NCBI GenBank assembly: GCA_963924565.1
Contig: OZ004612.1
Location: 8,866,001 to 8,930,000, forward strand
Origin: Ascidiella aspersa
Lineage: Eukaryota
Direction: 5' to 3'
DNA: 64,000 bases
In this document: positions 1 through 64,000 of the stretch, one piece after another
How the letters are laid out: each line of letters starts with the position of its first letter
How positions within the stretch are numbered: position 1 is the first letter of the stretch
The notes under the pieces: generated by a model
The model's database searches: none
What the model was told of the DNA's origin: nothing
What the model saw: only the letters and a program-made list of their open reading frames with translations
Made by a program: the position numbers and the translations under genes

Positions 1-1685
1 GGAGGTTTCCAAACATCGTTAGCAGGCTGTCACCAGTAAGAGTTATTCATATTGTTTTGCATAACCGATGCGGCCTCTTTTTCCTTTTTAATGGTGTTTT
101 GCATTGTTCTATTGAAACAAAGGACAATTTCTGGACTGATGCCTGTGATTTCCGGTGTTTAAAAGAAAAAAATTCTAATTGTCATTATCGGTTCTTGAAC
201 AACGCTGTAGTTTTATTTACGGTTTATCTAACCAGCTGAGAATATATGTGAATACTTTTCAATCGGTAGCTTAGCGTAAAAATACACCGTAACAATTAAA
301 ACCTACATTACCTAAAGTAAAATTTTGGAATGTATAGCGATAACGTGGCATTGTGAGGCCAAATGCCGGAAACGAATGTGTAAGGGCGACTATAAGTGGG
401 TAGCACAAGTGTTCAATAGTTAAAACCGCTATACTTCTTGGCATTTTAGCTTATATTTAGCTTTTTTAAGCCTTTTTCGACTAAAACGGCCTTTTCACAG
501 CTATCTATTCGGTTGCTGTAAATATGCTAGACACCGTGTTTTCTTGCTGCCTTGCTCGTTTCAGCATTTTCACCAACGACTGTTTGTGACCTATGGTTTG
601 AGTGATTACACTTTATGCACTATTTTCAAATTTACGTGCGCTAAAATAAAATAATATTTCGTTGTTACACTACTTCATAGTATGGTGGTTGCCTTGTTTT
701 TGCATCCAGGCGTATTTGGCCATTCGACAAGTGGAAATACTTTTTAAATTGTTTACAATTGTCCACCGTTAGATTTTTTTGTCGAAAACGTTTAAGCTGA
801 ACGTTAAGGCTTGGCTGCCGGTTAACGAATATTTTGCAGATGCAATGTTTTACAAAACAAACTAATTGGTAAGACAGTAGGTTAACATCAAGTCACTGAA
901 CTTGAGTGACCTTGGTTTACTCATTAGGAAAATATTTAAATTAAATTCCAGTCAGACTTATTTTGACAAGTAAGCTGCTTCGCCATTTTTTCGGCTATCA
1001 AGGCTACCTCAAAAGCAGTTTGGCAAAGCGGCTTTTGTTGCCTACCTAATTTATCATCATTCCTTCAATTGTCGAGAACCGTCATGACCCCCAGTGGTGT
1101 AATTAATTCCCATGCTAAGAACATTGCCTTGCCGGATCGCAGTAAGTCGTTCGAACTGACAAAACACAAAAACGCACTTGGCAGAACGGTTCTTCAAGCA
1201 GAGCAATTTTGTTTTCTCGTGCTTGTTTTCATCGGTACTTTTCCTTTGAAACAGAATCAATTTGTGCCAAAGCAACAGACGCATCGGTTTCAAATCGGAT
1301 TTTGAGCCCAGCGTAAACTCGCATTTGCGCACTTGCGGTCTGGACGTACGCAAGTACAGTAAGTTCGTGTTGGTGAAGACAGATGATTGACAGACTTGCT
1401 ACAAAGCTGCACGCATTTTAGATGCACACGAATGAATCACAAATATCGGATATCTATACCAAAAGTTTTCCCTGCGTATTATAAACATGATCATTTTTCA
1501 TCTTTTCGAACTATAACAAAATTATTTGGCTCTTACCGTAACTTACCTTCTCAGATCATTGATATTTATCCCCAAAATGATGCGAATGTATGGTTTGTTT
1601 TTTCTTGGTAAACCTCTGGTTGTCTGCACGCCTATATATAGTTTAGTACCCTATTGTCTTTAAAGATTGGCGCTTAAAACCCCAT

Positions 1686-2079
1686 CAGTGTTGTAACGAC
1701 CTAAGTCAATGACTTGATTTAGTCCCTTATTTCAAATGACTGGACTTTCCGTAAATTGTTTTGGTAAGTTGACTTGGACTTAAGTCATTTAGTCAAACGA
1801 TTAGGGTTGAAATTAAGAAACTTTTTTTATTTTACATTTAGTTATAAAATGGTGCTAATAATCTAATTGTTGCACCTAAAACCGTTTTCTATTATTTTTA
1901 GTTGACTTAGTGCTCCAAATGGGACAAGTTCACCTATTTTAAGGTTTGTCGTTCTATTTTTGATAAGTGATTTGACTAGAACTTGACTTGGGTAACTGAT
2001 GGCTCAGACTTGACGTGTATTTTTCGAAAATACTTGACTGGGACATAAGTCATTTCAAAATGAATTACTTACAACACTG
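1686..2079. mobile_element. Non-autonomous hAT-like MITE
   Basis: Perfect 11-bp TIR CAGTGTTGTAA/TTACAACACTG and internal GACTT/AAGTC motif repeats. TSD not clean. A related inverted copy lies at 24269-24699. Confidence 0.8.
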
Positions 2080-5000
2080 TAAAACGCAGTAGTGTAAAAT
2101 CACTGAGGTTGAAGACACTGCTTAAAGCAGAATTAAGTCGATGAACAACTCGCTTCATATCGTTCAACTCTAGCTTGCGTAACTGTTCAGTAACAAAACA
2201 GGGGAACTACCCCGACAAACGACCAAACCGTGTCTTGAGTTAGGTGCTGCTCTGTAAATTAGCCAGGCATGATGCAACCTGCAGAACAGTTTCACCAGAC
2301 CATTAGTCAGACGCCATGTCTTCAGTGTAAATATAAACACCTCGAGGAAACGCGCTTACACCAAACCGTGATACCCTGTGATCTTTACCACAAACGAACC
2401 GGATATCCTCCGTATGTTTGCCGTGCAAAGAGTTCTTCTTCAGCGAAGCAGTAAGTATCACATGCGTTACTTACGTGGCAATAACGTATCTCAGCGTCCC
2501 ACTTCATGAACTCTGGTCATAGCGGCATCCTAACTCGTTTATTATTCAAGTTGTATTTGATTCTTTATGTCAAAATTACAAAATCGGTTAGTTCTCGTCA
2601 CACAAGCTCACAGAGTTGTCCCCTCCTGCTTTTTAACAGGTGAAATATATTTTGAAAAAGAGCCAGTCGTTGTTTAAGTTTTGTATTCAAACGCGCTTAA
2701 AAGGCTTTTCGAATGGAAATGATAGACCTAAACGAAAGTGCCTCTACCATTTCTTCAATGTTATATTGTAATGCTAATGAAAGCCGCGTTATTGTTATGG
2801 TAAATGGACGAACATGACTATCGCATTCAAAAGATCAGAAATTTGCCAGAATTTGTTTGCCAAGTGTGCGCAACAGCCTGCAAAAACCTATGTAAACTCA
2901 ACGTTAACTGACAACTGCTCACGGTTGGCAAATACTGGTGACATTTTGATGAGCAACAGCAAAGTTAAAAGAACAAAGTCCCCTATTCTTTAATAGACCG
3001 TTTGTACCTGGCCGGGATGGTAAGAGGGTCGGTTTTTTTATTTTGCAAAAAAACAGCAGTTCAAAAAGCCGAAGCCAAAACGCCCAAGCTTAGAGCAAAC
3101 ACGTCGACCCTTGAGCTATGCCGCAAGAAGACAAAACGCAAGAGAGTATTTGCCGCAAAATAGGGAATTCCCCGCCAAGTCTCCCGGTCGATTAGAGCGA
3201 CGGAATTCCAGGGTCGTTGGGGTATACTGCTACCAGCCTTCGGGTGCAAAGTGCTCATAAGGCTGTGAAGTTGTTTTGCACTTACCGCTCTTATTTGCCC
3301 GGCTCGCCAATCGCACGGCACGCGACACTGAAACGGACGAAAAAATCGCACGTTCGCAGTGGAAACCCAACACCGCGCTATAAGCTCTTCTAATTGTGGA
3401 CCTGAAATCGCACGCCAGTTCTCCTGTTAGGAAACCAGCTTCAGCGATACAGAAGCGCTTGGACGTGCAGTGGTTTGAGTGCCGGCCGCAAGTTCGCCTA
3501 CTGAACACGCCTACAGTAGCCCAGCACCGGAACGAGCCCTTATACTGTTTGTGTAACGCGAAACCAAGAGGCGCCGCGCACTTTGCAAAACAATCCTGGT
3601 AAGGGTACAAAACAGGTATGGGTACATTATCATCGGAATGTAAGAGAAGCGATAAAATTATTGGAATACATTTCGAAAAGTGATTGGGACATTAATTGCA
3701 GTACGGCAAATACCTCGGTTACCTTTTGTTTGTGCCAATACTTTGGCGACGATCAGGTTTAGGTCTTGGCTTGGTTTTAATAGTCACTTGCGCCGTAGCA
3801 AGTAAGTAACCATTAAGCTCGAACACTGTAAATGGTAAAGGTCCAATGGCACTTGGTGGAATATTTTCAACCCACGTTTTGAGGGTGGACTCTTATTAGC
3901 GGATTGCTGTTTTTCACTTAAATTATATAACCCTTATACATGTCACTATATTATTATCCATACACCGTCACGATTGTTTTTCACTGTATGTTTAATTATA
4001 AGTTTGGTAATATTTCTATTTGAATGAGAAAATCTGTTGATGCCATTTATTTATATGGCGAAATGCGTATATATTTAAAGATTTATACCTTGCTGACGGA
4101 TTAATTATTCTTCGAAGCGGTGCGCTTCTCAAGCTATTAAGTTTAGTAATAGGATTTTTGTTGTCGGACTCAGAATTCGGACTAAACAGAATTATCTATA
4201 GTTGTCCAAATCTGCATGTCTGGCGTTTGGATTGTGCACACGGCCCGGTGCAAAACGCAGAACCCTGAACGCGTTGTCCCGGATTCACAGATAAGGTCGA
4301 CGGCTTCCCGTAAAGGTGCCGACCTTATTGGCCACCTGCTACTACTGGGCGTCCCGATTTCGCTGACGCGGGGAAACGATCACTACTGTCGTGAGCAGCC
4401 GCTTCCCCGCCAAGGTCGCGGCGCGTTTCCACGAAAAACATACGCCTGATCTTGCTGTTTTCGAATCGGGGATGTTTCAAAGGCAAGTTTAATAGTCTTT
4501 CCCGGCATCCAAGTCAGGAAGCGACCGGCTGCAAAAGCGGGTTGGTACCGAACTGCTTATACCGAACTAATGGTTTACCGCTGGTCTAATCAAGGCTTTG
4601 CGCTGGTGCACATGTTGTAGTTTATGCTACACATAACCTCTTTTATATGCACATAAATCTTGAAAGTTTAGCTAAGGCTCCTTCCAATTTCCAACTTTAT
4701 AATTTTACGTGAAATACAACGATTTGCTGAAGTCAATTTAATTTAGGCAGATCCAAACGCAAACCAAGGGTGCTTTCTATCGACATGTGCTCGCTAAGGT
4801 TTTTGTTTGACACGCATGTTAGCATTAAAAACTCAATTCAATTAGATATCCCTTAATGCCCAAGTAATGTTTTTCGCAATTGATCAGTTGGTCGCAACAT
4901 GCATTTAAAGTTTGGTCCGCATCTGTTCGTCATCTGCAGCCTGGCCGGAAAGCGTCTTCTAGAAGCTGCCCGAGCAACAGGAAAGGCATTGCCTACAGCC

Positions 5001-8000
5001 CTATGGCCTACACCCTCATTGACAGCATACGGCCGTGGCACACCAATCGGGTAGCGTGCGCTATTATATAATCCTAATATCAATACTGATACCAATCGCT
5101 AATTTCAATACTGATACTATAAGTTTCTTATTCCGACTGCGGACCACTTTGTCGCTATACACCAAAGACGGAGAAATGGAACTAAATGGAGATGACAACC
5201 TTTTTGCAAACGGTTTGAAAGTGCATTACGCTTTATATGAGTTGTTAAAATTTAGGTTTCATGCTAATTTAAAAAAATGGTAGTTTTGTCGCCAATGCGA
5301 GCATTCGTAAAACCTGAAAAAGAACCTATAGTGACTGATTTTGACTGAGACAAGAAAGTCTATACTGTTTTTGCTACCATTCGAAGTCATTGTCGTCATT
5401 AACGAGCAATAGGGCGAGGAGATATCTTCTTTTTTTACATATTCACTTTGCATTCGTAAAACCTAATGTGATTTTTACTACCAAATAAGACACGCATTTT
5501 CAGACGATCGCGGCTTTGTTAGAGCAGCGGTCCCTTTAAGGTGAAAAGGAAATACGAAAATGATTTTTTTTGGTTGTTCACGGCGGTCTGTGCTGGTTTA
5601 TACGAGATTGTACCGCGTCAAAGTGCAAAATAAAAATCCCAAGTGCGTAAGCAATTTCCTCGTTAACTATATACAACATTCTCCTAGACCGAAAACCGCC
5701 TTGTTTCGGGTAAACCAAAAATTCCGACCTAAACACGAATTGGCCTGCAGCGTTTGACGCGAGCGGCCGTGGCCTTAGCGCTTCCCGGACCGCGCAGCTG
5801 TACAAAAAAAAAGGTAGACTAACTCCCCCGCTTTCGCGCCGCAAATTTGCTGCGTCAAATGCACACAAAGCGAAAACAATTCGAGATACGGCGCCGCACC
5901 TTGCGTAGGTCATTTGCAAATCGTGACGCCTTTTGGTGTTCTAAGACGGTGTATTTTACCTGTTTTGAGTCACGGAACACGTATACGCATTGAAATAATT
6001 TTGGACCGAAACGGTCCCCCAAATTTCTTCAGCGGTTTCCCAAATTTTGGACTTGCAACTTTTTGGTATTTAAATGAAACACTTGCGGTCTCTTAAAACT
6101 ATACTTAGCGGTCACCCAAACCAAATCTTAAAAAAAACTGTCTGGGCGTGTTTTTGAGCACAAGGTTGGTATTTGGGCTGTATTGCACTTGGGCAGTAAC
6201 AGGCCTGCGCAATTACAATGGTATTATTAAACTTCTTTTGTCTTGCTATTGCACAAAAAATATTGAGAAATTCCGATGGATCATTTAAACTGGTGATGGA
6301 TTTTCATAAAAAAACAATTCGATCCACGGCGCCGAACCTCGCGTCGGTAATTGGCGAAACGTGACGTTGGCTTTCGAGGCTTCAAGGACTCGGCCAGTTT
6401 CTTTTTCATGCAAGCTATATGCTGCGTAAACCCAAAATGCGGGGAAGTCCCGAACCGTGTATAGCTGCGCACCGTACGGAACACGAACGTGGGGGCGGTT
6501 CAATTGAACTGCGCGCGAAGCCGCTGGGCATGTTCGAAGAAACTTGTCGGGACATTGTTTTCGAAAAGAATGAAAATCCGCGCTGAGAGCCGATTGTTGT
6601 TCTCCGGACTTTACCTGAACCCAGCAGCTGCCAGCAACCTCCTGCATTGCGCTTTTATTAAACTTGCTTTTTTTGGTTTCGTCCGCATCTGACCTGACTG
6701 GGTGCAAACGTTTGCCGTACAATAATCGAGAAACCGGGACTCGCGTTTGTGACGTCACAATCTTGCCATTGTCTTGTTTGACACGTCGCGGTGTCTCGTG
6801 TGTTGCGTTTGAGACGTGAAATAATAAGCATATTGAAGGGATACACGCATATATGGCCCATCTACTGAAAACGCTCCGTTTAAAGGCCTGGGTTGCTGCG
6901 TTAAAGGCGGGTTAACTGCGTTCAGGTGTGGATTGAGGTTAGCAGAGTTCAAATTTGCCTATACACTCAGATGACCCGACAACATTATGATTTTAAAGCC
7001 ATTAAAAGCGGCATATTTACCAATGAGACATCTTTAACGGAGATTAGCGTTTTTTAAACAATATTTTTTTCGGGAGCATTTTCATAGTATAAAGACGAAC
7101 GACTTATGCAATATTGCTTCGGCACCCACAACCTCATCCCCAGGATAGGACTTGGTTTCCGTAACAGACGAATGTAACGAACTTATAGAAAAATTTACAG
7201 AATTTTGTGAATTTTACTTTTACCTCTGTTTAAATTCCTCTTTTTAATGTTCAACTAGCAAAAGTAAAACATGCGTTTGCAAAAAAACGGTCCTGCAGTA
7301 GATCACAATGGGAGTCCACCAATTTGAATTTGCTAGTTGAGATCTCTTAATACTTATAAATAGATAGGGTAAGCTGTTACGTGGGTTATCAGCCAGTGTG
7401 TATTTACCACCAACGTTATATTGGCATTTCTTGGCGATTATTTTTAATAATGTTGTCCGACTTTGTTTTAAACAGTGCAAAACGTAACATCCATTTTCCA
7501 ATTATCTATTGGTTTATATTCTTAAAGTAAATCAAACGGTTGTTGTATTGTTTTTCATTCGGTCTTTGGTTACAGATGTTAACCTACGTTTTAACATAAG
7601 GCAATTAAAATCCATCAAGGTCAGTGGTAGCGACACTTAAAAGATAAAGAACAACTGTTTCAATAGTTTTCGACCGTCTAAAATTTAAGAAAAACCTGCA
7701 AAGCATTTGGATCACGTTTGTCGGAGTCAGTGATTCCATGTTTCACAACAGGCCCTGCCGATTTTGGAAATGGAATCGCGACCAAGAACCCGACTGCTCA
7801 CTCAGACTTACCTGGTATGTGTGTCGTGTATGCTGCGCCGTGCGTCAATCGAGACCCTAATCGCGACCCCAAGGCATTCGGGTAAACACTCCTACTCGAA
7901 TCGCGACGCCAGAATAAACAGATCACACCACGGCTGAACAAGTTACATAACTCCTAACGACCTCGTTTGTATCAATTTCACAAGGCGAAGATCAGGTATC

Positions 8001-10046
8001 AGGGCGTACGATTGGTCCAATTATAATGGTTGCTGGGTCTATTAACTCAAGGTGTCTGATATACACAAGGACAAATTGATATTCTTGGCCGTTAAGTATA
8101 TGTGAATCGGGGATTTGACATTAAAAAATAAGCCTGGTTACGTGAGCGTTTTTAAAAGATTCGGGGTATTTCTTTAATTTCGGTACTTTAATGTATTTTT
8201 ACTATAGGGGTAATTGGTTGTTTAAAAGCAGTTGGTTGTTTTTACTACCGGTATTTGAGTTTTTATTGTTTTTTCACCGCTTTTGGCTGTTTAACGTAAA
8301 GTTTCGCTTTTAATGTTCGCATTTGGCAATTATACTTATGAAAACCTGGGACTCTTACAATTTTTTCCCTTCCTCATACTGTGGAAAAAAAGGCTGGGCG
8401 GAAAAATGAGACTTATAGTGCTTTGAAGGAGTCCAGTCAACAAGCCAGAGATACTGCAATAGTGGGCGTATATTTTGGTCTTAAATTTCACGCAACGTTG
8501 GAAGCCATTTTTTTTTTTTTAAGGGCATAAGAGTAAATCGTTCTTGGAAGTGGGATGATCCCACTTTCGTGCAGGGAGCGGTAAAACGTATATGGCAACT
8601 CAAAACGTGATATATTTGATATGGCAACTAGAAAGTGTGATTTCGCAGCAACTGGTTGTGCCGCGTCTGGCTTATCACGCGGCAACATTTAACTGTAGTT
8701 GAACTCGAGTTTTGGAATTATTAGGGAGCGCAATGATTGGGCAATTAATAGTATTTTCCGAGTACTGGCCGACAACCCGGTATATGCAATTATATGCATG
8801 CACGCGAAGGTTAAACGCGAACTCGTCTAACACAAAGAAAATTCCAATTAAAATTCGTTCGTCGAAATCTCCGCGCAGCAATAATGCCACTGCTCCTCTG
8901 CTGCAGTCATTTGCGGCGCAATTAGGCGCCCGGCCAGAATCTCCCAGCTTGATATGCCTTTGATTGCCTTTGCCGTAACGTTTTCTCGTTCCCTTCAAGT
9001 ACACGCCGAAAATTGCAGTTTAATGAGCGGCGCTCACCCATTGCAAGACTCGTTTCGCGAGCTTCCGCCTTTGTTATTCCAAGCGCTGTAATTCACCCCA
9101 TTGAAAACGCATCGGTTCGCGGTCCGGGCTGTGTTCGCATCAAGCGAGAGGCAATCATGGGCTCCGGTAACGACCAATACACGGTCCCGTGCGCGCGCGA
9201 ACCTTGATTGCAAACGCGAATTTGAGTTCTCGTTAGGCATCGGCGGCGGGTCGTTTTCGTGGGTCGAAATCGTGAAAAGATTGCGTAGAGTGGTTCGACG
9301 CTTTGCGAGAAGCCAAAACACGACTGGGAGCAAATTTGATTACAGAGTGTACCTTAAGTATCTAGCGCGGGTGTACGCATATATGAGAAAACGACTTTAA
9401 ATGTTGTTTTTGAATTTGGCTATTAGGCAACCATCAGTGGGCGACGTTTTGAAGGAAATGGTTACTTGTGAAAAAATCGAAGTCTCAGCATATTGCTCTC
9501 TCAGTTAGATTTTAATTGGTTCCAAGGTTGTATTCTCAACTTTGTGCAATTTTTTTTGTCCGGGATATTTATTATTATTATACTTTAGTTATGGCTTATC
9601 CTTTGAAAAAACGGGGTCGTTTTATAGGTAGAAACATTTAAAAAAATAAATTTCTCAACAGATGCAAAACTCTGGCCTTTGTATTTGTCAAAGCGTGTAC
9701 TACATAAACTATCGCTTATAAAAATAACTATATGATTCACACAACAATGCCTACTTTACAAGGAGGTGCTTTTTGACTTTTTGTTGCCGGCGTACTGGCG
9801 AAGACAGTTGTTTTCAAAGCTCTAAACGCCGGTCATTTTAACGCGGGCCGTTGGTGCCAGTCACAGCATTCACTCGCAAGTGAGCTCAGCAAGCCCCTGT
9901 CAGCAACTCTATTGATCGGACATGCCGTTTCCGCTTTTGCTACTTGGGAGAATCTCCCGACTTTCGTGCCTTACGACTGGGCAATTGGATATGCTAAGCC
10001 ACCCATGCGTATAGCCGCGAGTGATGCTTTCATCTTCAGACAGCTA

Positions 10047-10121
10047 TAGGCTGTTGATGAGTGTGGCCCTCTTCTGTTTAAGTGTATTCAGAAGAGTGGG
10101 CACACCTTACGATGCGGCCTA
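10047..10121 (+). ncRNA. Pre-miRNA-like long hairpin (candidate)
   Basis: About 30 pairs over 75 nt, including CTCTTCTG/CAGAAGAG and GTGTG/CACAC, with a 12-nt loop and G-U pairs on +. Not recognised as a known miRNA. Confidence 0.35.
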
Positions 10122-11699
10122 ATCTGTTCCGTTTGGCTAAGTGAACTCTCAAAAGCTGATGCCAAGGAACATGACCGCTTTGAAATTAAAAGTATTAATA
10201 CCATTCAAGTTTAAGGGTGTCCCAAAATCTAGTATCTAATAAGAATTTGTCATGTAAGAGCTGTGTATTATCACACCGAGAAATGTCTGAGAACACCAAG
10301 TTTTTCGGGTTATTGTTTCATTAAACACAAATGAAGAAACCGAGCAAATACTAAACGAATAAACGATTATCATTATAGTCTCTCATCCATTTTCTTTAGT
10401 CAAAAATGCGCAAAATTTCGTCGAAATTCCTTCTGTCTGGCTGGGAGCTCGACCGCCTATTAGCGAATAGCGGTGCTGCAAAAACAGTTCGCGAAAACTT
10501 ATATTGATGTTAGGCGAATTCGTTCCTTGTACCAAACCCACAGTTTCCAGAACATCCTCGATGAATACCGATAAAACGCTGCTGTTTGCATACACGTCTA
10601 GAGTTCAATGCTGAGAAAAAGAGAGTGCCGTTTTCCCTTTTATTCTGATTATTGCACGGTTTTTCTGAAAATGTATTTTATCTGGCAAATGGCATGATCC
10701 AAATTAAACTTGTACAATTGGTTGTTAGCATTTGTGCCGCTATGGTGGTCGGGCTTTACTACAATTTAGTTAACACGACGTTGTTTTGTAAGTTTTAAGA
10801 TGTCCCTTGATTTGACAATTGAAACTTAAATGAATTAACAATAACTTTAATTTATATTGTTAGTAAAATAGTGTTTCTTTCACCTAATATACCAATTATA
10901 GTATAGTATATAGTATAACGTTCATGTAAGTTATCAAAGACTGTACAAAGCACACTTGATAAAATGACTGATCATTTATTATCGAATAGACAAAAGCTGT
11001 TAAAATTCCTCCCGATAATAGTTTCCATAATCAGCAGCCGCAAATTCACACAAGGGCCTGCACTTTTTATACAATCGGTTGATATCGCGTAAAAATAGCT
11101 CCCATCATCGGTACTTTTTTGCAGATAGCCCCTACATCGATAGCGGAAGCTAGTGTATGTGATGTAATGATCCTTTGATAACCCTTTTTCAGCACTATTG
11201 TTACAAAACAGGCGTGATTGATACTAAACAAAACCCATTTAGGCAAGGGATTATACGCCTGTTTTATTATTCAAAAACAGTCGTTAAGATTTTCTTGTCT
11301 ACCTACAGCCGAACATATAAGTTACATGCGATATTTGGCGCTATTAGTCTAATGGTATATTAGTCCAATATTAATGCTCGTTGTTCGTGTGCTTAGTAAT
11401 CCCTTGCTATTATGGTAAAAGTAAGGTTTAATTTTGCCTTGCTGTGTTCAGTTTATAATGATTGTAGAAAAAACAGGGTTGAACAAAGTGTAACATGAAA
11501 ACAAACTTTCGGCCAACATAAGTATGCTTTAAAACAGATTTAGTGTTAAATTTCCACTTACATTTACAATTAAAAAGTACAATTAAAAGAAAACCAAAAA
11601 ACGAGTTGCACTGGCGCGGCCTAAAACCAGTTTGTCACGGTTCAAGGCCAAAAAGCGGCGCGCAGCTTCAGCGAACTCACCAGGAAACGTGAACCGCGC

Positions 11700-11836
11700 A
11701 AAATTGCCACAAGGTCGTTCACGTTTTGCCGCGCCTCGCCTCTAATTGAGCGCCTTGATGAGCGCTTGCCTGGTGAGAAGGCAGGACGACAATGACCGCG
11801 CTGGTCCCTCATTTGTGGCCCTACTGACGCACGCTG
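11700..11836 (+). repeat. Duplicated ~137-bp element, copy 1 (compound hairpin), ~1.58 kb upstream of the unit A TATA
   Basis: Near-identical to 30877-31013; the flanks are not alignable. Confidence 0.9.
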
Positions 11837-13063
11837 TGAAACGACCTAAGCAATCTGAGGCGCCCGATGGTTGGGTCCTGCAATTAGGCTTGCCTTTACG
11901 GTGATTTTTGCCGACTTGGGGTCGTCGTGGTGGTAAACTGGAAATGGTTGCCCTGCAAAGGGATATACAGTGGCCCAACTGTTTTTAAGTTGGAATGTAG
12001 GCTAAGGCTGAGAAAAGCCAAGGTTTTATAAATTTTCAACCGGGTAACAAAAGCATGTAAAAAAAACTCCTAAAATGTGCGTTTTATCTATATCAAATGG
12101 GGAGACAAAATGACTGAAACGAGATTGTAAAAAAGGAGTTTGGTAACATTGTGGCCATGTAATACTTTTCTTTGGTTGAGTGAGAAAAACGCCAAAGCAG
12201 AGCGGCATGAGAAAAAAGTCGCATATGTAAAAGGCTTTCCCATTGGCTCCCGTATAGCAAACCGGGCCACTTAATTAGCAGTAGTTACTGTAATTGAAGC
12301 CTCGCCTAAGTGGATTCCCGGCGCCGGGCACACTTCCCCATTTCGCCGTTTGATGTCGCTTGCTTTGTAAACGCGGTCGCCCGGAAGTTTAACAGAAGCC
12401 TGCTTCCGAATATGAATTCTAACATCAAGCGGGCCGCGTCACTGACAGGCAAAACAGACAGGATACACCGGGTTTGCACACCACGACACAGTTTCCTTAC
12501 GAAAGGCTACAACTGGCGGAAAGAGGGGTTTCAGCTTATGACCTTTTTCTATTAAGTCCATATTCTTTAGGAGCGGAAGTCTGCTTTTATAGGACAATAT
12601 CCTCTGCTCAATGCTATATACTTCACCAAAAAGATTGATAGCACAGGCCCTTTCAGTTTCGAAACTTATACATACGCCAATTGTCGGCAACTTAGCAAGC
12701 CATCTTACCCAAATAAGCCGAAGTGTGAGTTTCAATTGGAAAAATCCTAATCTCGTGGGTGACACCGGGAACCTTTAATAGACTAAACGATCGCAGTTGT
12801 TGAACACTTATGTGTGTGTTTTATCTCACCGGGTAAGTTAACACTTCCAGTAAATTCAAAAGCAACTAAACTTGCTATTGTGTTAGTTTAGCATCCCACG
12901 CGCAACCGCAGTCGGTGTTTCGGTAGAAAACCAGCTTGGAAAACGCTTTATTGTTACCAGTGCTTTCCAGTGTCATATTGGTCAGATTTAGCTAAAACTG
13001 CGCGAGTGAATACTTACGAGTGGGCGTCCTCGCAACAGAACTTCGTTTCCGGCCAATGAAAGT

Positions 13064-13106
13064 TTTCCAACAAGCATAATAGAACTTTCCAACAAGCATA
13101 ATAGAA
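13064..13106. repeat. 22-bp direct duplication
   Basis: tttccaacaagcataatagaa x2. Confidence 0.85.
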
Positions 13107-13281
13107 ACTGCAACCCGGCTAGAAACCGTTGAAACCGATTCCAGCAGACTTGGGAGTTCACCAAAGGCCCGACCACCCTACACATGCCAAAGCGCTAGTT
13201 CAGTCTGCTTTCGAGACGTGAAATCCCCGCCAGGCGTTCGGTCTGTTTTTCGCGTGCTGTTACTGGTTGCCAGGCTGGTCG

Positions 13282-13316
13282 TATAAAAGCGCGCGCAGCG
13301 ACAGACTTCCTCATAA
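13282..13316 (+). promoter_or_regulatory. TATA box + initiator, unit A
   Basis: TATAAAAG at 13282 and TCATAA with A at 13313 (31 nt downstream). The same geometry recurs in the paralogs. Confidence 0.7.
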
Positions 13317-13384
13317 CTGCTCTGCCGCCGCTACGCGTATGGTTGTCAGCCTTACTGCTGCTGTTTTACCGAAAGCAAGTCAAC

Positions 13385-13465
13385 ATGGAAGTACATTCAA
13401 CTCTAAAGCATATTGCAAAAGGCAAGAGAGATGTGACTCTCCACAAGCAAGTGAAATACAAGTGA
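13385..13465 (+). CDS. Putative micropeptide/uORF MEVHSTLKHIAKGKRDVTLHKQVKYK* (26 aa)
   Basis: Kozak AACATGG; ends AAA TAC AAG TGA as in the paralogs. A weaker-context upstream ATG exists at 13339 in another frame. Confidence 0.45.
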   Translation: MEVHSTLKHIAKGKRDVTLHKQVKYK

Positions 13466-13571
13466 CCAGATCGCCTTTTTGTGTGGATTACTTTCCATTA
13501 TGAGATGATTCAATGTGACTGGAATTGAGTTACGAGGTCGACATTGACAAGGAGACTGTATTCAACTTCAG

Positions 13572-13824
13572 CGGGGTCAACGTACACCGAAGTACGGACG
13601 ATTTCGAGATACAATCAGGGATTGCCTAAACGCATGAGGTTTATCTCGAAACAGGCTCAAGCCAGGATCGGGCGCCTTCACCCAAAAAGGCCGGGATTCG
13701 AGCGAGCCTGCCACCGCCAGCAAGTTGTCAACGAAGCAGTCTACAGTTGAACTTGACCAGTTCTGCAACAGCAAAGTCTCCGGGATTCAAGCACTTGATG
13801 AGAGACATCACAGCTTTGCAGAAC
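13572..13824 (+). ncRNA. Conserved structured core, copy A
   Basis: 6 differences in 253 nt versus copy E by manual alignment; four hairpins. Confidence 0.6.
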
Positions 13825-16800
13825 ACACAAGTCAACGTTACAGGAATAAAGAGGATACCATCTTCTACAATCACCGCCTTGAATGAGAAAAGGGGGATTC
13901 AAAACAGTGCCAATGTGCATTGGACAATGGCCATTCAAAGAATGTGCCAACTTCGCAGAAACCAAGTTTCTGAGGTTTTGCCACGTTTCAACAACAATGT
14001 TGGTGGAATGAGCGTTGTTACGCATTTCTATATTGTATAAAAATATGTTATTCGTGTACTTAAGTGTATTTCGTGAACGACCTCGCTGTACATGTTGCCC
14101 ACACATGATTTTGTTTCGTTTTTGCCTTTTTACATTTCACAATATTTTTGCAATTAAAGAAAAATTGACCAAAAACACAAGTTTTCGTTTATCGAGTTTG
14201 AGCTGTTAAGAGTAGTACTTCCAAATAGGCAGGTTCAGTTCATACAAAACAGGTTTTTATAATATATTTCTGTCTTTTATAGGCGATAGAAAGTAAAAAT
14301 ATAACAGGTAACAACTTTATCAAAAGTATTTCACTTAATTGGTTTAGAAAAGAGTTGCCTGGTAACGGATGTTATGAAATGTTCAATTAGCTAGCAACCA
14401 TATTCCAAATTTTGTGTTTTATTGTCTAGTTAAGAGCACAACTTCAAATTAGGTATCGACCTGTAATTTGCCACTTAATAAGCTCCATCATTCAAATTAC
14501 AGGCTTTAAAATAATTGATTGACAACTGGCATTGACGTAGGCTGGGGTTATTAGAGCGTGACCGTATTCCGGCGTTTTGTTTAGGGTTAAACATCCTTGT
14601 TTGAATCCAGTGCTTGAGTTGTACAGGTGCCTAGAAATAAAGCTGAATGGCTTGAAATTTAGCTTATCGTACACCATAATGTACAGTTGTACACCAACTT
14701 ATAATAGGGTATATTAGACATGACGTTTAATTACTGCGAACTGTTAAAATGTAGATTTTGCGCAAGGTACGTTCGGCACCATTTTAACAGGCGAATCAAT
14801 TAAGAGTGCACAAAAGTCGTTGATAGTTCTCGGTAAACGAGATATTTAACACTATGCCGAAACTGATTTTACCTCTGGATTGAGCAATATTCGATTCCTT
14901 GTTAGTTATCGGTTCTTTTCCTCCATATAGGAAAGTTAAAAAATATGAAAAAAGAAAAAAGGCAAAAATAAGTAAACAAATTGTGCTTTAGATTGAAAGG
15001 AACAAGAAAAGAGAGTTAAGACACACTTTTGCTTTTCTATTAATTATTAGTTGAACTATTAATTAATTAAGATTTATATTTATTGATAAAGCATATTATT
15101 CTTAGGATTTACCCCACGTTTGTATAATTCATACTGCCGTATTCGTCTTTGTCCATATGATAGTAATTTTGTTTTCATTTTTCGAGTTTTGGCCACTATA
15201 TTTGTAAAACGAACCGAAATTTTATTAATTTAAGACCCTTCCTATAATTTCCTTTTATTAGAGCCTTGAATTTTCCCATGTAATGTGTTTCAACCTTGTT
15301 CACTTGATAAAAGCTCTTTGCGTGAAAGAACTGAAGCACCTAAAGGTGGCCGAAATAGTAAGTGCGAACAGAGCAATAGACGTAGCTTTGAAATTTTGCC
15401 AGTAATTCGAGAGCGCTTTTAGGCGGCCGCGGCGGCAGCGATCGCGTTTTAAGTCGACGAACGTGACCCAGAGAAAGGATAGAAATCTCGCGTCTGGGCC
15501 CGCCGGAAAATTGCGTTTGCGGCGGCGCTGAAGGCAGCAGCAAAATCAGCGCCCGGAAGCTTAAGACGGAAGAGGTTGCCTGCAGAAACAACACCCGAGG
15601 CGCGTCGCGCTGCCAGCCGGCAATTGTGGCTCAAAAAATAAACGCGTCGGTGCAAATTGGCCAGCAAAATGCACCGGACTCGGCAGTCAAAATGCAACCC
15701 ACAGTACGGACCGCATTCGGTACGGTTAGCGCTTTTGTAGAATGCCGTTCTCATCAGACCGAATTGATCCGAAAGTAGCTGGCCGTTTATCGTAATTAAC
15801 GCTCGTGTTTATGCCTGACCAGGACGCTTCTCACCACGCTACAATTGGATTAGAAACGGTGTATTGACCGCGCGCGTAACTGTGTCAACTGTGTATGCTA
15901 ATTTCGATGGGCGATTTCCTTCCACGCGGCTTGATACTCCAGACAGCGTTCCCACATGGAAATTTGCACCACGACGCAGCTGCCGAGTGTTACGCAAGCA
16001 ACCCAGCAAACCGCTTTGTTTATGTGTTAATTTGACTTGCAGTTTTTTTATGTGCTCTGCTTTTCAGTTGATATTTCAATTGTTGCCTATTCTAAACTGA
16101 GTGTTTCATCACAGAACCATCTGTTTGTTAACTGATGCTATCGTAAACGACTCATTAGGGCGTGTTGTTGTTGTTCGACTTGTTTATCACCTTATGGCTG
16201 TCGGAGTGGGCTGCAGCAGTGCGGCAATATGCTAATGAGACACATATGTGCATAGATCGAGCCTAATGTATGCAAATAATCGCGCCACGGAGCATTTTAG
16301 TTGGTGATCGAGCCTTTTAAGTTCTTAACTTTGATGGAGAAAAATGTCAAACATGTTAAAGTCTGCTTTTCGAAACTTGTTTGGTGATACGTGTCTTGGC
16401 AACGTCTTTGCAATCAACCATATTAAGCTGTAGAGAAACTGAAGATTTGTGGCCCAAAAACAAATAAAATGACTCTAGCCTAGTTGGGCTTCCTATAAAG
16501 GTATAGGTACTGTTGAAGGTTTTTGTATAGGCTACAATGAATTGTGGCTCAAAGTCACGTTGACTTTCAAGATCTTGGCCAAACGGATTCGTGCCGTCTT
16601 AGGACTTTCGTGAGAAATTTCAACACACGCTTATAAGTATCAAGAACAAACCAAACATCTCATCGTTACTTAACACCACTCCGTTAATTTAAAAACGCTG
16701 GCTCGTCAACTTAAGTAGTGGTCTTACGCACGAAGCAGTTAAAATCACTTGACTTTCGAAATACAAGTAACATTTTTCCGTGACTGGCTCAAAACTGCTG

Positions 16801-18099
16801 CCCAAGTGTCTTTGGTATATTAGTTAATCGCATTAAACGACGTTAGGAGTTTGCAATGATAGTGAATTACAATTTCTACCTTTACAAACTTTTCCAAATT
16901 ATTTATTCTTTTTTCTATCTTAGCACTAGTGGTAATAAGAATTCGCTTGAGCAACTTTGCTTATTTTTACACTTTGAAAAAATGCAGTTTATTATTTTTA
17001 ACTTTAAAAAATTCAACGTACAGCCTATATGGAAACCTTGTGTTTTGAAAAAAACATAAAAATAAATCTGTTTTGTGCTCCAACTAAGCATTCACCCCAA
17101 AAACAGCTCAGTTGACGGTCGCGGTTATTTGGCGGCCAAGCGGATGGGACTGGTGTGATTCACGCGCGCCAACGTTGCAATTCCCACGGCTGTAGGGTGT
17201 AATTTCGCCCATCGTGTTGTGTCTGCGGCAGCATGGGCGGGATTTTCGTTTGATGAACGAGCGTCCGCCGACCTTCACCCCAAAAGTGGAAAAGTTCGCG
17301 CCGAGGCCGGCGGCCCTGTGAACTCTAGGACCCGTGAATCAATCAACAGGCAGATCGCGCCGCCTCTTTGAAACCCGCCGTTTTTTGTGAGTAGCAGATC
17401 CCCTTTTTGTCGAAAGTCGCCGTGTAAATTTGACAGAGTGCGAAAAAATAGAGTAGATAAAGAAGGGAGCAAGGCCTTTGAAAATTGGCCAGGTGAAACG
17501 CGACCCACTGTAGACTTTTTATTGACATGACCTAACATTTCCAAGTTACCACTGGCGACGTGAACTATAAACCACTTTAAAGGCCTTTCTGACATTTCCA
17601 ATTGATTTTGCGGGTAGCCGCCACAATTTGTAGAAAATGGCCGTGTAATTTTACAAGGTGCGGAATAAAAGGTGTGGATAAACACATGAAAAAGTTCTTT
17701 TTAAATCCAAACTGTTACTGACTGTAAAGCCCAGTTGACATTGCCAAACCTTGGCGGAGGCCATGTCATACGCTAAATGCGCGACGCACCCTGAAAATAC
17801 TAAATAAACGGACCGGCATCGCTGTGAACTCTCGGAGCCCTTGTCTGTGAATTGGTCAACGCCGGTTCACGCCGCCTTGAACAAAGTAAATGAGTCGTTT
17901 CTCACGTCTCAACTTGGATTTCAAACATATTTTACCACTGTTGAGTCTAACGAGTTAGCCTGGTTTTATATGCCATACAGTTTCATACCGACAACAATCT
18001 TTAGCGAGCCGTAGATGCCCAACAGCCCGGAAAGCGATATTATCTGCCGAGCATTATTGCCGGCGTATAGGGATTTCAGGAGTTTGGCGTATAATTTTA

Positions 18100-19750
18100 A
18101 AAACAAAATATACATTTGACGTTAATCGTTGACAGCCCTAAGTTAAGCAATGCTATGCATGTTGAAATGTGTTTACCACTGTAACGCAGCCTAAAAACTC
18201 TCTGTTCGTAAGTCGGGTAAAGGTCAGACTCCGCTTGTCGCTTTGAATGTTTTTTCGTCGTGTATTTGTAGTATCGGTACTCGACCGGTGTCAATACAAA
18301 ACAATTGTTTACCTTGAAATGAAAATTTCATAAAAATCTTTTATAACAGTTAAAATTTCAACTTAGCCATGTAACGCCAAGGCAGATTTGGATGTGCTTG
18401 TTAAAATGTAATGACCACTGTAACGCAGCCTAAAAACGCCCAGTTCCTAACTCGGTTAAAGGTCAGACTCCACTTGTCGCCTTATGATGTTTTTTCGCCA
18501 TGTATTTCGCCGCACGAACACAAAAGAACGCCTTATTGATTTTGCCGAACCCTCTTTCCCTTAACGTTGTCTTACGTTCTGGTCACGCGCTCTACGACCA
18601 GCGTGAACCATGTCGAACACGCCACTTGGAAATTTAAAGAATTAACCTGTGCGTCAGTGGCAGAATACACGCTAGTCAGTTACATATAGGGATCGGTAAG
18701 GCGTACGTGTATCGTCATTATGAGAACGGCAAGAGCATACTTTTCAAATTATGTCATGGCGTTCCTGTGTCGTTTTGCATCGCAACGTTTAAAGCGAAAT
18801 TACGTTTTCTGTCGTTGACGTTTTTAACGCATTGTACAATGTTAGGTTTTCACACTCTTAATTATATGCCGATAATATTAGATCAGAGCTGATACACGAT
18901 GCCAGATTGTAGTATCGGTACTTGACCGGTAACAATCCAAAAAGAAAACAACAAAGTTATTTGAGTATATTGGCCACTTATTATGATCCAAAGCAACGTT
19001 TTCTACCTTTATATGAAAATTTCACAAAAAGTCTTTTATTAACAGTTAAAATTTCAACTTAGCTGTGTAACGCCAAGGCAGATTTGGATGTGCTTGTTGA
19101 AAAGTGATGACCAAAGTAACGCAGCCTAAAAACGCCCTGCCCATAAGTCGGTTAAAGGTCAGACTGCACTTGTCGCTTTGAATGTTTTTTCGCCATGTAT
19201 TTCACCGCAAAAGAACGCCTTATTGACTTTGCCGAACCCTCTTTCCCTTAACGTTGTCTTACGTTCTGGTCACGCGCTCTACGACCAGCGTGGTCCATGT
19301 CGAACACGCCACTTGGAAATTTAAAGAAGTAACCTGTGCGTCAGTGGTGGAATACACGCTAGTCAGTTATATATACGGATCGCTAAGACGTACGTGTATC
19401 GTCATTATGAGAACGGCATGCGCATACTTTTTAAATTATGTCATGGCGTTCCTGTGTCGTTTTGCATCGCAACGTTTAAAGCGAAATTACGTTTTCTGGC
19501 GTTGACGTTTTGAGCGCGTTGTACGATGTTGGGTTTCTACACTCTTAACTATATGTCTTATAATATTGATTTGGAGCTAATACCCGATGCCAAATTGCAG
19601 TATCGGCACTCATCCGGTGCCAATCGAAATAATACCACTTAGGATCCTATACTCCACGTTTTCTACCATTAAACGGAAATTGATCAAAAATTCTTAAATT
19701 TATTGTTTAAATTATAAGTTAGCTGTGTAACGCCAATGCAAATTTTGGCT
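18100..19750. repeat. Tandem duplication, ~640-690-bp unit (2 full + 2 partial)
   Basis: Unit anchor gYagtatcgg at 18268, 18909 and 19597; long near-identical stretches, e.g. 18547-18850 versus 19234-19540. Confidence 0.9.
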
Positions 19751-22080
19751 TAACAACCGGAAAACATTACATTTGCACCTTTTGATTTTGGAGAAATGTT
19801 ATTACAGAAATGACATCATTAGGCATCGGGCCAAAAGACCGCTCGTTTCGCCCAGAATATCGTGTTTTGCTATCCGAATAAAATACCAAGAATCGGACAT
19901 TCTATTTCTAACATTGAGTCGGTGGACCACTTCTTAACGGCGCAAATGTCAACCCAGTAGCCGTGTCAATGTAAAAGGCACAAACCAACTTAAATCAGGG
20001 TGTGGACAATTGATTCTTTCCCACTATACTACGTGTAAATCCCTCAACCAGTCATATTGGCGTAAGTGACGCCTTTGCTTATTTTCGGACCAAATTGCCG
20101 CCCAGGCTGACGACGGGGCCATTCTCACACACGGCCGGCCACCGCGGCAGCAAAACGCTTCTTGTCGCGGGCCTTGACCCCGTAAAGCTGCACGAGCAAT
20201 GGCACGTTTTTTCGCTTTGCGTCCCGATAATCGCTCCGCAAAATTGCCGCTCGCTCTCAACGCGCTTTTGGCGTTCGCCCTGTATATGCGCTTTGGTGTA
20301 AGGGCGACGCTTCTAACTGTACTTTAACGTCTATTTTTGCTCGTCGGGTCGAGAGTGGCCTGTGATAAGATCTCGCCTGCAACGAAGCTGCTTTTTATAT
20401 CGGAAGATCGCCGTTTTGATGGGACGGATTCGGCAGCGTTTAAGCACACTTTTGCTTAGCGACTGGACATGCGAGTTTGAAATAACCCTAAATGCCCGGA
20501 CCGTATCAAAATAGGATTTTTTAATGCGTGCGGTTATTTTTATCGTTACGTTTTACTGCGTTCAACCTAATTTAAAAATATTTTTTTATAACAGAAAAGC
20601 AATTTTATTTTATTTATTTAACTTACGCCGGAATTACCCGAGAAGGTGTACAGTCGCAAGTTTTGTTTATTTAATTTTGCGCACGAATCCGTTTCGAAAT
20701 CAAGCCGTGAGTTCGCCAACGCGGCTAATCGGCATGTTTCGCAATTGTCACTTTGTGAGAAAGTGGCCGTACTTTAACTACGGTGGGTGGATTGTCACGT
20801 TGGCGAGGCTGGGATAGTCGCGGGAAATTTTCGGGCGATAACTGTTTCAATGTAATCGAATCGTCAAATGTTTAATAGGAGTATTATTTACGCTTATGCC
20901 CTTCAGTAGCTCAAATTTGAGTGTGCAAACATGTGGTAAATACGTGGTTTCTCATCTACTTTATAGGGGCTTGATTTTGGCTTCACACTGGACGCCAATT
21001 GCCTTGGTCGGTTCAGTGGTGTTGTGCTTGATGCGCAAGCGAATTTCATTTCCACGTTTTTTCGTGTATTTTCAAAGTTTAGAAACGACACCGAAAGCCA
21101 ATCGCGTTATCTTGCGGTCATCGGGCGACTTTACTTCAGATAGTTTTTAGGAAAATGATAGAACGAATGCAGTGATAATTGACCGTGGAAGACACACACA
21201 TACGTCTACCGCTTATATATCGATTTCATGCAGAGTCTAACATCCATTAATTGTACTTTTGTCGATTTCAAAAAGTAAATTTCAAAAGAATAAAATACCC
21301 ATCCCCAATGAGTGGCACATTATTGCAAGAACTGCTTGCAAAAGTACACAACGCCAAAACTTATGCCTAGCTTCTTCAATGACTTATAGTCTTACATGTA
21401 CTCATGCCACTAATGTTGCTTTTAGTTCAAATGTACGTTTTTAATTGCTACCAACCGGTTTATGTGTTTGCAATGTATTGTTTATTAGAGGTTGCTAATG
21501 CCTTTATTTGTGACGAAACATATTTCTCTCAAGAACCTATAAATGACTGGCTTTGGTTTATACAGAAAAGTCTAAAGAATATACCCCAAATCTTAGGTTT
21601 ATTACTGCAAAAGCATCGCGAAAAAGTATAATAATCTAAGTGGAGCGCGGCCGTCCTGGTATATAGGTTATAGGTTATAACAGCTGTAAATGGTTGCTTT
21701 TCATCGCAGGCAGCAAGCAGATGTTTTTATTTCCGCGGCAATTGGGCTTCGATCGTTTCGAGTATAGCGGAATCCAAAAGCAAAATGGGCACGGAACCGC
21801 AAATCGTTTCAGGCGAACGAATACTTGGACTTTGCTATAGCGCGTGCGACTCACGGGACTGGCGGCCAACCACCCTTACCCCGAATGTCAGCGCTTTCAC
21901 AGGTCGACTTGTTTGATTAACGAGGGCAACGGCACCCAAGCCGCCTGGCAACGCGACTCTGCGCTTGTACTACATATAGTGACTCCCGGGCCGTTTTGGT
22001 GGCTAATTCGCGACACGGCCGGCTCTGTTTTCCTTACATTTTGTGGCCTTATACAACAAGGTTTAAGGTTCGCCATTTTT

Positions 22081-22245
22081 TATTGCTTGAAAAAAAATAG
22101 ACCAAAACCTTTTTAAAAATAGACCAAAACGAGTTTATTGCTTGAATAAAATAGATCAAAACTTGAGTTTATTCCTTGATAAAAATAGAACAAAACCTGA
22201 GGTTATTTGTTGAAAAAAATGGACAAAAACTTGAGTTTATTACAG
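22081..22245. repeat. Minisatellite, ~34-bp unit, ~5 degenerate copies
   Basis: tattgcttgaaaaaaatagaccaaaacttgagtt-like units. Confidence 0.85.
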
Positions 22246-22464
22246 AAAAAGATGCAAATTTAAATGGGAGGCAATCGCTTTTAAATAGATTCTAACAGCT
22301 ATAATTCGTTGCTTTATTGGACGCGGCAAGCAGATGTTTCCACTCCCGTGCCACAAATGTTTTTTAAAGTGGTCTTCTATAAGCGGGGACAAACAGGCAC
22401 CCTGGTACCCTTTGGATTGGCCTAGTGAACTGCAAAGCCCTTCAGAGAACTTGTTGATTTTTCA

Positions 22465-22615
22465 GAACCTCTTTCCCTTAACGTCGTCTCACGTTCTAGT
22501 CACGCGCTTTTTGAGCAAGCGTGGGCCATGTCGAACACGCCGCCAAACTATTTCAAAATCTTTAACCTGTGCGTCAGTCGAGGAATGTGCACCGGTCAGT
22601 TACTTATACGGACCG
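22465..22615 (+). repeat. Diverged copy of the core of the 18.1-19.7 kb tandem unit
   Basis: Aligns with 18547-18695 and 19234-19381 (ctctttcccttaacgt...ccatgtcgaacacgcc...taacctgtgcgtcagt). Confidence 0.85.
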
Positions 22616-22808
22616 ATGGGTTGTTCTGTCATTTACGTTCGTTGCCGCTCTGAAAACGTGAGAACGGCGTTCAATCTTCGTCCAAAGCGTGTTGCGGCGA
22701 TCCTAAAGAATGTTGCGACATCACGTTTAGGATAAATGGAACTCCCTGACCTAACTGTTTCTTTTAACTTCGCTTACGCCGGTGACGCACTGGGCAGCAT
22801 GACTGTAA

Positions 22809-23002
22809 AGGCTGGTTCACACTAGACCCGTCTAGCGTTAACGTAAAATGTTTTTAAAAACGCTTTCGGTTAGAAACGAGGAAATTTGCCGTTAACGCTG
22901 GCAACGCGTTATTTGTGAACTGGACGACGTTAGCCGTTAGAGGCCAGACGCTAACGCTAGACGTTAACGCTAGACGTTAACGCGTCTACTGTGAACCAGC
23001 CT
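22809..23002. mobile_element. PIF/Harbinger-type MITE
   Basis: TIR AGGCTGGTTCACAcTAGAC / GTCTAcTGTGAACCAGCCT, TAA target-site duplication on both sides, internal GTTAACGC repeats. Confidence 0.9.
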
Positions 23003-23049
23003 TAACGCCCTAACCTAAACCTTTTTTTCGACACGTTTTGCTCTTTATC

Positions 23050-23947
23050 CTGATGGTCATAACATTGACTCTGAATGCAAACGGTGTAATCGATTATGTG
23101 ACATTTGTTAATCGACACGAATAAATATGTATTTTTCTGAAATATCACAAGTCACATTTACAAAGCAGATTTAGTTGTTTAACGAATTACAGTTCTACTG
23201 TTTTTGTGTTTTGGAATTTTATCTATATCTATATCTGTAAAGTTACCATATTTTTTTCTGCAGAAGACTACATGCCAATCGAAACGTCGGCGGCATTAAT
23301 ACACGTTTAATCAGAAAAAAAAAACATTTTTAATTGACAAAACAATCTTATTTTCTCCCAAATATACTTCTAGATGAGTGTCTTTTTTTACGTTGCAATT
23401 CCAACCGCATCAATGAAGTGTTATCTTCGTTGTGTTCGTTGCAAATGTCGTCGTTTGTTGTTTTGTGATGTGATGTCTCTCATCAAGTGCTCGAATCCTA
23501 GAGACTATTCCTGAAAAATTCGACACAACGGGCAGCTTTTGTGATCACTTTCTGGCGGTGGCAGGCTCGTTCGAATCCCGGCCTTGTTTGGATAAAAGCG
23601 ACCGATCCTGACTTGAGCCTGTTTCGAGATAAACCTCATGCGTTTAAGCAATCCCTGAATTTATCTGAAAATCGTTTGTATATCCACATACGTTGACCCC
23701 GCTAGAAATGTGGTGTCGCTATAAGGATTTGTCCCTTCTTCTATTGAAAGGTCACAAGGTTCTTCTGCATCTGAATATGCGACCAAGTTGTCCTTTTGAT
23801 CACAAGTCACTTTTCCACATTTAAATGTGGTATTTATCAAGTTGTGTCCGGGCCAACCCTAAATGTAGCTCTAGCGAAAACGATTTCAGCCTATCGCTTC
23901 GCAATTAGCGTTTAGACAAAGAAAACAGTCGTGTGGTCTCTTATATA
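23050..23947 (-). other. Paralogous transcription unit B (most diverged; no intact KYK ORF)
   Basis: TATATAAG at 23947 on -, AAAAGTGA remnant at ~23810, TTTCTAG then diverged core at 23701-23470, AU-rich tail. Confidence 0.6.
23470..23701 (-). ncRNA. Conserved structured core, copy B (diverged)
   Basis: A ~45-nt stretch is identical to E; hairpins are retained with wobble and compensatory changes. Confidence 0.55.
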
Positions 23948-24268
23948 AACGCATGATAATCTGGGAAGGTGGCATCCAAGGAAAAAGGTGATTTCGCCAA
24001 ATTCGCCTTGGCCCGCCTGTCGCGCTGCCCTGCGTGTGATTCATTCAGGAGCAACTCTAGCGACAAAATTTTACGCTGCACAGAGACACTAATGTTTCCG
24101 CTGCCGGTAAAAATAAATCGCATAATTTGGGCGTGATTGTATGGATTATGAATAAACTTGCAAAAAATAGAGTTTTCTTAAGCCTTGTGAAATTTGCATT
24201 CAGCTATTTGCGGGATTTGACCTTTGTAAAGCTATTTGGCGTAAACTCTGAAAGAAATGTGTAAATCT

Positions 24269-24699
24269 CAATGTTGTAAACAAGTCATTTTAAAACCACT
24301 CAAGTGCTAGTCAAGTGATTTGCAAAAACACCTATATCCAAGTCAAGTAGGCTTAATTTTCATCAAATAGCAAGTCCAGTCTCAGTCAACATTATTGCCA
24401 TAACAAGCCAAATCCAAGTCACGGCATTGCACCAAAAATAACTATTAAACTGAACGCGTTCCATTTTGACCAAAAACCGAAACAAATAGCAAGTTAGCAT
24501 ATTTAATTTAATAGTTGAGTTAAATTACCTGATTTTACTAAAATGTATATGATTGAGGCACCTTAACTAACTTGATAGGCGTAACTGACTTAACTCCAGG
24601 TCCAGTTATTTTGCCCAAAAACTTGAAATCAAGCCCATTTGAAAACAGTAACTTAAGTGCACTTAAGTTAAATCATTAACACAAGTCATTACAACACTT
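24269..24699. mobile_element. Degenerate hAT-like MITE, same family as 1686-2079, inverted
   Basis: Ends CAATGTTGTAA / TTACAACACTT; AAGTC motif repeats. Confidence 0.7.
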
Positions 24700-25211
24700 A
24701 CCACATTTTTTTGGCTAGACAACATAGAAGTTGTATTGGCAGTCAAACGTTTCACAGGTTAAACTGCAACCTGTATTTATTCATCGAGTACGCTTACATT
24801 CTCAGCAAACGTTTTCGTAGTTTAAAAATGATTTCATAATTTAAAAATGAATTCTTAGCGAACGTTTTTGTAATTAAAAAATGGAGATAATTTTGCTAGG
24901 AAAAGCGCTCTCATGTAATAAACGCTTTGTCAGGCATAAGTCAATGTCGTTGCTAGTGTTTATGATTTTGTAAAATTTAAACCACCGAGTCAAAAGCGCA
25001 ACACAGTTTTTCTGGATGTACCGTTTTCCAATTAAGTACGTCTCGTTTTATGGAAAATGTGTTAATGAACCAGTGTCGATGCGAACATATTGCCTGTGTG
25101 CCAAACAAACTGTGTGGTCCTGTGGAAAACATTATCCGGGTCTCTCCATTCCAAGTAAGCCGTACATTAGTCAATGTCTTTAGCACCGAATGGCAGGAAC
25201 ACAACCATAAG

Positions 25212-25277
25212 GCCTTAGCACTATATATACACTGCCTTAGCACTATATATACACTGCCTTAGCACTATATATACACT
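25212..25277. repeat. 22-bp tandem repeat x3 (perfect)
   Basis: gccttagcactatatatacact x3. Confidence 0.95.
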
Positions 25278-26637
25278 TACCATCAGTGACTTCTCTCTAT
25301 GTTGAAAATGAATAAAGAGTTATTCGAAACGTTCAAAATGATGCATACTTTTGTATGGGCTTTGATATTCTTATTACGTCTTACAACCATAAGGAAATAA
25401 TTAATCTAACGGAGGCCAGGAGGAGCATGAATATGCAACAAATATTCCCTCTAAAACGGGAGAATGTCCAACATTCAGGATATAGCCACTCAGTCGCCAA
25501 CCGGCCCAGGTGCTTGTTTACAACAGAACTGCTTTTGCCCAAAAATCAGCCTGAGATATTTCCTAAATCCCGTGTTTTGCGTTTGTTATCACTTTGGCGA
25601 GATTTACATTTGACCTGATGCTTAGAAGCGTATATAGATTTCAAAGGACCGGCCAAATCCATTTCCATTCGCTTCTATTTTAAGTCATTCGCTTATATAA
25701 AGAGAGGACTATAAAGCAGTCGCCAATAAAGCAGTCTCGATTCCTGGAATATTTTGCACAGTGAGATATCGCCTTGGACCTTGAAGGCGCCAGGTTGATA
25801 ATTGATTTTGTTCGTCCTACTGCCAAAACTCCCGCCCGAATTGTGGACCTACTGATCTGGCGTTCACCGATTTTTGGTCAGGATTTTCCTCTATTTTGCC
25901 TGGAGTAGCAAGAATTGTTTTCGTGCCGTTTTCCACTAAACTGAGCTGTGTTCGTTTGCAGGACGTATAGCGAATAAGGATGTCGGGGATTTCTGCTTAA
26001 AGGTTCTTCTGATACTGTAAAGAGCTGCTTTGTCATACATAAAATATGACTTCTAAGCACCGTGTAAAAAAAACGGAAAATTTTATCATTTCTCTGAAAA
26101 CATATCCCAAATAAACCGAGGGTGCCTGTTTACAATGGAAGTCACGTGATCCACGAGAATCTATATTTCATTATTATATCTTTGTTACTGGCAATTTACC
26201 GTTGGTTGTCCTCAATTAGGCGTTGGCAATGTTTTTCAACGTGCATTTTTAAAATGGACAAATTTCATAAAAATAACATTAAATTCGAAGGAATGCACAA
26301 AGTTTTTAATACTGTTGGGCTCCCAATATGGTAAAAGGTCGTTGAGTCCGTGTGTGAGCATGCAAAAACAAAAGGTTGCATGCATATTTATATTTCCTGG
26401 AATATGTTTTGATTTTTTGGTTTGCTTAGTAGAAACTTTGTCACGACCGGCTACAGGTCATGATATGCTAATGTCATTCTTAGGCCAGCTTTTCTTATTT
26501 AGAGATCTAAATTGCAGCATTCAAGTTAAACCACGTGGGGGGTCGTATCGCAATTTATAGAGAATTTAGGTTTTAAAGTTCGTCGAACCGTTCATTACCA
26601 TAACTTTCGATCAAATCTTCCAGAAATCATCAGCTCT

Positions 26638-26925
26638 GCGGCGAAATGCCATAACTCCGCGATCGCTGTATGGCATTCCAAATAATCGGGCTCAGGGGCT
26701 CAGGTAAAACACGTTCCTTTCCCAGGCCATTAAGCCGGCATTCCTTCGTCGGCGAGTGAAAGGCTTTTTCGGCGCGCCCGTGCGAATACACGACACACAA
26801 CAGGAATTCCGATGTGAAGGAATTATATTTAGCACATGTTGTGTTTGCGAAGGGGCGCGGTGCGAATTCAATTGAGTTGTAGCGACGCGTCTCAGCCCGA
26901 CTGCGGCATTCCAAACTTTCGCCGT
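26638..26925 (+). ncRNA. Candidate multibranch structured RNA domain
   Basis: Closing stem GCGGCGAAA/TTTCGCCGT encloses AATGCCATA/TATGGCATT, TCGGGCT/AGCCCGA and ATTCCTTCG/TGAAGGAAT. Confidence 0.45.
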
Positions 26926-28977
26926 CGTCCTCTGTCGTCGCATAGTTGGGATAACGCCACACCGACGCTTCGAACCGTTTATGTCTAAGTTATGCATGTT
27001 CTTGAATACCTCAATGTTGTTCCTATATAGTAATAATTTTAAAACTATGTTTGGCTGTATGTTTTTTACAGGTATACAAGGTGTCTCGTTAAACATTTCC
27101 TTGTTCATATATGAGGACCGACGGTTTTAAAAGACATGGTACATAACAATTATCTAAAGAAGCATTTGGCAACGTTCTGTATTCACCTTAGTATTTTTTG
27201 GAACAGTCTGTCCTATTTTGGTCACAAATTCTGACCCTAAGCGAGTAAACACTTAATGCCAATCGACAATCTCTTATTTTGCTTGAAACGAGTGACGTAA
27301 TTCGTGCATTGCTGCTTCAAATAAAAAAGCACAAACTATTCTGTTAAACTTATAAAAGCAGTTTGTTCTATTGAGAACAAAAACTTCTAAACAAGGCTTA
27401 ATTCAAAGTGATAATTTTCAAAGGCCAAATTCTATTTAAGATTGATATTTTGCATTACGACAGCGAAACGCGCAATTTGTGTGACATTTGAATCAGGTTA
27501 TTTACGTTAATACATTGACGTAGGCCGATCATGCGTGCTAAACTTGTGTCATAAAATCCCTAATGGTAAAGTGTTCCAAAATCGCTCTTAACTCCACCAT
27601 TCAACCGAAATAAATTGGTTACTTTATGTTAAATACGAAGATTAGCGCAAAATTTTGTTTGATTTAACATCTTCACTTGTGCGTATAAGCGCGCATACTA
27701 TACTGCAGGTAAACCGGTTAATAAATCATATATCTACCGCGAGGCTGTGTGACGGTTTTGCCCGATAGATTAGGCCGCCTTTAAATTAATAAATCTTAAA
27801 GCTTGTCCGGTCGATGTGCAACAAATACCAAGTAAGGCTATTTTGAGCGCGTATAAACTCTCGGCAGCGTGAGCGGTTAAATTTACCCATGCCCTGCGTC
27901 CGTATCTCGTTTAAGAAAGCGCTAATAGCACAGGTTATCACGCAACGCAGCTACCGACCCATTATGAACCGCACTGCTACCCAGCTCGGCAAGCCGGTTA
28001 TACTTAACTTGCGTAAGACGTTGGATGACTGGACAACACCGTTTTAGCGCCGTTAGTTTTGCTATGACCAGTGCTCTTGCGTGTGTTGTCCAATATACTT
28101 TTCATCCGGTTTGAACTGAGTCGCTGCTACTGGCGCTGGAAGTTTTTGGGCTATAAATAGTGCCTGAGTGTGCCAGCTATGCGCAATACGTTAGTTGGAA
28201 AAAAACAGGAAAATCGCGGTAATTTCATCCAACGTCGCGTGCATATGATGACTTCACGCTGCGTTCACAGCTAAAAAAATGGTGTGTTTTTTGGCCTTCA
28301 TCCAACTTTAGGTTCATATAGGGTAACGTCAAATAGGTTTTCGCTATCTGGATGCAGAATCCTGTTATATCCCGCAAAGGATATTTTTACGTAAATATTT
28401 TTAGTTGTTTCATAGGAATGCCTATTAAGTAAAAGTTTGCACAAAATCAATTAGTAAAATTAAGGGTAATTTAAAAAAAAGTACACGCAAATGGTATTCC
28501 TGGAATCCTAATTTTCTTAATCAGTAATTACACAAGTTTTATTGCTGCGTAACGATTCTTTTCCGGTCCCATATTAAAATTTTTACTCAAACACAACTAA
28601 ATCGTCAAAAGAGCTTACATCTCGACCATAAATAACGTTGCTACGAAAAATACATGATGAAGATATATACTAAGAAATTGAGTTGTATTTAATGTATTGC
28701 AGCATTTATACTATAAGTAGTTAATAAAGTTTATCTTATGTAAAAAATAGATGTTTTGTCGATAAATTCAAGCTTTACTTTAGTATTAAAGATATTGAAT
28801 TTACTTCGAAATAATCAATTTCCTTTTTTTATTAATTCAACCTCGTTTATCATTATTTGGCAGTCTATGTTCTAAACTAAAGTGTGCGTAACGACATCAT
28901 CCGCAACATCTGTGTTGAAAAAGGAACTCATCGTTGCCATACAGTTATTTATACAAGGTGACTCGAAAACCTGCCAC

Positions 28978-29234
28978 CGTCGGGTCGTCCAACCCTCATT
29001 CGAAGCGGGAGAATCGTTATGAGCAAGTTCGCAACCCACCGAGGTGCTACATTAATCATTAGCCCGCCTTGCCGGCGTGAACTTACGAACTAACCTCCCG
29101 CATCGCAGGCGGCCTTGCTCTAATCCTGATCACAGGTGAAACGCTGGCAACCTGAGAGCGTTCAACTCTTAACCCGGCCGCCAAGTAGATCCGTCTTTCT
29201 CTGACCGAAGACAGTTCGAATAGGTGTACCGGCG
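28978..29234 (+). ncRNA. Candidate multibranch structured RNA domain
   Basis: ATTCGAA/TTCGAAT encloses GCGGGAG/CTCCCGC, GGCGGCC/GGCCGCC and GTCTTT/GAAGAC. Confidence 0.45.
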
Positions 29235-29731
29235 CGTCCGATTCTTGATCAACGTTATTTCGTTTTATCGCGGCGGCGCTTTTAAGTTGTATTTTGTAAG
29301 TTGTGCTTTTTAAACCTGGATTTACCAAAGTTTTGACCTGGGTAAATTTATGTACATTTGCAAATGTACGTTTTGCGAAGGTCAAATGCCGCGACTCATA
29401 AAGCATAATTTACTAACGAGTTTTACATTATACCTCGATAAAACGTGTTGAAGCTGATAACCAGTAAAATTAACCACAGTCAAATCGTGTATCGGTGTTA
29501 CACCTGAAAGCAGCTGAATCACACATCATCATTTGGGAAGTTCAACTTTCCACCCTTTAATAAATTCGTCGTGTTTCGTTTTGTAACAAAACGCTTCAAG
29601 GGCGGTAGCCGCAAACTGGGGGACAACCGAATCTAATCACCACATTTTCCATCTGCGGGTTTGTGTTCCGGTATAACTGATTGCCGGTAAATAAACAGGC
29701 AGAAAATCACCACTGAGCACTTCTCCTCAAC

Positions 29732-29815
29732 CCATGGGTTTCTTAACCTGGGTCTGTGGACACCTGTGGGGTCAACAAAGGGGTTTCAAATAGGGTCGGT
29801 TGGTTCAAGGGATTT
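29732..29815. mobile_element. Fragment of hAT (Charlie-like) MITE end
   Basis: catgggtttcttaacctgggtctgtggacacc resembles the left end of the 52121 and 47098 elements. Confidence 0.5.
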
Positions 29816-30876
29816 GTTTTTCGTTTTTATTTGGTATAGGCACTCCCCATGAAGAGTGAACCTCGATATGTGATTGAAAGTTTGCCTTAACGTTTGTTGA
29901 ACCGTGCGTTTTTTCATCTATTATTTAAATCGTTCACCTGTTCCTTCAGAATAAACCGGTTCACCCCCTTTGTAAGTTTACCTTGTTTACCAGACGCAGC
30001 AGTCTTCCGGTCTCTAATCGATTGGTCCTTCTTTTCCAGCTATAGCACACGTTTGGCTGGCGTGGTCGACCGCCCATGTTCGGCGTATTGGCAATTCGTT
30101 GAACGGTGGCCCTATTATTCCCCTTGCTTCGCCGTATTCAACACGCCACAACAACGACAACATGTCCTCCAATTTAGCTGGTGGACAGTACACAAGGTGA
30201 TTTCCGTGTTCGCTTAATTGCGTTTTGCTGGTCACCCGATGACCACTGGAATTTTTTCTTCGGCGAAGTTGTACTCCTGTGTATGTAAAGCGGGAAGTCG
30301 AGAGCTTTGTGTACTAGTAATTTATAAACAGACACGCAACGCGACAGAATAAATAAGAAAGACATTACTCGGAATTTGGCGGTGAAAGGCCGTTTTTTAA
30401 TCTTGTTGTTAAAAGATAACAACCAATAAATATTTTCTGAAAAAAGTATAGTCTTTTACGTGTACTGTGCCGTTTTTGTATTTCGACATCTCGTGATATT
30501 GGACTGAAATATCACGCAGTCGCACATTTTTTTCATCGGATACCATACTTTTAAGGGGCGATAAACAAGTCGACCATTTGGTTTGAGGTATCGGCTACTG
30601 TTCGACAATACGGAAGTCAGTACTAATTTTCAAACCCTAAACTTTACTGCAATTGGGCAAAAAAAACTTTTGGTAGTTAACATATTGTGCCTAGTCATTT
30701 CAATTCAAGTTTTGCAGCCTGCGCAGCACTTCCAGATACAGTTCACTCGGTCAACAACCCACCTTAAGCGTTAGCCGCCTCTTCAGTGGTTTGGCCGTCG
30801 ATAGGTTAGGCCCAAGTTCACTGATACTGTTTAGCCGCGCCCGGCAGTTTTGATTGGGTCGCCTCGGCAGGAGCAG

Positions 30877-31013
30877 AAAATTGCCACAAGGTCGTTCACG
30901 ATTTTGCCGCGCCTCGCCTCTAATTGAGCGCCTTGATGAGCGCTTGCTTGGTGAGAAGGCAGGACGACAATGACCGCGCTGGGCTTTCATTTGAGGGCTT
31001 CTGACGCACGCTG
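30877..31013 (+). repeat. Duplicated ~137-bp element, copy 2, ~1.59 kb upstream of the unit C TATA
   Basis: Near-identical to 11700-11836. Confidence 0.9.
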
Positions 31014-32468
31014 CCTAATGATTTGACCGGTTTGGGGGTGCCTAAATTACAGTCTTTGGTCGGCACTGGCTGTAATTTAGCCGGTAACATGGCCACTGTT
31101 GAAGAAAAGTTCGGTGTGTATCGGTTAATAGTAAAATTCGATTTGATGGTGCAAAATAATACATGCCACCGGATTCCCATTTAGCAAAAGTGTAGGTTTT
31201 ATGTTTTACATCACGACTTTACGCTTTTGTCGCCAATTCAACGATTAAACATCTCAAATGAAGGTAAACGAATGTATTTAAAGTCCATAATTTCTCATTT
31301 AACCGGTATCAGTTCATTTAACCAGTTCAATTTTGCATTCCTACCGGTATCAGTATCAGTTTAGTGTAAAACGAAGGTAATTTCTATTTTAAATATACTG
31401 TAAACTTGACATGCCTCTGAGTCGGTTTCATATTGTTTTGAATTTAAAGTGTTTTATTTTATTTAATTAATTTGAAATGAAGTGTTTCTAATTAAAGTAA
31501 CCCAACGATTTAGCGTATGATGTCGCCTGATGGGACGCGCCAGCGCTCGCTTAGATCGCATCTCCAAATTTGGTGGACTCCACTGCTGCTGTCTGTTTAC
31601 AAACCGTGGCCGTTCGCCAGAGTTCGCGCCGTGGTGGTTCGCAAACCCGAAAGCTGTGTTTGCTTTCCAATGCCGCGCGACTGAATATGGTGGCACGAGA
31701 GCAGGCTGCTTGATATTAGCTTGGCTGGTGCGCGGACGGCGCGAACCTTATATGGCACATCGTTTTAATGAGCAATGTCTTTACTCATGTCGTTGGCGCC
31801 GACGCGGGCCGATGGGCTCTGCGCTTTCCAAGAAATTGTAGGACCGCAGAGAGCGTGTTATAGGCCCTGCAATAACATTAATCGATGGCTGTCCCGGGAA
31901 AGGTAGAGGCATGCCGAGAAATCCCGCAGCATTTACCCGCATTCGTCCCTGCGACAATAAAGGGTGTCGATTTTTCTAGAATGCCGACGATTTTGCTTGG
32001 ATTTTACGACCACTTCAAACGAGCTCCGCTGCTTTTCTTTTACCTCGCGTTCGTGTCATTTTACTCGTTAAACAGCAATGCTAGCATCTCTATTTAAGAC
32101 TGCCTCGTGCTAACAATAAAGCGAATAATAAAGGTGAAAACGTGCTTGTGAAATCGATATATCGTGTGCAGGAGACCAAAGGCATAGCGACAAGGTAAAT
32201 ATTTTTGCAGCTTCAGCGTAGGTCTGCAAACAATTGCGCTCGGCAGAGTTGCGCAACCTTTGTGATAGTAGTTTTGCAAAACACGCATAACCAAGTACGG
32301 CCCCAGGTGTTTGCCTTCCAAAACCTTATCGACCCGCAAAAGTCTTGCACCACGTAGGCTTAAGATTTTGCACGGGCAAGCCAGCCGCCAGAATTTTTTC
32401 GCCTTCTTGCCCGACACTTTCACCACGTTGCGAGAGCGTGGAGCACGAGAAAAAGGCAAATCGGCGCG

Positions 32469-32503
32469 TATATAAACGAACGCCCAGCCGTTAATGGTCA
32501 CTT
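32469..32503 (+). promoter_or_regulatory. TATA box + initiator, unit C
   Basis: TATATAAA at 32469; Inr TCACTT with A at 32500. Confidence 0.75.
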
Positions 32504-32557
32504 TACGTTTTGTCTCTGCTGGTTTCACGCGCGCAAACGGATTTATTACAACCGACG

Positions 32558-32629
32558 ATGGAAGCGCGAATGAAATCGCACTGCAGCAAGATGCTGACGG
32601 GAAACGTCAAGCGAGAAAAGTACAAGTGA
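32558..32629 (+). CDS. Putative micropeptide/uORF MEARMKSHCSKMLTGNVKREKYK* (23 aa)
   Basis: First ATG after the predicted TSS, Kozak ACGATGG, ends AAG TAC AAG TGA. Confidence 0.5.
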   Translation: MEARMKSHCSKMLTGNVKREKYK

Positions 32630-32747
32630 TCAAAATGAAGCAATCATCCTTGAATGGATTATTCTCTACTACTGATGAAGCAATGTCCAGTGAGCATTGA
32701 ACCAATATGCTTGGTTCGTTGGTCGGAAGACTGTCTACAACTTTCAG

Positions 32748-33000
32748 CGGGGTCAACGTATACCCAAATACGGACGATTTCGAGATACAACCAGGGATTG
32801 CTTAAACGCATGAGGTTTATATCGAAACAGGCTCAAGCCAGGATCGGGCGCCTTCACCCAAAAAGGCCGGAATTCTAGCGAGCCTGCCACCGCCAGCAAG
32901 TTGTCAACGAAGCAGTCTACAGTTGAACTTGACCAGTTCTGCAACAGCAAAGTCTCGGGGATTCAAGCACTTGATGAGAGACACCACAGCTTTGCAAAAC
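32748..33000 (+). ncRNA. Conserved structured core, copy C
   Basis: 5 differences in 253 nt versus copy E by manual alignment. Confidence 0.6.
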
Positions 33001-34134
33001 ATCCAAGTCAACTTCTAAGAACAAACGACGAAAAGTACAACTGCCCACTCAGCCAACGTGAGCTGACTAATGGGCGCAAGTTGTAAAGAAAACGTTCTAC
33101 AACATGGGTTAGCGTTTCCGCTGCCTTTGTATTTCCAGCGATGCCTGCTCTTACCTACTCGATATCTCTAAGGAGAAATTGAGTGTTTATGTATATATAC
33201 TACATTGTTATTACTTATTAGTTTGGCGCAACACTGTGTCTTATGCTTTTTGCCAATTTATCGTGTCGTTATTTTGTAACGCGTTGATCATGTGTTTCTT
33301 TGACATGTTATTTTTCGAAACAAGGTTACAAAATGAATTCAATCTTTTCTGATTTATGAAACAGATTTAGGAAAAAAGTTAGAAATGTAAAACAAGACAG
33401 GAAAGCAGTTATTCGGTATTATGACAAGAAAAATGCAAAACAAAAAAATCTTTGGTAACCATATAGGTTCAGTAACAAATCGGTTACTTCATTGAACAAA
33501 ATATATAGTCTAAAATACAATTTAGTGTTTGAAATATATCGAGGTCAATTAAACAGACAGATATTTTTTTTTTGTTCTCAGCCTCTAGAATTCCGCGGTC
33601 AAAATTGTGCTTTTTGAGTGCGGGGGTGTTGTGGCAAAAACTAACGGGCTCTACTATAAAAGGACACAAAAACGTAAGGGCACTTATACCTGTTGTAGCG
33701 CCCGTGTGGGCCGAGCCAATAAAGGGAAAGATTTGATGTGTCATACATATTTCCAAGGCATGTCAGTATCACATCAGGGATATGTGACAGGGCCTAAATC
33801 AATTCACAGACCAAAGGGTTTGGTGCGCGCCTTTTGACAGGTTGGGCCTGCCTGTAATTTTGGCCGATACCGTTTGAGGTTTGGCGCTTCCGAATGGCTT
33901 TCATCTCGATAGTATATCTGTGATCGACAAATTGTCTCTTTCGTGGACATAATGGCACAGGCCAATTGCAACACATTGGCGACTGACAGTTGACGGTTTG
34001 ATGTGTTGATTTAACCGCCTTCTAAAACTTTCTAAAATCTTGCTTGAAAGGCTGGTCACAATCAGTTTATGTTTTTGGGAATGCGGAAGGCAATATAATC
34101 GAATTTTATGTATACCATTTTAATTCGTTTAAAA

Positions 34135-34466
34135 CACTGGTTCCCAACAAGGGGCTCTAAGCTGTCGGTGAAAAACAGCTCCAAAGCTGTCGGTGAAAAG
34201 GTTACATGGGGTTCGCGAGTGCTCTGAAAATCACCAATGTTTTTAATGTAAGGCATGTAAATTTTGAGAACGTTTTTATACATATTTTGACCACAATATT
34301 GCATTTTAAGGTCTCTAGTCCTTACAAACATATAGACGTAGTTTTGCAAGATTGTTGGTTAGGTTCGGTGCTAAACGATTTAGGGGTTGTCACATTATAG
34401 ATAAGCTTTTGAAAGTGAGTGGTCCCCCCGAGGATCTGCGTCTACCAAAAAAATTGGGAGCTACTG
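34135..34466. mobile_element. Degenerate hAT (Charlie-like) MITE
   Basis: Ends CACTGGTTCCCAA / TTGGGAGCTACTG; 8-bp TSD gtttaaaa/gtttaaac. Confidence 0.75.
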
Positions 34467-37347
34467 GTTTAAACAGTCACCTTTGCGAGCCACGTGCTTA
34501 ACGAGCGTTCATCAGACAAACGGCCGGTTTTGGAATGTAAGAAAATATCGACTAGCCTACGTGACCGCAATGTTGTTTCTGCCTGAAACGATCGACCGTT
34601 AAGCTTGTCCTTTGCGCTGTGTAAACATGCCGACCTGCTGTTCGAGGCTCTGCACGACGGCATTTTGCTTTCAGGATGAGCGTTTCCGCGAAAATACCGC
34701 TGTAATGCCTGGAAGGTTGCTTTCGGTCACGTTGGCCAAGCTGTTTGCCCAATAGGCTTGCAAAATGCTCGGCAATTCCAGTTATTTATCTTCGCCTTGG
34801 GTTTTAAATAGGGTTTATAAAGGATTTGGATTTTCTTCAAGTTTCCTTTATCTGCAAAACAGTTGCATTTTGAAAGCAATCTGTCACTTCTTCGTATTGT
34901 GAAGGTTTAAATGTGTACGTTTCATTTCTGAATAACTTCTTGGAACAATGAAATTTAGCTACATTTTGTAATTTTCCCTCTAATTGAGATGGTTTTAACA
35001 TACAGTATAAACGGTTTCATTCGTTTGCGAAGAGTCAAATTTCACACGCAAACTTCATAATTTTACTCTCGTCGCGTAGATAAATGTTGTTCTCTTCTTT
35101 CGAAAATGCCCCTGTTCGGCAGTCCCAAAAACGCTACATTTTCAAAGCACCTACATCATCCCTCGCGTACTGCTTCCAACGGCAATCGAGGCCCTCAAAT
35201 CGATCCAAATAAGGCCAAATAAAAGTTAGCTTGACGCGATTCAGGTTGAAGGGCCTTCGCGGATTTCATTTGCAAAGGAAATCCGCGACAAATCACCAAA
35301 GTCCGACATTCCCGCGTGTATCGTTTCGACGCAGACTCAGCGCGTCCAGCAGCGGGCCGTTTCCGACAACCCTCCAAAGCCGCGAGACTGCTGATGTCGA
35401 GCTGTAACAGAGGAATGCCGCCCGTCAGCTGCGGCGACGGTGTCAGCGCTGGTTCGCTTGTTTTCGGGAAACGCGACCTCAGCAAACTTAAAGCAACTGT
35501 TCCTGATTGGTGCCGACCGAATATTAACGTCGACCGAATTTTGCATGTGTTGGAGACTGGCGTAGATGGAGGATTTTTGTTTGGGTTAGGGGCATGAATT
35601 TTTTTCAGACTTGACGTCACAAAGTTAACGTGACGCCGTATAGAAGTTACCTTAAGAACACACCACAGTCCGTTTATTTTATTAATGTGAACACGTGACC
35701 TAGATCCGCCTTTAGTGGGAATGCCGACAAGGCGAAAATATTTGAAACACGGCCCAAATATTCGAACTGAATCGCCATCTCTTACACCATTGTGTTGGGT
35801 GTTGTTTATTTTGTTCGTAATAGAAATGCTTTGCGTTTTTTTCTATGTTTATTAAAGGTATTAATTTGCAGGGGGACTAACATGGTGAACTTGAAAGCGG
35901 TTTGCATTTATATTCCGAGGTTCTGTAAATAAAATCACGTTTTATCTGTCGATCCTCTTTGGTTTCGATAACTATTCAGGGGCAACTGACTCGAAAATCA
36001 TTTTTTTGTTAAAATTGGTGATTTTTGACGACAAATAAACAGTATTTATTTGTCAATATCTGGCCAAACACGTTTGCGCCACTGGTGTAAGCAAACGCCC
36101 CAAATTTTGCTATTTGTTATCCAATAAACGATTTCCTGTTTATTAAAATCAACATTAGGGCCGTTCGCAGTATTTTTAAATTGTCACAACGCTATTGGTT
36201 TGTTTTGCAATTAAGGTTTTAAGAGGGAAAAACAGCAAAGCCGTTTGCCCTTTACTTTTCCTTGATTTCTTACAATCTTGATTAACATGCAGGTTCTTGA
36301 CATATGTGGGAAACGAGTCAGCCGCCGGCCTGGTGTTGGTGATTGCGTTGATATTTGCTTTTTGAGTTGAGAACAATTCCAGCGCCTGTATTTCTCGCGC
36401 CTATATTCCAGCTGGCGTATTGTCCAACTGTCAAGCCTCTCGCTAATTACTCGAGCAAACAAAACTAAGGTGGTATTATTTGATCACGTTGAGCATATTG
36501 GTTTTCTCCTCATACGACGATTGTTAGGCTTAATCTTATAGCTTTTTGTCACTTGTTAGGTTATTTGTTGTTATTTTATAGTTTCACGAGTATCGTGGTC
36601 TTAAACTAAATAAACCAATGCAAACTAAACTTAATCTCAAGTAGTGAATTTTGTTTGATAGCAGTTTTTTAGTCTGTCCAATAACGACATGAAACGATCG
36701 GTATAGTACGATGGCCATTTCACAATAGACGGCTAGGTAGAGGATACATGTGCACTGTGCAGTTACATTGTAACAGTATAGTTTCAGCTTTTGGTGGCAG
36801 TGGATATTAAAGGTATCAATTCATTCTACTTAGACCGGTAAAATACCAGTTACGTGGGCTGTACAGATCATCCCATCCCAGTTCTCGGTATAGTTACAGG
36901 CGAAGAGGCGCCTTTTTTCTAAAATTATTCAAGGTGCGTCGCCAGTTCACACCCTTATCGACAGAGGAAAGCAGCTCGAGAGTAAGTAACGCCCGCGGCG
37001 CCGGCGACGACGCCCTCGTCGGCCGCATCGGTCTGAGTCAGGCGCTGACGAAAATCAAGCATCGCAAAGCGACGCGCCAAATATGTAGCCGTCGCTTTTT
37101 CCCTCCCCTTTGATTCTCGCTTGTCGCGCCAAACGGCATCTATCGAAATTCCTTCGCACTTAATCAAACATTTCAAACGCGCTGTTGCCCCGTATAGGTA
37201 AACAAAGGGGCGGCGCCGTAAAAGGCCTTGTTCAAAATGAAACCTCTGTGTAGCCGCCGAACGCGCGCGCGATGTAACCGAAGACCCTCGAAGGGTTTGA
37301 TTTCTCGCTTCAGAGCGACATGGCCAGGTTGTGAGGCCACATTTAAG

Positions 37348-37826
37348 CGGCCGGCCCTCTTTTCCCACCCTTTTTCTTGTAAGGCTGGGATGAAAATCGT
37401 GAAAAAGCTACATTTACGGCTTCTGCGGGCAAATCGACAAATTCTGGACTGTTAGTGGGTGAAACTAAGTCAGTAAAGGGGCTTTTAGATAAAGCGACCA
37501 AAGCCGTCTTTTTGGACCACTTTTTTATCTTTTAAAAGGCTACAGTGGAAAACGTGAATAAGATATATATTAACTACTGCTGCGGTCAAATAAACAAAGG
37601 CTAAAATTTTGTGGAAAAAATAGTCGTTGAAGGGTGCGTTTCGATAGAGCGGCCAAAGCCGTCTTTTTGGGCCGCTTTTCTTTATCTTTTTAAAGGCTGA
37701 TATGAAAAACGTGAATAAGCTATATTTACGCCTGCTGAGGTCGTCATAAGCTGGGCTTTAAGTTGGTTAAACTAAGCAGTTGAAAGGGGCGTATCGATGG
37801 CGCATCCGAAGCCGTATTTTTTGGCC
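37348..37826. repeat. Degenerate tandem repeat, ~150-bp unit, ~3.2 copies
   Basis: gcggccaaagccgtctttttgg...aaggct...aaaacgtgaataag recurs at ~37348, 37494, 37648 and 37802. Confidence 0.8.
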
Positions 37827-40800
37827 TGGAAAAAGCACGTGGTCCACACGTGGGCGGTGCGCTATCAGCACGCATTTAGTTTGACGGGGCCGCGACCCTT
37901 CGCTCGCTAAGGCTTCCTGTCTGCCCGACACTGTACCATGTACAGCATCTCAACGCCGTCGCGTCTGCGCAGCGCTTTTCAATCACGGCGCCTCGTCTTG
38001 GCATTTCTTAGCGCAACTCAAGCCGGGCCTGACCCGAGTTTTTTGACAGCGCCGTCGACGCTCGCGTTGAACTTACGCCAAATTGAGCTGTCGCCGTCAA
38101 TAAGTTTAATGTCGATCGTCCCCGCATTTAGACGTTGGCCCCACAAAGCCACTGCTTAAAGGCGAAAGGACCCCGAAAATAGACTATCAAGTTTGGTTAA
38201 CGGGCTCTATAGGTTCCAGTTTAGTTAGACGTTTCTCCCGTTCCTTTGGTGGTCGAAAATGTGCGACCTGCCTTCCTGGACCGTGGCCATCAAAACGCAA
38301 TTTGTAGATGCCCACGCTGATACTATTTCTGTAAACAGTCAATACCAGTTGCGAATTTTTATTGCAAACGAAAGGCAAAGCAACTCATTAAGCCCGGTCC
38401 GAGAATGTTCGTCCCCAAAGTACAAACTTAACGATTTATACGCTCTCAATCACGTTTATCTCGTTGTAATCTTAAGTTTCCTCTTAACTCGTTTTGAACA
38501 AAGAAAACTAAACACACCAATTTTGGACAGGGTGCCGTTCGACTTCTCCCATAAGTCGGCCTCTTTATAATTCCAGTTTTCTTGATTTTAGATTATATAA
38601 ACTATTTATAGTTTTATCTTGCTTTATAATGTGTTTCATCTTCAAGGATCATGTAAACATTTTTCGGTTTGTATGAGAATCATTAAAGGGAGAACCTATT
38701 TTCACTTAGCTGAAGTATGTAGATTATTGGATTTCTCTCGTATCAAACTCTCGTTTGTAGCCAGAGAATGCTAAAAGCGAGTGGTTATTGCCGGATTTGG
38801 GCGAAATTGCAGTACCGCGTATCAAGCAACGAGTCTCCACCAAAGCATCGATCGAAAGTTGGATCCATTACTTTTATCGGTTGCGGGATTTGGCGATTAT
38901 AATCTAAGCAAGCTGCTGCAACTTGACCCGGTGACACAGGACTGTCGCGCCACCCCTTCAATGCCGTACGTGACTGTTTTGGATGTGCTGTGTAGCAGTA
39001 TGCATTACATTTAGACCATCACCAGAAAAAGTATGCGCTGCAACTACACGCTTTTAGCGTAATTACGGCCTTCTTCGAACGACGCTTTATGATTTAATGT
39101 ATTAAAAATCGATTTTTAGGCTCTCGGCCCATTTCTCGTGATCCATTTGCATTAAGCTCTCGAACCGTTTCTTCCCACTTTGCTCTTTTAGGAGGTTTAT
39201 TGGAATCTTTCAATTTCACCAGAAACAAATTCGGCGTTGTTTATTGATGCTGTGCGATATAGGTGGATACAGAATGCGATTTGTACTATGAAGTGTTTTG
39301 TTACAAGCAAAAAGAGAGTCATTTCTTCTCATCAAAGAGTTTTTTAAGCCCTTTTTAGTTTTGGTAGTTAACATATAGTCTTACATAACATAAACCATAT
39401 TGCGTGTTTTTTATAGTTTATGATCGACATGTTATTAAATACACTGCAGGGGTAACTAACCTTTTAAAATATTTTTAAGGCAAGAAAAGACATGAAGTAC
39501 ATTGTAAACACATCTATTAAAAACAGTTTAATTAGTAAACAAAGTTTGACTTAAAAAATAGATATGCTTAATTATCGTCTCTTACAAACATTTGTTTTGC
39601 TAAACAACGGCAACATTTAAAACACGTTTTTTATATTTAACCGTTAAGTTCTGTTAAAAGCGATTAAGCATTGTAGGATCAAAGAGATGGAGCACAGGAA
39701 TTTGAATCTGCCGCATCCTCGTAAAGTCGTTGCAAATATTTTACAAACTCTGCGGTTTGTTATTCACAAAAAGCCCTTCAAAAATCTGGCGGCGTCCACT
39801 TTGATCTCGAAAGGCGCTTTGCTATTCAAAGAGCATCCGCTCAAAGGACGCAAAGGTAGTGGTGGCTATTTGCTCCCACAACATCATTGCGGGAGTGGCC
39901 GCTTCCGCCCGAGCAACCTACCAAGCTTAAATCATCCAAGCCAGTAGTATATGCAGAGCAATGGCCGGGCCGCAACCCGTGTGGGGCGTATCCCAGCGCA
40001 TCAAGGCCGCAAACGTCTCGCCCTAAACACAACACTCCGAAAAGTTCGTGGGAAGGGCAAAGAGCGCGACCGGGCTCTGTGTGAGTCACACGCTTCACAG
40101 GTTGAAGACTCGTTTGTCCTGTTTACCTGGCCACTTCACACTAAACACCGCGTTTCATTTTCGACGGCAATCCGACACCATTTTTCCAGCACTCCCAGTA
40201 AGATACTGGTAAGAGGTTATTCACCCGGACACCAATGTAGTTTAAATCGACGTATAATAACTAACGGGTGCAAGCGTGGAAAGGTTATCCTGTCAAATGG
40301 CCCATAGGCATATATTGCAAAACTTGAAAACTAAATCAAATACTATCACCAAAACGCTAACCCCGCAACCCTAACCCAAGTCAATAAATAACACGTATTG
40401 GGGCAAGCGTAAATGAGAGATCCGGTCAAATATCCACTTCCAAAATTTCATCGTACGCGTTGCTTTCCAAACACGTCTGATTGTTTGCTGGGCGGTGCGC
40501 TAAGGTGAAATGAATGAAGAAACCGTGTGAACCAGACGCGATGACTGATTAGTGAATCAAAGGGCGGGCAAAGCGCGCTGTGAGGTCTTTGCCGGAGCGA
40601 GGCAGCAATCAGTCGAGTGCGGCTTGAGACTTTGAACCCGCTTGGACCGGTGTGCACCGGGCCTTGTCGGGCGGGCGGATGTATCAACAACAGCAATGGA
40701 TGTCTTGCGGTGGCTTCGGCGAGGGACAGGTGCCTATTTGGCCAAGGCTTTTTTGGCTTGGTGAGTCGCCGCTGAACACCTGTGAAATGCCCTCCTCTGT

Positions 40801-41634
40801 CCGCTTGTGTTGTTTTGGGAAAGCGCGGGGCTTTTTCGCGGCGCTGTTATCACTAGGAAACGAAGTGAAGGCGCATCATTAAACGTCTAAAGGACTGAGG
40901 CCGGGCGAATGGCTTTAATCGACAGGCAATGACAACTCAAACCCGAACTTGGCTGTTGACTTAAAACGGCACCGCCGTGACTGTTTGTTTATTGATGAAA
41001 AAATTACCGGTCGTTTTTCCTAGTTTTTGCCATCGCTTAATGTCGTGTACTGGTATCCGCCTGTGAAAATTGCAGCCAAGTTTGTTTGAATCGTATTGTT
41101 TTCTACCATTTTGGCACTCACATATTATGGAAACCCCGCTCATTTCTCATCTATTTTTAATCCCTTCTACTTTATTTGCATATTTAGCACACTTTGATTT
41201 TAGTTTGTTAACGCCAAAAAACTTGCACAGGATCTTCCCTCAGTGTTGTTTGCATACTGCACAGAGCAGCTAAGATCCGAGGTGCCGCTGAAAAAATTTA
41301 AATTTGCATGAGCATTTTTATAGGATAGGTCCAACACGATGTGGCGTGGATGTATGCTAATGTGATGAGCGTACTTCTCTTTCCTATTGTCCCGCCCGCG
41401 GCAATCTTGTATGTCTTGTAAATGTGCGGGAAGTTTTATTGGAATATAATTATCGGCGCTGCCTTTTGTTTCGAGGCGAGGCCGCGGCCTATCCCGATTG
41501 TTTTGCTCGACACGCCGACCCTCCTTTAATTTACCTAAGAGGCGCCTAATTGCGCGTTTATCGAGAGACTTATTAAAGATCGAGAAATATTTGTAAGGGA
41601 TCGTGGCGATTTGCCTTTAATTGCGGTCGCCTTG

Positions 41635-41648
41635 ATTGTCATGCAAAT
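41635..41648 (+). promoter_or_regulatory. Sox-Oct composite-like motif
   Basis: ATTGTCATGCAAAT within a cluster of TAATTG motifs. Motif match only. Confidence 0.35.
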
Positions 41649-44017
41649 GAGGCACCCACGTTGGTTGATCTGATTGCGAGCGATTTTGCGAATTTAAACG
41701 TGACACTTAAAAACAAAGAACGTGAGTGGTTTACCAGGGTTCCAAGGTTGCATAGCGTGCTGTGCGGAACACGTGTTATCAACAGCCGTTAACAGGTGGT
41801 CAAAGAAGGGTGCTGTCATACTTTAAAAAACTATAGCACAGATTTCATGAAAATTTGACATAGATGCCACCGTTTTACAACCCTATTACGTGGCCATGTT
41901 GGCCTGTCTTATATTGTCGACGATTTCCTCTTAATTGCAGTTTTATCGTTTTTAAGTGTTATCCAAACGTTACAAAAACAAATTATTTTGTCAGTTTTAT
42001 GTGACCTAAATACTCTCGCAACTGTGAGAACTGCGTTTAACACAGCCAAACCACGTCGAGGTATATGGCGATTTTTCAATCCAAGATTTCTTATTTTGTA
42101 GGCAAGGTGATTTACCCGACAATTGCCAGCTTCAACAGGTTACACCCAGACGACGTAGGCGAATATGTTGCTGTTCAAACGCAGAACGGGCTTGTGAAGA
42201 AGTGCGACAGGCATTTTCTTTGCGTCCCAGGCGAGCGATTTCAAAGCTGAACTGAACTTGGGGTCACTCGACCTCACGGCGGTACATCAGACGCGGTTTT
42301 CACGAGAACACTCGGGCACGCCGCGCTTTGATATAACTCGTATCTTTATACTGCTGTCGCCAAACTCGTTTTTATTAATAAAATGTGTTTTCTTCATTAA
42401 CATATAGAACTGTGGGCTGCTAAACTAAGACGCCAACGACGAAAAAGAAAGAAAAGGTTGACAAATAAAGGCCAAGAGAAAGAAACGATTGAAAATTAAA
42501 GGCCTTGGTTTTAAATAGTCCATCCGTTGCCCATTCCGGTTTAGCTTTTGATCAATACCGTTATACAAAAGCCGGATGCACTCATTTAGACTTGTGATGC
42601 ATTGCCGGATTACTGAAAGGTCACCAGAATTGATGGTGGTTAAATTTAGCGCGAAACAATGGCGCTTTTAATTGCCTGACAAATGATGTCTGGCGTTATA
42701 TAACTGTTTTTTTTTTATTAATTAAAAACAACCGCCACTGACTAACAAGGTGGCAATTTTAGGAAAGGCAAAGAAAGCAGTCGCCATACAGTATCATAAT
42801 GCCATTTATTTTTACTTTCCAATAGATTTATTTATACTTTAATCCGTGGAGCTTCGCACCTTACACCTGCACAAGCTTAAAACACATCCAGCGCCAGTCG
42901 TTGACATTTCAAACGGAAGGCGTCACGGTCTGCCGATTACAGTCGAATTCGTCAAACGACAAGACAGCTTCCAATTTGCGCGGGACAAAGTTCAATCGCA
43001 AAGCTGCACCGGGCAAAATTGCACGTCTTAAAGGTGCGTAAGTCATAATAAAGCTTCCGCCTGTCCGCTCGTACAGACGCCTTAAGTTCAGGCCGATGTT
43101 TGACCGTCTTGTAGCCTAATAACCACCTTCAGCATGTTTCCAGGCACCGACGTTAGTAAGTTGTAACCATCAACCCGGAGCCGTAAAGGCAATTACAGTG
43201 GCGCCAGCTAATAGCCCAACCAGCGCGCCTAATTGCAGCATCCGTCAGCGATCGTGGCCAGTTTTGCACCTCGGTCAAGCTGCTGCTTTGCCTGACAAAT
43301 GGCGAATCGAGCGCCGGGAAAACGTGTTCGCCGTGGCTCGTTTTTACGTAAGGGGAAGTGCTTCTTGCGTGGCACGCGTTCGCCGTTTACGCCCACTCTA
43401 CAAACAAACAAGAACGATTGTCCACCGATGACCATACTAAGACGCGAGCTTTGTTTGGGCGAGTTGGTTTATTGACGATGTCTGACGTAAAGCAAAGGGC
43501 GATCGTGAAAGTTGACAAGGAAGCCTGTCAACGAAGGACGAGCGAAGTGGCAAAAACAAGAAAGGCGCTGAAACAAAGAAGCGCAAATGTGCAATGCGAA
43601 GGAAAAATAAACTTGAGGTGGAATTTAATGCATTTACTTGCAAAATAAAACGCGCAACTTAGCGGAGGCCAACAAAGAAATAAAACACAAAATGTGACAT
43701 CCTTTGGGAGACACAGAGCTTGGTCGACGATGTCAGTTCACTTGAAGCTATATAGTTGAGGTCGTCTGATATGCGGAATACTCGGCGATTCATCACAGTG
43801 TAGAACTGGCTTTTTGAAAGAAAACAAAACTTTAAGTAAAAAAATTGAAATAAATGCATAATATTTAAGCCACTACATTTTATCATTGTTAATTCCGCGT
43901 AACCTAATTACAAAATATTAGTTAAATACATTTTTATCATGTTATACACCTTTAGACCAAACCAAATAAAGCGTTAATTACCTTAAAACTCTCTTTTTTG
44001 AGCATATAGAGACATCG

Positions 44018-44399
44018 TTGACCTGTATGTTTTGCAAAGCTGTGGTGTCTCTCATCCAGTGCTTGAATCCTCGAGACTTTGAAGAACTTTTCCTTTACAA
44101 CTTGCATCCAGTCGTCAGCTCACGTTGGCTGAGTGGGCAGTTGTACATTTTCGTCGTTTATTCTTTGAAGTTGACTTGTATGTTTTGCAAAGCTGTGGTG
44201 TCTCTCATCAAGTGCGTGAATCCCAGAGACTTTGCTGTTGCAGAACTGGTGAAGTTCAACTGTAGACTGCGTCTTGACAACTTGCTGGCGGTGGCAGGCT
44301 TGCTCGAGGCTTGAGCCTGTTTCGAGATAAACCTCATGCGTTTAAGCAATCCCTGATTGTATCTCGAAATCGTCCGTACTTTGATATACGCCGACCCCG
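44018..44399 (-). ncRNA. Conserved structured core, copy D
   Basis: Core homology; the tip of hairpin 2 is deleted and part of hairpin 4 is duplicated at ~44018-44080. Confidence 0.55.
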
Positions 44400-44500
44400 C
44401 TGAAAGTCGTCCACAATCATTCTCTTAAATGTAAATTTTAGAAACGCGTTAAAGCCGCCGCTTTCTTCATGTGGTATATTGGAAAATGATTCACATAATG

Positions 44501-44581
44501 TCACTTATACTTTGCTTGTAAAGTTTTACCCCGTGCGGGTCCTGAATGTAGGTCCGCACACATTGTTTGACAGGGTACCAT
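44501..44581 (-). CDS. Putative micropeptide/uORF MVPCQTMCADLHSGPARGKTLQAKYK* (26 aa)
   Basis: First ATG after the predicted TSS, Kozak AAGATGG, ends AAG TAT AAG TGA. Confidence 0.5.
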   Translation of the reverse strand: MVPCQTMCADLHSGPARGKTLQAKYK

Positions 44582-45287
44582 CTTAACACACGGGGCCACG
44601 TGCGTCGAATCGACAAAGCGGATGTGAACGCGGCAGCCCAAAGTCGTGCTTTTATATAGGGCGAGCCTATAGCAACCGCAGACGGGCAGCTCAAAACAAA
44701 GCAACATATCGTCGCCCTTTCGACAGCGAGGCCCTACCACCGGTGGGATTTCCACAACTTTTCCGGACGAAGAGTTGAGGTTTGACAGCCGGTTTTCGGT
44801 TTGGAAAACGTCGCGATGAAAGTGGTTGAAGTAAGATATCGAATTCTTCGGTGTTTTGCACTTAGACGTTCACTGTTATTGGTACGTTACAATTTTGAAA
44901 ATCTCTACCATGTTTTGATGTTTTATCCTATTTATTCCACGTGTCAGACCTGGGTAAACCTTTCAGAATTATTGTTGCCAATAGCAACCAAGTAATTGTT
45001 TTTCGGGTAAACAAAGCTTTTTTGAGCTACAGTGAAAATCTGGTATGAGGTTAACTTTAAGTCACCAGCTCAATTATTGTAACTAATCGCACAAAATATA
45101 CCTTAGTTCATAATATTTTAGTTGATTAAAATTGAATTGGTCACCAGCACTAGTTCATCCTATATATTGTCTGGTGTCGAGGTAGACGTGCTAAAAAGTA
45201 AATAACCATTTTTACTGCAAGATTATATAACGACGCATAGCAGGTTGTTTGCTTACGCTTATGTAACAATCCAAGTTTTATGTACAG

Positions 45288-45569
45288 CAGGGGTTCCCAA
45301 CCTATTGGCCATGATTATTTTAATTGATCATTTCTAAGTCTACTTCACCATACCAAAATAAATCAATTTAAATTTCATTGAAATACTAGTACAGCAGTAA
45401 ACTAAGCAAATCGTACACTAAGCTTAATTAAATTGTCATGCCATTGCTGTTGTCTTTCCAATCAAAATATCGTTGTGAATGTGGATTTCCAATTGATTTC
45501 TGAGGGGGGCAATTGATTTCTGAAAATTTTTAAAGGGTGCCACGGTGTAAAAAAGGTTGGGGAACCCTG
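45288..45569. mobile_element. hAT (Charlie-like) MITE
   Basis: TIR CAGGGGTTCCCAACCT / AGGTTGGGGAACCCTG; partial TSD atgtacag/gggtacaa. Confidence 0.8.
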
Positions 45570-46730
45570 GGGTACAAGCTCATAATGCACAAATAGTTTA
45601 ACGCATAAATAGTTGCCATAATTATAATCTGTCAGCTGTCCTTTTCAAAAATACTTCTTGAAATATTGTCCACTTTTAACGGTAAAAATGACACACAAAC
45701 GGTAAACTAACTGGTTGTCGGCCAATTAAATCAGCCCTGTTAGTCGGTCGCGCAAAAAGAGAGTACTGTTAGCATAAATCAGTTGCCAGTACACGGAAAA
45801 TTTCCAAGTTGCGGTTTCTTTCCGAGTCGCTGTGACAATGTCACTCCCCAGCTTGACAACTTGTTTTTTGTGTCGACGCGACGATACACACACGGGGCCC
45901 CGCGATTTTGTCGGTATGGCGATAATCTTTATTTTGCCAACAATGGCTGATGTTTGCTCGCCCAGCCAGCAGCTTTGATAGAGACTGTGCCTCGTAGCTG
46001 CCTAACCGCTCGCGCCACCCGACGCAGACAACAGTATAGAGTTAGGTCGTGTCGGCATAGCATCACGTTCCGCACGCTTTCCATTGTCGAAAGCTCAAGT
46101 TGAGGGATTTCAAAGGATTAACACCTCTCGCCTACCTTCCAAAACGCGGCCTTTGTTCTTTTTTGTCAAATCTGCGCCCCTTTTTACCTTTACAGCCTTT
46201 GAAAAACCGCGGCGTTGACGCGAACAATTCGCAGCATGTTTGCTGTACGATAGCAGGACTTAGCGCTTTTTAAGTGCTGAGAGAAATGCTGAACCGGTGG
46301 GTTATTGGCAAATGTTTAATATGTGAATACATTTTTTCAGAGAGAAACTGTGTTTCGTCGTGACCAGACAATCTTCTTTGGTTTGTTTATCAAAATATAT
46401 AGGAGGCAATGCTAAAATGCTTTATCTAAAAAGAGGTAAAATTACATCTTTGTAAAAGCCTGAGGTGATTTTTCTTGGTTTCGCCCTTGCCCTAAAAAAA
46501 CTTTGTCGCATTTTTGTGTCGGGTTTTATCGACTGGCGTTTTTACTGGTTTCCCTTCATGCGATTAGCAAGTATAAAGTTCGAGCAAAACAACGATCGAT
46601 TCCGTTCTGATGACGTGCAAAATGCAACGCTATAACGTAAACATGGATCCACTTTCGGCTATGGCGTCGTCGTATATAAACAATCTCACTGTTAGCGCCC
46701 GGTTTCAGTACGGTTGGTATTTTTTCTTCA

Positions 46731-46940
46731 GTTTCACAGTCACTTATCGGAAATCGCCCATAGAAGTTTCACTGCATTTTTCATTGGTTTCAGGTTTGCG
46801 CTGCAGGAAATGTGCGATCCAAGTTCGCGGCTTCATTGTTTAGTTTCGGGACTCGATCGTCGGAAATCGCCCATCCAAGTTTCGCCACCCGCCTTTAAGG
46901 TTTCGGGCTTGATTTGCGGAAATCTCCCATCAAACTTGCG
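46731..46940. repeat. Degenerate ~56-bp tandem repeat x4
   Basis: Each unit reads gtttc...(c/a)ggaaat...at..aagtt. Confidence 0.75.
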
Positions 46941-47097
46941 CCGGCGGCATTCAGGCGCTGCGACCGAGATCGGACAGGGGAAATGGGTGTAGGGAAAGCG
47001 TGCCCAGCGCCGCGAATCCACTTAGCAGTGGCTACAATTACAGCAATCCGCACAACCTTCGGCGCCTGCTTTGGCCGCTGCGGATGTCAATCTATCA

Positions 47098-47364
47098 CAG
47101 GGGTTCTTAAATGGACCCCTAGGGGGTCCGTGAACCAATTTTTTGGGGTCCATGATAGCCAAATTGAAATATTAGTATATATTTAGGAAATAATACATTT
47201 TTCAAAGAAAATAGTTTTACTTAAATCATAAGCATATTTCTGAGGTTTATTTTATTGTGACGCCAATTTATGACAACATTTCTGAAAAATCCTTGACTAC
47301 CGTGGTCAAGCGAAGCAGAAAAAAACTTTAGGGATCCGCTGTATAAAAAGTTATAGAACCCATA
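47098..47364. mobile_element. Degenerate hAT (Charlie-like) MITE, related to 52121-52455
   Basis: CAGGGGTTCTTAAA left end, gggtcc subterminal motifs, degenerate right end ttatagaaccc. Confidence 0.7.
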
Positions 47365-47646
47365 ATTAAACAGTTTAACGTCGAACAAAAAACGGTCGAC
47401 AGGTTGATTTAAGGGACCGAATAATTTGCTAAAAGGGCGAAAATGAGTCTCAAAAGGAAGCAATGTAAACCGTCCGAAATTAGGGGTGAAAATGGTTGCT
47501 TATACTTAGTCGGTTAGTCAAAAATATTTTTTTAATGTTTAATTACCTGCTAACCGTTTAGTTGACTATTTAAAAAAAAATACCTTTTAAAGTATAGAAT
47601 GCATTGCATGGCAAATCATAGCTGAATTTCAAAATAATATTAATTT

Positions 47647-47747
47647 GGTATCGTATCGGCGCGGATACCACTCTAGTATCGGACGATGCCGATACCATCA
47701 CTCAGCGTCAGATATCGATTCCGATCTGATATGATCGAACATCTCTG
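47647..47747. mobile_element. Right-end fragment of an Ac-like hAT MITE (GTATC/GATAC repeats)
   Basis: Clustered gtatcg/gatacc motifs ending in acatctctg. Confidence 0.45.
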
Positions 47748-49020
47748 TACTTATTAACCATATCGTTAGAAGCGATCGGGATGGTGTACCGAAGTACTTC
47801 GAGAAACCCTGAAATAGCCAATAACTTGCCACATTTTGAGCACGGACGAGTCACGACTCCGTCGCCCAGCAATCACGCGTCAAGGCCAAGTTACAGAGCA
47901 CCAAGAATGCGACGGCGAGCGCGAAAAAGGAGTTCCGCGGCAACTTTCTGGCGCTTGCGCTTCCTGACAAATCCGCCTAAGCCGACAGCGCCGGGCGAAA
48001 TGCGCCGGTGGTCAGGCTTGATTTATGACGCGCGGTACGCCGACTTGGGATTGTCACCGGCTGCTGCAATACCGTAACACGTACAATTGTACATTACTGG
48101 TTGCCCGCGCGTGTTGGCTTGTTGCATAGCACCGGTATTTATGACTTGGATTCAAAGAGCGGCACAGCTGTGTTGTTTGTTGCACTATACACCAACTGAG
48201 CGTGTGTGGCCTTAAAACATGTTCTGATCCAAATTAACTCGTATACTACCAGTTGAAAAAGCAACTATCCGGGAAAACAACATTTAAGGATTTTGTTACT
48301 AAACAGTATCAAGTCACACATCTTGTCGTTGTATTTAATTAGCCTTGCGACTACATTATTCAACCCTATTACAATTCGGCGAATTCGCACATGCAGTTCA
48401 AATACACCAAACACAAAATATAATTTAGAAAGATGCAAGGAAAAAGCCTCTAGCGTTGTTTAGATTGTACCTAATGCACATTTTGCCGTATGCAAATTAC
48501 GTGGATATTGCTGGTTGGTGTAACGCTTCATGATCGATGTATCACAAGCAAGTCCATACACAATCTTTAGCGTTCTCGTCACACTAGGAATCCACGTGCG
48601 TAGATCTACTTGTATGGACATTCTACCAGCAGTTCAACTCAGCACATTACTTAAATGAATGACGCGGTATATCTTCATTTTAATTTGTAGCCCATACTTG
48701 ATGAATACAACCTTTAAGTTCCGGACCATTTTTTAAAATAACCTCGTCGCTCGATTCTCATCCAGGATTGGTACAGCTAATTGACGCAATCCCCTCGTTA
48801 GCAACAGTGTCATAGGAACTGCGCGTTACTTCCGTTTAATGACTGTCCGAGAAAGGACTCCAGCGTCGCGAATAACTCAGCATTCTTCGTCGAATGACTA
48901 TGCAAATTTCAAGCCTAGGCGTAAGCCAGTTCGTTGAGTAAGTCCCGCGCTACTGTGTGAAAAAAGTCACCGGTGGATTTCCAAAGACCGGAATTTTGGC
49001 TGAAAGTTTGATGTCCTTCA

Positions 49021-49248
49021 GAACTTTACCCAAGTCATACTACGTCACAGCTATGTGCTGATTAAATCCTTAATTATTCTTTGAATTCATGAATCACTTA
49101 ATCTCCGATAAGGACTCCCAAAAATAAGCAAGTAAAAATAAAACACTGGCACGCAGAACATCGTTCAATTCCACTGAACAGTAAAATTGCTAAAAGCGTA
49201 TATCATAAAGGTCTTACTGATGACGTAGAATGACTTGGATAAAAGTTC
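49021..49248. repeat. ~27-bp imperfect inverted repeat with ~173-bp spacer
   Basis: gaactttacccaagtcatactacgtca versus tgacgtagaatgacttggataaaagttc. Confidence 0.9.
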
Positions 49249-50111
49249 GTAATTGACGACTTCTGTTTTTAGCAATATTTCTCTTTGAACAGTGCTTTCT
49301 ATCGCCGTGCGTTCAGAATTAATAAGATGGCAGTTTCAATCTAAACGTAAAAAAGATACACCCGGTGACATTTCAAAACTGGGCCTGCAATGTAAAATAA
49401 ATTGGTTTAAAATTGTTCAATACAGCCGAAATTATACAATTTTCGTCCGCAAATATCTCGGGTGTTTAGCTCCGCCTGTTGTATTCTTTTTTTAGAATTG
49501 TGTCACTGTGGGCGTGCAAACAATGTGACTTCCGCACAGAGGATAACAATACGACTAATCGCTGTAAACTTAGCATTGCCGCTGGCATATACACATCTCA
49601 TTTACATTAAAAACAAAGATTCATATTTTTATATCTACTGACCAAGATAAGGAGCGCCGAAAATACAAAAGAGTTATCACGCCGAGCGCCCGAAATCGGA
49701 CGGCCAGGTTAAGAACACGTTTCCGTGTCTCGGTTTAAAACATTGGAAGTGCTACTTTGAGCAAACCGACGGCGCTCAGTTCGCCCGACGTCTCAAACAA
49801 ATTTACATCTGTCAGAATTCTAGAGGCGCTTGCCTTATGTCGGCTCGACACCCCGGGTGGCATTTAATGACTAATCTCAGTCGGCGGCGGCGACGGGCTT
49901 GAGGACTTTCTCGTTTCCCTTCCGGAGTGTGGAAACGGAAGCAGACTGCCAGTGCGCTTCCTCAGCTCCAAAACGGCCGGATCCCTTTTTTTTAAAGCCC
50001 AAATTTTTGTGTTAGTTTCGTTTAAAACAGTCTGACATGCGAATGCACAGAATATTTCAAAGCCCGCCTGTGGAAAACGCCTGCAATAAAATGCTAAAAA
50101 GCAAATCAGGA

Positions 50112-50717
50112 TCAAACAAATGTGCGATTGTTTTTCAGGCCACTGTAAAAAAACTGGCCCAAAATATGCCCGAAAACAAACTTACCGACAACACACTGAA
50201 AGCGTAACAGACTTGCCTTGAGACATCGCGCGCTCTCGGGAAAGTTTTTCCTCCAATGCAAGCAAAACTTTCTCTGTTCGCGGGTTTGGGGTAAACATTG
50301 AGATGATGCCAGCGCACGGCCACTGACGTAGGTTGCTTCGTTACGGGATGTTTGGCCGACGACTGTATTGCTGGAAACCCGCGTAGAGAGGCCTTGCCTT
50401 GCCATCACAGACAAAGGTAAACTGACAACGGAAACGGCGGCGCCTGGTGCGCTAACTTGGACAGGGATGCCAACGTCAGTCGTCCTGCATTTAAAGTAAG
50501 ACCGATTTAGGCTCGGACCACTGTATACCTTGTGGCTTTTCTTAGACGTTCGGCTTTCCCTTTGTGAGACATTCGGATCGATTTGTTGGCACAGTTTCGA
50601 AAACTCGTCCCGAAATACCTTGAACTCAAGTGGTATTTTCGATGCGATTTCCGTCTTATCAATCCCATAAATAATAATAATCGTTACTTGATATTCCCTT
50701 TGGTCCACAATTTCCTG
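50112..50717 (-). CDS. Longest ORF in the window (~200 codons); possible exon of an unknown protein, possibly spurious
   Basis: Preceded on - by a TTTTCAG acceptor-like site. No recognisable domain, and the length is only marginally above chance. Confidence 0.2.
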   Translation of the reverse strand, partial: QEIVDQREYQVTIIIIYGIDKTEIASKIPLEFKVFRDEFSKLCQQIDPNVSQRESRTSKKSHKVYSGPSLNRSYFKCRTTDVGIPVQVSAPGAAVSVVSLPLSVMARQGLSTRVSSNTVVGQTSRNEATYVSGRALASSQCLPQTREQRKFCLHWRKNFPESARCLKASLLRFQCVVGKFVFGHILGQFFYSGLKNNRTFV

Positions 50718-52120
50718 CTGAAAATACTAGATTAAAAAAATCCTTTGTTTTTGCACTGCAAATACATGCTATATCATTGTTTGTTTATCTGTGGCCAAAA
50801 TTAAAAACAATGTGATCTTTTTATTATACAAAATACGACACATTCGTTGCAGCTTTAATTATGTAAACATGTTAAAGCTCACTGACACTACGCTGAGAAC
50901 ATTTAGGAAAAGTGGCATTATGCAAAATATATCGAGGGATAATTTATTTGACTCCGGGCATATAGTTACAACGGTCATATCTCATTTCGACCAACTCTTA
51001 TTTGATTGTTATGGTCCTAGCTTTATCAGATGAACAAAATTGCGAAATTATAAATAATTTTCTACTGATATTTACACAAACAATAAAGTTTGCATGTTTT
51101 AATTTTTCGATGTGCTTTGACAAAACACTCGTTACGGTGCAATGCTTGTCGGTAAACATTGAAAGTCCTGGCGAGAAAACTTAACGCGATGGGCAAATTT
51201 AAATAGAAAATTTGCACAGAAAATAAAAACGGCAAACTATGTTTTGCGTACAATTTCACGGCAGTGACGACTGTTGGCCAATTTTCGCCAACCACATCAC
51301 ACGTCGCGCTCAGCGACATCGACAGAAAAGCTATTTTCAGGGAAAGTGTTTTTGTTAGCGCAAGCGACCCATTTAATCGATGGAACGGAATTTAAAGCAG
51401 GGCTTCTTTAAAAATAACGTCCAAACGCAGTTGCAGCGCTTAAGTGGATGGCTTTTGCAGCGAAGCAACGCCGCTTATTGTCACAACAACTTCGCAAGCC
51501 AAATAAACTACAGAGGTTTGTTATGGTTTGCCCATGTCGGGGCATAACTTTGCCGCGCACCGCAAATTGGCATTTGCAGAAATACCGCAGACGCCGCGCT
51601 CAGAGTATGAAAACAAAACATTGCCAATGAGCCTTTCGTAAGCCGAAAGAGCATCATTAAGGCCTTGGCGATTGAGGCCCGCGTGTTTGCTTGGGCGAAT
51701 CGGTCGTGTTTATCCAATTTCGCTGCTTTTTTGCCAAATTGTGGCCGGGATTGACGCACGTCGCCAGTTGGAAATGCAAACGAGGCCTTGAATTTACCGG
51801 AAACCCTCTCTGCGTAGAAGGCCTTTCCGCAAAAGAAGACTTAGATAAGTCGTCCTATTCTCCGCGCCTACTGAGTAGGAGTGAACATGTGCGAATTGCG
51901 ATTTGATAGGGCGCGATTGTTTAAACCAACATTGGCCTTGGTCATTACCAGTGTGTAGCTAATCATTACCCAATACTGTGCATTGACGTAAAGCAATGTA
52001 AAGTAACCTAGGGTATAGTCAAAATTATAAAGGCATTACACTGTCATGAAGTTGCTGTGTCTCGGCGAGGCATATTTGAGCAAGAAATAAAAGTTGAGCA
52101 AACACGTGTACCGATTAGAC

Positions 52121-52455
52121 TAGGGATTCTTAAACTGGGGTTCATGGACCCCTTGGGGGTTCGTGAAATTGTTTTAGGGGTCCGTGTAAGCCTAGGTAAA
52201 AGATTAGTGTTTATTTGAGAAGTAATCAAATTAAAAAAAAATAGTTTAATTAAAAATAAAACATTATTGCACCGAATGTATAAAGACTTTATTTCACTTT
52301 CACATTTTTGTACCGAAACATCAGATTTCTAAAGCTCATTTGTATTGTGAAGTAAATTTATGACGTCATCTCTAAAAATTTTTTCCCCTAATGTGGTCCA
52401 TGCGAAGCTAAGAATTTTTTTAGGGTCTGCGGTAAAAAAAGTTTAAGAACCCCTG
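52121..52455. mobile_element. hAT (Charlie-like) MITE
   Basis: TIR tAGGGaTTCTTAAACT / AGTTTAAGAACCCCTG; TSD gattagac/gaatagac. Confidence 0.85.
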
Positions 52456-55400
52456 GAATAGACAAAGCATTTCGTCACGATTTTTGAACAATGGCGGACG
52501 GCCTGTCTATTGTAAAGCAGTCAAAGCACATACAATCAAAAACAAAAGTTGGACAGGGTATGTTTCACCAAATTTAGAGCGTCGCTAAAACAAAAGCCTT
52601 TCGCGTCTGTTCCGTGATGTTTGTAGATCGCAAACGCATCTATAGGTATTCTAGTCGTGCCAATATTTATAGCATGCCATAGGCATCTAAGCAGTACTCT
52701 ATGTCCGTATACTGGAGGACGTCGGTTTAATAGGCAGACGTCCAATCAACAGTCGAGTCACGAAGCTGCCTTGACGACCTATACAGTCTCGAGCCTTTAG
52801 ACAGCGCCCATATATTGTGCTGTGAACCACGGTGTATCACTGCATACGCCTTACGTGAACGTCTGGACTTCATACGCCGCATTTAGACACAGTCATACCG
52901 GTCGGCCCCAAAAGTAAAAGTGGTAATAGTTTTCCACGTCAAAGGGCGAACTGCGACGAACCCCGATATTGCCCTTTGCCCCACAAGACGAAGGGTGACT
53001 GTACGTTCTATTCCAATCCATGCAGAGTTGTGATTTCACTTGCGCGCCGCTGAATAATGAATGTCCTACGTACACTCGTCTAGTCGACGTAAAAACAGGT
53101 AACCTTCTATAACCCACAGAATTATTTTACCTTGATTCAAGTTTTACTATGTGAATTGTTACGAGGCCAACTGATTGATGCCATCTGTTAAAAATTACAA
53201 AGTTCGCTTTTATATCTTTTTGGCCAATATATCGCTTTTACATTTTTTATTTAGTTTATATTTTGCTTGGGTTCTCTTTTACGCACTACAGAAAATGATA
53301 TTTTGTAAGGAGATAAATATTACTATTTGGTAACTCACAACGTCCTAATTCAAACTTGAATTTACTTAAAAAAAGGTCGCATAATACTCAGTGGGCACCA
53401 GGCCTTTTTTCCAATGTTATACATGCTGCTCTCATAATTGAATTAATTAATTTAGCTGCACGATTCACTCTTTTTCATTAAATATATGTGACTTTTAAAC
53501 ACAACAAATACTTATCTGATCAGCTCTAGTATAGCGCACGTGTTAAGCGAAGGTCAAATTAATTCTTTGGGATTCAATAGCATTCCAGTAGGGCAAAGAC
53601 GTCACGCGCATTAACTAAATTGCCACGCTTTTGTGTAAAAAATGCCACGGATCATCTACAATCGGTCACATTTGATGACCGCGCGTGTGTGCATGTAATG
53701 TAGCGTTGCGGAATGCTCAACGGTTGGCGTAAATACGTGACACCGGTCCCAATGGTATGACGTCGATACGACGGTATACGTTAGCATTGGTATTTACCGA
53801 CCCTACCGTGCACCAACCACAGAACGAATACACTTTTTAATTATACAGGAGCCAATAAACGATAACATGTTTACGCTGAGCCAAAAATGCCGCACGCCGC
53901 GAAGCTTTTAGGTGGTCAAAAATAAAAAGCGTCGAATAGATTCAGCCTACGTACGCGGCAATCGATTTGACCGAAATAAGTGTACGGCGCGACCCCTGGC
54001 AAATTGAAGCGACCTGAAAATTTCGATCAGATTAATAACTGCACTAAGTAATTCGATAGGGAAGGCATTTCTCCTAGAGTAAAAAATCCCGGCACCGTGT
54101 GGTATTTTATTGTTATATAATGTTAGTTTAATGAACATCATTTGCCCATTTTATGACTATTCATTTGTTTTGCGTCATTGTGATTAAATAAACCGAATTA
54201 TTTTTTTTTAAAGTTGAATTATTATTTACAGATTCTTTTCTCAAACAATTGTTTTTAAAAAGCTTTAATTTAAAGTCTACAGTCTACTGTGCGGATTGCG
54301 CCATCCCAAAAATACGATCACTTTCCCCTTATTATAAAACAAGTGCGATTTCATAGTCTCTAATGTTTTAGCAAATTTCTACAAGTTGACAGGATACACT
54401 CAGTATAGCCTTGGAAACCGTTCGGTGATTGTTTGTTTATTTTCGCCGCGGCGCCTATTCCTACGTAGTAAGCGGGAACAAAAAGCGCCCCAACAAATCG
54501 CCGTTTATTTGCGCCCGGAATCGACTGGTTATTTAGCGCTCAGGCTGACGCGCGGCAAATTTCGCGACGAAATTAATCATAAAAAAAACGACGACGGGGC
54601 AAACTTTCGCCGCGCGTACCCCAGGCGCTGCGAAAGGCTCGAGGGGCACCGCTGTCAATCGCGCAGGCCTCGCAGGGGCCGTGACGTAGGTGGTCGGCGG
54701 CGTGACGTCAAGGGTCGCGTGGCGGCGTGTTCGATTGATAAGCGGGCCGGCTTAGGGCGAGCGCTGTTGGCTGGCTTGCTGTGACGACCGCCGGGACTGT
54801 GTTGAAGAAAACACTGGGAAAGCGTGCGCGACGAATGCCGAAAGGAAAAGCGGCACCTGCGTTTGCCAAATGCCGCGAGATAAAGCGAACCCGGAACTAC
54901 GCAGATAAAAAAAGATCTGGCTTTGAATGTAAATCGGCCGGCACCCTTTTTCTACTTGTTTACCGGCTTTTTACCCAATCCCAATGGCCACTTCAAGGCC
55001 TGCTTGTACAGTTCCAAGCTCTCTTTCTTTCATCGCCTGTTAAAACGGCCATAGAGACCAGCCAAAGGCCTCGATACGCGTTTTGACGGGTTTGGCGTCA
55101 GCACAATAAGCTGACGACTGACGGGTGACGTGGAAACAACATGTTTTCTAGTCGCCGGTTTCGCAAGTTTGCGCGTTTGCTGCAGGCTTGGCATTTTCAC
55201 TTTCGCTTGCCATGTAGAAGTGTTGCTGCAAGTCACGGCAGAAGAAAACATTTAGCACTTTAAAGCCCTGTTTTTTTTTGTCGCGTAGATTTCATTACGG
55301 AAGGAAAACTATCGCCATTTCTAATAAATGATTCACGTAGCCGTAATCCTAATTCAAGATCCCCTGTTTTCCCTAATGAACAATGTGTTGTCTTTGGGTG

Positions 55401-56617
55401 GTGTTCTGGTGCCTTTGACGCTTTGGGAATTTACGCACTATCGCGCGAAAAATCACTTAGGCTGCTTGTTTACTTTCCAAGTTAGAAAATTCGCATAAAT
55501 TCCTGCACAATAACACTTTCGACGAAAAGCGTGCCCCTTATTCGAAAAACAAAACAAAGCAAAGCAAATGTGTAATCAAGATAACTTGGAAGTGAGTTTA
55601 TTTCAAGAAACAACCTCTTTTACAATTAATCGTACATTATATTTATCATCGGAAACATATTTTATAACTTAAAAGCTTGTTAGCGTATATACGGAGCACG
55701 TACCCACTTAACGAGATTTAAACCTAAATAACGCTAAATATAAATATAAATGGCCTATCTTTTTAAACCAGGCTGTTTTCGACGATTATTTTTGCGAACG
55801 GTCTAAGTCGCCAACAGTGTGTCAAATACGTTCATTGTGAGCCGTGCAGCCCATACGCAGTAGTAGGCCCTAATGTGCTTGCTGTGCATTAAACTGGGGT
55901 TAAGGCGGGTTTACCTAACTAAGAATACGCGGATAATTTCCGCACTCCGCTATTGAAATGTTCTGCCCAAAACTTCAAAGTACTGCGTGTGCACCCAGTT
56001 GAACCAGAACCACGGCACGCTAATTGCGTTAATATTAAAATCATGAACCGGCGTCAACCGACCGATTCCTTACATTTTTACTGGGATAATATTACCGGAA
56101 CCTTTGATGAAACGTTGCCGGAAAATGGCATTTGGCCCAACCTTTTGAATGTATCATAAAGCTTGATAGCTTGCGTGCGTACTTTAATTTACCAGGTAGT
56201 CTATATCCAGGGCATTTCCTAGGTAGGCCTAATCGGCATGTATCGGTCATCCAGTTCCACATTAAAACTTTCCAGTGCATTTTTGATACTGCGAAATGGG
56301 CAACTTTCCCCAAAATTGTCGCCGGAGCAAATATTGTGCGCAGAAGTCACAAGTTTTTGGCCGGCTGTAAATCTGGCGGAAATTTACCGTTGATTTACTG
56401 GAGACTTTCTGCTGTACTGAAGCCTAGCAGCTAGTAAGGCTAGACGGCGTCACGTGCCTGAAAAGCCCCGTCTCGTTCTGTTTTTCTCTTTGCGTTGCGC
56501 ATCGAAGAGCTGGCCATATATAAGCCCGCGCACAGCGCCAGTTCGGTTATACAGCTCTTGTTGCTGCTGCTACGTGTACGTACGCCGAATATGTTTTTGT
56601 ATGTTCAGCGTCCAATT

Positions 56618-56692
56618 ATGGATTTACCGACAATATGTTTTGTTGCCGCGGGATGCAACGAAATTCAAGCTTCCAAGCAAAAGTACAAGTGA
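56618..56692 (+). CDS. Putative micropeptide/uORF MDLPTICFVAAGCNEIQASKQKYK* (24 aa; an in-frame ATG at 56591 gives 33 aa)
   Basis: Kozak ATTATGG; ends AAG TAC AAG TGA. Confidence 0.5.
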   Translation: MDLPTICFVAAGCNEIQASKQKYK

Positions 56693-56795
56693 CGAACTGC
56701 GCTAACGCAATGGATTAATAACTATCCTGAGAAGAAACGTTTTTCATAGAAGATAATCTTCTGAAGTTCATAACGGGACTGTCGACGACTTTCAG

Positions 56796-57048
56796 CGGGG
56801 TCAACGTATACCCAAATACGGACGATTTCGAGATACAATCAGGGATTGCTTAAACGCATGAGGTTTATCTCGAAACAGGCTCAAGCCAGGATCGGGCGCC
56901 TTCACCCAAAAAGGCCGGGATTCGAGCGAGCCTGCCACCGCCAGCAAGTTGTCAACGAAGCAGTCTACAGTTGAACTTGACCAGTTCTGCAACAGCAAAG
57001 TCTCGGGGATTCAAGCACTTGATGAGAGACACCACAGCTTTGCAGAAC
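56796..57048 (+). ncRNA. Conserved structured core, copy E
   Basis: H1 56826-35/56866-75 (10 WC bp); H2 56876-82/56928-34; H3 56945-56979; H4 56984-92/57040-48 (9 WC bp). Confidence 0.6.
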
Positions 57049-57687
57049 GCATGAGTCAATTTCAAAGAACAAACGACGAAAAGTACAACTGCCCAAACTC
57101 AGCCAATGTGAGCTGACGACTGGATGCCAGTTGTAAAGGAAAAGTCTATCATACCAAAGCTACAGCAGATTCATTGCGAATTCTGCCTTGATGAACAAGT
57201 CGCAGCACCTTACCTGCGACCATCAAAGCTTGTTGCCTAGATGTGCTCTTCATTTTATATATTTATTTATTACCATTTTCCAAATGGTTCTTCGTTTGTT
57301 GTATTTTTCGTGCTGTGACAATTGTGCCATGTAATTGAAAGTTTGTGTCGTGTTTTGCTATTTTATTAAAAAAAACATCTAAGCAAAGTTGATTGTGTCC
57401 GCGTGTTTGGTCGACAGTACAACGTAGGCTAGGGCTAGAAAGCTTAGCACAGCAGTGAGCGCTGTTGTGCGTAGGCCTGTGACTTTCCAATTAGTCACCC
57501 CATAACTCGTTTTAGAAAGGGCCTAGTGCTAATTATAAACAACAATAACGGTTTCGAGCGTGTCTATGATATTCAGCTGCAAAGGACACAGCGGGGAATT
57601 TTGAAACAGTTTCAATTAGGGTCAATGCGCAGCATTTATAGAATTAGGTTTTTAAAACGAACGGAATTGTGACAGTATAGTGTACAT

Positions 57688-57945
57688 CAGTGGTTCTCAT
57701 TCCGGGCCGAGAGATTTTTGAGAATCTTTAGGAATCTGATTTTTGCTCAACCTTTAGAACTTTTTGTGTAAATTACAGCTGACTAAATCCAATTGTAAAT
57801 TCCTACGTTGTGTAGAGGCAATGTGTACAGTTCTGTTTATTGTGACATACTAGCGAATTGCTTACGGAAAATTTTTGTAGGGGAGTCGCAAGCCATTTAT
57901 TATTTCTGAAGGGTGCCGCTAGCGATAAAAGGCTGCGAAGCACTG
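57688..57945. mobile_element. hAT (Charlie-like) MITE, same family as 62986-63289
   Basis: CAGTGGTTCTCA left end, CACTG right end, TSD gtgtacat/gtgtacac, internal homology to the 63 kb copy. Confidence 0.85.
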
Positions 57946-59582
57946 GTGTACACTTTTCGAAGCAGCGCAATTAAATCTGAGAGCAGTTGCAAACCGAATA
58001 AATTTGCGGCAATAGGAAGAGCTGTAATTAGGCTCAGTTGACTGCAAGGTTAATTTGAGGGCTATGGCCGGCCGTGAAATCTAATTGCAGCCTCTCGAAA
58101 GCGATTTCACAAAATCACAGCCTCTGATACAATAGGAACGGCGCCGAAATCACCGGGTGGGTTAAACGGCGGCAAAACACTGAGGCGGAAATCGGCAAAG
58201 GGCTTCGACGAAATGCCCAATTTCGCCTTGGATTTCCGTAAACTACAGGGCTTGTAAGGAAACGCAGGCGGCAATCAAACAAGAGGCAGCAATTGTCGCT
58301 TGGACAAAGGCTGAAGTCGCCAGACCGTGACGCCTTCCGACAGAGATTAGAGGTTTTCGTTTTGTCTTGCTGCGAAAACCAAAATGACAATTTGTGTAGG
58401 TTGTTGTAGGAAGGACGCGCTTGTGATTTGCCAGCTTAAGAAATCCCGGCCTGCTGACAGTAATCGGCCAAACACTTCCTGCCTACCATGGTCAGGTTAC
58501 GGAAAGCTGGCATCCGTTTAATTGTGCGATTTGCATTACGGAAAACGCTACTTGGCAATGTCGGGCTCTCGACTCCCATGTTACTCGATAGCGCCGAAGG
58601 GAAGTTGCAGTGAGTTTCTCTCGTTCAGAGTTGCCGCCTCCCAAACCGGTGTTGACTCTGTTTGCGCGTGAATCATTACGTAGGAATACCAAACTCGCCG
58701 GCTTGGTTTGGTGGCTGTTTAAGTTCCAACGCCAAGGACCTGTCTCACCTCTGCGTATGACACATTCAGCGGTTTTGAAACCCCTTATTTGGCTTCGGCA
58801 ATTTTAGTTTAGTAAATTGGTGATATCTAGCGATGGCCATACACCTTTTTTCTGGTTCCACTTGAAAATCAGCCTTTGGTATTGTTACTTTTGCACCCGA
58901 TTTCAAACAGAGCTTGACCTATGAAAAGCAGTCGAACACGTTAGGGCGCTTTTTTAATGCTGTGTTTGCCTTATTATAATTTGGTTTAACTTTAACCTTG
59001 TCGAGCTACATTGCAGTCAGGCCACCGCCGGGCGATTCACGCTGCTAAATTAAGGCCTTAATCTTGTCGGTGGGCGTACAGCAGACGCAGGCAGCGCAAC
59101 TTCTCCAAGCGGCTTTCGGACGCAAAAATATCCATTCGACGCCGCTAAGCCCCGAGGCTTATTCGGCCGCATCAGATTTTCGCGCAAAATTAATCTCGAC
59201 GAACAGAAAAGCGCCGTTTGACGCAGGACAACAGAATGCTGCTTTTGGCCGCTAAACGCGTATCCCGGCTCCCGCGTTAGCTCGGAACCGGGAAATCGGC
59301 TATTTTTTGCCGCTGCAACTTTAAAAGTAGCGTCAGCAAAGCGTCACGAAACTGAATCACGAAGTTGGTCGCGAAGGGAGCGCAAATCGGAACTGGGAAG
59401 GAAACAGGTCGTTGTCCGACTTAGAATAGCTGTGTGTGTTTTCTTGCGCCTTGTCGTTTGGCCCTAGTAAGCCCAGACATTTGTGATTCAATCGGTTTTC
59501 CGGTCTTCGTCGCAAATTTGCATGAAACTTGTTGCGTGGCTTTTTCCCCGGGACACCGCTAATAATAATTCGCGACGGTAAA

Positions 59583-59882
59583 GCTACAAACGTATATAGG
59601 AAAACACATTGACTGCGGATACGGCAATATGCTAATTTTCGGAAGTTCGTATTATTTTAAGGACTTAATAAATATTTGTTGGGCCTCTGTTCAAAAATCT
59701 TCAAAAGGGAGTGTCGCTATTTACAGTACGTAGGGCTACAACGCGTAGGAAAACCAATAATTAACTGCGGATATTGCAATATTCTAATTTTCGGAAGTTC
59801 ATATTTATTTTAAGGACTTAATAAATATTTGTTAGGCCTCTGTTTAAAATCTTTTCAAAAGGAGTGTCGTTATTTACAGCAC
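59583..59882. repeat. Tandem duplication, ~152-bp unit x2
   Basis: ctaattttcggaagttc...ttttaaggacttaataaatatttgtt is duplicated. Confidence 0.9.
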
Positions 59883-62800
59883 AACATTCATGTAAAACTG
59901 TTAGCATATCTTTACTCGTTTTCTTTGAATGTAGGTTTGGGCTGCAGCGTTCTACCATGCTGACCAACCAGTGTTTTTTTGGTCTGCAAACCCTTTTTCC
60001 AGGTAACCTGCTCGTTTCCTCCTTTAAGCGGGGCGGGCGATGTCAACAAAAATAAACAGCTTAACCGAAATCGCGCGCATCGAGCAAAATATCGGGGTTT
60101 GGCTCGCTCCCCCACCCATGATACGGCGGCCAGTGTACACAAACAACTCACTAACGCGCAAACTGTTGAACACTTTTATCGCCCGGTGCCTAGCCTTCAC
60201 ACTGCGCCCAGTTCACCGTTTGGTCGTATTGTATAACTTGATAGTGCGCTTATCGGCACGTTTAAGGCCCAAAACGGATCCGGGTCTCGGAAAATAACGC
60301 TTGTAGATTGGCGCGATGCGACCAGGCCCAGTCCTTGTATTCAGATCTGATCGTTTCGGCCAAATGCTAATAAGGTACGCCCGTGTTGTTCTGGTGCCTG
60401 AAGGCGGCGCTGAATTTAAATAGAGAGAAGTTTCTCTCGTGCTGGCACCAACTGTACAAGTCCTAATCGATTGCTGTTTGGCCTCGTGGCGGAATGGACA
60501 CGCAAAGCATTTTTTTTATTGCTGCCCAACAAAAGTCGTACCTGATATTTGGAAGTACCGGCCGGTACAAACTACTATTTCATGAAACTCGTTTCGGCAT
60601 TATGCCTAGTTTCTTCTTCAATTATAAAGGCATCTAAAAGCAACTGATAAAGATTAAATAACACAAAACAAGTAACCTTCAGCATTTAGATTAAACAAGT
60701 AATGAAACTGAAAGCAAATATATTAAATTGCAGTTCGTGCTGGCATATTAGCAGTTTTGTAGTTTGAAATAAACCCAATTTAACTAAATCTAATTTAGAT
60801 AGCAGATTTGAGGCAAGAATTAAATGTTGGGTAAGTTCATGGGATAAAGTGCAGCGCGTTTAGTTTGCCAGTTATTGGCAAGAAATCCTTCGAGGAGCTT
60901 TGAGGGTTAAGGCGGTCGCCCACTTCAAACTTGACAAGCCCAACTCCTTAAGGTAAACAAAAAAGAAAGGCTGGCGCTGAGAAGACCCGGACTTGAAAGC
61001 AAGGCAGGGCTGTCGGCGGCATGTCTATGATCGTTCAAGCGTGAAATATCACCGCTCAGCCGCTGTCACGTGACGTTGTCAGACTTTACAGTTGTACACA
61101 ACTGAACGCCGTGTTCAGCCCAGCCTTCAAAGCGCATTTTGCCGCCAAGCGAGCGAGCGATTGTTGTCGCTACGCTTGGCTGAAGCGCGCGGCTCGCTTT
61201 GATTTTCCAACGGCCGTCAGAGGCAAGCATTCGGGTTGCACTCGGCTAGGTTAAAAGGAAGGGAACGGAAGGCATGTGTGAGTCACACAGGTACAGCACC
61301 CTGCACTTCCCATTAACTTGTGTTGTGTTTACAGCGGCTATCGCCCCGTCGGGCGAGTAACAGCGTTTGTGACCTTGGTAATACACGCCTATAGCTTTCC
61401 CACTGACTGTGCCCTAATAGTGTGTAAGGCGACACTCTCCTATACACTCCTTTGAAGATATTTTTAGAGCTGTAGGCGACACCCATTCCCCGCCTGACAG
61501 TCACTCACTACAAAGTTAAATGATCGACGTCCTGTTAACATAAAAGGAATTGGATTGAGTTTCACACTACAGGTTATTAAAAAATTGCCTCAAATAAAGA
61601 ACTTTGGCACGTTTTTTTTATTTTGGGAGCCATCGCTATTATTTTGAAGATTGAACAATAAGAATCAGATTGTTTTGATAGTCGCACCTTGTAATATTTA
61701 TATATATTCTGTCGAGTCACTTTAAAAGTAGCGTGGAGATATCTGGCTGGATTTGTAAATGCTGGTGGGTTTGTTTTTTCAACCCTCGCATTTCCCCAAT
61801 TGTCATGACTCCGCGATTTCAAATTCAAACAATCGATAGACATGACTGTGCAAATTCGAAAGGTCGAGTCATTGCAGCTGTAAACACAAGTATTTGAATG
61901 CGGGACTAAAACGTAACTTATGACGACATTTGTACGCGTTTCCAGGCCAGAATATCGATTTTTCCTGTTCGATGTTCGTATAAGGCAACTTAAAGCGCAT
62001 TCTAGACCGACACCTTAGCGTCCTTTGCAGCACGACGCCGCACTTCCGAATCGGCGACACCTAAACATGGCGATTTCTATCGACCCTGTCATCGATTTGA
62101 TCGATCACATGACGCACACGACGCTATCGGGCGCTAGAATTTGAATGTAAACAAACAAGAAACGTAGTAAACAAAACAAATGCGCCGAAGTGTCACGCCC
62201 ATCTAGCCTCGCAGCCCGCAGCCTTGGCTCCCGCACGGGAAGTAGCCTTTGCTCGTTGCAACCGCCCCCTAAACGCCCTCAAAACATCGAACAAACAGCA
62301 GTGCTAATCACGCCCTCTCTCGTTTTGCTTCTGCGAAACACGACACCTCCTCAAATGGGCGTTTGTCACTCGATGAAGCGACACACGCAAGATACGCCTG
62401 GCCATTTTAGGTCATACAGATTCGACCGGTTGCCGACTGCTGTTTACTTTACGGAAGCGGCGGGCGGCTTTGAAATTTGTCGTTACTAATAGGCGCGGCA
62501 TTTGTATTGCCCACCTTTTTGGCCCAACAGCATGTCGCCTATTGCATTTCTCGCTCTGATCCACGCGGCGAGTGTACAAACATTCTACTTGAGTGTCAGA
62601 CTGTCCATTGTTGTGAACGTCTGACGGACACCCAGGTCTCTTGTGTGAAGGAGCGATCGATTCCCACGCTCGCTGATTCACGACAGATGTCGTCGGTCCG
62701 CGTCCCACGTTCTATTCCCGTAAACCATACGCCAGTGTAAACTTCCCGCTTGCTGCTCGCCAGGTGCGTTATCCTACCGTTTTGGCTTGGCATGATTTGC

Positions 62801-62985
62801 AGTCTCTGGTCGCGGTTAAATTGCTATGTGTTGTTTACCCTAATGGCGGCGTTTTTTGTTGAAGAATGCGTGGCAAGTGTTACGAAACCCTCATTGGACG
62901 AAAGCCACGAGGCCTCTAAATGGTACACCGTGTGGATTCGAAAAGCGTGTGCTTTGTTTATGGTAAATGGATCTTTGCTTTAAAC

Positions 62986-63289
62986 CAGTAGTTCTCAACT
63001 GGGGTGCCGCGGCACACTGGGGTGCCATTTCTAATGCTCAATGGTGCCGCGAGATATTTGAAAATCTTTAGGAATCGGATTTTTGATCAAGTCTTACAAC
63101 TTTTTTGTTATGATTAGAGTGAAATAAACCCAATTATAACTTCCTACGTTGTGTAGAGTTGATGTGTGGTGTTCCAGCTCGGTTTATGGTGACATTCTAG
63201 TAAATTACCGGAAAAATGTTGTAGGGGTGCCGCAAACTATTTGTTATTTCTGAGGGGTGCCGCTAGCTACAAAAGGTAGAGAAACACTG
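62986..63289. mobile_element. hAT (Charlie-like) MITE
   Basis: CAGTAGTTCTCAACT / AGGTAGAGAAACACTG, ggggtgccgc subterminal repeats, degenerate TSD ctttaaac/ccttaaat. Confidence 0.85.
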
Positions 63290-64000
63290 CCTTAAATAGT
63301 GAATCCATTTATATACACAAAAAAATATATCTAAAAGTGTCCTTGCAGATCACGTTATTTAATCAAAAAAATTTAAACAAAACCTTGGGGTTAATTTCAT
63401 TAAAAGGCTTTCGTCGGCTAAGTAAATGTTACCATTGACGGGATGGGTAGGCCCTTAAATGCATATGTGTTGAAGGTTTAACACTTAACACGTGTTAACG
63501 AAATACAAAGGAAAATACAAGGTAAAACGTTTCCTTTAATAGATGACCTTGTGGTCACACCCGAATCTCAAAATTTTGAACGCGACATCGTAAATAATGC
63601 GCCGTACACAAGAAATAAACAGGCAAAAGGGCAGGCGATCTTTGTTTTACTCTACCGCGTCGGGTTTGCGGGTATATAGGTCTCAGAGCAATCTGGCGGG
63701 CCGATGCTAAAAGGTTTAACCTTCGCGTTGTTTTTACAGGATAAACAAGGTCCCCTTTACCTCGCCTGCCAGACCTGTGCCCGTATTCTGCCCTGCCGTT
63801 TCGCCGTGCACCGTTAAAACTGGGTCAAACGCCTCTTTGTGGTGCGAGGTGGTTCGGTTGTTTACATTCTCGGGCGTTCTGGTGTACGCCTTAATAAAAA
63901 CGTGCGGTTGTGCTGCGGTCGGTGTTAAACTGTTAAAATTAATGTCATCGCGGGGGCGTCTACTACAATTCCTTTATGCGGCTCGTTTTTTTTTAATATT

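Follow-up and report, generated by a model that had tools for sequence, protein, structure and literature searches.

A five-member, locus-restricted family of units joining a 5′ micro-ORF to a conserved core with a predicted RNA fold in Ascidiella aspersa

Five units (u1–u5) lying within 44 kb of the Ascidiella aspersa genome, in the orientation + - + - +, are best read as old paralogues of a single gene that form a lineage-restricted family. We propose, giving the proposal roughly an even chance, that they constitute a Pol II family of dual-function RNAs in which a translated micro-ORF is joined to a structured, protein-binding core. The five units were analysed in a 64-kb window, by which we mean the whole stretch of DNA under study (Table 1).

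Results

Organisation and genomic distribution

The TATA-to-TATA spacings from u1 to u5 are 10,665, 8,522, 12,189 and 11,859 bp, and the measured TATA positions thus agree with the sequence-only reading of this DNA, which had described five loci on alternating strands at 10.7, 8.5, 12.2 and 11.9 kb. The shared order that it had proposed (TATA box, initiator [Inr], leader, AAGTGA motif, spacer, core) holds in all five units as placed. An Inr-like A lies 31–33 nt 3′ of the TATA box in u1, u3, u4 and u5; the TGA of the AAGTGA motif (TTGTGA in u2) is aligned in 5/5 units, 145–181 nt past the TATA box; and the spacer measures 102–122 nt from GT to AG, with a 3′ end that reads CAG, or TAG in u2. Promoters and leaders are not alignable between units, the spacers show patchy similarity only, and a search of the promoters for 7-mers present in at least four units or 8-mers present in at least three found none. 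KappaB-like GGAAATCCC sites occur in u1 and u4, an anecdotal observation.

Searching the 308.6-Mb assembly with the core, by DNA search (BLAST), a covariance model and two 24-nt patterns, recovered the five loci on one contig only, plus an internal duplicate in u4. A high-copy dispersed element, the outcome that would have spoken against a gene family, was thus absent: because the core is found nowhere else in the 308.6 Mb, a dispersed transposon or SINE fragment is rejected on copy number (five loci, one contig). Chance resemblance of the five units is also excluded.

Table 1 Features of the five units in window coordinates
Unit	Feature	Positions	Strand	Remarks
u1	TATA box TATAAAAG	13282..13289	+	first T 13282; Inr-like A at 13313
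u1	micro-ORF, 26 codons + TGA, ends KYK*	13385..13465	+	second ATG of predicted transcript; context AACATGG
u1	conserved core, predicted structure	13553..13836	+	P0 5′ strand, four-way junction 13571-13717, linker, hairpin C
u1	3′ tail	to about 14045	+	not alignable with u3–u5
u2	TATA box TATATAAG	23940..23947	-	first T 23947; minus-strand sequence
u2	remnant micro-ORF MWKSDL*, 6 codons	23800..23820	-	ends at aligned TGA
u2	core, most diverged	23469..23725	-	~80%; indels +1, -7, -2; three invariant blocks kept
u3	TATA box	32469..32476	+	first T 32469; Inr-like TCACTTT, A at 32500
u3	micro-ORF MEARMKSHCSKMLTGNVKREKYK*, 23 codons + TGA	32558..32629	+	first ATG of predicted transcript; context ACGATGG
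u3	spacer, CAA/GTGA ... TTTCAG/	32626..32747	+	intron-like ends; retained in RNA
u3	core + 3′ extension common to u4, u5	32729..33102	+	four-way junction 32747-32893
u4	TATA box	44650..44658	-	first T 44658; Inr-like TCACATC, A at 44625
u4	micro-ORF, 26 codons + TGA, ends KYK*	44501..44581	-	first ATG; context AAGATGG
u4	core	44079..44418	-	35-nt deletion (only hairpin 3 tip lost); 1-nt linker deletion
u4	second hairpin C	44017..44081	-	92% identical to 44170-44234
u5	TATA box	56517..56524	+	first T 56517; Inr-like A at 56549, predicted TSS near it
u5	micro-ORF, 33 codons + TGA	56591..56692	+	first ATG of predicted transcript
u5	in-frame second ATG	56618	+	gives 24 codons; context ATTATGG
u5	predicted 5′ structural domain	56776..56966	+	includes four-way junction 56795-56941
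u5	P0b, GGACUGU with GCAGUCU	56776-82 with 56960-66	+	
u5	P0a, GACGACUU with AAGUUGUC	56784-91 with 56946-53	+	
u5	hairpin C, k-turn-like	57000..57030	+	GUCUC/GAGAC, bulge GGG, G.A, A.G, U.U, UCAA/UUGA
u5	3′ extension + AU-rich tail	57031..57375	+	extension to about 57145, common to u3, u4; ATTAAA at 57366

A conserved, non-coding core

The core is 94–97% identical among u1, u3 and u5, and that of u4 is ~95% identical to these outside its 35-nt deletion, whereas u2 retains ~80%. A core of ~250 nt beginning at the YAG had been proposed; the core is real, but conservation begins ~20 nt before the CAG, the core measures ~280 nt, and in u3, u4 and u5 conservation continues for ~90 nt past this domain. 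Change in u2 is distributed in blocks, with stretches of 46 and 18 nt carrying 0 changes beside segments that are 17–55% changed; the linker, ~55% changed in u2, is nearly identical among the other four. Indels amount to -35 and -1 in u4 and to +1, -7 and -2 in u2.

We regard the core as non-coding because indels break the frame and the invariant blocks (46 and 18 nt) are free of wobble variation. Stops occur in every frame and no frame is kept across copies, and the earlier statement that no copy retains a long ORF is upheld in that no ORF crosses the core. Pfam and protein searches with the core frames, and a word search of proteins with frame c, found no homologue; HMMER with frame b against 1.84 billion representatives returned one chance match only; and the seven ATG-ORFs of the units are absent from the protein collection. 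Pattern scans of metagenome and viral sequences for orthologues gave no matches, a genome-wide search with 24-nt patterns, allowing up to 3 mismatches, found no antisense targets of two of the invariant blocks, and literature searches brought up nothing relevant. Recoding was also considered: taking the conserved TGA as a selenocysteine codon, or assuming TAA read-through, is rejected because the downstream frames are not conserved, and a -1 frameshift at CCCAAAA joining two frames is rejected on a stop in u3, differing downstream peptides and the lack of wobble in the invariant blocks. The frames around CCCAAAA are fused by indels in u2 and u4, which we treat as coincidence.

Predicted fold

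All five copies are predicted to form a long-range helix (P0), a four-way junction and a k-turn-like hairpin C. The junction spans 147 nt and is the minimum-energy fold of each copy taken alone (z -2.1 to -3.4), and it persists when 827 nt of u5 are folded (z -3.5); these z-scores are moderate, and for the whole 251-nt core z is only -1.9. Pair changes on both sides number 4, as opposed to 1.2 +/- 0.9 in shuffles, of which 4/500 reach 4, a covariation signal drawn from five paralogues (three of them nearly identical) because orthologues were not found. P0 forms in 5/5 copies (duplex p 0.013–0.06) and includes the conserved 20 nt upstream of the CAG, which pair with the linker; in u2 both strands are changed yet still pair, and compensatory changes are found there in P0 and in hairpin 3. 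Two deletions leave the helices intact, and the 35-nt deletion of u4 takes only the tip of hairpin 3. In 5/5 folds the CAG occupies the internal loop that separates P0a from the junction stem; loops and internal loops are invariant, with a recurring GGGAUU motif. Several stem positions of u2 and u3 are broken without compensation, and gene conversion could account for part of the core identity.

A k-turn consists of a canonical stem, a 3-nt bulge, tandem sheared G.A/A.G pairs and a non-canonical stem, and it forms a kink that is bound by proteins of the L7Ae family. Inspection suggests that hairpin C matches this pattern, which is present and invariant in 5/5 copies and duplicated in u4.

Known RNA classes were not recovered. 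At gathering thresholds, nothing in the 64-kb window matched Rfam 15, and a permissive scan of u5 yielded chance-level snoRNA matches (E 1.9–6.3, 13–20 bits against thresholds of 37–80). ARAGORN found no tRNA gene in the window, and the junction lacks a T-loop motif. The hammerhead ribozyme needs CUGAUGA and GAAA cores, a U at 16.1 pairing with A15.1, and three helices. It is rejected here, as the core has UUGAUGAG (C3 replaced) and the base after the helix following GAAAC is C, not U. The UGAUGAG and GAAAC motifs do not fit box C/D either, in core nucleotides or in arrangement, and inspection for a telomerase RNA template, an Sm site and Pumilio sites found none consistently present.

Transcription and absence of splice joints

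RNA from the sense strand of the unit was found for u3 and u5. In X4, 24/24 reads mapped to u3 have their first mate on the minus strand and therefore derive from plus-strand RNA, assuming a standard stranded library. These reads occupy bins 32463-33217 and X3 contigs only 32565-33301, whereas coverage in the DNA runs X1 and X2 is even across the region. In X3, an RNA-like data set, the core contig has a depth of 6,751 (k-mer depth ~6,750); for a contig that links the u5 spacer with the core the figure is 4,793. The depth of the core above its flanks arises because RNA of the u5 paralogue maps onto u3, the core contigs carrying u5-type letters. Expression levels vary widely from sample to sample and from paralogue to paralogue, which fits TATA-type regulated promoters. 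An unannotated Pol II gene family had been suggested from the sequence, and of this claim the locus restriction and sense-strand transcription over roughly the predicted span are borne out.

The polymerase itself is indicated indirectly. Pol III type-3 transcription terminates as soon as it meets four or more T in a row. Here, the TTTTT at 56739-56743 in the u5 spacer lies inside an abundant contig and reads, and u3 RNA reaches ~800 nt beyond TTTT at 32509-32512. Because transcripts read through T5 runs instead of stopping, a type-3 gene (U6/7SK-like) is rejected, and this read-through, together with the TATA/Inr geometry, is consistent with Pol II.

RNA reads were examined on one unit, u3 (24 raw X4 reads, a number at which rare isoforms could escape), and splice joints were absent from them: the spacer has GT...AG ends but no joining reads, and reads and contigs run unbroken through it. 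Depth in the u3 spacer bin 32614-32764 is 5.7, compared with 6.4 in the core bin, and the donor is bridged by an X3 contig. Six reads run from the u5 spacer into the core, and at least eight pass the acceptor unspliced. The transcript is thus best read as mostly unspliced and about 0.75–0.85 kb long. Removal of the spacer at the CAG, whether as intron or as outron, is unsupported, given the missing joints, a spacer covered like the core, and a predicted fold that needs the 20 nt upstream. Judged from the depths, the spacer could be missing from up to about 40% of the u5 RNA that contains the core, whether by splicing, by trans-splicing or by decay of 5′ coverage.

The 5′ micro-ORF

A micro-ORF of 23–33 codons ending in KYK-TGA is open in 4/5 units even though the leaders cannot be aligned (p about 5e-4 from shuffles; per-unit p about 0.05–0.12 for an ORF of at least 20 codons ending at the aligned TGA). 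In u2 the ORF is lost and a 6-codon remnant is left. The two changes present in the KYK codons are both synonymous, and the start is the first or second AUG of the predicted transcript, with A at -3 in 5/5 units and G at +4 in the chosen starts of u1, u3 and u4; u5 has this G only at its second in-frame ATG. Judged from these patterns, selection appears to keep the frame open and the last codons constant, but not the rest of the peptide.

Discussion

The sequence-only reading had left open a micropeptide, a structured RNA or both, and each has some support here (ORF open in 4/5 units; same fold in 5/5, with some covariation). According to the model that we favour, the five paralogues, each with its own TATA/Inr promoter, would yield a mostly unspliced sense RNA of ~0.75–0.85 kb in two parts. 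A fast-evolving leader would carry the micro-ORF of 23–33 codons ending in KYK-UGA, which ribosomes may translate, and it would be followed by a non-coding core of ~280 nt that is probably constrained as RNA. Within this core, P0 is predicted to span the splice-acceptor-like CAG and to close the 147-nt four-way junction, with the linker and the k-turn-like hairpin next in order. As to biological role, we infer that the core may act as a protein-binding scaffold, so that each RNA would unite a small ORF with an RNP module.

Several alternatives turn on the intron-like spacer. The units could be a small-protein gene with one cis-spliced intron, in which exon 1 (M...KY) is joined to 19 further codons to give 41–44 aa ending in ...TDDFEIQSGIA*, where the TAA is invariant; the remaining core sequence would be a conserved 3′ UTR. 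The GT and AG (CAG/TAG) ends are indeed aligned in 5/5 units at an intron-like distance of 102–122 nt, phase is kept in 5/5 including u2, and the micro-ORF appears to be under selection; but a joint is missing, at least eight reads cross the acceptor unspliced and the u5 spacer-core contig is abundant, and the donor, with A at -1 and either C or T at +5, is a weak one. Nor do the 19 codons look protein-coding, with synonymous changes at 2/8 among u1, u3, u4 and u5 and 2/11 in u2, conservation that is stronger after the TAA than before it, and 20 conserved nt before the CAG that pair with the linker. We therefore consider this gene model unlikely, while giving it some weight. A structure-gated splice switch would reconcile retained splice motifs with unspliced RNA: P0 would sequester the branch region and 3′ splice site and keep the RNA unspliced (peptide ...KYK*), and unfolding or a bound factor would permit splicing to a longer peptide with loss of the fold. 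The position of the CAG in the internal loop in 5/5 folds, donor and acceptor motifs conserved though splicing is not seen, and a frame into the core kept in all copies are all in keeping with such a switch. The scheme is inferential, spliced reads are absent and the added codons lack protein-level constraint, and we rate it as rather improbable. We attach the same slender probability to a wider reading, a new class of chordate (tunicate) regulatory RNA in which the closing helix of a four-way-junction and k-turn RNP domain hides a functional 3′ splice site; one gene could then alternate between an unspliced structured RNA with the ...KYK micropeptide and a spliced, longer-peptide mRNA lacking the fold. 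Mitochondrial AGR codons at conserved Gly positions of COX1 indicate that the host is probably a tunicate. Trans-splicing is common in tunicates, and the variable 230-nt leader might be an outron removed at the CAG by SL trans-splicing or other 5′ processing, leaving the core as product. The depth of the u5 spacer, ~4,100 (an estimate from the 4,793 contig), is below the 6,751 of the core, as this would predict; however, no clustering of loose ends was reported at the acceptor, the contig across the spacer-core junction is itself very abundant, the 20 nt upstream are required for P0, and the maintenance of the micro-ORF would be left unexplained. We hold this to be quite improbable.

Other alternatives concern the core itself. 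The units might be transcribed but functionless duplicates whose cores are alike through gene conversion, not selection, as the contrast between a near-identical linker in u1, u3, u4 and u5 and one ~55% changed in u2, the abrupt fall of identity at the core borders, and the grouping of u1 with u5 in the core, yet without the 3′ extension common to u3, u4 and u5, could indicate. The unconverted u2 is nevertheless conserved in blocks (0/46 and 0/18 changes) beside other segments that are 17–55% changed, indels spare the helices, P0 of u2 carries compensatory changes, expression is strand-specific and very high, and the ORF is retained, so that we judge this account improbable. A precursor of miRNA, siRNA, piRNA or snoRNA-like small RNAs cut from the core would draw on its hairpins, its UGAUGA element and the X3 core depth above the flanks. 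That excess is explained by u5 RNA mapping onto u3, no stem has pre-miRNA length and the Rfam snoRNA matches are at chance level (E 1.9–6.3, well below gathering scores), which leaves this reading very improbable.

A gene with neither a long ORF nor a known RNA family is expected to be missed by standard annotation. In at least one sample the unit RNA ranks with the more abundant transcripts. The ~280-nt domain has remained near constant while its surroundings diverged, and the cluster offers a compact, five-copy and genetically tractable case of a small ORF and a structured module in one transcript. It also bears on the masking of splice sites by RNA structure and on the origin of lineage-specific RNPs in an invertebrate chordate. 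Should other tunicates turn out to carry orthologues, our covariance model could serve to define a new RNA family.

Under the favoured dual-function model, the closest parallel is ENOD40, a dual-function short-ORF RNA of plants of ~0.7–0.8 kb. The units resemble it in transcript length, the lack of a long ORF, a tiny 5′ ORF, a separate and highly conserved structured region and strongly regulated expression. However, they share no sequence or structural homology with this RNA of another kingdom; its peptide is conserved, whereas the units preserve no more than the frame and the terminal KYK residues, and the units, unlike ENOD40, are five clustered paralogues. LncRNAs of the roX1/roX2 type are redundant Pol II RNAs and, like the units, paralogues that evolve fast overall around invariant stem-loop or box elements, presumably read by proteins, but their boxes are scattered 8-nt elements in a dosage-compensation context, whereas the units, which are not homologous to them and have no such known context, hold one contiguous ~280-nt domain. 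By inspection, hairpin C shares its canonical stem, 3-nt bulge, tandem G.A and A.G positions, U.U and second stem with k-turn RNAs bound by L7Ae/SNU13 (U4 5′ stem-loop, box C/D), yet it lacks a box D/terminal stem, a guide region and any Rfam snoRNA or snRNA match. Cloverleaf elements such as mascRNA and viral tRNA-like structures have in common with the core a closing stem and three hairpins; the junction of the units differs from them in its 147-nt length, its long arms, and in having neither T- and D-loop signatures nor a CCA-type end.

Five paralogous units in alternating orientation

Five paralogous units (u1-u5) share a common order of elements, as the sequence-only reading had claimed and as repeat finding, self-BLAST of the window, sequence reading and an alignment of the units (A1) bear out. 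In each unit, a TATA box is followed 31-33 nt downstream by an Inr-like site (sequence reading and A1), and a leader of 145-181 nt is closed by a TGA aligned in A1, set in AAGTGA except in u2, which has TTGTGA. The TGA is followed by a spacer of 102-122 nt ending in CAG (TAG in u2), the conserved core and an AU-rich tail. TATA-to-TATA distances are 10,665, 8,522, 12,189 and 11,859 bp, and almost no sequence outside the core is common to the units, save for a 137-bp module that only u1 and u3 have, some 1.6 kb upstream.

The core is not a high-copy dispersed transposon fragment, a possibility that the same reading had raised against itself. Across the whole 308.6-Mb assembly (75 contigs, the window being 8,866,001-8,930,000 of contig 6), the core was searched for as DNA, its 5' domain with a covariance model, and two 24-nt invariant blocks as patterns (<=3 mismatches); each search returned only the five loci and an internal duplicate in u4. 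The 3- to 5.5-fold excess of DNA read depth over the core (read sets X1 and X2, mapped to 30500-35000) is expected from five cross-mapping copies. A look-up of the unit ORFs in a protein collection found none present, and pattern scans of metagenome and viral sequences gave no match to the units.

The two copies of the 137-bp module are 93% identical, with no further copy anywhere in the genome. The module holds a GCGC-CTTGATGA-GCGC hairpin, an echo of TTGATGAG in the core, no RNA reads were seen over its u3 copy, and it may be an enhancer or the leftover of a larger duplication.

Features of the units and their surroundings (window positions, or columns of alignment A2)
Feature	Position	Strand	Basis or remark
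u1 core	13553-13852	+	repeat finding, self-BLAST of window
u2 core	23469-23708	-	repeat finding, self-BLAST of window
u3 core	32729-33102	+	repeat finding, self-BLAST of window
u4 core	44079-44418	-	repeat finding, self-BLAST of window
u5 core	56777-57145	+	repeat finding, self-BLAST of window
Hairpin C, u5	57000-57030		
GAAAAGTACAA motif, u3	32612-32628; 33027-33045		
GAAAAGTACAA motif, u5	56672-56690; about 57075-57092		
137-bp module	11700-11836; 30877-31013		
~690-bp tandem unit	18100-19745		three copies
Related piece	22450-22615		
Local repeats	37354-37826; 59597-59882		tandem
Local repeats	57706-57945 vs 63046-63289		dispersed
A2 block	columns 7-51		u2 changes 24%
A2 block	columns 52-97		u2 changes 0/46
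A2 block	columns 98-139		u2 changes 17%
A2 block	columns 140-157		u2 changes 0/18
A2 block (linker)	columns 158-211		u2 changes about 55%
A2 block	columns 212-249		u2 changes 3/38

Expression and spacer retention

It is very probable that the units are a real, expressed gene family, with RNA evidence from u3 and u5. Reads were mapped to one interval, 30500-35000, which contains u3. Within it, a sample of ~6% of the stranded RNA-seq run X4 gave 24 reads confined to bins 32463-33217, 24/24 with the first mate on the minus strand, which denotes plus-strand RNA in usual stranded libraries. Coverage by X3 is restricted to 32565-33301 of this interval, unlike that of the DNA runs X1 and X2 from the same study, and X3 therefore behaves as RNA. 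The X3 core contig has a k-mer depth of 6,751 and letters of u5 type, and a 182-nt contig joining 112 nt of u5 spacer to core has a depth of 4,793, against 100-320 for contigs specific to u3. Expression of u5 is very high in X3, with u3 ~20-40 times lower, whereas both are low in X4, which points to strong regulation. The RNAs traverse T4-T5 tracts, for example TTTTT at 56739-56743, arguing for Pol II and against a TATA-dependent Pol III gene, which we rejected.

Past 33000, three X4 reads run on into 30 nt that match none of the five assembled copies, several positions being different, which suggests that the sequenced animal has a sixth copy or a divergent allele. Variation has a hot spot at the core's 3' end (A2 columns 258-266).

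The spacer is mostly retained in RNA of u3 and u5, since no splice joints of any kind were reported among RNA reads over 30500-35000, six X4 reads pass without a break from u5 spacer into core, depths in the u3 spacer and core bins are similar (5.7 and 6.4), and the u3 donor site is spanned by an X3 contig. Judged by depth, the fraction of u5 core RNA that lacks the spacer could reach about 40% at most. Spacer retention weighs against a rival explanation of the units as a cis-spliced gene for a 41-44-aa peptide, as do the mostly non-synonymous changes in the 19 codons that the spliced model would add.

The core as a structured RNA

The core is not protein-coding, a candidate rejected on stops, frame-shifting indels and invariant blocks. 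Six-frame translation gives stops in every frame of every copy, so that the earlier statement that no long ORF survives holds for the core; u4 carries deletions of 35 and 1 nt, and u2 indels of +1, -7 and -2. No match was found by a Pfam search of open stretches or, for frame c, by word-based searching of proteins; HMMER, run exhaustively with frame b over 1.84 billion representatives, returned one chance hit only. The sole copy clearly escaped from homogenisation is u2, which diverges blockwise along A2 (Table); blocks without third-position variation are not a coding-like pattern.

It is likely that the core is under constraint as RNA. When its first 149 nt are folded alone, each of the five copies is predicted to form the same four-way junction (z-scores -2.9, -2.1, -3.4, -3.0 and -2.8), made of three hairpins closed by the stem GCGGGG/CC(A)CCGC. 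Folding the 251-nt core, or the predicted u5 transcript of 827 nt (z -3.5), gives the junction again. What u4 has lost in its 35-nt deletion is exactly distal hairpin 3, the base CAGGCUC/GAGCCUG being left intact. The stem of hairpin 1 is kept via U-A to C-G in u1 and U-G in u4, with a loop different in every lineage, and in hairpin 3 a C-G pair is replaced by U-A in u2. Over the whole consensus structure, 4 pairs are altered on both sides versus 1.2 +/- 0.9 in shuffles (reached in 4/500), and paired cells amount to 95.7% versus 31-45% with partners slid.

A long-range helix, P0, encloses the junction by pairing ~20 conserved nt upstream of the CAG with the linker downstream; in u5 it consists of P0a (GACGACUU/AAGUUGUC) and P0b (GGACUGU/GCAGUCU). 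All five copies have P0 in their minimum-energy folds, with duplex energies better than shuffles (p = 0.013-0.06 per copy), and in u2 both strands differ in sequence with pairing kept (CAC.AUUUC/GAAAGUG and CGACAC/GUGUCG). The conserved domain therefore starts before the acceptor-like CAG and needs unspliced RNA, in agreement with the reads showing retained spacer. Hairpin C, 3' of the linker, has an invariant upper part and is duplicated in u4; it comprises stem GUCUC/GAGAC, bulge GGG, G.A and A.G, U.U and stem UCAA/UUGA, a layout that we take, by inspection, to be the k-turn pattern. A GGGAUU motif is repeated in hairpins 2, 3 and C.

The micro-ORF

Counted from the predicted TSS, a micro-ORF ending in KYK at the aligned TGA starts at the first ATG in u3 (23 codons), u4 (26) and u5 (33) and at the second in u1 (26); in u2 the ORF that reaches this TGA has only 6 codons. 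Dinucleotide-shuffled leaders contain an ATG-ORF of at least 20 codons ending at this TGA in 5-12% of trials, giving a probability of about 5e-4 for such ORFs in four of five units, the copies being near-independent because the leaders are too diverged for alignment. Position -3 is A at every one of the five starts, and +4 is G at the starts chosen for u1, u3 and u4 and, in u5, at its second in-frame ATG. The KYK codons show only two nucleotide differences, both synonymous (AAA/AAG, TAC/TAT), and the peptide body is without conservation across units. What seems to be selected is translation, together with the C-terminal/stop context, rather than a folded peptide, and we regard the predicted translation of the micro-ORF as an evenly balanced proposition.

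Immediately downstream of the core, u3, u4 and u5 have a direct repeat of GAAAAGTACAA, the motif that closes the micro-ORF (chance expectation for an 11-mer within 800 nt, about 0.08). The repeat may serve as a second binding site, be left over from a target-site duplication or have arisen by chance.

Other features of the window and genome

Between u1 and u2 lie tandem copies of a ~690-bp unit, 83-95% identical, and a related piece. The other local repeats (71-86% identity) are unrelated to the units by self-BLAST of the window. A coarse ORF/Pfam test detected no coding gene elsewhere in the window, the ten longest ORFs scanned (126-198 aa) having no Pfam match.

The mitochondrial contig (contig 75; 36,093 bp, 42% G+C) encodes a COX1 with in-frame TGA and with AGR codons at generally-Gly positions (IFG, GGGDP and VGGLTG become IFR, GRGDP and VRGLTG in the standard code); AGR is Gly in the ascidian mitochondrial code, and on this ground we infer that the host is a tunicate. 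Its ~21 kb of tandem repeats (units about 3.5 and 1.6 kb) hold repeated tRNA-like Ile and Arg predictions, and the predicted tRNAs are all on one strand. Either this mitochondrial genome of tunicate type is unusually large or the contig was concatenated in assembly. A 71-position COX1 fragment within a nuclear contig (G000:C7:30046519-30046731, G000 being the assembly) is likely a mitochondrial insert.

Proposed function

The evidence is best accounted for by a Pol II family of dual-function RNAs, restricted to one lineage, and each RNA would combine a translated micro-ORF with a structured non-coding domain. This domain most likely binds protein, a putative role, through its invariant loops and k-turn-like hairpin; identifying the core as a protein-binding scaffold is more tentative. 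The earlier proposal of a Pol II family producing a micropeptide and/or a structured RNA stands in part, strengthened by the likely RNA constraint on the core, the traversal of T tracts and a micro-ORF kept in four of five units. As rivals, the units could act as a structure-gated splice switch, undergo SL trans-splicing at the CAG, reflect gene conversion without function or serve as a small-RNA precursor.

Read as dual-function RNAs, the units find their closest analogue in layout in plant ENOD40, and in evolutionary behaviour in roX-type paralogous lncRNAs, which keep only structured protein-binding elements; these are analogues rather than homologues.

What the first reader, a model, noticed from the sequence alone, without database searches (positions are those of the whole stretch)
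13385..56692. Conserved 23-26 aa micro-ORFs ending KYK-TGA despite unalignable N-termini
Seen: units A (13385-13465), C (32558-32629), D (44581-44501) and E (56618-56692) each have an ANNATGG start in frame, without stops, with (AAA/AAG)(TAC/TAT)AAG TGA. The variation in those codons is synonymous, and ORF length is kept despite indels. Established: C-terminal-only conservation is typical of regulatory ribosome-stalling uORFs. Inference: a translated uORF or micropeptide, possibly coupling translation to the downstream RNA structure. Caveat: AAAAGTACAA recurs in the 3' extension (e.g. ~33031), so the motif could act at the nucleotide level.
Basis: partly seen in the sequence, partly recalled or inferred. 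Interest (0 to 1): 0.8.

Follow-up and report, generated by a model that had tools for sequence, protein, structure and literature searches.

The report
Short reading frames heading sea-squirt RNAs
Four of five copies of a small, locally duplicated RNA gene keep a 23-26-codon reading frame near their 5' end that always ends Lys-Tyr-Lys-stop; it looks kept by selection, but nobody has yet shown that it is translated.

Summary
AARTAYAAGTGA occurs 4 times in the window (0.05 expected). Each copy closes an ANNATGG-started frame of 26, 23, 26 and 24 codons.

The frames sit in a five-copy family found only in this window of a 308.6-Mb genome. Each unit has a TATA box, a variable leader, the short frame, a spacer and a ~290-nt conserved non-coding core.

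RNA reads show a + strand RNA of about 0.8 kb that is colinear with the DNA. It contains the frame, and no splice removes the stop.

The frame interiors align no better than random. Keeping the frame in 4 of 5 units has P of about 1e-4 against shuffles, and about 2e-3 to 9e-3 under my harshest null. The motif's two variable sites are both synonymous, and D replaced a lost ATG in frame.

Against: no conserved main ORF follows, so it is not a classical uORF. Only the peptide ends are conserved. Unit B lacks the frame. Stop triplets are scarce in all leader frames. I found no orthologues or ribosome data.

Best reading (0.45): a translated 5' short ORF acting in cis.

The parts
13282..13289 (+). 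Unit A TATA box (TATAAAAG)
   Evidence: aligned with the TATA boxes of the other units
13385..13465 (+). Unit A short ORF, 26 aa, MEVHSTLKHIAKGKRDVTLHKQVKYK*, start context AACATGG. A weak-context out-of-frame AUG lies upstream at 13339.
13572..13860 (+). Unit A conserved non-coding core
23440..23947 (-). Unit B: TATA box at 23947-23940, leader without the motif or a comparable ORF, and the most diverged core (about 80% identity), 23701-23440
32469..32476 (+). Unit C TATA box (TATATAAA)
32558..32629 (+). Unit C short ORF, 23 aa, MEARMKSHCSKMLTGNVKREKYK*. All 3 leader ATGs are in this frame.
32748..33040 (+). Unit C conserved core; a second AAAAGTACAA lies at 33031-33040
44651..44658 (-). Unit D TATA box (TATATAAA)
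44501..44581 (-). Unit D short ORF, 26 aa, MVPCQTMCADLHSGPARGKTLQAKYK*. The position homologous to the A/C/E start is GCG, and in-frame ATGs lie 2 and 8 codons upstream of it.
44140..44399 (-). Unit D core, with a 35-nt internal deletion and a repeat spaced 153 nt downstream
56517..56524 (+). Unit E TATA box (TATATAAG)
56618..56692 (+). Unit E short ORF, 24 aa, MDLPTICFVAAGCNEIQASKQKYK*. An in-frame AUG at 56591 would give 33 aa.
   Evidence: covered by RNA reads
56796..57090 (+). Unit E conserved core; a second AAAAGTACAA lies at 57079-57088
56590..57402 (+). Span of unit E covered by RNA reads: continuous, one strand, no joint inside. ATTAAA lies at 57365-57370. The 5' end is only approximate; the read ramp fits a start about 30-50 nt after the TATA box.

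Best explanation
Each intact unit (A, C, D, E) is a small TATA-driven Pol II gene. It makes an unspliced RNA of about 0.8 kb. The 5'-proximal 23-26-codon ORF is kept by selection because ribosomes translate it. Only its ends are constrained: M-[D/E]-aliphatic at the start and K-x-K-Y-K-UGA(C/U) at the end. The roughly 700 nt that follow are non-coding and carry a ~290-nt conserved, hairpin-rich core. I infer, but have not shown, that what matters is translation and termination at KYK-UGA, not a diffusible peptide. A short, possibly slow-terminating frame would set how the rest of the RNA is handled: its stability, its ribosome load or its access to partners. Shown: the frames, their retention, the transcript, its strand and the lack of splicing. 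Inferred: translation, pausing and the cis effect.
For: 1. Motif and frames: 4 of 4 as described.
2. The transcript is real and includes the frame. Depth is 7.4 over 56617-56747, 12.5 in the first core bin and 6.8-8.5 in the three bins after it. All reads lie on one strand, and no joint crosses 56690-56796. Five reads of unit C also run from its spacer into the core.
3. Frame retention: P(ATG-ORF of 20 or more codons ending at the fixed TGA) is 0.087-0.124 per unit, product 1.4e-4. The result is robust to the assumed start site and length threshold: products run from 2.3e-5 to 2.5e-4.
4. The interiors are random-like in 6 of 6 pairs, while the spacer is still alignable in 5 of 6 pairs.
5. ATG-to-TGA lengths are 78, 69 and 72 nt, and 54 nt from D's homologous codon. 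All are multiples of 3. D lost the shared ATG and has two in-frame replacements.
6. Both variable motif sites are synonymous, P 0.012-0.05.
7. Second codons are GAA/GAA/GAC/GAT and third codons GTA/GCG/CTA/TTA, so the changes are wobble or conservative.
8. 8 of 13 leader ATGs are in this frame, P 0.035.
9. The one copy without the frame (B) also has the most diverged core.
Against: There are no ribosome, peptide or orthologue data. Stop triplets are scarce in the leaders in all frames: 7 observed against 21.8 expected. By frame the counts are KYK frame 0 against 7.3, +1 frame 2 against 7.1, and +2 frame 5 against 7.35. Shuffle P values are therefore too optimistic. Using the stop density of the other two frames, the product is 2.2e-3, and the binomial for at least 4 of 5 units is 8.9e-3. 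Inside the ORF, frame-specific depletion is only P = 0.0165. Only three residues are fixed at the C-terminus, which is short for a tunnel-dependent arrest peptide. The upstream CAAGCRA block is read in a different frame in D than in A, C and E. AAAAGTACAA recurs outside any shared frame. A and E carry out-of-frame upstream or overlapping AUGs. No conserved downstream ORF exists to be regulated.
Confidence: 0.45

Rival explanations
1. Nucleotide-level motif. AARTAYAAGTGA, with CAAGCRA before it, is a binding site on the RNA or DNA for a protein or a small RNA. The frames are by-products of a stop-poor leader plus a motif that happens to contain TGA.
For: AAAAGTACAA recurs in the 3' part of C and E, and with one inserted T in D, outside any shared ORF. 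CAAGCRA is conserved as nucleotides, but D reads it in another frame. Leaders are depleted of stop triplets in all frames, 7 against 21.8. The KYK frame stays open 88, 44, 122 and 76 codons, running through the TATA box in A, D and E (C's blocking stop falls just after its TATA). So open frames are cheap here. AAGTGAC is also present in the leader of B.
Against: Even the harshest null gives 2.2e-3 for four in-frame, stop-free frames. It does not explain the conserved ATGGA start island, the ANNATGG context in 4 of 4 units, D's in-frame start-codon replacement, or why both variable motif sites are wobble positions. No consistent RNA partner was predicted. The 3' copy is absent from A and B.
Confidence: 0.25
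2. Micropeptide genes. The product is a family of 23-26-aa basic peptides with fixed ends and a freely or diversifyingly evolving middle. The conserved core is then a 3' UTR element for localisation or stability.
For: All the evidence for a selected ORF applies here too. Both termini are conserved, not only the C-terminus, and net charge is +1 to +5. The ORF interior has diverged more than the neighbouring spacer.
Against: The peptides have no signal peptide or transmembrane segment by eye and no shared interior residues. A functional peptide with about 18 unconstrained residues out of 24 is unusual. The strongest conservation in the gene is in the non-coding core.
Confidence: 0.15
3. Splice signal. 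CAA|GTGAY is a 5' splice site and CTTTCAG|CGGGG a cis or SL trans-splice acceptor. On this reading KYK-TGA is an exon end, and the stop is removed from the mature RNA.
For: GT follows the motif's CAA in all four units, and a pyrimidine-rich ..CAG or ..TAG precedes the core in all five.
Against: RNA reads run straight through. Depth over 56617-56747 (7.4) is as high as in three of the four following core bins (6.8-8.5), although the core also collects reads from units A and C. No joint is listed across 56690-56796. Five reads of unit C cross its spacer-core border unspliced. The donor matches the usual consensus poorly (recalled consensus, by eye).
Confidence: 0.05
4. Chance or hitch-hiking. 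An ancestral accidental frame has survived in four copies without any selection.
For: There are only four observations. The leaders are stop-poor. The similarity pattern is mosaic: A-E share the 5' UTR (z 5.5) and C-E the spacer (z 6.8). This shows exchange between copies, so the copies are not fully independent.
Against: The interiors are random-like in all 6 pairs, so the frames were not simply inherited intact. P is 1.4e-4 to 9e-3 depending on the null. D's start codon turned over in frame.
Confidence: 0.1

Closest known systems
Conserved-peptide uORFs and arrest peptides, e.g. Arabidopsis AT1G70780 CPuORF (passages read in PMC5587730); AdoMetDC MAGDIS, CMV gp48 uORF2 and the fungal arginine attenuator peptide are recalled, not checked
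   Same: A short ORF near the 5' end whose conservation is concentrated at the C-terminus and stop. In PMC5587730 (passages read), N-terminal truncation of AT1G70780 left arrest intact, codons 39-50 were sufficient, and the ribosome stalls at termination.
   Different: No conserved main ORF follows here. Only three C-terminal residues are fixed, against about 12 in that example. The N-terminal M-[D/E]-aliphatic is also kept. Arrest is untested.
Short ORFs carried by RNAs otherwise classed as long non-coding, and polycistronic sORF genes such as tarsal-less/polished rice (recalled)
   Same: A tiny ORF on a polyadenylation-signal-bearing Pol II transcript with no long ORF. Paralogous ORFs share a short terminal motif.
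   Different: Here there is one ORF per transcript, in five separate paralogous genes. The middle of the peptide is unconstrained. Most of the conservation lies in a downstream structured RNA segment.
Plant TAS3-type precursors, where a short ORF ends next to a small-RNA site and a ribosome positioned there affects processing (recalled)
   Same: An ORF stop codon embedded in a nucleotide motif on a non-coding RNA. The motif also recurs downstream, as the two miR390 sites do.
   Different: No small RNA, target site or processing product has been shown here. This is an animal lineage. The comparison is only an analogy.
Ordinary 5' splice site plus acceptor, or an ascidian SL trans-splice acceptor
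   Same: GT follows the motif's CAA, and CTTTCAG lies before the core.
   Different: RNA reads are colinear with the genome across both sites.

Membership tests
Conserved-peptide uORF / arrest-peptide uORF | Lies in the 5' leader of an mRNA, upstream of a conserved main protein-coding ORF | tested here: not met
   The only ORF shared downstream starts at an invariant ATG (MRFISKQAQ...). It ends at 22 aa in C (GAG to TAG), shifts frame in B (+1 nt) and in D (-35 nt), and is 38 aa in A and E. No other ORF is shared.
Conserved-peptide uORF / arrest-peptide uORF | Peptide conserved at the amino-acid level among homologues, with coding-type variation | tested here: inconclusive
   Only M-[D/E]-[V/A/L] and K-x-KYK are shared. 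Both variable motif sites are synonymous (P 0.012-0.05). There are four paralogues and no orthologues.
Conserved-peptide uORF / arrest-peptide uORF | Peptide-dependent ribosome arrest | not testable with these tools
   Needs toeprinting, in vitro translation or Ribo-seq.
Translated short ORF on a long non-coding-type RNA | The ORF lies on a real mature transcript, on the sense strand | tested here: met
   depth is 7.4 over 56617-56747, all reads are on one strand, and there is no joint. Letters specific to units A and C are also seen in the core: A in 3 of 13 and 4 of 11 reads, C in 5 of 14, 4 of 12 and 4 of 9.
Translated short ORF on a long non-coding-type RNA | Frame kept among homologues beyond chance | tested here: met
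   4 of 5 units keep it. The product P is 1.4e-4 against shuffles and 2.2e-3 under the conservative null, and the binomial for at least 4 of 5 is 8.9e-3.
Translated short ORF on a long non-coding-type RNA | Ribosome footprints or a detected peptide | not testable with these tools
   No Ribo-seq or proteomics was reachable.
Intron (cis-spliced) or outron (SL trans-spliced) | RNA reads join donor to acceptor, or the leader is depleted relative to the downstream exon | tested here: not met
   no joint across 56690-56796. Leader depth is 7.4 against 6.8-12.5 in a core that pools three units. Only about 6 in 100 of one run was read, so a minor isoform is not excluded.
Any Rfam family | Covariance-model match at the gathering score | tested here: not met
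   0 matches in the whole window. Over 56500-57420 only 4 matches reached E of 5 or less, all 13-15 bits and far below their cut-offs.

The most novel reading that the evidence does not exclude
These are bifunctional RNAs. The short frame delivers a ribosome to a fixed termination site, KYK-UGA, which is itself a recognition motif repeated downstream. Translation would then gate the processing, decay or partner binding of the ultraconserved structured core, an animal counterpart of ribosome-positioned processing of non-coding precursors. Alternatively, the family encodes peptides with fixed ends and a hypervariable middle under diversifying selection.
Probability: 0.1. Interest if true: 0.8.

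Novelty: new variant of a known kind. Interest (0 to 1): 0.45.

Why it matters
If the frames are translated, this is a compact natural test case. It offers four paralogous RNAs with the same promoter type, the same structured core and the same peptide ends, but unrelated peptide interiors. That is close to a ready-made mutagenesis series for asking whether translation of a 5' short ORF controls a non-coding RNA. It also flags an apparently unannotated, expressed, lineage-restricted RNA gene family in a tunicate. If the frames are not translated, the 12-nt motif is still a conserved element of unknown reader.

Tried and rejected
1. Splice donor and acceptor. This was my first reading. I rejected it on the RNA reads.

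2. SL trans-splice acceptor at the core border. It is not supported, because leader and core depths are equal. 17 loose-end rows were not shown, so a minor form is not excluded.

3. A longer coding exon. The KYK frame is open 88, 44, 122 and 76 codons upstream, through the TATA box in A, D and E. However, other frames are also long-open there. By eye, the homologous upstream nucleotides are read in different frames in A and E. No RNA reads lie upstream of about 56590.

4. The motif pairing with the core. Predicted partners differ: the spacer in A, the extreme 5' end in C and D, and mostly unpaired in E.

5. The core as a protein. It is frame-broken, and a word search with its 60-aa open frame found no candidate.

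6. Known RNA families: none.

7. More family members. The core was found only at the five loci. The pattern TATA-gap-motif gave 14 genome hits against 18 for the reversed control, and only the 4 in this window belong to the family. The neighbouring promoter unit beyond the window end (L017) has no motif.

8. Orthologues. There were 0 matches for two core patterns in metagenome contigs and 0 in viral contigs. No collection of animal genomes was on hand.

9. NF-kB-like sites upstream of the TATA boxes, seen by eye. The consensus scans hit none of the promoters beyond one loose match at 56460, so I dropped the idea.

10. Paper searches. 'ascidian' + 'small open reading frame' + 'noncoding RNA' gave 3 papers, none on such a family by title or abstract. 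I did not search further, so I do not claim that it is unpublished. Supplements were not consulted.

11. The poly(A)-signal list printed had wrong offsets. I redid it.
Full report
**Observation.**
- AARTAYAAGTGA has 4 exact matches in the 64-kb window, both strands. The expectation is 0.05, and 0 of 100 shuffles reached 4.
- Each match closes an ATG-started frame: A 13385-13465 (26 aa), C 32558-32629 (23 aa), D 44581-44501 (26 aa, - strand) and E 56618-56692 (24 aa).
- The start contexts are AACATGG, ACGATGG, AAGATGG and ATTATGG.
- The only differences inside the three last codons are AAA for AAG in A and TAT for TAC in D. Both are synonymous.
- AAAAGTACAA recurs at 33031 and 57079. It has 6 matches in the window against 0.49 expected. 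Two of the six are the ORF ends of C and E, and two lie in AT-rich DNA outside the units.

**What the frames sit in.** The conserved block downstream of the frames occurs at five places in a 308.6-Mb, 75-contig genome, all inside this window. The units are A, C and E on the + strand and B and D on the - strand.
- The alignment shows one plan for every unit: a TATA box (TATAWAAG-like), then a variable leader of about 115-140 nt, then the motif.
- After the motif comes a spacer of 101-118 nt with a weak TGGATTA island. Then comes (C)TTTCAG|CGGGGTC, opening a ~290-nt core that is 81-98% identical among A, C, D and E and about 80% in B.
- Pairwise alignment against shuffles separates the segments:

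| Segment | Result |
|---|---|
| ORF interiors | random-like in 6 of 6 pairs (z -0.6 to 1.6) |
| Spacer | still homologous in 5 of 6 pairs (z 2.2-6.8) |
| 5' UTR | similar only in A-E (z 5.5) |
| Core | z 45-73 |

- So the copies are old and mosaic, and only a few islands outside the core have survived. Those islands are the TATA box, ATGGA at the ORF start (A, C, E), CAAGCRA...AARTAYAAGTGA at the ORF end, and TGGATTA.
- Two of the islands are exactly the borders of the frame.
- Unit B has the TATA box and core but lacks the motif. Its longest leader ORFs are 6 and 9 codons.
I did not verify this properly. The only check was one exon-sized match to glycoside hydrolase family 6 at 28.1 bits, against a cut-off of 27. 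That fits a tunicate only by recalled knowledge.

**RNA evidence.** One RNA run of the same species label (X4, raw paired reads) and one DNA-contig run (X1) were laid on 55700-59600.
- About 6 in 100 of X4 was read, and 83 reads were laid. Some of these fall on a repeat at 57665-57795.
- Over unit E the depth by bin is:

| Bin | Depth |
|---|---|
| before 56486 | 0 |
| 56486-56616 | 0.58 |
| 56617-56747 | 7.4 |
| 56748-56878 | 12.5 |
| 56879-57009 | 6.78 |
| 57010-57140 | 7.78 |
| 57141-57271 | 8.53 |
| 57272-57402 | 3.18 |
| after 57402 | 0 |

- All of this depth is in the 'first mate on -' column, whereas the repeat shows both orientations. In the usual stranded protocol this means a + strand RNA, the strand of the ORF. 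That step rests on the library convention and is an inference.
- No joint is listed across 56690-56796. The listing threshold is 3 reads.
- Five reads have a loose end before 56777 whose letters match the spacer of unit C, apart from one missing G (by eye). Unit C is therefore also read straight from spacer into core.
- Unit-specific letters in the core show that A (3 of 13 and 4 of 11 reads), C (5 of 14, 4 of 12 and 4 of 9) and E are all expressed.
- Two reads carry a 150-nt 'goes back' joint that matches unit D's internal duplication. This is weak evidence that D is expressed too.
- The rise in depth fits a start some 30-50 nt after the TATA box (inference).
- The fall in depth fits the only ATTAAA after the core, at 57365-57370.
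- The units therefore make unspliced RNAs of about 0.8 kb, and the short frame is a stable part of them. This removes my first idea, and that of sibling note s1-791349, that CAA|GTGA is a splice donor whose use would delete the stop.

**Is the frame more than chance?** I ran several tests.
- Dinucleotide shuffles. I shuffled each leader upstream of the fixed KYK-TGA. The chance of an ATG-started frame of 20 or more codons ending at that TGA is 0.087-0.124 per unit, and the product is 1.4e-4.
- Mononucleotide shuffles. I used three assumed start sites and three length thresholds. Products run from 2.3e-5 to 2.5e-4, and the binomial for at least 4 of 5 units runs from 1.1e-4 to 1.1e-3.
- These values are too optimistic, because the leaders are poor in stop triplets in every frame. 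There are 7 observed against 21.8 expected. By frame the counts are KYK frame 0 against 7.3, +1 frame 2 against 7.1, and +2 frame 5 against 7.35.
- Part of that depletion comes from a pyrimidine- and CTG-rich 5' UTR being mixed with an A-rich ORF in the shuffle.
- Restricted to the ORF interior, the KYK frame has 0 stops against 3.73 expected (P = 0.0165). The other frames have 1 against 3.43 and 4 against 3.44.
- Harshest null. I took the stop density from the other two frames (7 per 336 codons) and a 1-in-3 chance of being in frame. The product is 2.2e-3, and the binomial for at least 4 of 5 units is 8.9e-3.

Further points in favour:
- ATG-to-TGA distances are 78, 69 and 72 nt, and 54 nt from D's homologous codon. 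All are multiples of three.
- D has GCG where A, C and E have ATG, and it carries in-frame ATGs 2 and 8 codons upstream.
- 8 of 13 leader ATGs are in the KYK frame (P = 0.035).
- Codon 2 is GAA, GAA, GAC (D's homologous codon) and GAT. Codon 3 is GTA, GCG, CTA and TTA. The peptides therefore share M-[D/E]-[V/A/L] with wobble or conservative changes.
- Two random substitutions in the 12-nt motif would both be synonymous with P 0.012-0.05.
- The frame's AUG is the first in the presumed transcript in C and D. In E it is preceded by an in-frame AUG. In A it is second, after a weak-context out-of-frame AUG.

**Evidence against translation-level selection.**
- I have no ribosome or peptide data and no orthologues.
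- Only KYK is fixed at the C-terminus.
- D reads the CAAGCRA block in a different frame from A, C and E.
- The motif's first ten bases recur downstream outside any shared frame.
- A and E have overlapping out-of-frame ORFs of 54 and 34 codons.
- The KYK frame stays open for 88, 44, 122 and 76 codons upstream, through the TATA box in A, D and E (C's blocking stop falls just after its TATA), as do other frames. Open frames are therefore cheap in this DNA.

**What lies downstream.** Nothing that a uORF could regulate.
- The only ORF shared by all units starts at an invariant ATG in the core (MRFISKQAQ...). It stops after 22 aa in C, shifts frame after a 1-nt insertion in B and a 35-nt deletion in D, and is 38 aa in A and E.
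- The core's open frame finds no protein relative by word search.
- RNAalifold predicts several hairpins in the core: 76 pairs, of which 4 have a double change that keeps the pair. This agrees with sibling note s1-790945.
- No Rfam family matches.
- The motif has no consistent predicted pairing partner: the spacer in A, the extreme 5' end in C and D, and mostly unpaired in E. Coupling by base pairing is therefore unsupported.

**Mechanism and rivals.** My best reading (0.45) is a translated 5' short ORF that acts in cis. What is selected is an AUG in good context, an open frame of about 24 codons and termination at K-Y-K-UGA followed by C or U. From recalled knowledge, UGA followed by C is a poor termination context.
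- A short, perhaps slowly terminating frame would govern the fate of the non-coding remainder. Translation, pausing and the cis effect are all inferences.
- The rivals are: a nucleotide-level motif with incidental frames (0.25); true micropeptide genes with a conserved 3' UTR (0.15); chance survival (0.10); and a splice signal (0.05).
- That B, the only copy without the frame, also has the most diverged core fits the view that the frame belongs to the functional unit. It is a single observation.

**Comparison with known systems.** It works most like conserved-peptide uORFs that stall at termination.
- In PMC5587730 (passages read), N-terminal truncation of the AT1G70780 CPuORF left arrest intact, codons 39-50 sufficed, and the ribosome stalls with the stop codon in the A site.
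- It is not a member of that class, because the defining main ORF is absent (tested, not met).
- It fits better as a short ORF on an otherwise non-coding RNA. For that class, two of three defining features were met here and the third, ribosome or peptide evidence, could not be tested.
- The other papers I saw only as search listings.
- The comparisons with tarsal-less, TAS3, MAGDIS, CMV uORF2 and the arginine attenuator peptide are recalled, not checked.

**Limits.**
- There are only four paralogues, which are not fully independent.
- One RNA run was sampled at about 6%, and one unit was laid.
- Transcript ends are inferred from coarse depth bins.
- No other animal genomes were reachable.
- I did not establish that the family is undescribed in print. 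Only the search bears on that.

Noticed in passing
window 11724-11818 and 30902-30996: A 95-nt block, 95% identical, sits at the same distance (spacings 19178 and 19176 nt) upstream of units A and C. The duplicated segment is therefore larger than the transcript, or the block is a shared upstream element. The same observation is in sibling note s1-791187.
   Followed up: partly
window leaders of units A, C, D, E (TATA+30 to motif): Stop triplets are depleted in all three frames: 7 observed against 21.8 expected from dinucleotide shuffles. The KYK frame stays open 88, 44, 122 and 76 codons upstream, through the TATA box in A, D and E. This is not explained by coding, because A and E read the homologous upstream bases in different frames.
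   Followed up: partly
window 13634, 23639 (-), 32810, 44337 (-), 56858: An invariant ATG in the core opens MRFISKQAQ... in all five units. The rest of the frame differs (38, 44, 22, 59 and 38 aa) through a stop, a +1 insertion and a -35 deletion. It is probably RNA-level conservation rather than a second peptide.
   Followed up: partly
window 57665-57926, with a copy at 63046-63174: A high-copy repeat. Word depth reaches 15,872 in the DNA contigs, against about 56-62 in the flanks, and it is transcribed on both strands.
   Followed up: no
window 56996-57145 (as laid); unit D 44017-44234: A 'goes back 150' joint with four extra letters appears in one DNA contig (depth 53) and 2 RNA reads. It matches unit D's internal duplication with 153-nt spacing, cross-mapped onto E. 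This hints that D is expressed too.
   Followed up: partly
window 18100-19745: Tandem repeats of about 690 bp (families D2-D4) lie between units A and B.
   Followed up: no
window 56602 and 56747: Allelic differences between the assembly and other individuals. T>C at 56602 is in DNA contig X1. T>C at 56747 is in X1 and in 7 of 13 RNA reads. No difference was reported inside the 75-nt frame of E, but at about 1% divergence fewer than one is expected.
   Followed up: no
G000:C5:19613851-19614090: An exon-sized match to glycoside hydrolase family 6 (28.1 bits, cut-off 27).
   Followed up: no

What the first reader, a model, noticed from the sequence alone, without database searches (positions are those of the whole stretch)
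56796..57048. The shared core is non-coding but folds into four hairpins with a compensatory change
Seen: 32 variable sites tallied by hand across the copies fall 11/10/11 over the three codon phases, and every + frame has stops. Hairpins: H1 TTTCGAGATA/TATCTCGAAA; H2 CAGGCTC/GAGCCTG with inner GGATC/GATTC and GCCTT/AAGGC; H3 CAAGT..TCAAC/GTTGA.ACTTG; H4 GTTCTGCAA/TTGCAGAAC + GTCTC/GAGAC + TCAA/TTGA. In diverged copy B, a GC/GC pair step in H2 becomes GT/AC, GCCTT becomes GCTTT (wobble), and H3 is rebuilt from different sequence (GATCACAA/TTGTGTC). Inference: a functional RNA element of unknown class. Gene conversion may also contribute to the ~98% identity.
Basis: partly seen in the sequence, partly recalled or inferred. 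Interest (0 to 1): 0.8.

Follow-up and report, generated by a model that had tools for sequence, protein, structure and literature searches.

The report
Conserved untranslated core of five short RNAs
This stretch is the best-kept, non-coding middle of a short, strongly expressed RNA that this sea squirt makes from five sister genes at one spot in its genome; the stretch probably acts as RNA, but its hairpin folds are not yet proven.

Summary
The core has five copies (A-E). All lie in this window, 9-12 kb apart in alternating orientation, and none was found elsewhere in the 308-Mb genome.

RNA reads show that unit E is one unspliced + strand transcript of about 0.8 kb, 56567 to about 57343. It is very abundant in one library. 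The acceptor-like TTTCAG in front of the core is not spliced.

All five units have a TATA box 246-290 nt upstream of the core. Four have a 23-33-codon sORF that ends in a conserved KYK-stop about 100-120 nt before the core. The core therefore lies in a 3' untranslated region.

The core is non-coding:
- variable sites show no codon periodicity;
- copy C has a stop;
- copies B and D have frame-breaking indels.

The hairpins exist and fold somewhat better than shuffles (z about -2.5). Covariation is not significant: 3 compensatory pairs against 1.2 expected, 26 of 500 shuffles.

Core identity is 94-98% among four copies while the flanks are nearly saturated, so gene conversion is a serious rival. 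No Rfam family and no orthologue was found.

This is a new lineage-specific sORF/lncRNA family. Interest is moderate.

The parts
56517..56523 (+). TATA box (TATATAA) of unit E, 279 nt before the core
   Evidence: A TATA box sits at -246 to -290 in all five units.
56567..57343 (+). RNA-supported body of the unit E transcript, unspliced. The true ends may lie a little outside this range.
   Evidence: X3 contigs tile 56567-57343 at depth about 3,900-6,750, against 0-2.8 in the other bins apart from the repeat at 57700-57899 (63.1). Adapter letters abut 56567. All X4 stranded reads within 56500-57499 have the first mate on the - strand.
56591..56692 (+). Small ORF of unit E: 33 codons, with an in-frame second ATG at 56618 that gives 24 codons. 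It ends in KYK-stop.
   Evidence: Translation is inferred, not shown.
56688..56795 (+). Spacer between the sORF stop and the core. A sister note proposed it as an intron (CAA|GTGAC...TTTCAG|C). It is retained in the bulk RNA.
   Evidence: X3 record 22 spans 56665-56846 at depth 4793. 13 X4 reads cover 56747. No joint was reported in the RNA runs.
56796..57060 (+). Shared non-coding core, copy E. The finding's 56796-57048 lies inside it.
56839..56885 (+). 47-nt island identical in E, D and the 80% copy B; A and C each differ from it at one position. It covers the H1 loop, the H1 3' arm and the H2 5' arm.
   Evidence: permutation P = 0.0008 for the E-B run
57061..57145 (+). 3' extension of the conserved block, shared by C, D and E only
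   Evidence: z 17-29 for C-D, C-E, D-E; not significant with A or B
57365..57370 (+). ATTAAA polyadenylation-signal-like hexamer in front of an A run
   Evidence: RNA depth fades at about 57343, so use of this signal is inferred.
13282..13835 (+). Unit A: TATA 13282-13288, sORF 13385-13465, core 13572-13835
23469..23947 (-). Unit B, the most diverged: TATA 23941-23947, no KYK sORF, core 23469-23701
32469..33095 (+). Unit C: TATA 32469-32475, sORF 32558-32629, core and extension 32748-33095. Its own upstream flank appears in RNA reads.
   Evidence: the loose end at 56777 (4 X4 reads) matches C's flank as seen.
44086..44658 (-). Unit D: TATA 44652-44658, sORF 44501-44581, core and extension 44086-44399, with a 34-nt deletion that removes the top of hairpin H2

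Best explanation
The 253-nt stretch is the most conserved part of the 3' untranslated region of a short, intron-less, TATA-driven Pol II transcript, unit E (about 0.8 kb, + strand).

Unit E is one of five sister units (A-E) that exist only at this locus. Four units open with a 23-33-codon ORF that ends in a conserved Lys-Tyr-Lys-stop. The core begins about 100-120 nt after that stop and is not translated.

My reading is that the core is a cis-acting RNA module: a folded, protein-binding domain that sets the stability, localisation or translation of these small mRNAs. On this reading it is held by purifying selection, with gene conversion among the copies helping to keep it uniform.

**Shown:**
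- the five copies and their common layout;
- transcription, strand, and absence of splicing in unit E;
- no coding signature in the core;
- patchy ultra-conservation.

**Inferred:**
- that the sORF is translated;
- that the hairpins form in the cell;
- the function itself.
For: **Copies.** There are five, all in this window, and none elsewhere in the 308-Mb genome by blastn or by a covariance model.

**Common layout.** TATA box at -246 to -290. In A, C, D and E a sORF has A at -3 and G at +4 and runs in frame to AAG TAC AAG TGA. The two changes seen in those KYK codons (AAA in A, TAT in D) are both synonymous.

**RNA.**
- Stranded reads (X4) and very deep contigs (X3, depth about 3,900-6,750) lie only on 56567-57343. 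Elsewhere X3 depth is 0-2.8, except 63.1 over the repeat at 57700-57899.
- Orientation fits a + strand RNA.
- No joint was reported.
- Reads carrying copy C's own flank are also present.

**Non-coding.**
- Variable sites by phase: 16/23/19.
- The 38-codon ORF inside the core has a stop in C, a 1-nt insertion in B and a 34-nt deletion in D.

**Conservation contrast.** The core is 94-98% identical among A, C, D, E. The 5' transcribed flank is only weakly alignable (z 9.7, 17 and 4.1 for three pairs; the rest not significant), and the 3' flank is not alignable.

**Uneven constraint.** B shares a 47-nt run identical to E (P = 0.0008).

**Folding.**
- z = -2.44 for the single sequence and -2.54 for the alignment, with 0 of 300 shuffles reaching it.
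- Substitutions are fewer in the stems of E's + strand fold (18.6% against 29.9%, p = 0.046; circular shifts 9 of 252), but not in the - strand fold.
- In the small hairpin at 56805-56820 the loop varies at 5 of 6 positions. Its closing pair changes U-A to C-G in A and to U.G in D.
- D's 34-nt deletion removes only the top of H2 and leaves the basal stem.
Against: **Structure**
- Covariation is not significant: 3 compensatory pairs against 1.2 +- 0.8, reached by 26 of 500 shuffles.
- Of 26 departing stem cells, 15 break the pair. Wobble-making changes (7) are no commoner than C.A-making ones (8).
- The opposite strand folds at least as well: z -2.26 and -2.97, with SCI 0.82 against 0.73 for the + strand.
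- The outer stem of H4 is broken in B and weakened in C and D.

**Selection versus gene conversion**
- 97-98% identity across 250 nt next to saturated flanks is more uniform than purifying selection on a UTR usually gives.
- Core G+C is raised (0.47-0.52 against 0.27-0.35 in the 3' flank).
- Two informative sites group the copies differently: A+D at A2 column 29, A+E at column 259.
- All three points fit gene conversion.

**Gaps**
- No orthologue was available, so the covariation test has five paralogues only.
- Only unit E was laid with reads.
- Translation of the sORF is untested. The other two frames upstream of the stop are also often open.
Confidence: 0.5

Rival explanations
1. Concerted evolution only. 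The five units are old duplicates. The core is an island kept alike by repeated gene conversion, possibly GC-biased, with no function of its own beyond being part of the transcript.
For: - 94-98% identity in the core beside near-saturated flanks.
- Raised G+C in the core.
- Incompatible groupings at two informative sites.
- Variation among the four close copies piles up at the 5' edge of the block: 6 of 18 variable sites lie in the first 21 nt, as expected for an eroding tract edge.
- No significant covariation.
Against: - The 5' boundary is the same in all five copies, including B at 80%.
- B keeps a 47-nt perfect island amid about 19% divergence, which would need a very short, recent tract.
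- Substitutions are fewer in the stems of the + strand fold only.
- The transcript is strongly expressed.
Confidence: 0.25
2. Partly coding. The 108 nt in front of the core would be a regulated intron (CAA|GTGAC ... TTTCAG|C). When it is removed, the sORF would lose its last Lys-stop and gain a shared 20-residue tail (NGVNVYPNTDDFEIQSGIA in E), read from the first 57 nt of the core. The rest of the core would be 3' UTR.
For: - That frame is open to the same TAA in all five copies, with no indel, even in B.
- AA|GTGAC-like and YAG|C motifs are kept in the units.
- The phase fits in A, C, D and E.
- The lead came from sister note s1-791349.
Against: - Bulk RNA keeps the stretch: the X3 contig 56665-56846 has depth 4793, 13 X4 reads cover 56747, depth does not dip, and no joint is reported.
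- By the usual splice-donor consensus (recalled, not tested here) the donor is weak, lacking G at -1 and at +5.
- Changes in the 19 codons are mostly amino-acid-changing: for E against A, 3 of 4.
- They cluster in what is equally well a hairpin loop.
- B has no matching ORF.
- This reading would explain 57 nt only.
Confidence: 0.12
3. A free-standing structured RNA, such as a ribozyme, a snoRNA-like RNA or a small-RNA precursor, cut out of the host transcript.
For: - Hairpins fold better than shuffles.
- A UGAUGA word sits in a conserved island.
Against: - Rfam at E up to 10 (unit E) and up to 1 (the other four units) gives no relevant family.
- RNA depth is even across the whole 0.8 kb. No site where many molecules begin or end was reported (table 6).
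- A CUGA partner for a box C/D reading lies in the extension that A and B lack.
Confidence: 0.05
4. Relic of a mobile element or another selfish repeat.
For: - Internal inverted repeats.
- Both orientations occur.
Against: - Only five copies in 308 Mb, all at one locus.
- Each copy lies in the same orientation and at the same distance from a TATA box and a sORF.
- That pattern indicates unit duplication, not insertion.
Confidence: 0.03

Closest known systems
Short mRNA-like transcripts that carry tiny ORFs (sORF / micropeptide 'lncRNAs'; insect tarsal-less/polished-rice is the classic case, recalled from memory and not checked here)
   Same: - A short Pol II transcript with an ORF of a few dozen codons at its 5' end, which standard annotation would call non-coding.
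- None of the 8 ORFs I looked up is in the 15-billion-protein collection.
   Different: - The peptide is hardly conserved beyond its last three residues.
- A 250-350-nt untranslated block is nearly invariant.
- The family is a five-member cluster at a single locus.
3' UTR control and localisation elements of ascidian maternal postplasmic/PEM mRNAs (abstract start of PMC5927453 seen in the search listing; that their localisation elements lie in the 3' UTR is recalled, not checked here)
   Same: A sea-squirt mRNA in which the functional information would lie in the 3' UTR RNA and not in the protein.
   Different: - No sequence comparison was possible.
- Those mRNAs encode ordinary proteins.
- Tissue, stage and localisation of the present RNAs are unknown.
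Styela YC RNA, a polyadenylated maternal RNA with only a short ORF (recalled from memory; no paper read, no sequence available)
   Same: A tunicate polyadenylated RNA of about 1 kb, with a short ORF and a presumed RNA-level role.
   Different: - The species of this genome is not known to me.
- No sequence comparison was made.
- I do not recall YC RNA being described as a five-member family.
Multigene families homogenised by gene conversion (concerted evolution)
   Same: High identity of one segment among clustered paralogues whose flanks have diverged. G+C is raised in that segment.
   Different: - The conserved tract is short, with the same 5' edge in all copies.
- Conservation inside it is patchy in the oldest copy.

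Membership tests
Protein-coding exon | One frame open in all copies, indels in multiples of three, and substitutions concentrated at third positions | tested here: not met
   - Stops in all + frames.
- Variable sites by phase 16/23/19.
- 34-nt deletion in D, 1-nt insertion in B, a stop in C inside the only ATG-led ORF.
- Exception: the first 57 nt are open in one frame in all copies.
Spliced internal or terminal exon (cis- or SL trans-spliced) | Reads joined at the YAG|C acceptor at 56795/56796 | tested here: not met
   - an RNA contig and reads run straight through.
- No joint is reported.
- The only loose end near the site is copy C's own flank.
- A minor spliced form is not excluded. Contigs drop rare variants, and X4 depth was about 10.
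Any Rfam 15 family (hammerhead and other ribozymes, SECIS, snoRNAs, telomerase RNA and others) | A covariance-model match at or near the family's gathering score | tested here: not met
   - the best hits are 14-24 bits against thresholds of 37-80.
- Of these hits, only the weak SNORD10 match (14.5 bits against 37) overlaps the core; none names a ribozyme or SECIS family.
Selenoprotein mRNA (UGA plus SECIS) | A conserved reading frame beyond the UGA, and a SECIS element in the 3' UTR | tested here: not met
   - The frame after the conserved TGA is not kept. C meets another stop after 2 codons, and the conserved TGGATT word sits in different phases (read).
- No SECIS hit.
Structured RNA with evolutionary support | Significant covariation in the proposed helices | tested here: inconclusive
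   - 3 compensatory pairs against 1.2 +- 0.8, reached by 26 of 500 shuffles.
- 11 pair-keeping against 15 pair-breaking cells.
- Mild depletion of changes in stems, p = 0.046, on the + strand only.
- Only five paralogues were available.
Pol II transcription unit | Promoter element, strand-specific RNA with defined ends | tested here: met
   - TATA box in all five units.
- For unit E, RNA covers 56567 to about 57343 on one strand only.
- ATTAAA at 57365.
- The poly(A) tail itself was not seen.
sORF / micropeptide mRNA | A small ORF conserved in position and frame, and evidence of translation | tested here: inconclusive
   - Position, start context, in-frame length differences and two synonymous changes in KYK fit in 4 of 5 units.
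- Peptide bodies are unalike.
- The other frames are also often open.
- Translation cannot be tested with these tools.
Transposable element, SINE or MITE | Many dispersed copies with element-type ends | tested here: not met
   Five copies, one locus, fixed position within a repeated gene layout.

The most novel reading that the evidence does not exclude
The core is a new kind of folded RNA domain. It would consist of a closing helix that holds three hairpins, followed by a long bulged hairpin. It would give a shared RNA-level function (localisation, storage or translational control) to a family of small mRNAs whose peptides diversify freely. In that case the untranslated RNA, not the peptide, would be the conserved working part of the gene.
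Probability: 0.2. Interest if true: 0.6.

Novelty: new member of a known kind. Interest (0 to 1): 0.38.

Why it matters
If the reading is right, this locus has several useful properties:
- It is a compact natural test case of a gene family in which selection acts on an untranslated RNA block while the tiny coding part drifts.
- It is an abundant sea-squirt RNA, judged by its depth in one library, and none of the 8 ORFs I looked up from units E and A is in the protein collection.
- The five paralogues, which differ by 2-20% in the core and include a natural deletion of one hairpin top, form a ready-made mutant series for reporter assays.

Its reach is limited. The family occurs at one locus of one genome, no orthologue has been seen yet, and gene conversion may explain much of the identity.

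Tried and rejected
**Ideas tried and rejected**
- Known RNA family: Rfam on unit E (E up to 10) and on the other four units (E up to 1) gave nothing relevant.
- Hammerhead-like reading of the UGAUGAG word: no hammerhead family among the Rfam hits listed, and the word differs from the hammerhead core as I recall it.
- Box C/D snoRNA reading (UGAUGA ... CUGA), judged by eye: the CUGA lies in the extension that A and B lack, and no terminal stem is present.
- SECIS or selenoprotein reading of the conserved TGA: rejected, see the membership test.
- Splice acceptor or trans-splice acceptor at TTTCAG|C: not used in the bulk RNA.
- Mobile element: rejected on copy number and layout.
- Shared promoter motif: a scan of 500 nt upstream of each TATA with 22 textbook consensus words found nothing common to the units beyond the frequent RCGTG.

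**Searches that came back blank**
- Further copies in the genome: a covariance model of the 5' domain found only the five. Note that only 150 of 23,477 first-look candidates were scored.
- Orthologues: a 22-letter pattern in metagenome contigs gave 0. A protein search with the 65-aa - strand ORF over the core found no candidate. An exact look-up found 0 of 8 ORFs in the collection.
- The genome tools here hold no other tunicate, so absence of orthologues is untested.
- Phage collection search: no match, and it was not a sensible place to look.
- Protein genes nearby: the 10 longest ORFs of the window have no Pfam domain, and a tblastx self-comparison showed no paralogous exons beside the units.
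- Literature: two full-text searches. I saw only the listings and abstract starts, and none describes such a family. No paper was read. Supplements were not consulted.

**Limits of the read data**
- SNP counts (2 listed differences in 56299-57467, against 30 in the 2.7 kb before) hint at constraint. I do not rely on them, because 24 rows were not shown and DNA contigs are broken over the core.

Full report
**What is there**

It is one copy of a block found five times in the window:

| Copy | Coordinates | Strand |
|---|---|---|
| A | 13572-13835 | + |
| B | 23469-23701 | - |
| C | 32748-33095 | + |
| D | 44086-44399 | - |
| E | 56796-57145 | + |

- The blastn E-values for the other four copies run from 1e-58 to 1e-160.
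- The window belongs to a 308-Mb, 75-contig genome that earlier notes of this scan call a sea squirt.
- A DNA search of the whole genome, and a covariance model of the first 149 nt, both find these five copies and no others. The model search scored only 150 of 23,477 first-look candidates.
- The copies lie 9-12 kb apart in alternating orientation.

**It is a piece of a transcript, and the transcript is not spliced**

I laid one stranded RNA-seq run (X4, raw reads, about 6% of the run read) and three contig sets on 53500-59499.

- X1 and X2 are flat at about 55-110x across almost all of the 6 kb, apart from a high-copy repeat at 57700-58099, and rise to about 175-250x over the core. They are therefore DNA runs, with the paralogues piled up on the core.
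- X3 has depth 0-2.8 elsewhere in the 6 kb, apart from 63.1 over that repeat, but about 3,900-6,750 on contigs that tile 56567-57343 without a gap. It therefore behaves as an RNA library. This is my inference; its kind is not on record.
- Adapter letters abut 56567 in X3.
- X4 laid 44 reads. Within 56500-57499 the first mate is on the - strand in every bin, which for the usual stranded library means a + strand RNA. The only other depth is a trace on both strands over that repeat (57700-57899).
- No joint is reported in either RNA set.
- X3 record 22 runs from 56665 to 56846, straight through the acceptor-like TTTCAG|C at 56795/56796, and 13 X4 reads cover 56747.
- Four X4 reads end at 56777 in letters that match copy C's own upstream flank (compare). 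C is therefore also transcribed, and it too is unspliced there.

**The common layout of the five units**

- Each unit has TATATAA or TATAAAA 246-290 nt before the core.
- In A, C, D and E an ATG with A at -3 and G at +4 opens an ORF of 23-33 codons. It runs in frame to a conserved AAG TAC AAG TGA, 101-118 nt before the core.
- With a start like unit E's, it is the first ATG of the transcript in C, D and E, and the first or second in A.
- The two changes seen in the KYK codons (AAA in A, TAT in D) are both synonymous.
- The ATG-to-TGA lengths differ by multiples of three.
- The peptide bodies are otherwise unalike.
- B has no such ORF.
- The other two frames upstream of the stop are also often open, so translation is a reasonable inference and not a result.
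- On this layout the core lies in the 3' untranslated region.
- An ATTAAA at 57365 follows the point where RNA depth fades.

**The core is not coding**

- All + frames have stops.
- Variable sites fall 16/23/19 by phase over five copies and 6/5/7 over four copies.
- The only ATG-led ORF inside the core is 38 codons long in A and E. It has a stop in C, a 1-nt insertion in B and a 34-nt deletion in D.
- One qualification comes from the lead in sister note s1-791349. In one frame the first 57 nt are open to a shared TAA in all five copies. A 108-nt intron (CAA|GTGAC...TTTCAG|C) would join the sORF to that frame.
- The RNA data show the stretch retained in bulk. By the usual donor consensus (recalled) the donor is weak. 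The changes there are mostly amino-acid-changing, and they fall in what is equally well the loop of a small hairpin.
- I keep this reading as a minor rival.

**Conservation**

- Core identity is E-C 98.0%, E-A 97.6%, C-A 95.7%, D 94-95% and B 79-81%.
- The 5' transcribed flank keeps only weak similarity (A-C z 9.7, C-E z 17, D-E z 4.1; the other pairs are not significant).
- The promoter is almost unalignable. The 3' flank beyond +360 is unalignable.
- C, D and E share a further 85 nt (57061-57145) that A and B lack.
- Inside the core the constraint is patchy. B differs from E at 45 of 241 aligned sites yet has a 47-nt identical run at 56839-56885 (permutation P = 0.0008).

**Folding**

They add a GC-rich closing helix and a small hairpin at 56805-56820.
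- Energy is better than shuffles, but on both strands. Single-sequence z is -2.44 (+) and -2.26 (-). Alignment column-shuffle z is -2.54 (+, 0 of 300 shuffles reach it) and -2.97 (-, 3 of 300). SCI is 0.73 (+) and 0.82 (-).
- Covariation over the 77 pairs: 3 have a change on both sides, against 1.2 +- 0.8 in shuffles, reached by 26 of 500. The tool's own notes say such values arise without structure in related sequences.
- Of the 26 stem cells that depart from the common pair, 3 are compensatory, 1 is a one-sided Watson-Crick change, 7 are wobble, 8 are C.A and 7 are other mismatches. There is thus no preference for the changes that keep a + strand pair.
- In favour of structure: substitutions are fewer in the stems of E's own + strand fold (18.6% against 29.9%, Fisher p = 0.046, circular shifts 9 of 252). 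They are not fewer in the - strand fold (23.1% against 22.7%).
- Also in favour: the small hairpin's loop varies at 5 of 6 positions while its closing pair changes U-A to C-G (A) or U.G (D). D's deletion removes just the top of H2.
- Taken together, a fold is plausible and weakly supported, but not demonstrated.

**Selection or conversion**

- Identity of 97-98% next to saturated flanks fits gene conversion.
- So does the raised G+C of the core (0.47-0.52, against 0.27-0.35 in the 3' flank).
- So does the clustering of the close copies' differences at the 5' edge (6 of 18 in the first 21 nt).
- So do two sites that group the copies differently.
- Against conversion alone: the identical 5' edge in all five copies, the perfect island in B, and the strand-specific depletion of changes in stems.
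- I think both processes act.

**Known families**

- Rfam gives nothing relevant for any of the five units.
- No orthologue could be sought properly, because the genome tools hold no other tunicate. A pattern scan of metagenome contigs gave 0. A protein search found no candidate.
- Two literature searches showed nothing specific. I saw only the listings and abstract starts.

**Verdict**

The core is a real, transcribed, non-coding, unusually conserved RNA segment. However, it is the 3' UTR core of a small mRNA-like family and not a free-standing RNA of a new class. Its hairpins lack significant covariation.
- This is a new, lineage-specific member of the sORF/lncRNA kind, of moderate interest.
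- Orthologues plus R-scape, Ribo-seq and reporter assays would settle it.

Noticed in passing
window 11700-11836 and 30877-31013: A 137-nt module about 1.85 kb upstream of units A and C is 93% identical between them and occurs nowhere else in the genome. The 1.7 kb between module and core is unalignable (about 25% ungapped identity). Yet the spacing differs by only 2 nt, which I cannot explain. It is the subject of note s1-791187.
   Followed up: partly
window 57700-58099 (also 63046-63289): DNA depth jumps to about 3,700-4,400x in X1 and X2, against about 55-110x around it. A 78% similar copy lies at 63046-63289. This is a high-copy repeat just downstream of unit E, with only faint RNA depth.
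   Followed up: no
window 44017-44081 and 44170-44234: Unit D carries a short internal duplication of the 3' half of hairpin H4, placed behind its 3' extension. One X2 DNA contig shows the same 'goes back 150' joint when laid on unit E.
   Followed up: partly
window 18156-19745: A tandem repeat with a period of about 690 nt (83-86% identity between units) lies between units A and B. A weaker relative is at 22450-22615.
   Followed up: no
whole window: No ORF longer than 198 aa is present, and the ten longest have no Pfam domain. The five units alternate + - + - + at 9-12 kb spacing. The window looks like a protein-gene desert that holds this RNA family.
   Followed up: partly
window 57358-57375: In unit E a UUUUAU word directly abuts the ATTAAA hexamer and an A run. 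By recall this resembles a cytoplasmic polyadenylation element next to a poly(A) signal. This was not tested.
   Followed up: no
window 56299-57467: Only 2 differences between the runs and the reference are listed in this 1.17 kb (56634, 56747), against 30 in the 2.7 kb before it. This may reflect constraint on the whole transcript. However, 24 rows were not shown and DNA contigs are broken over the core.
   Followed up: no
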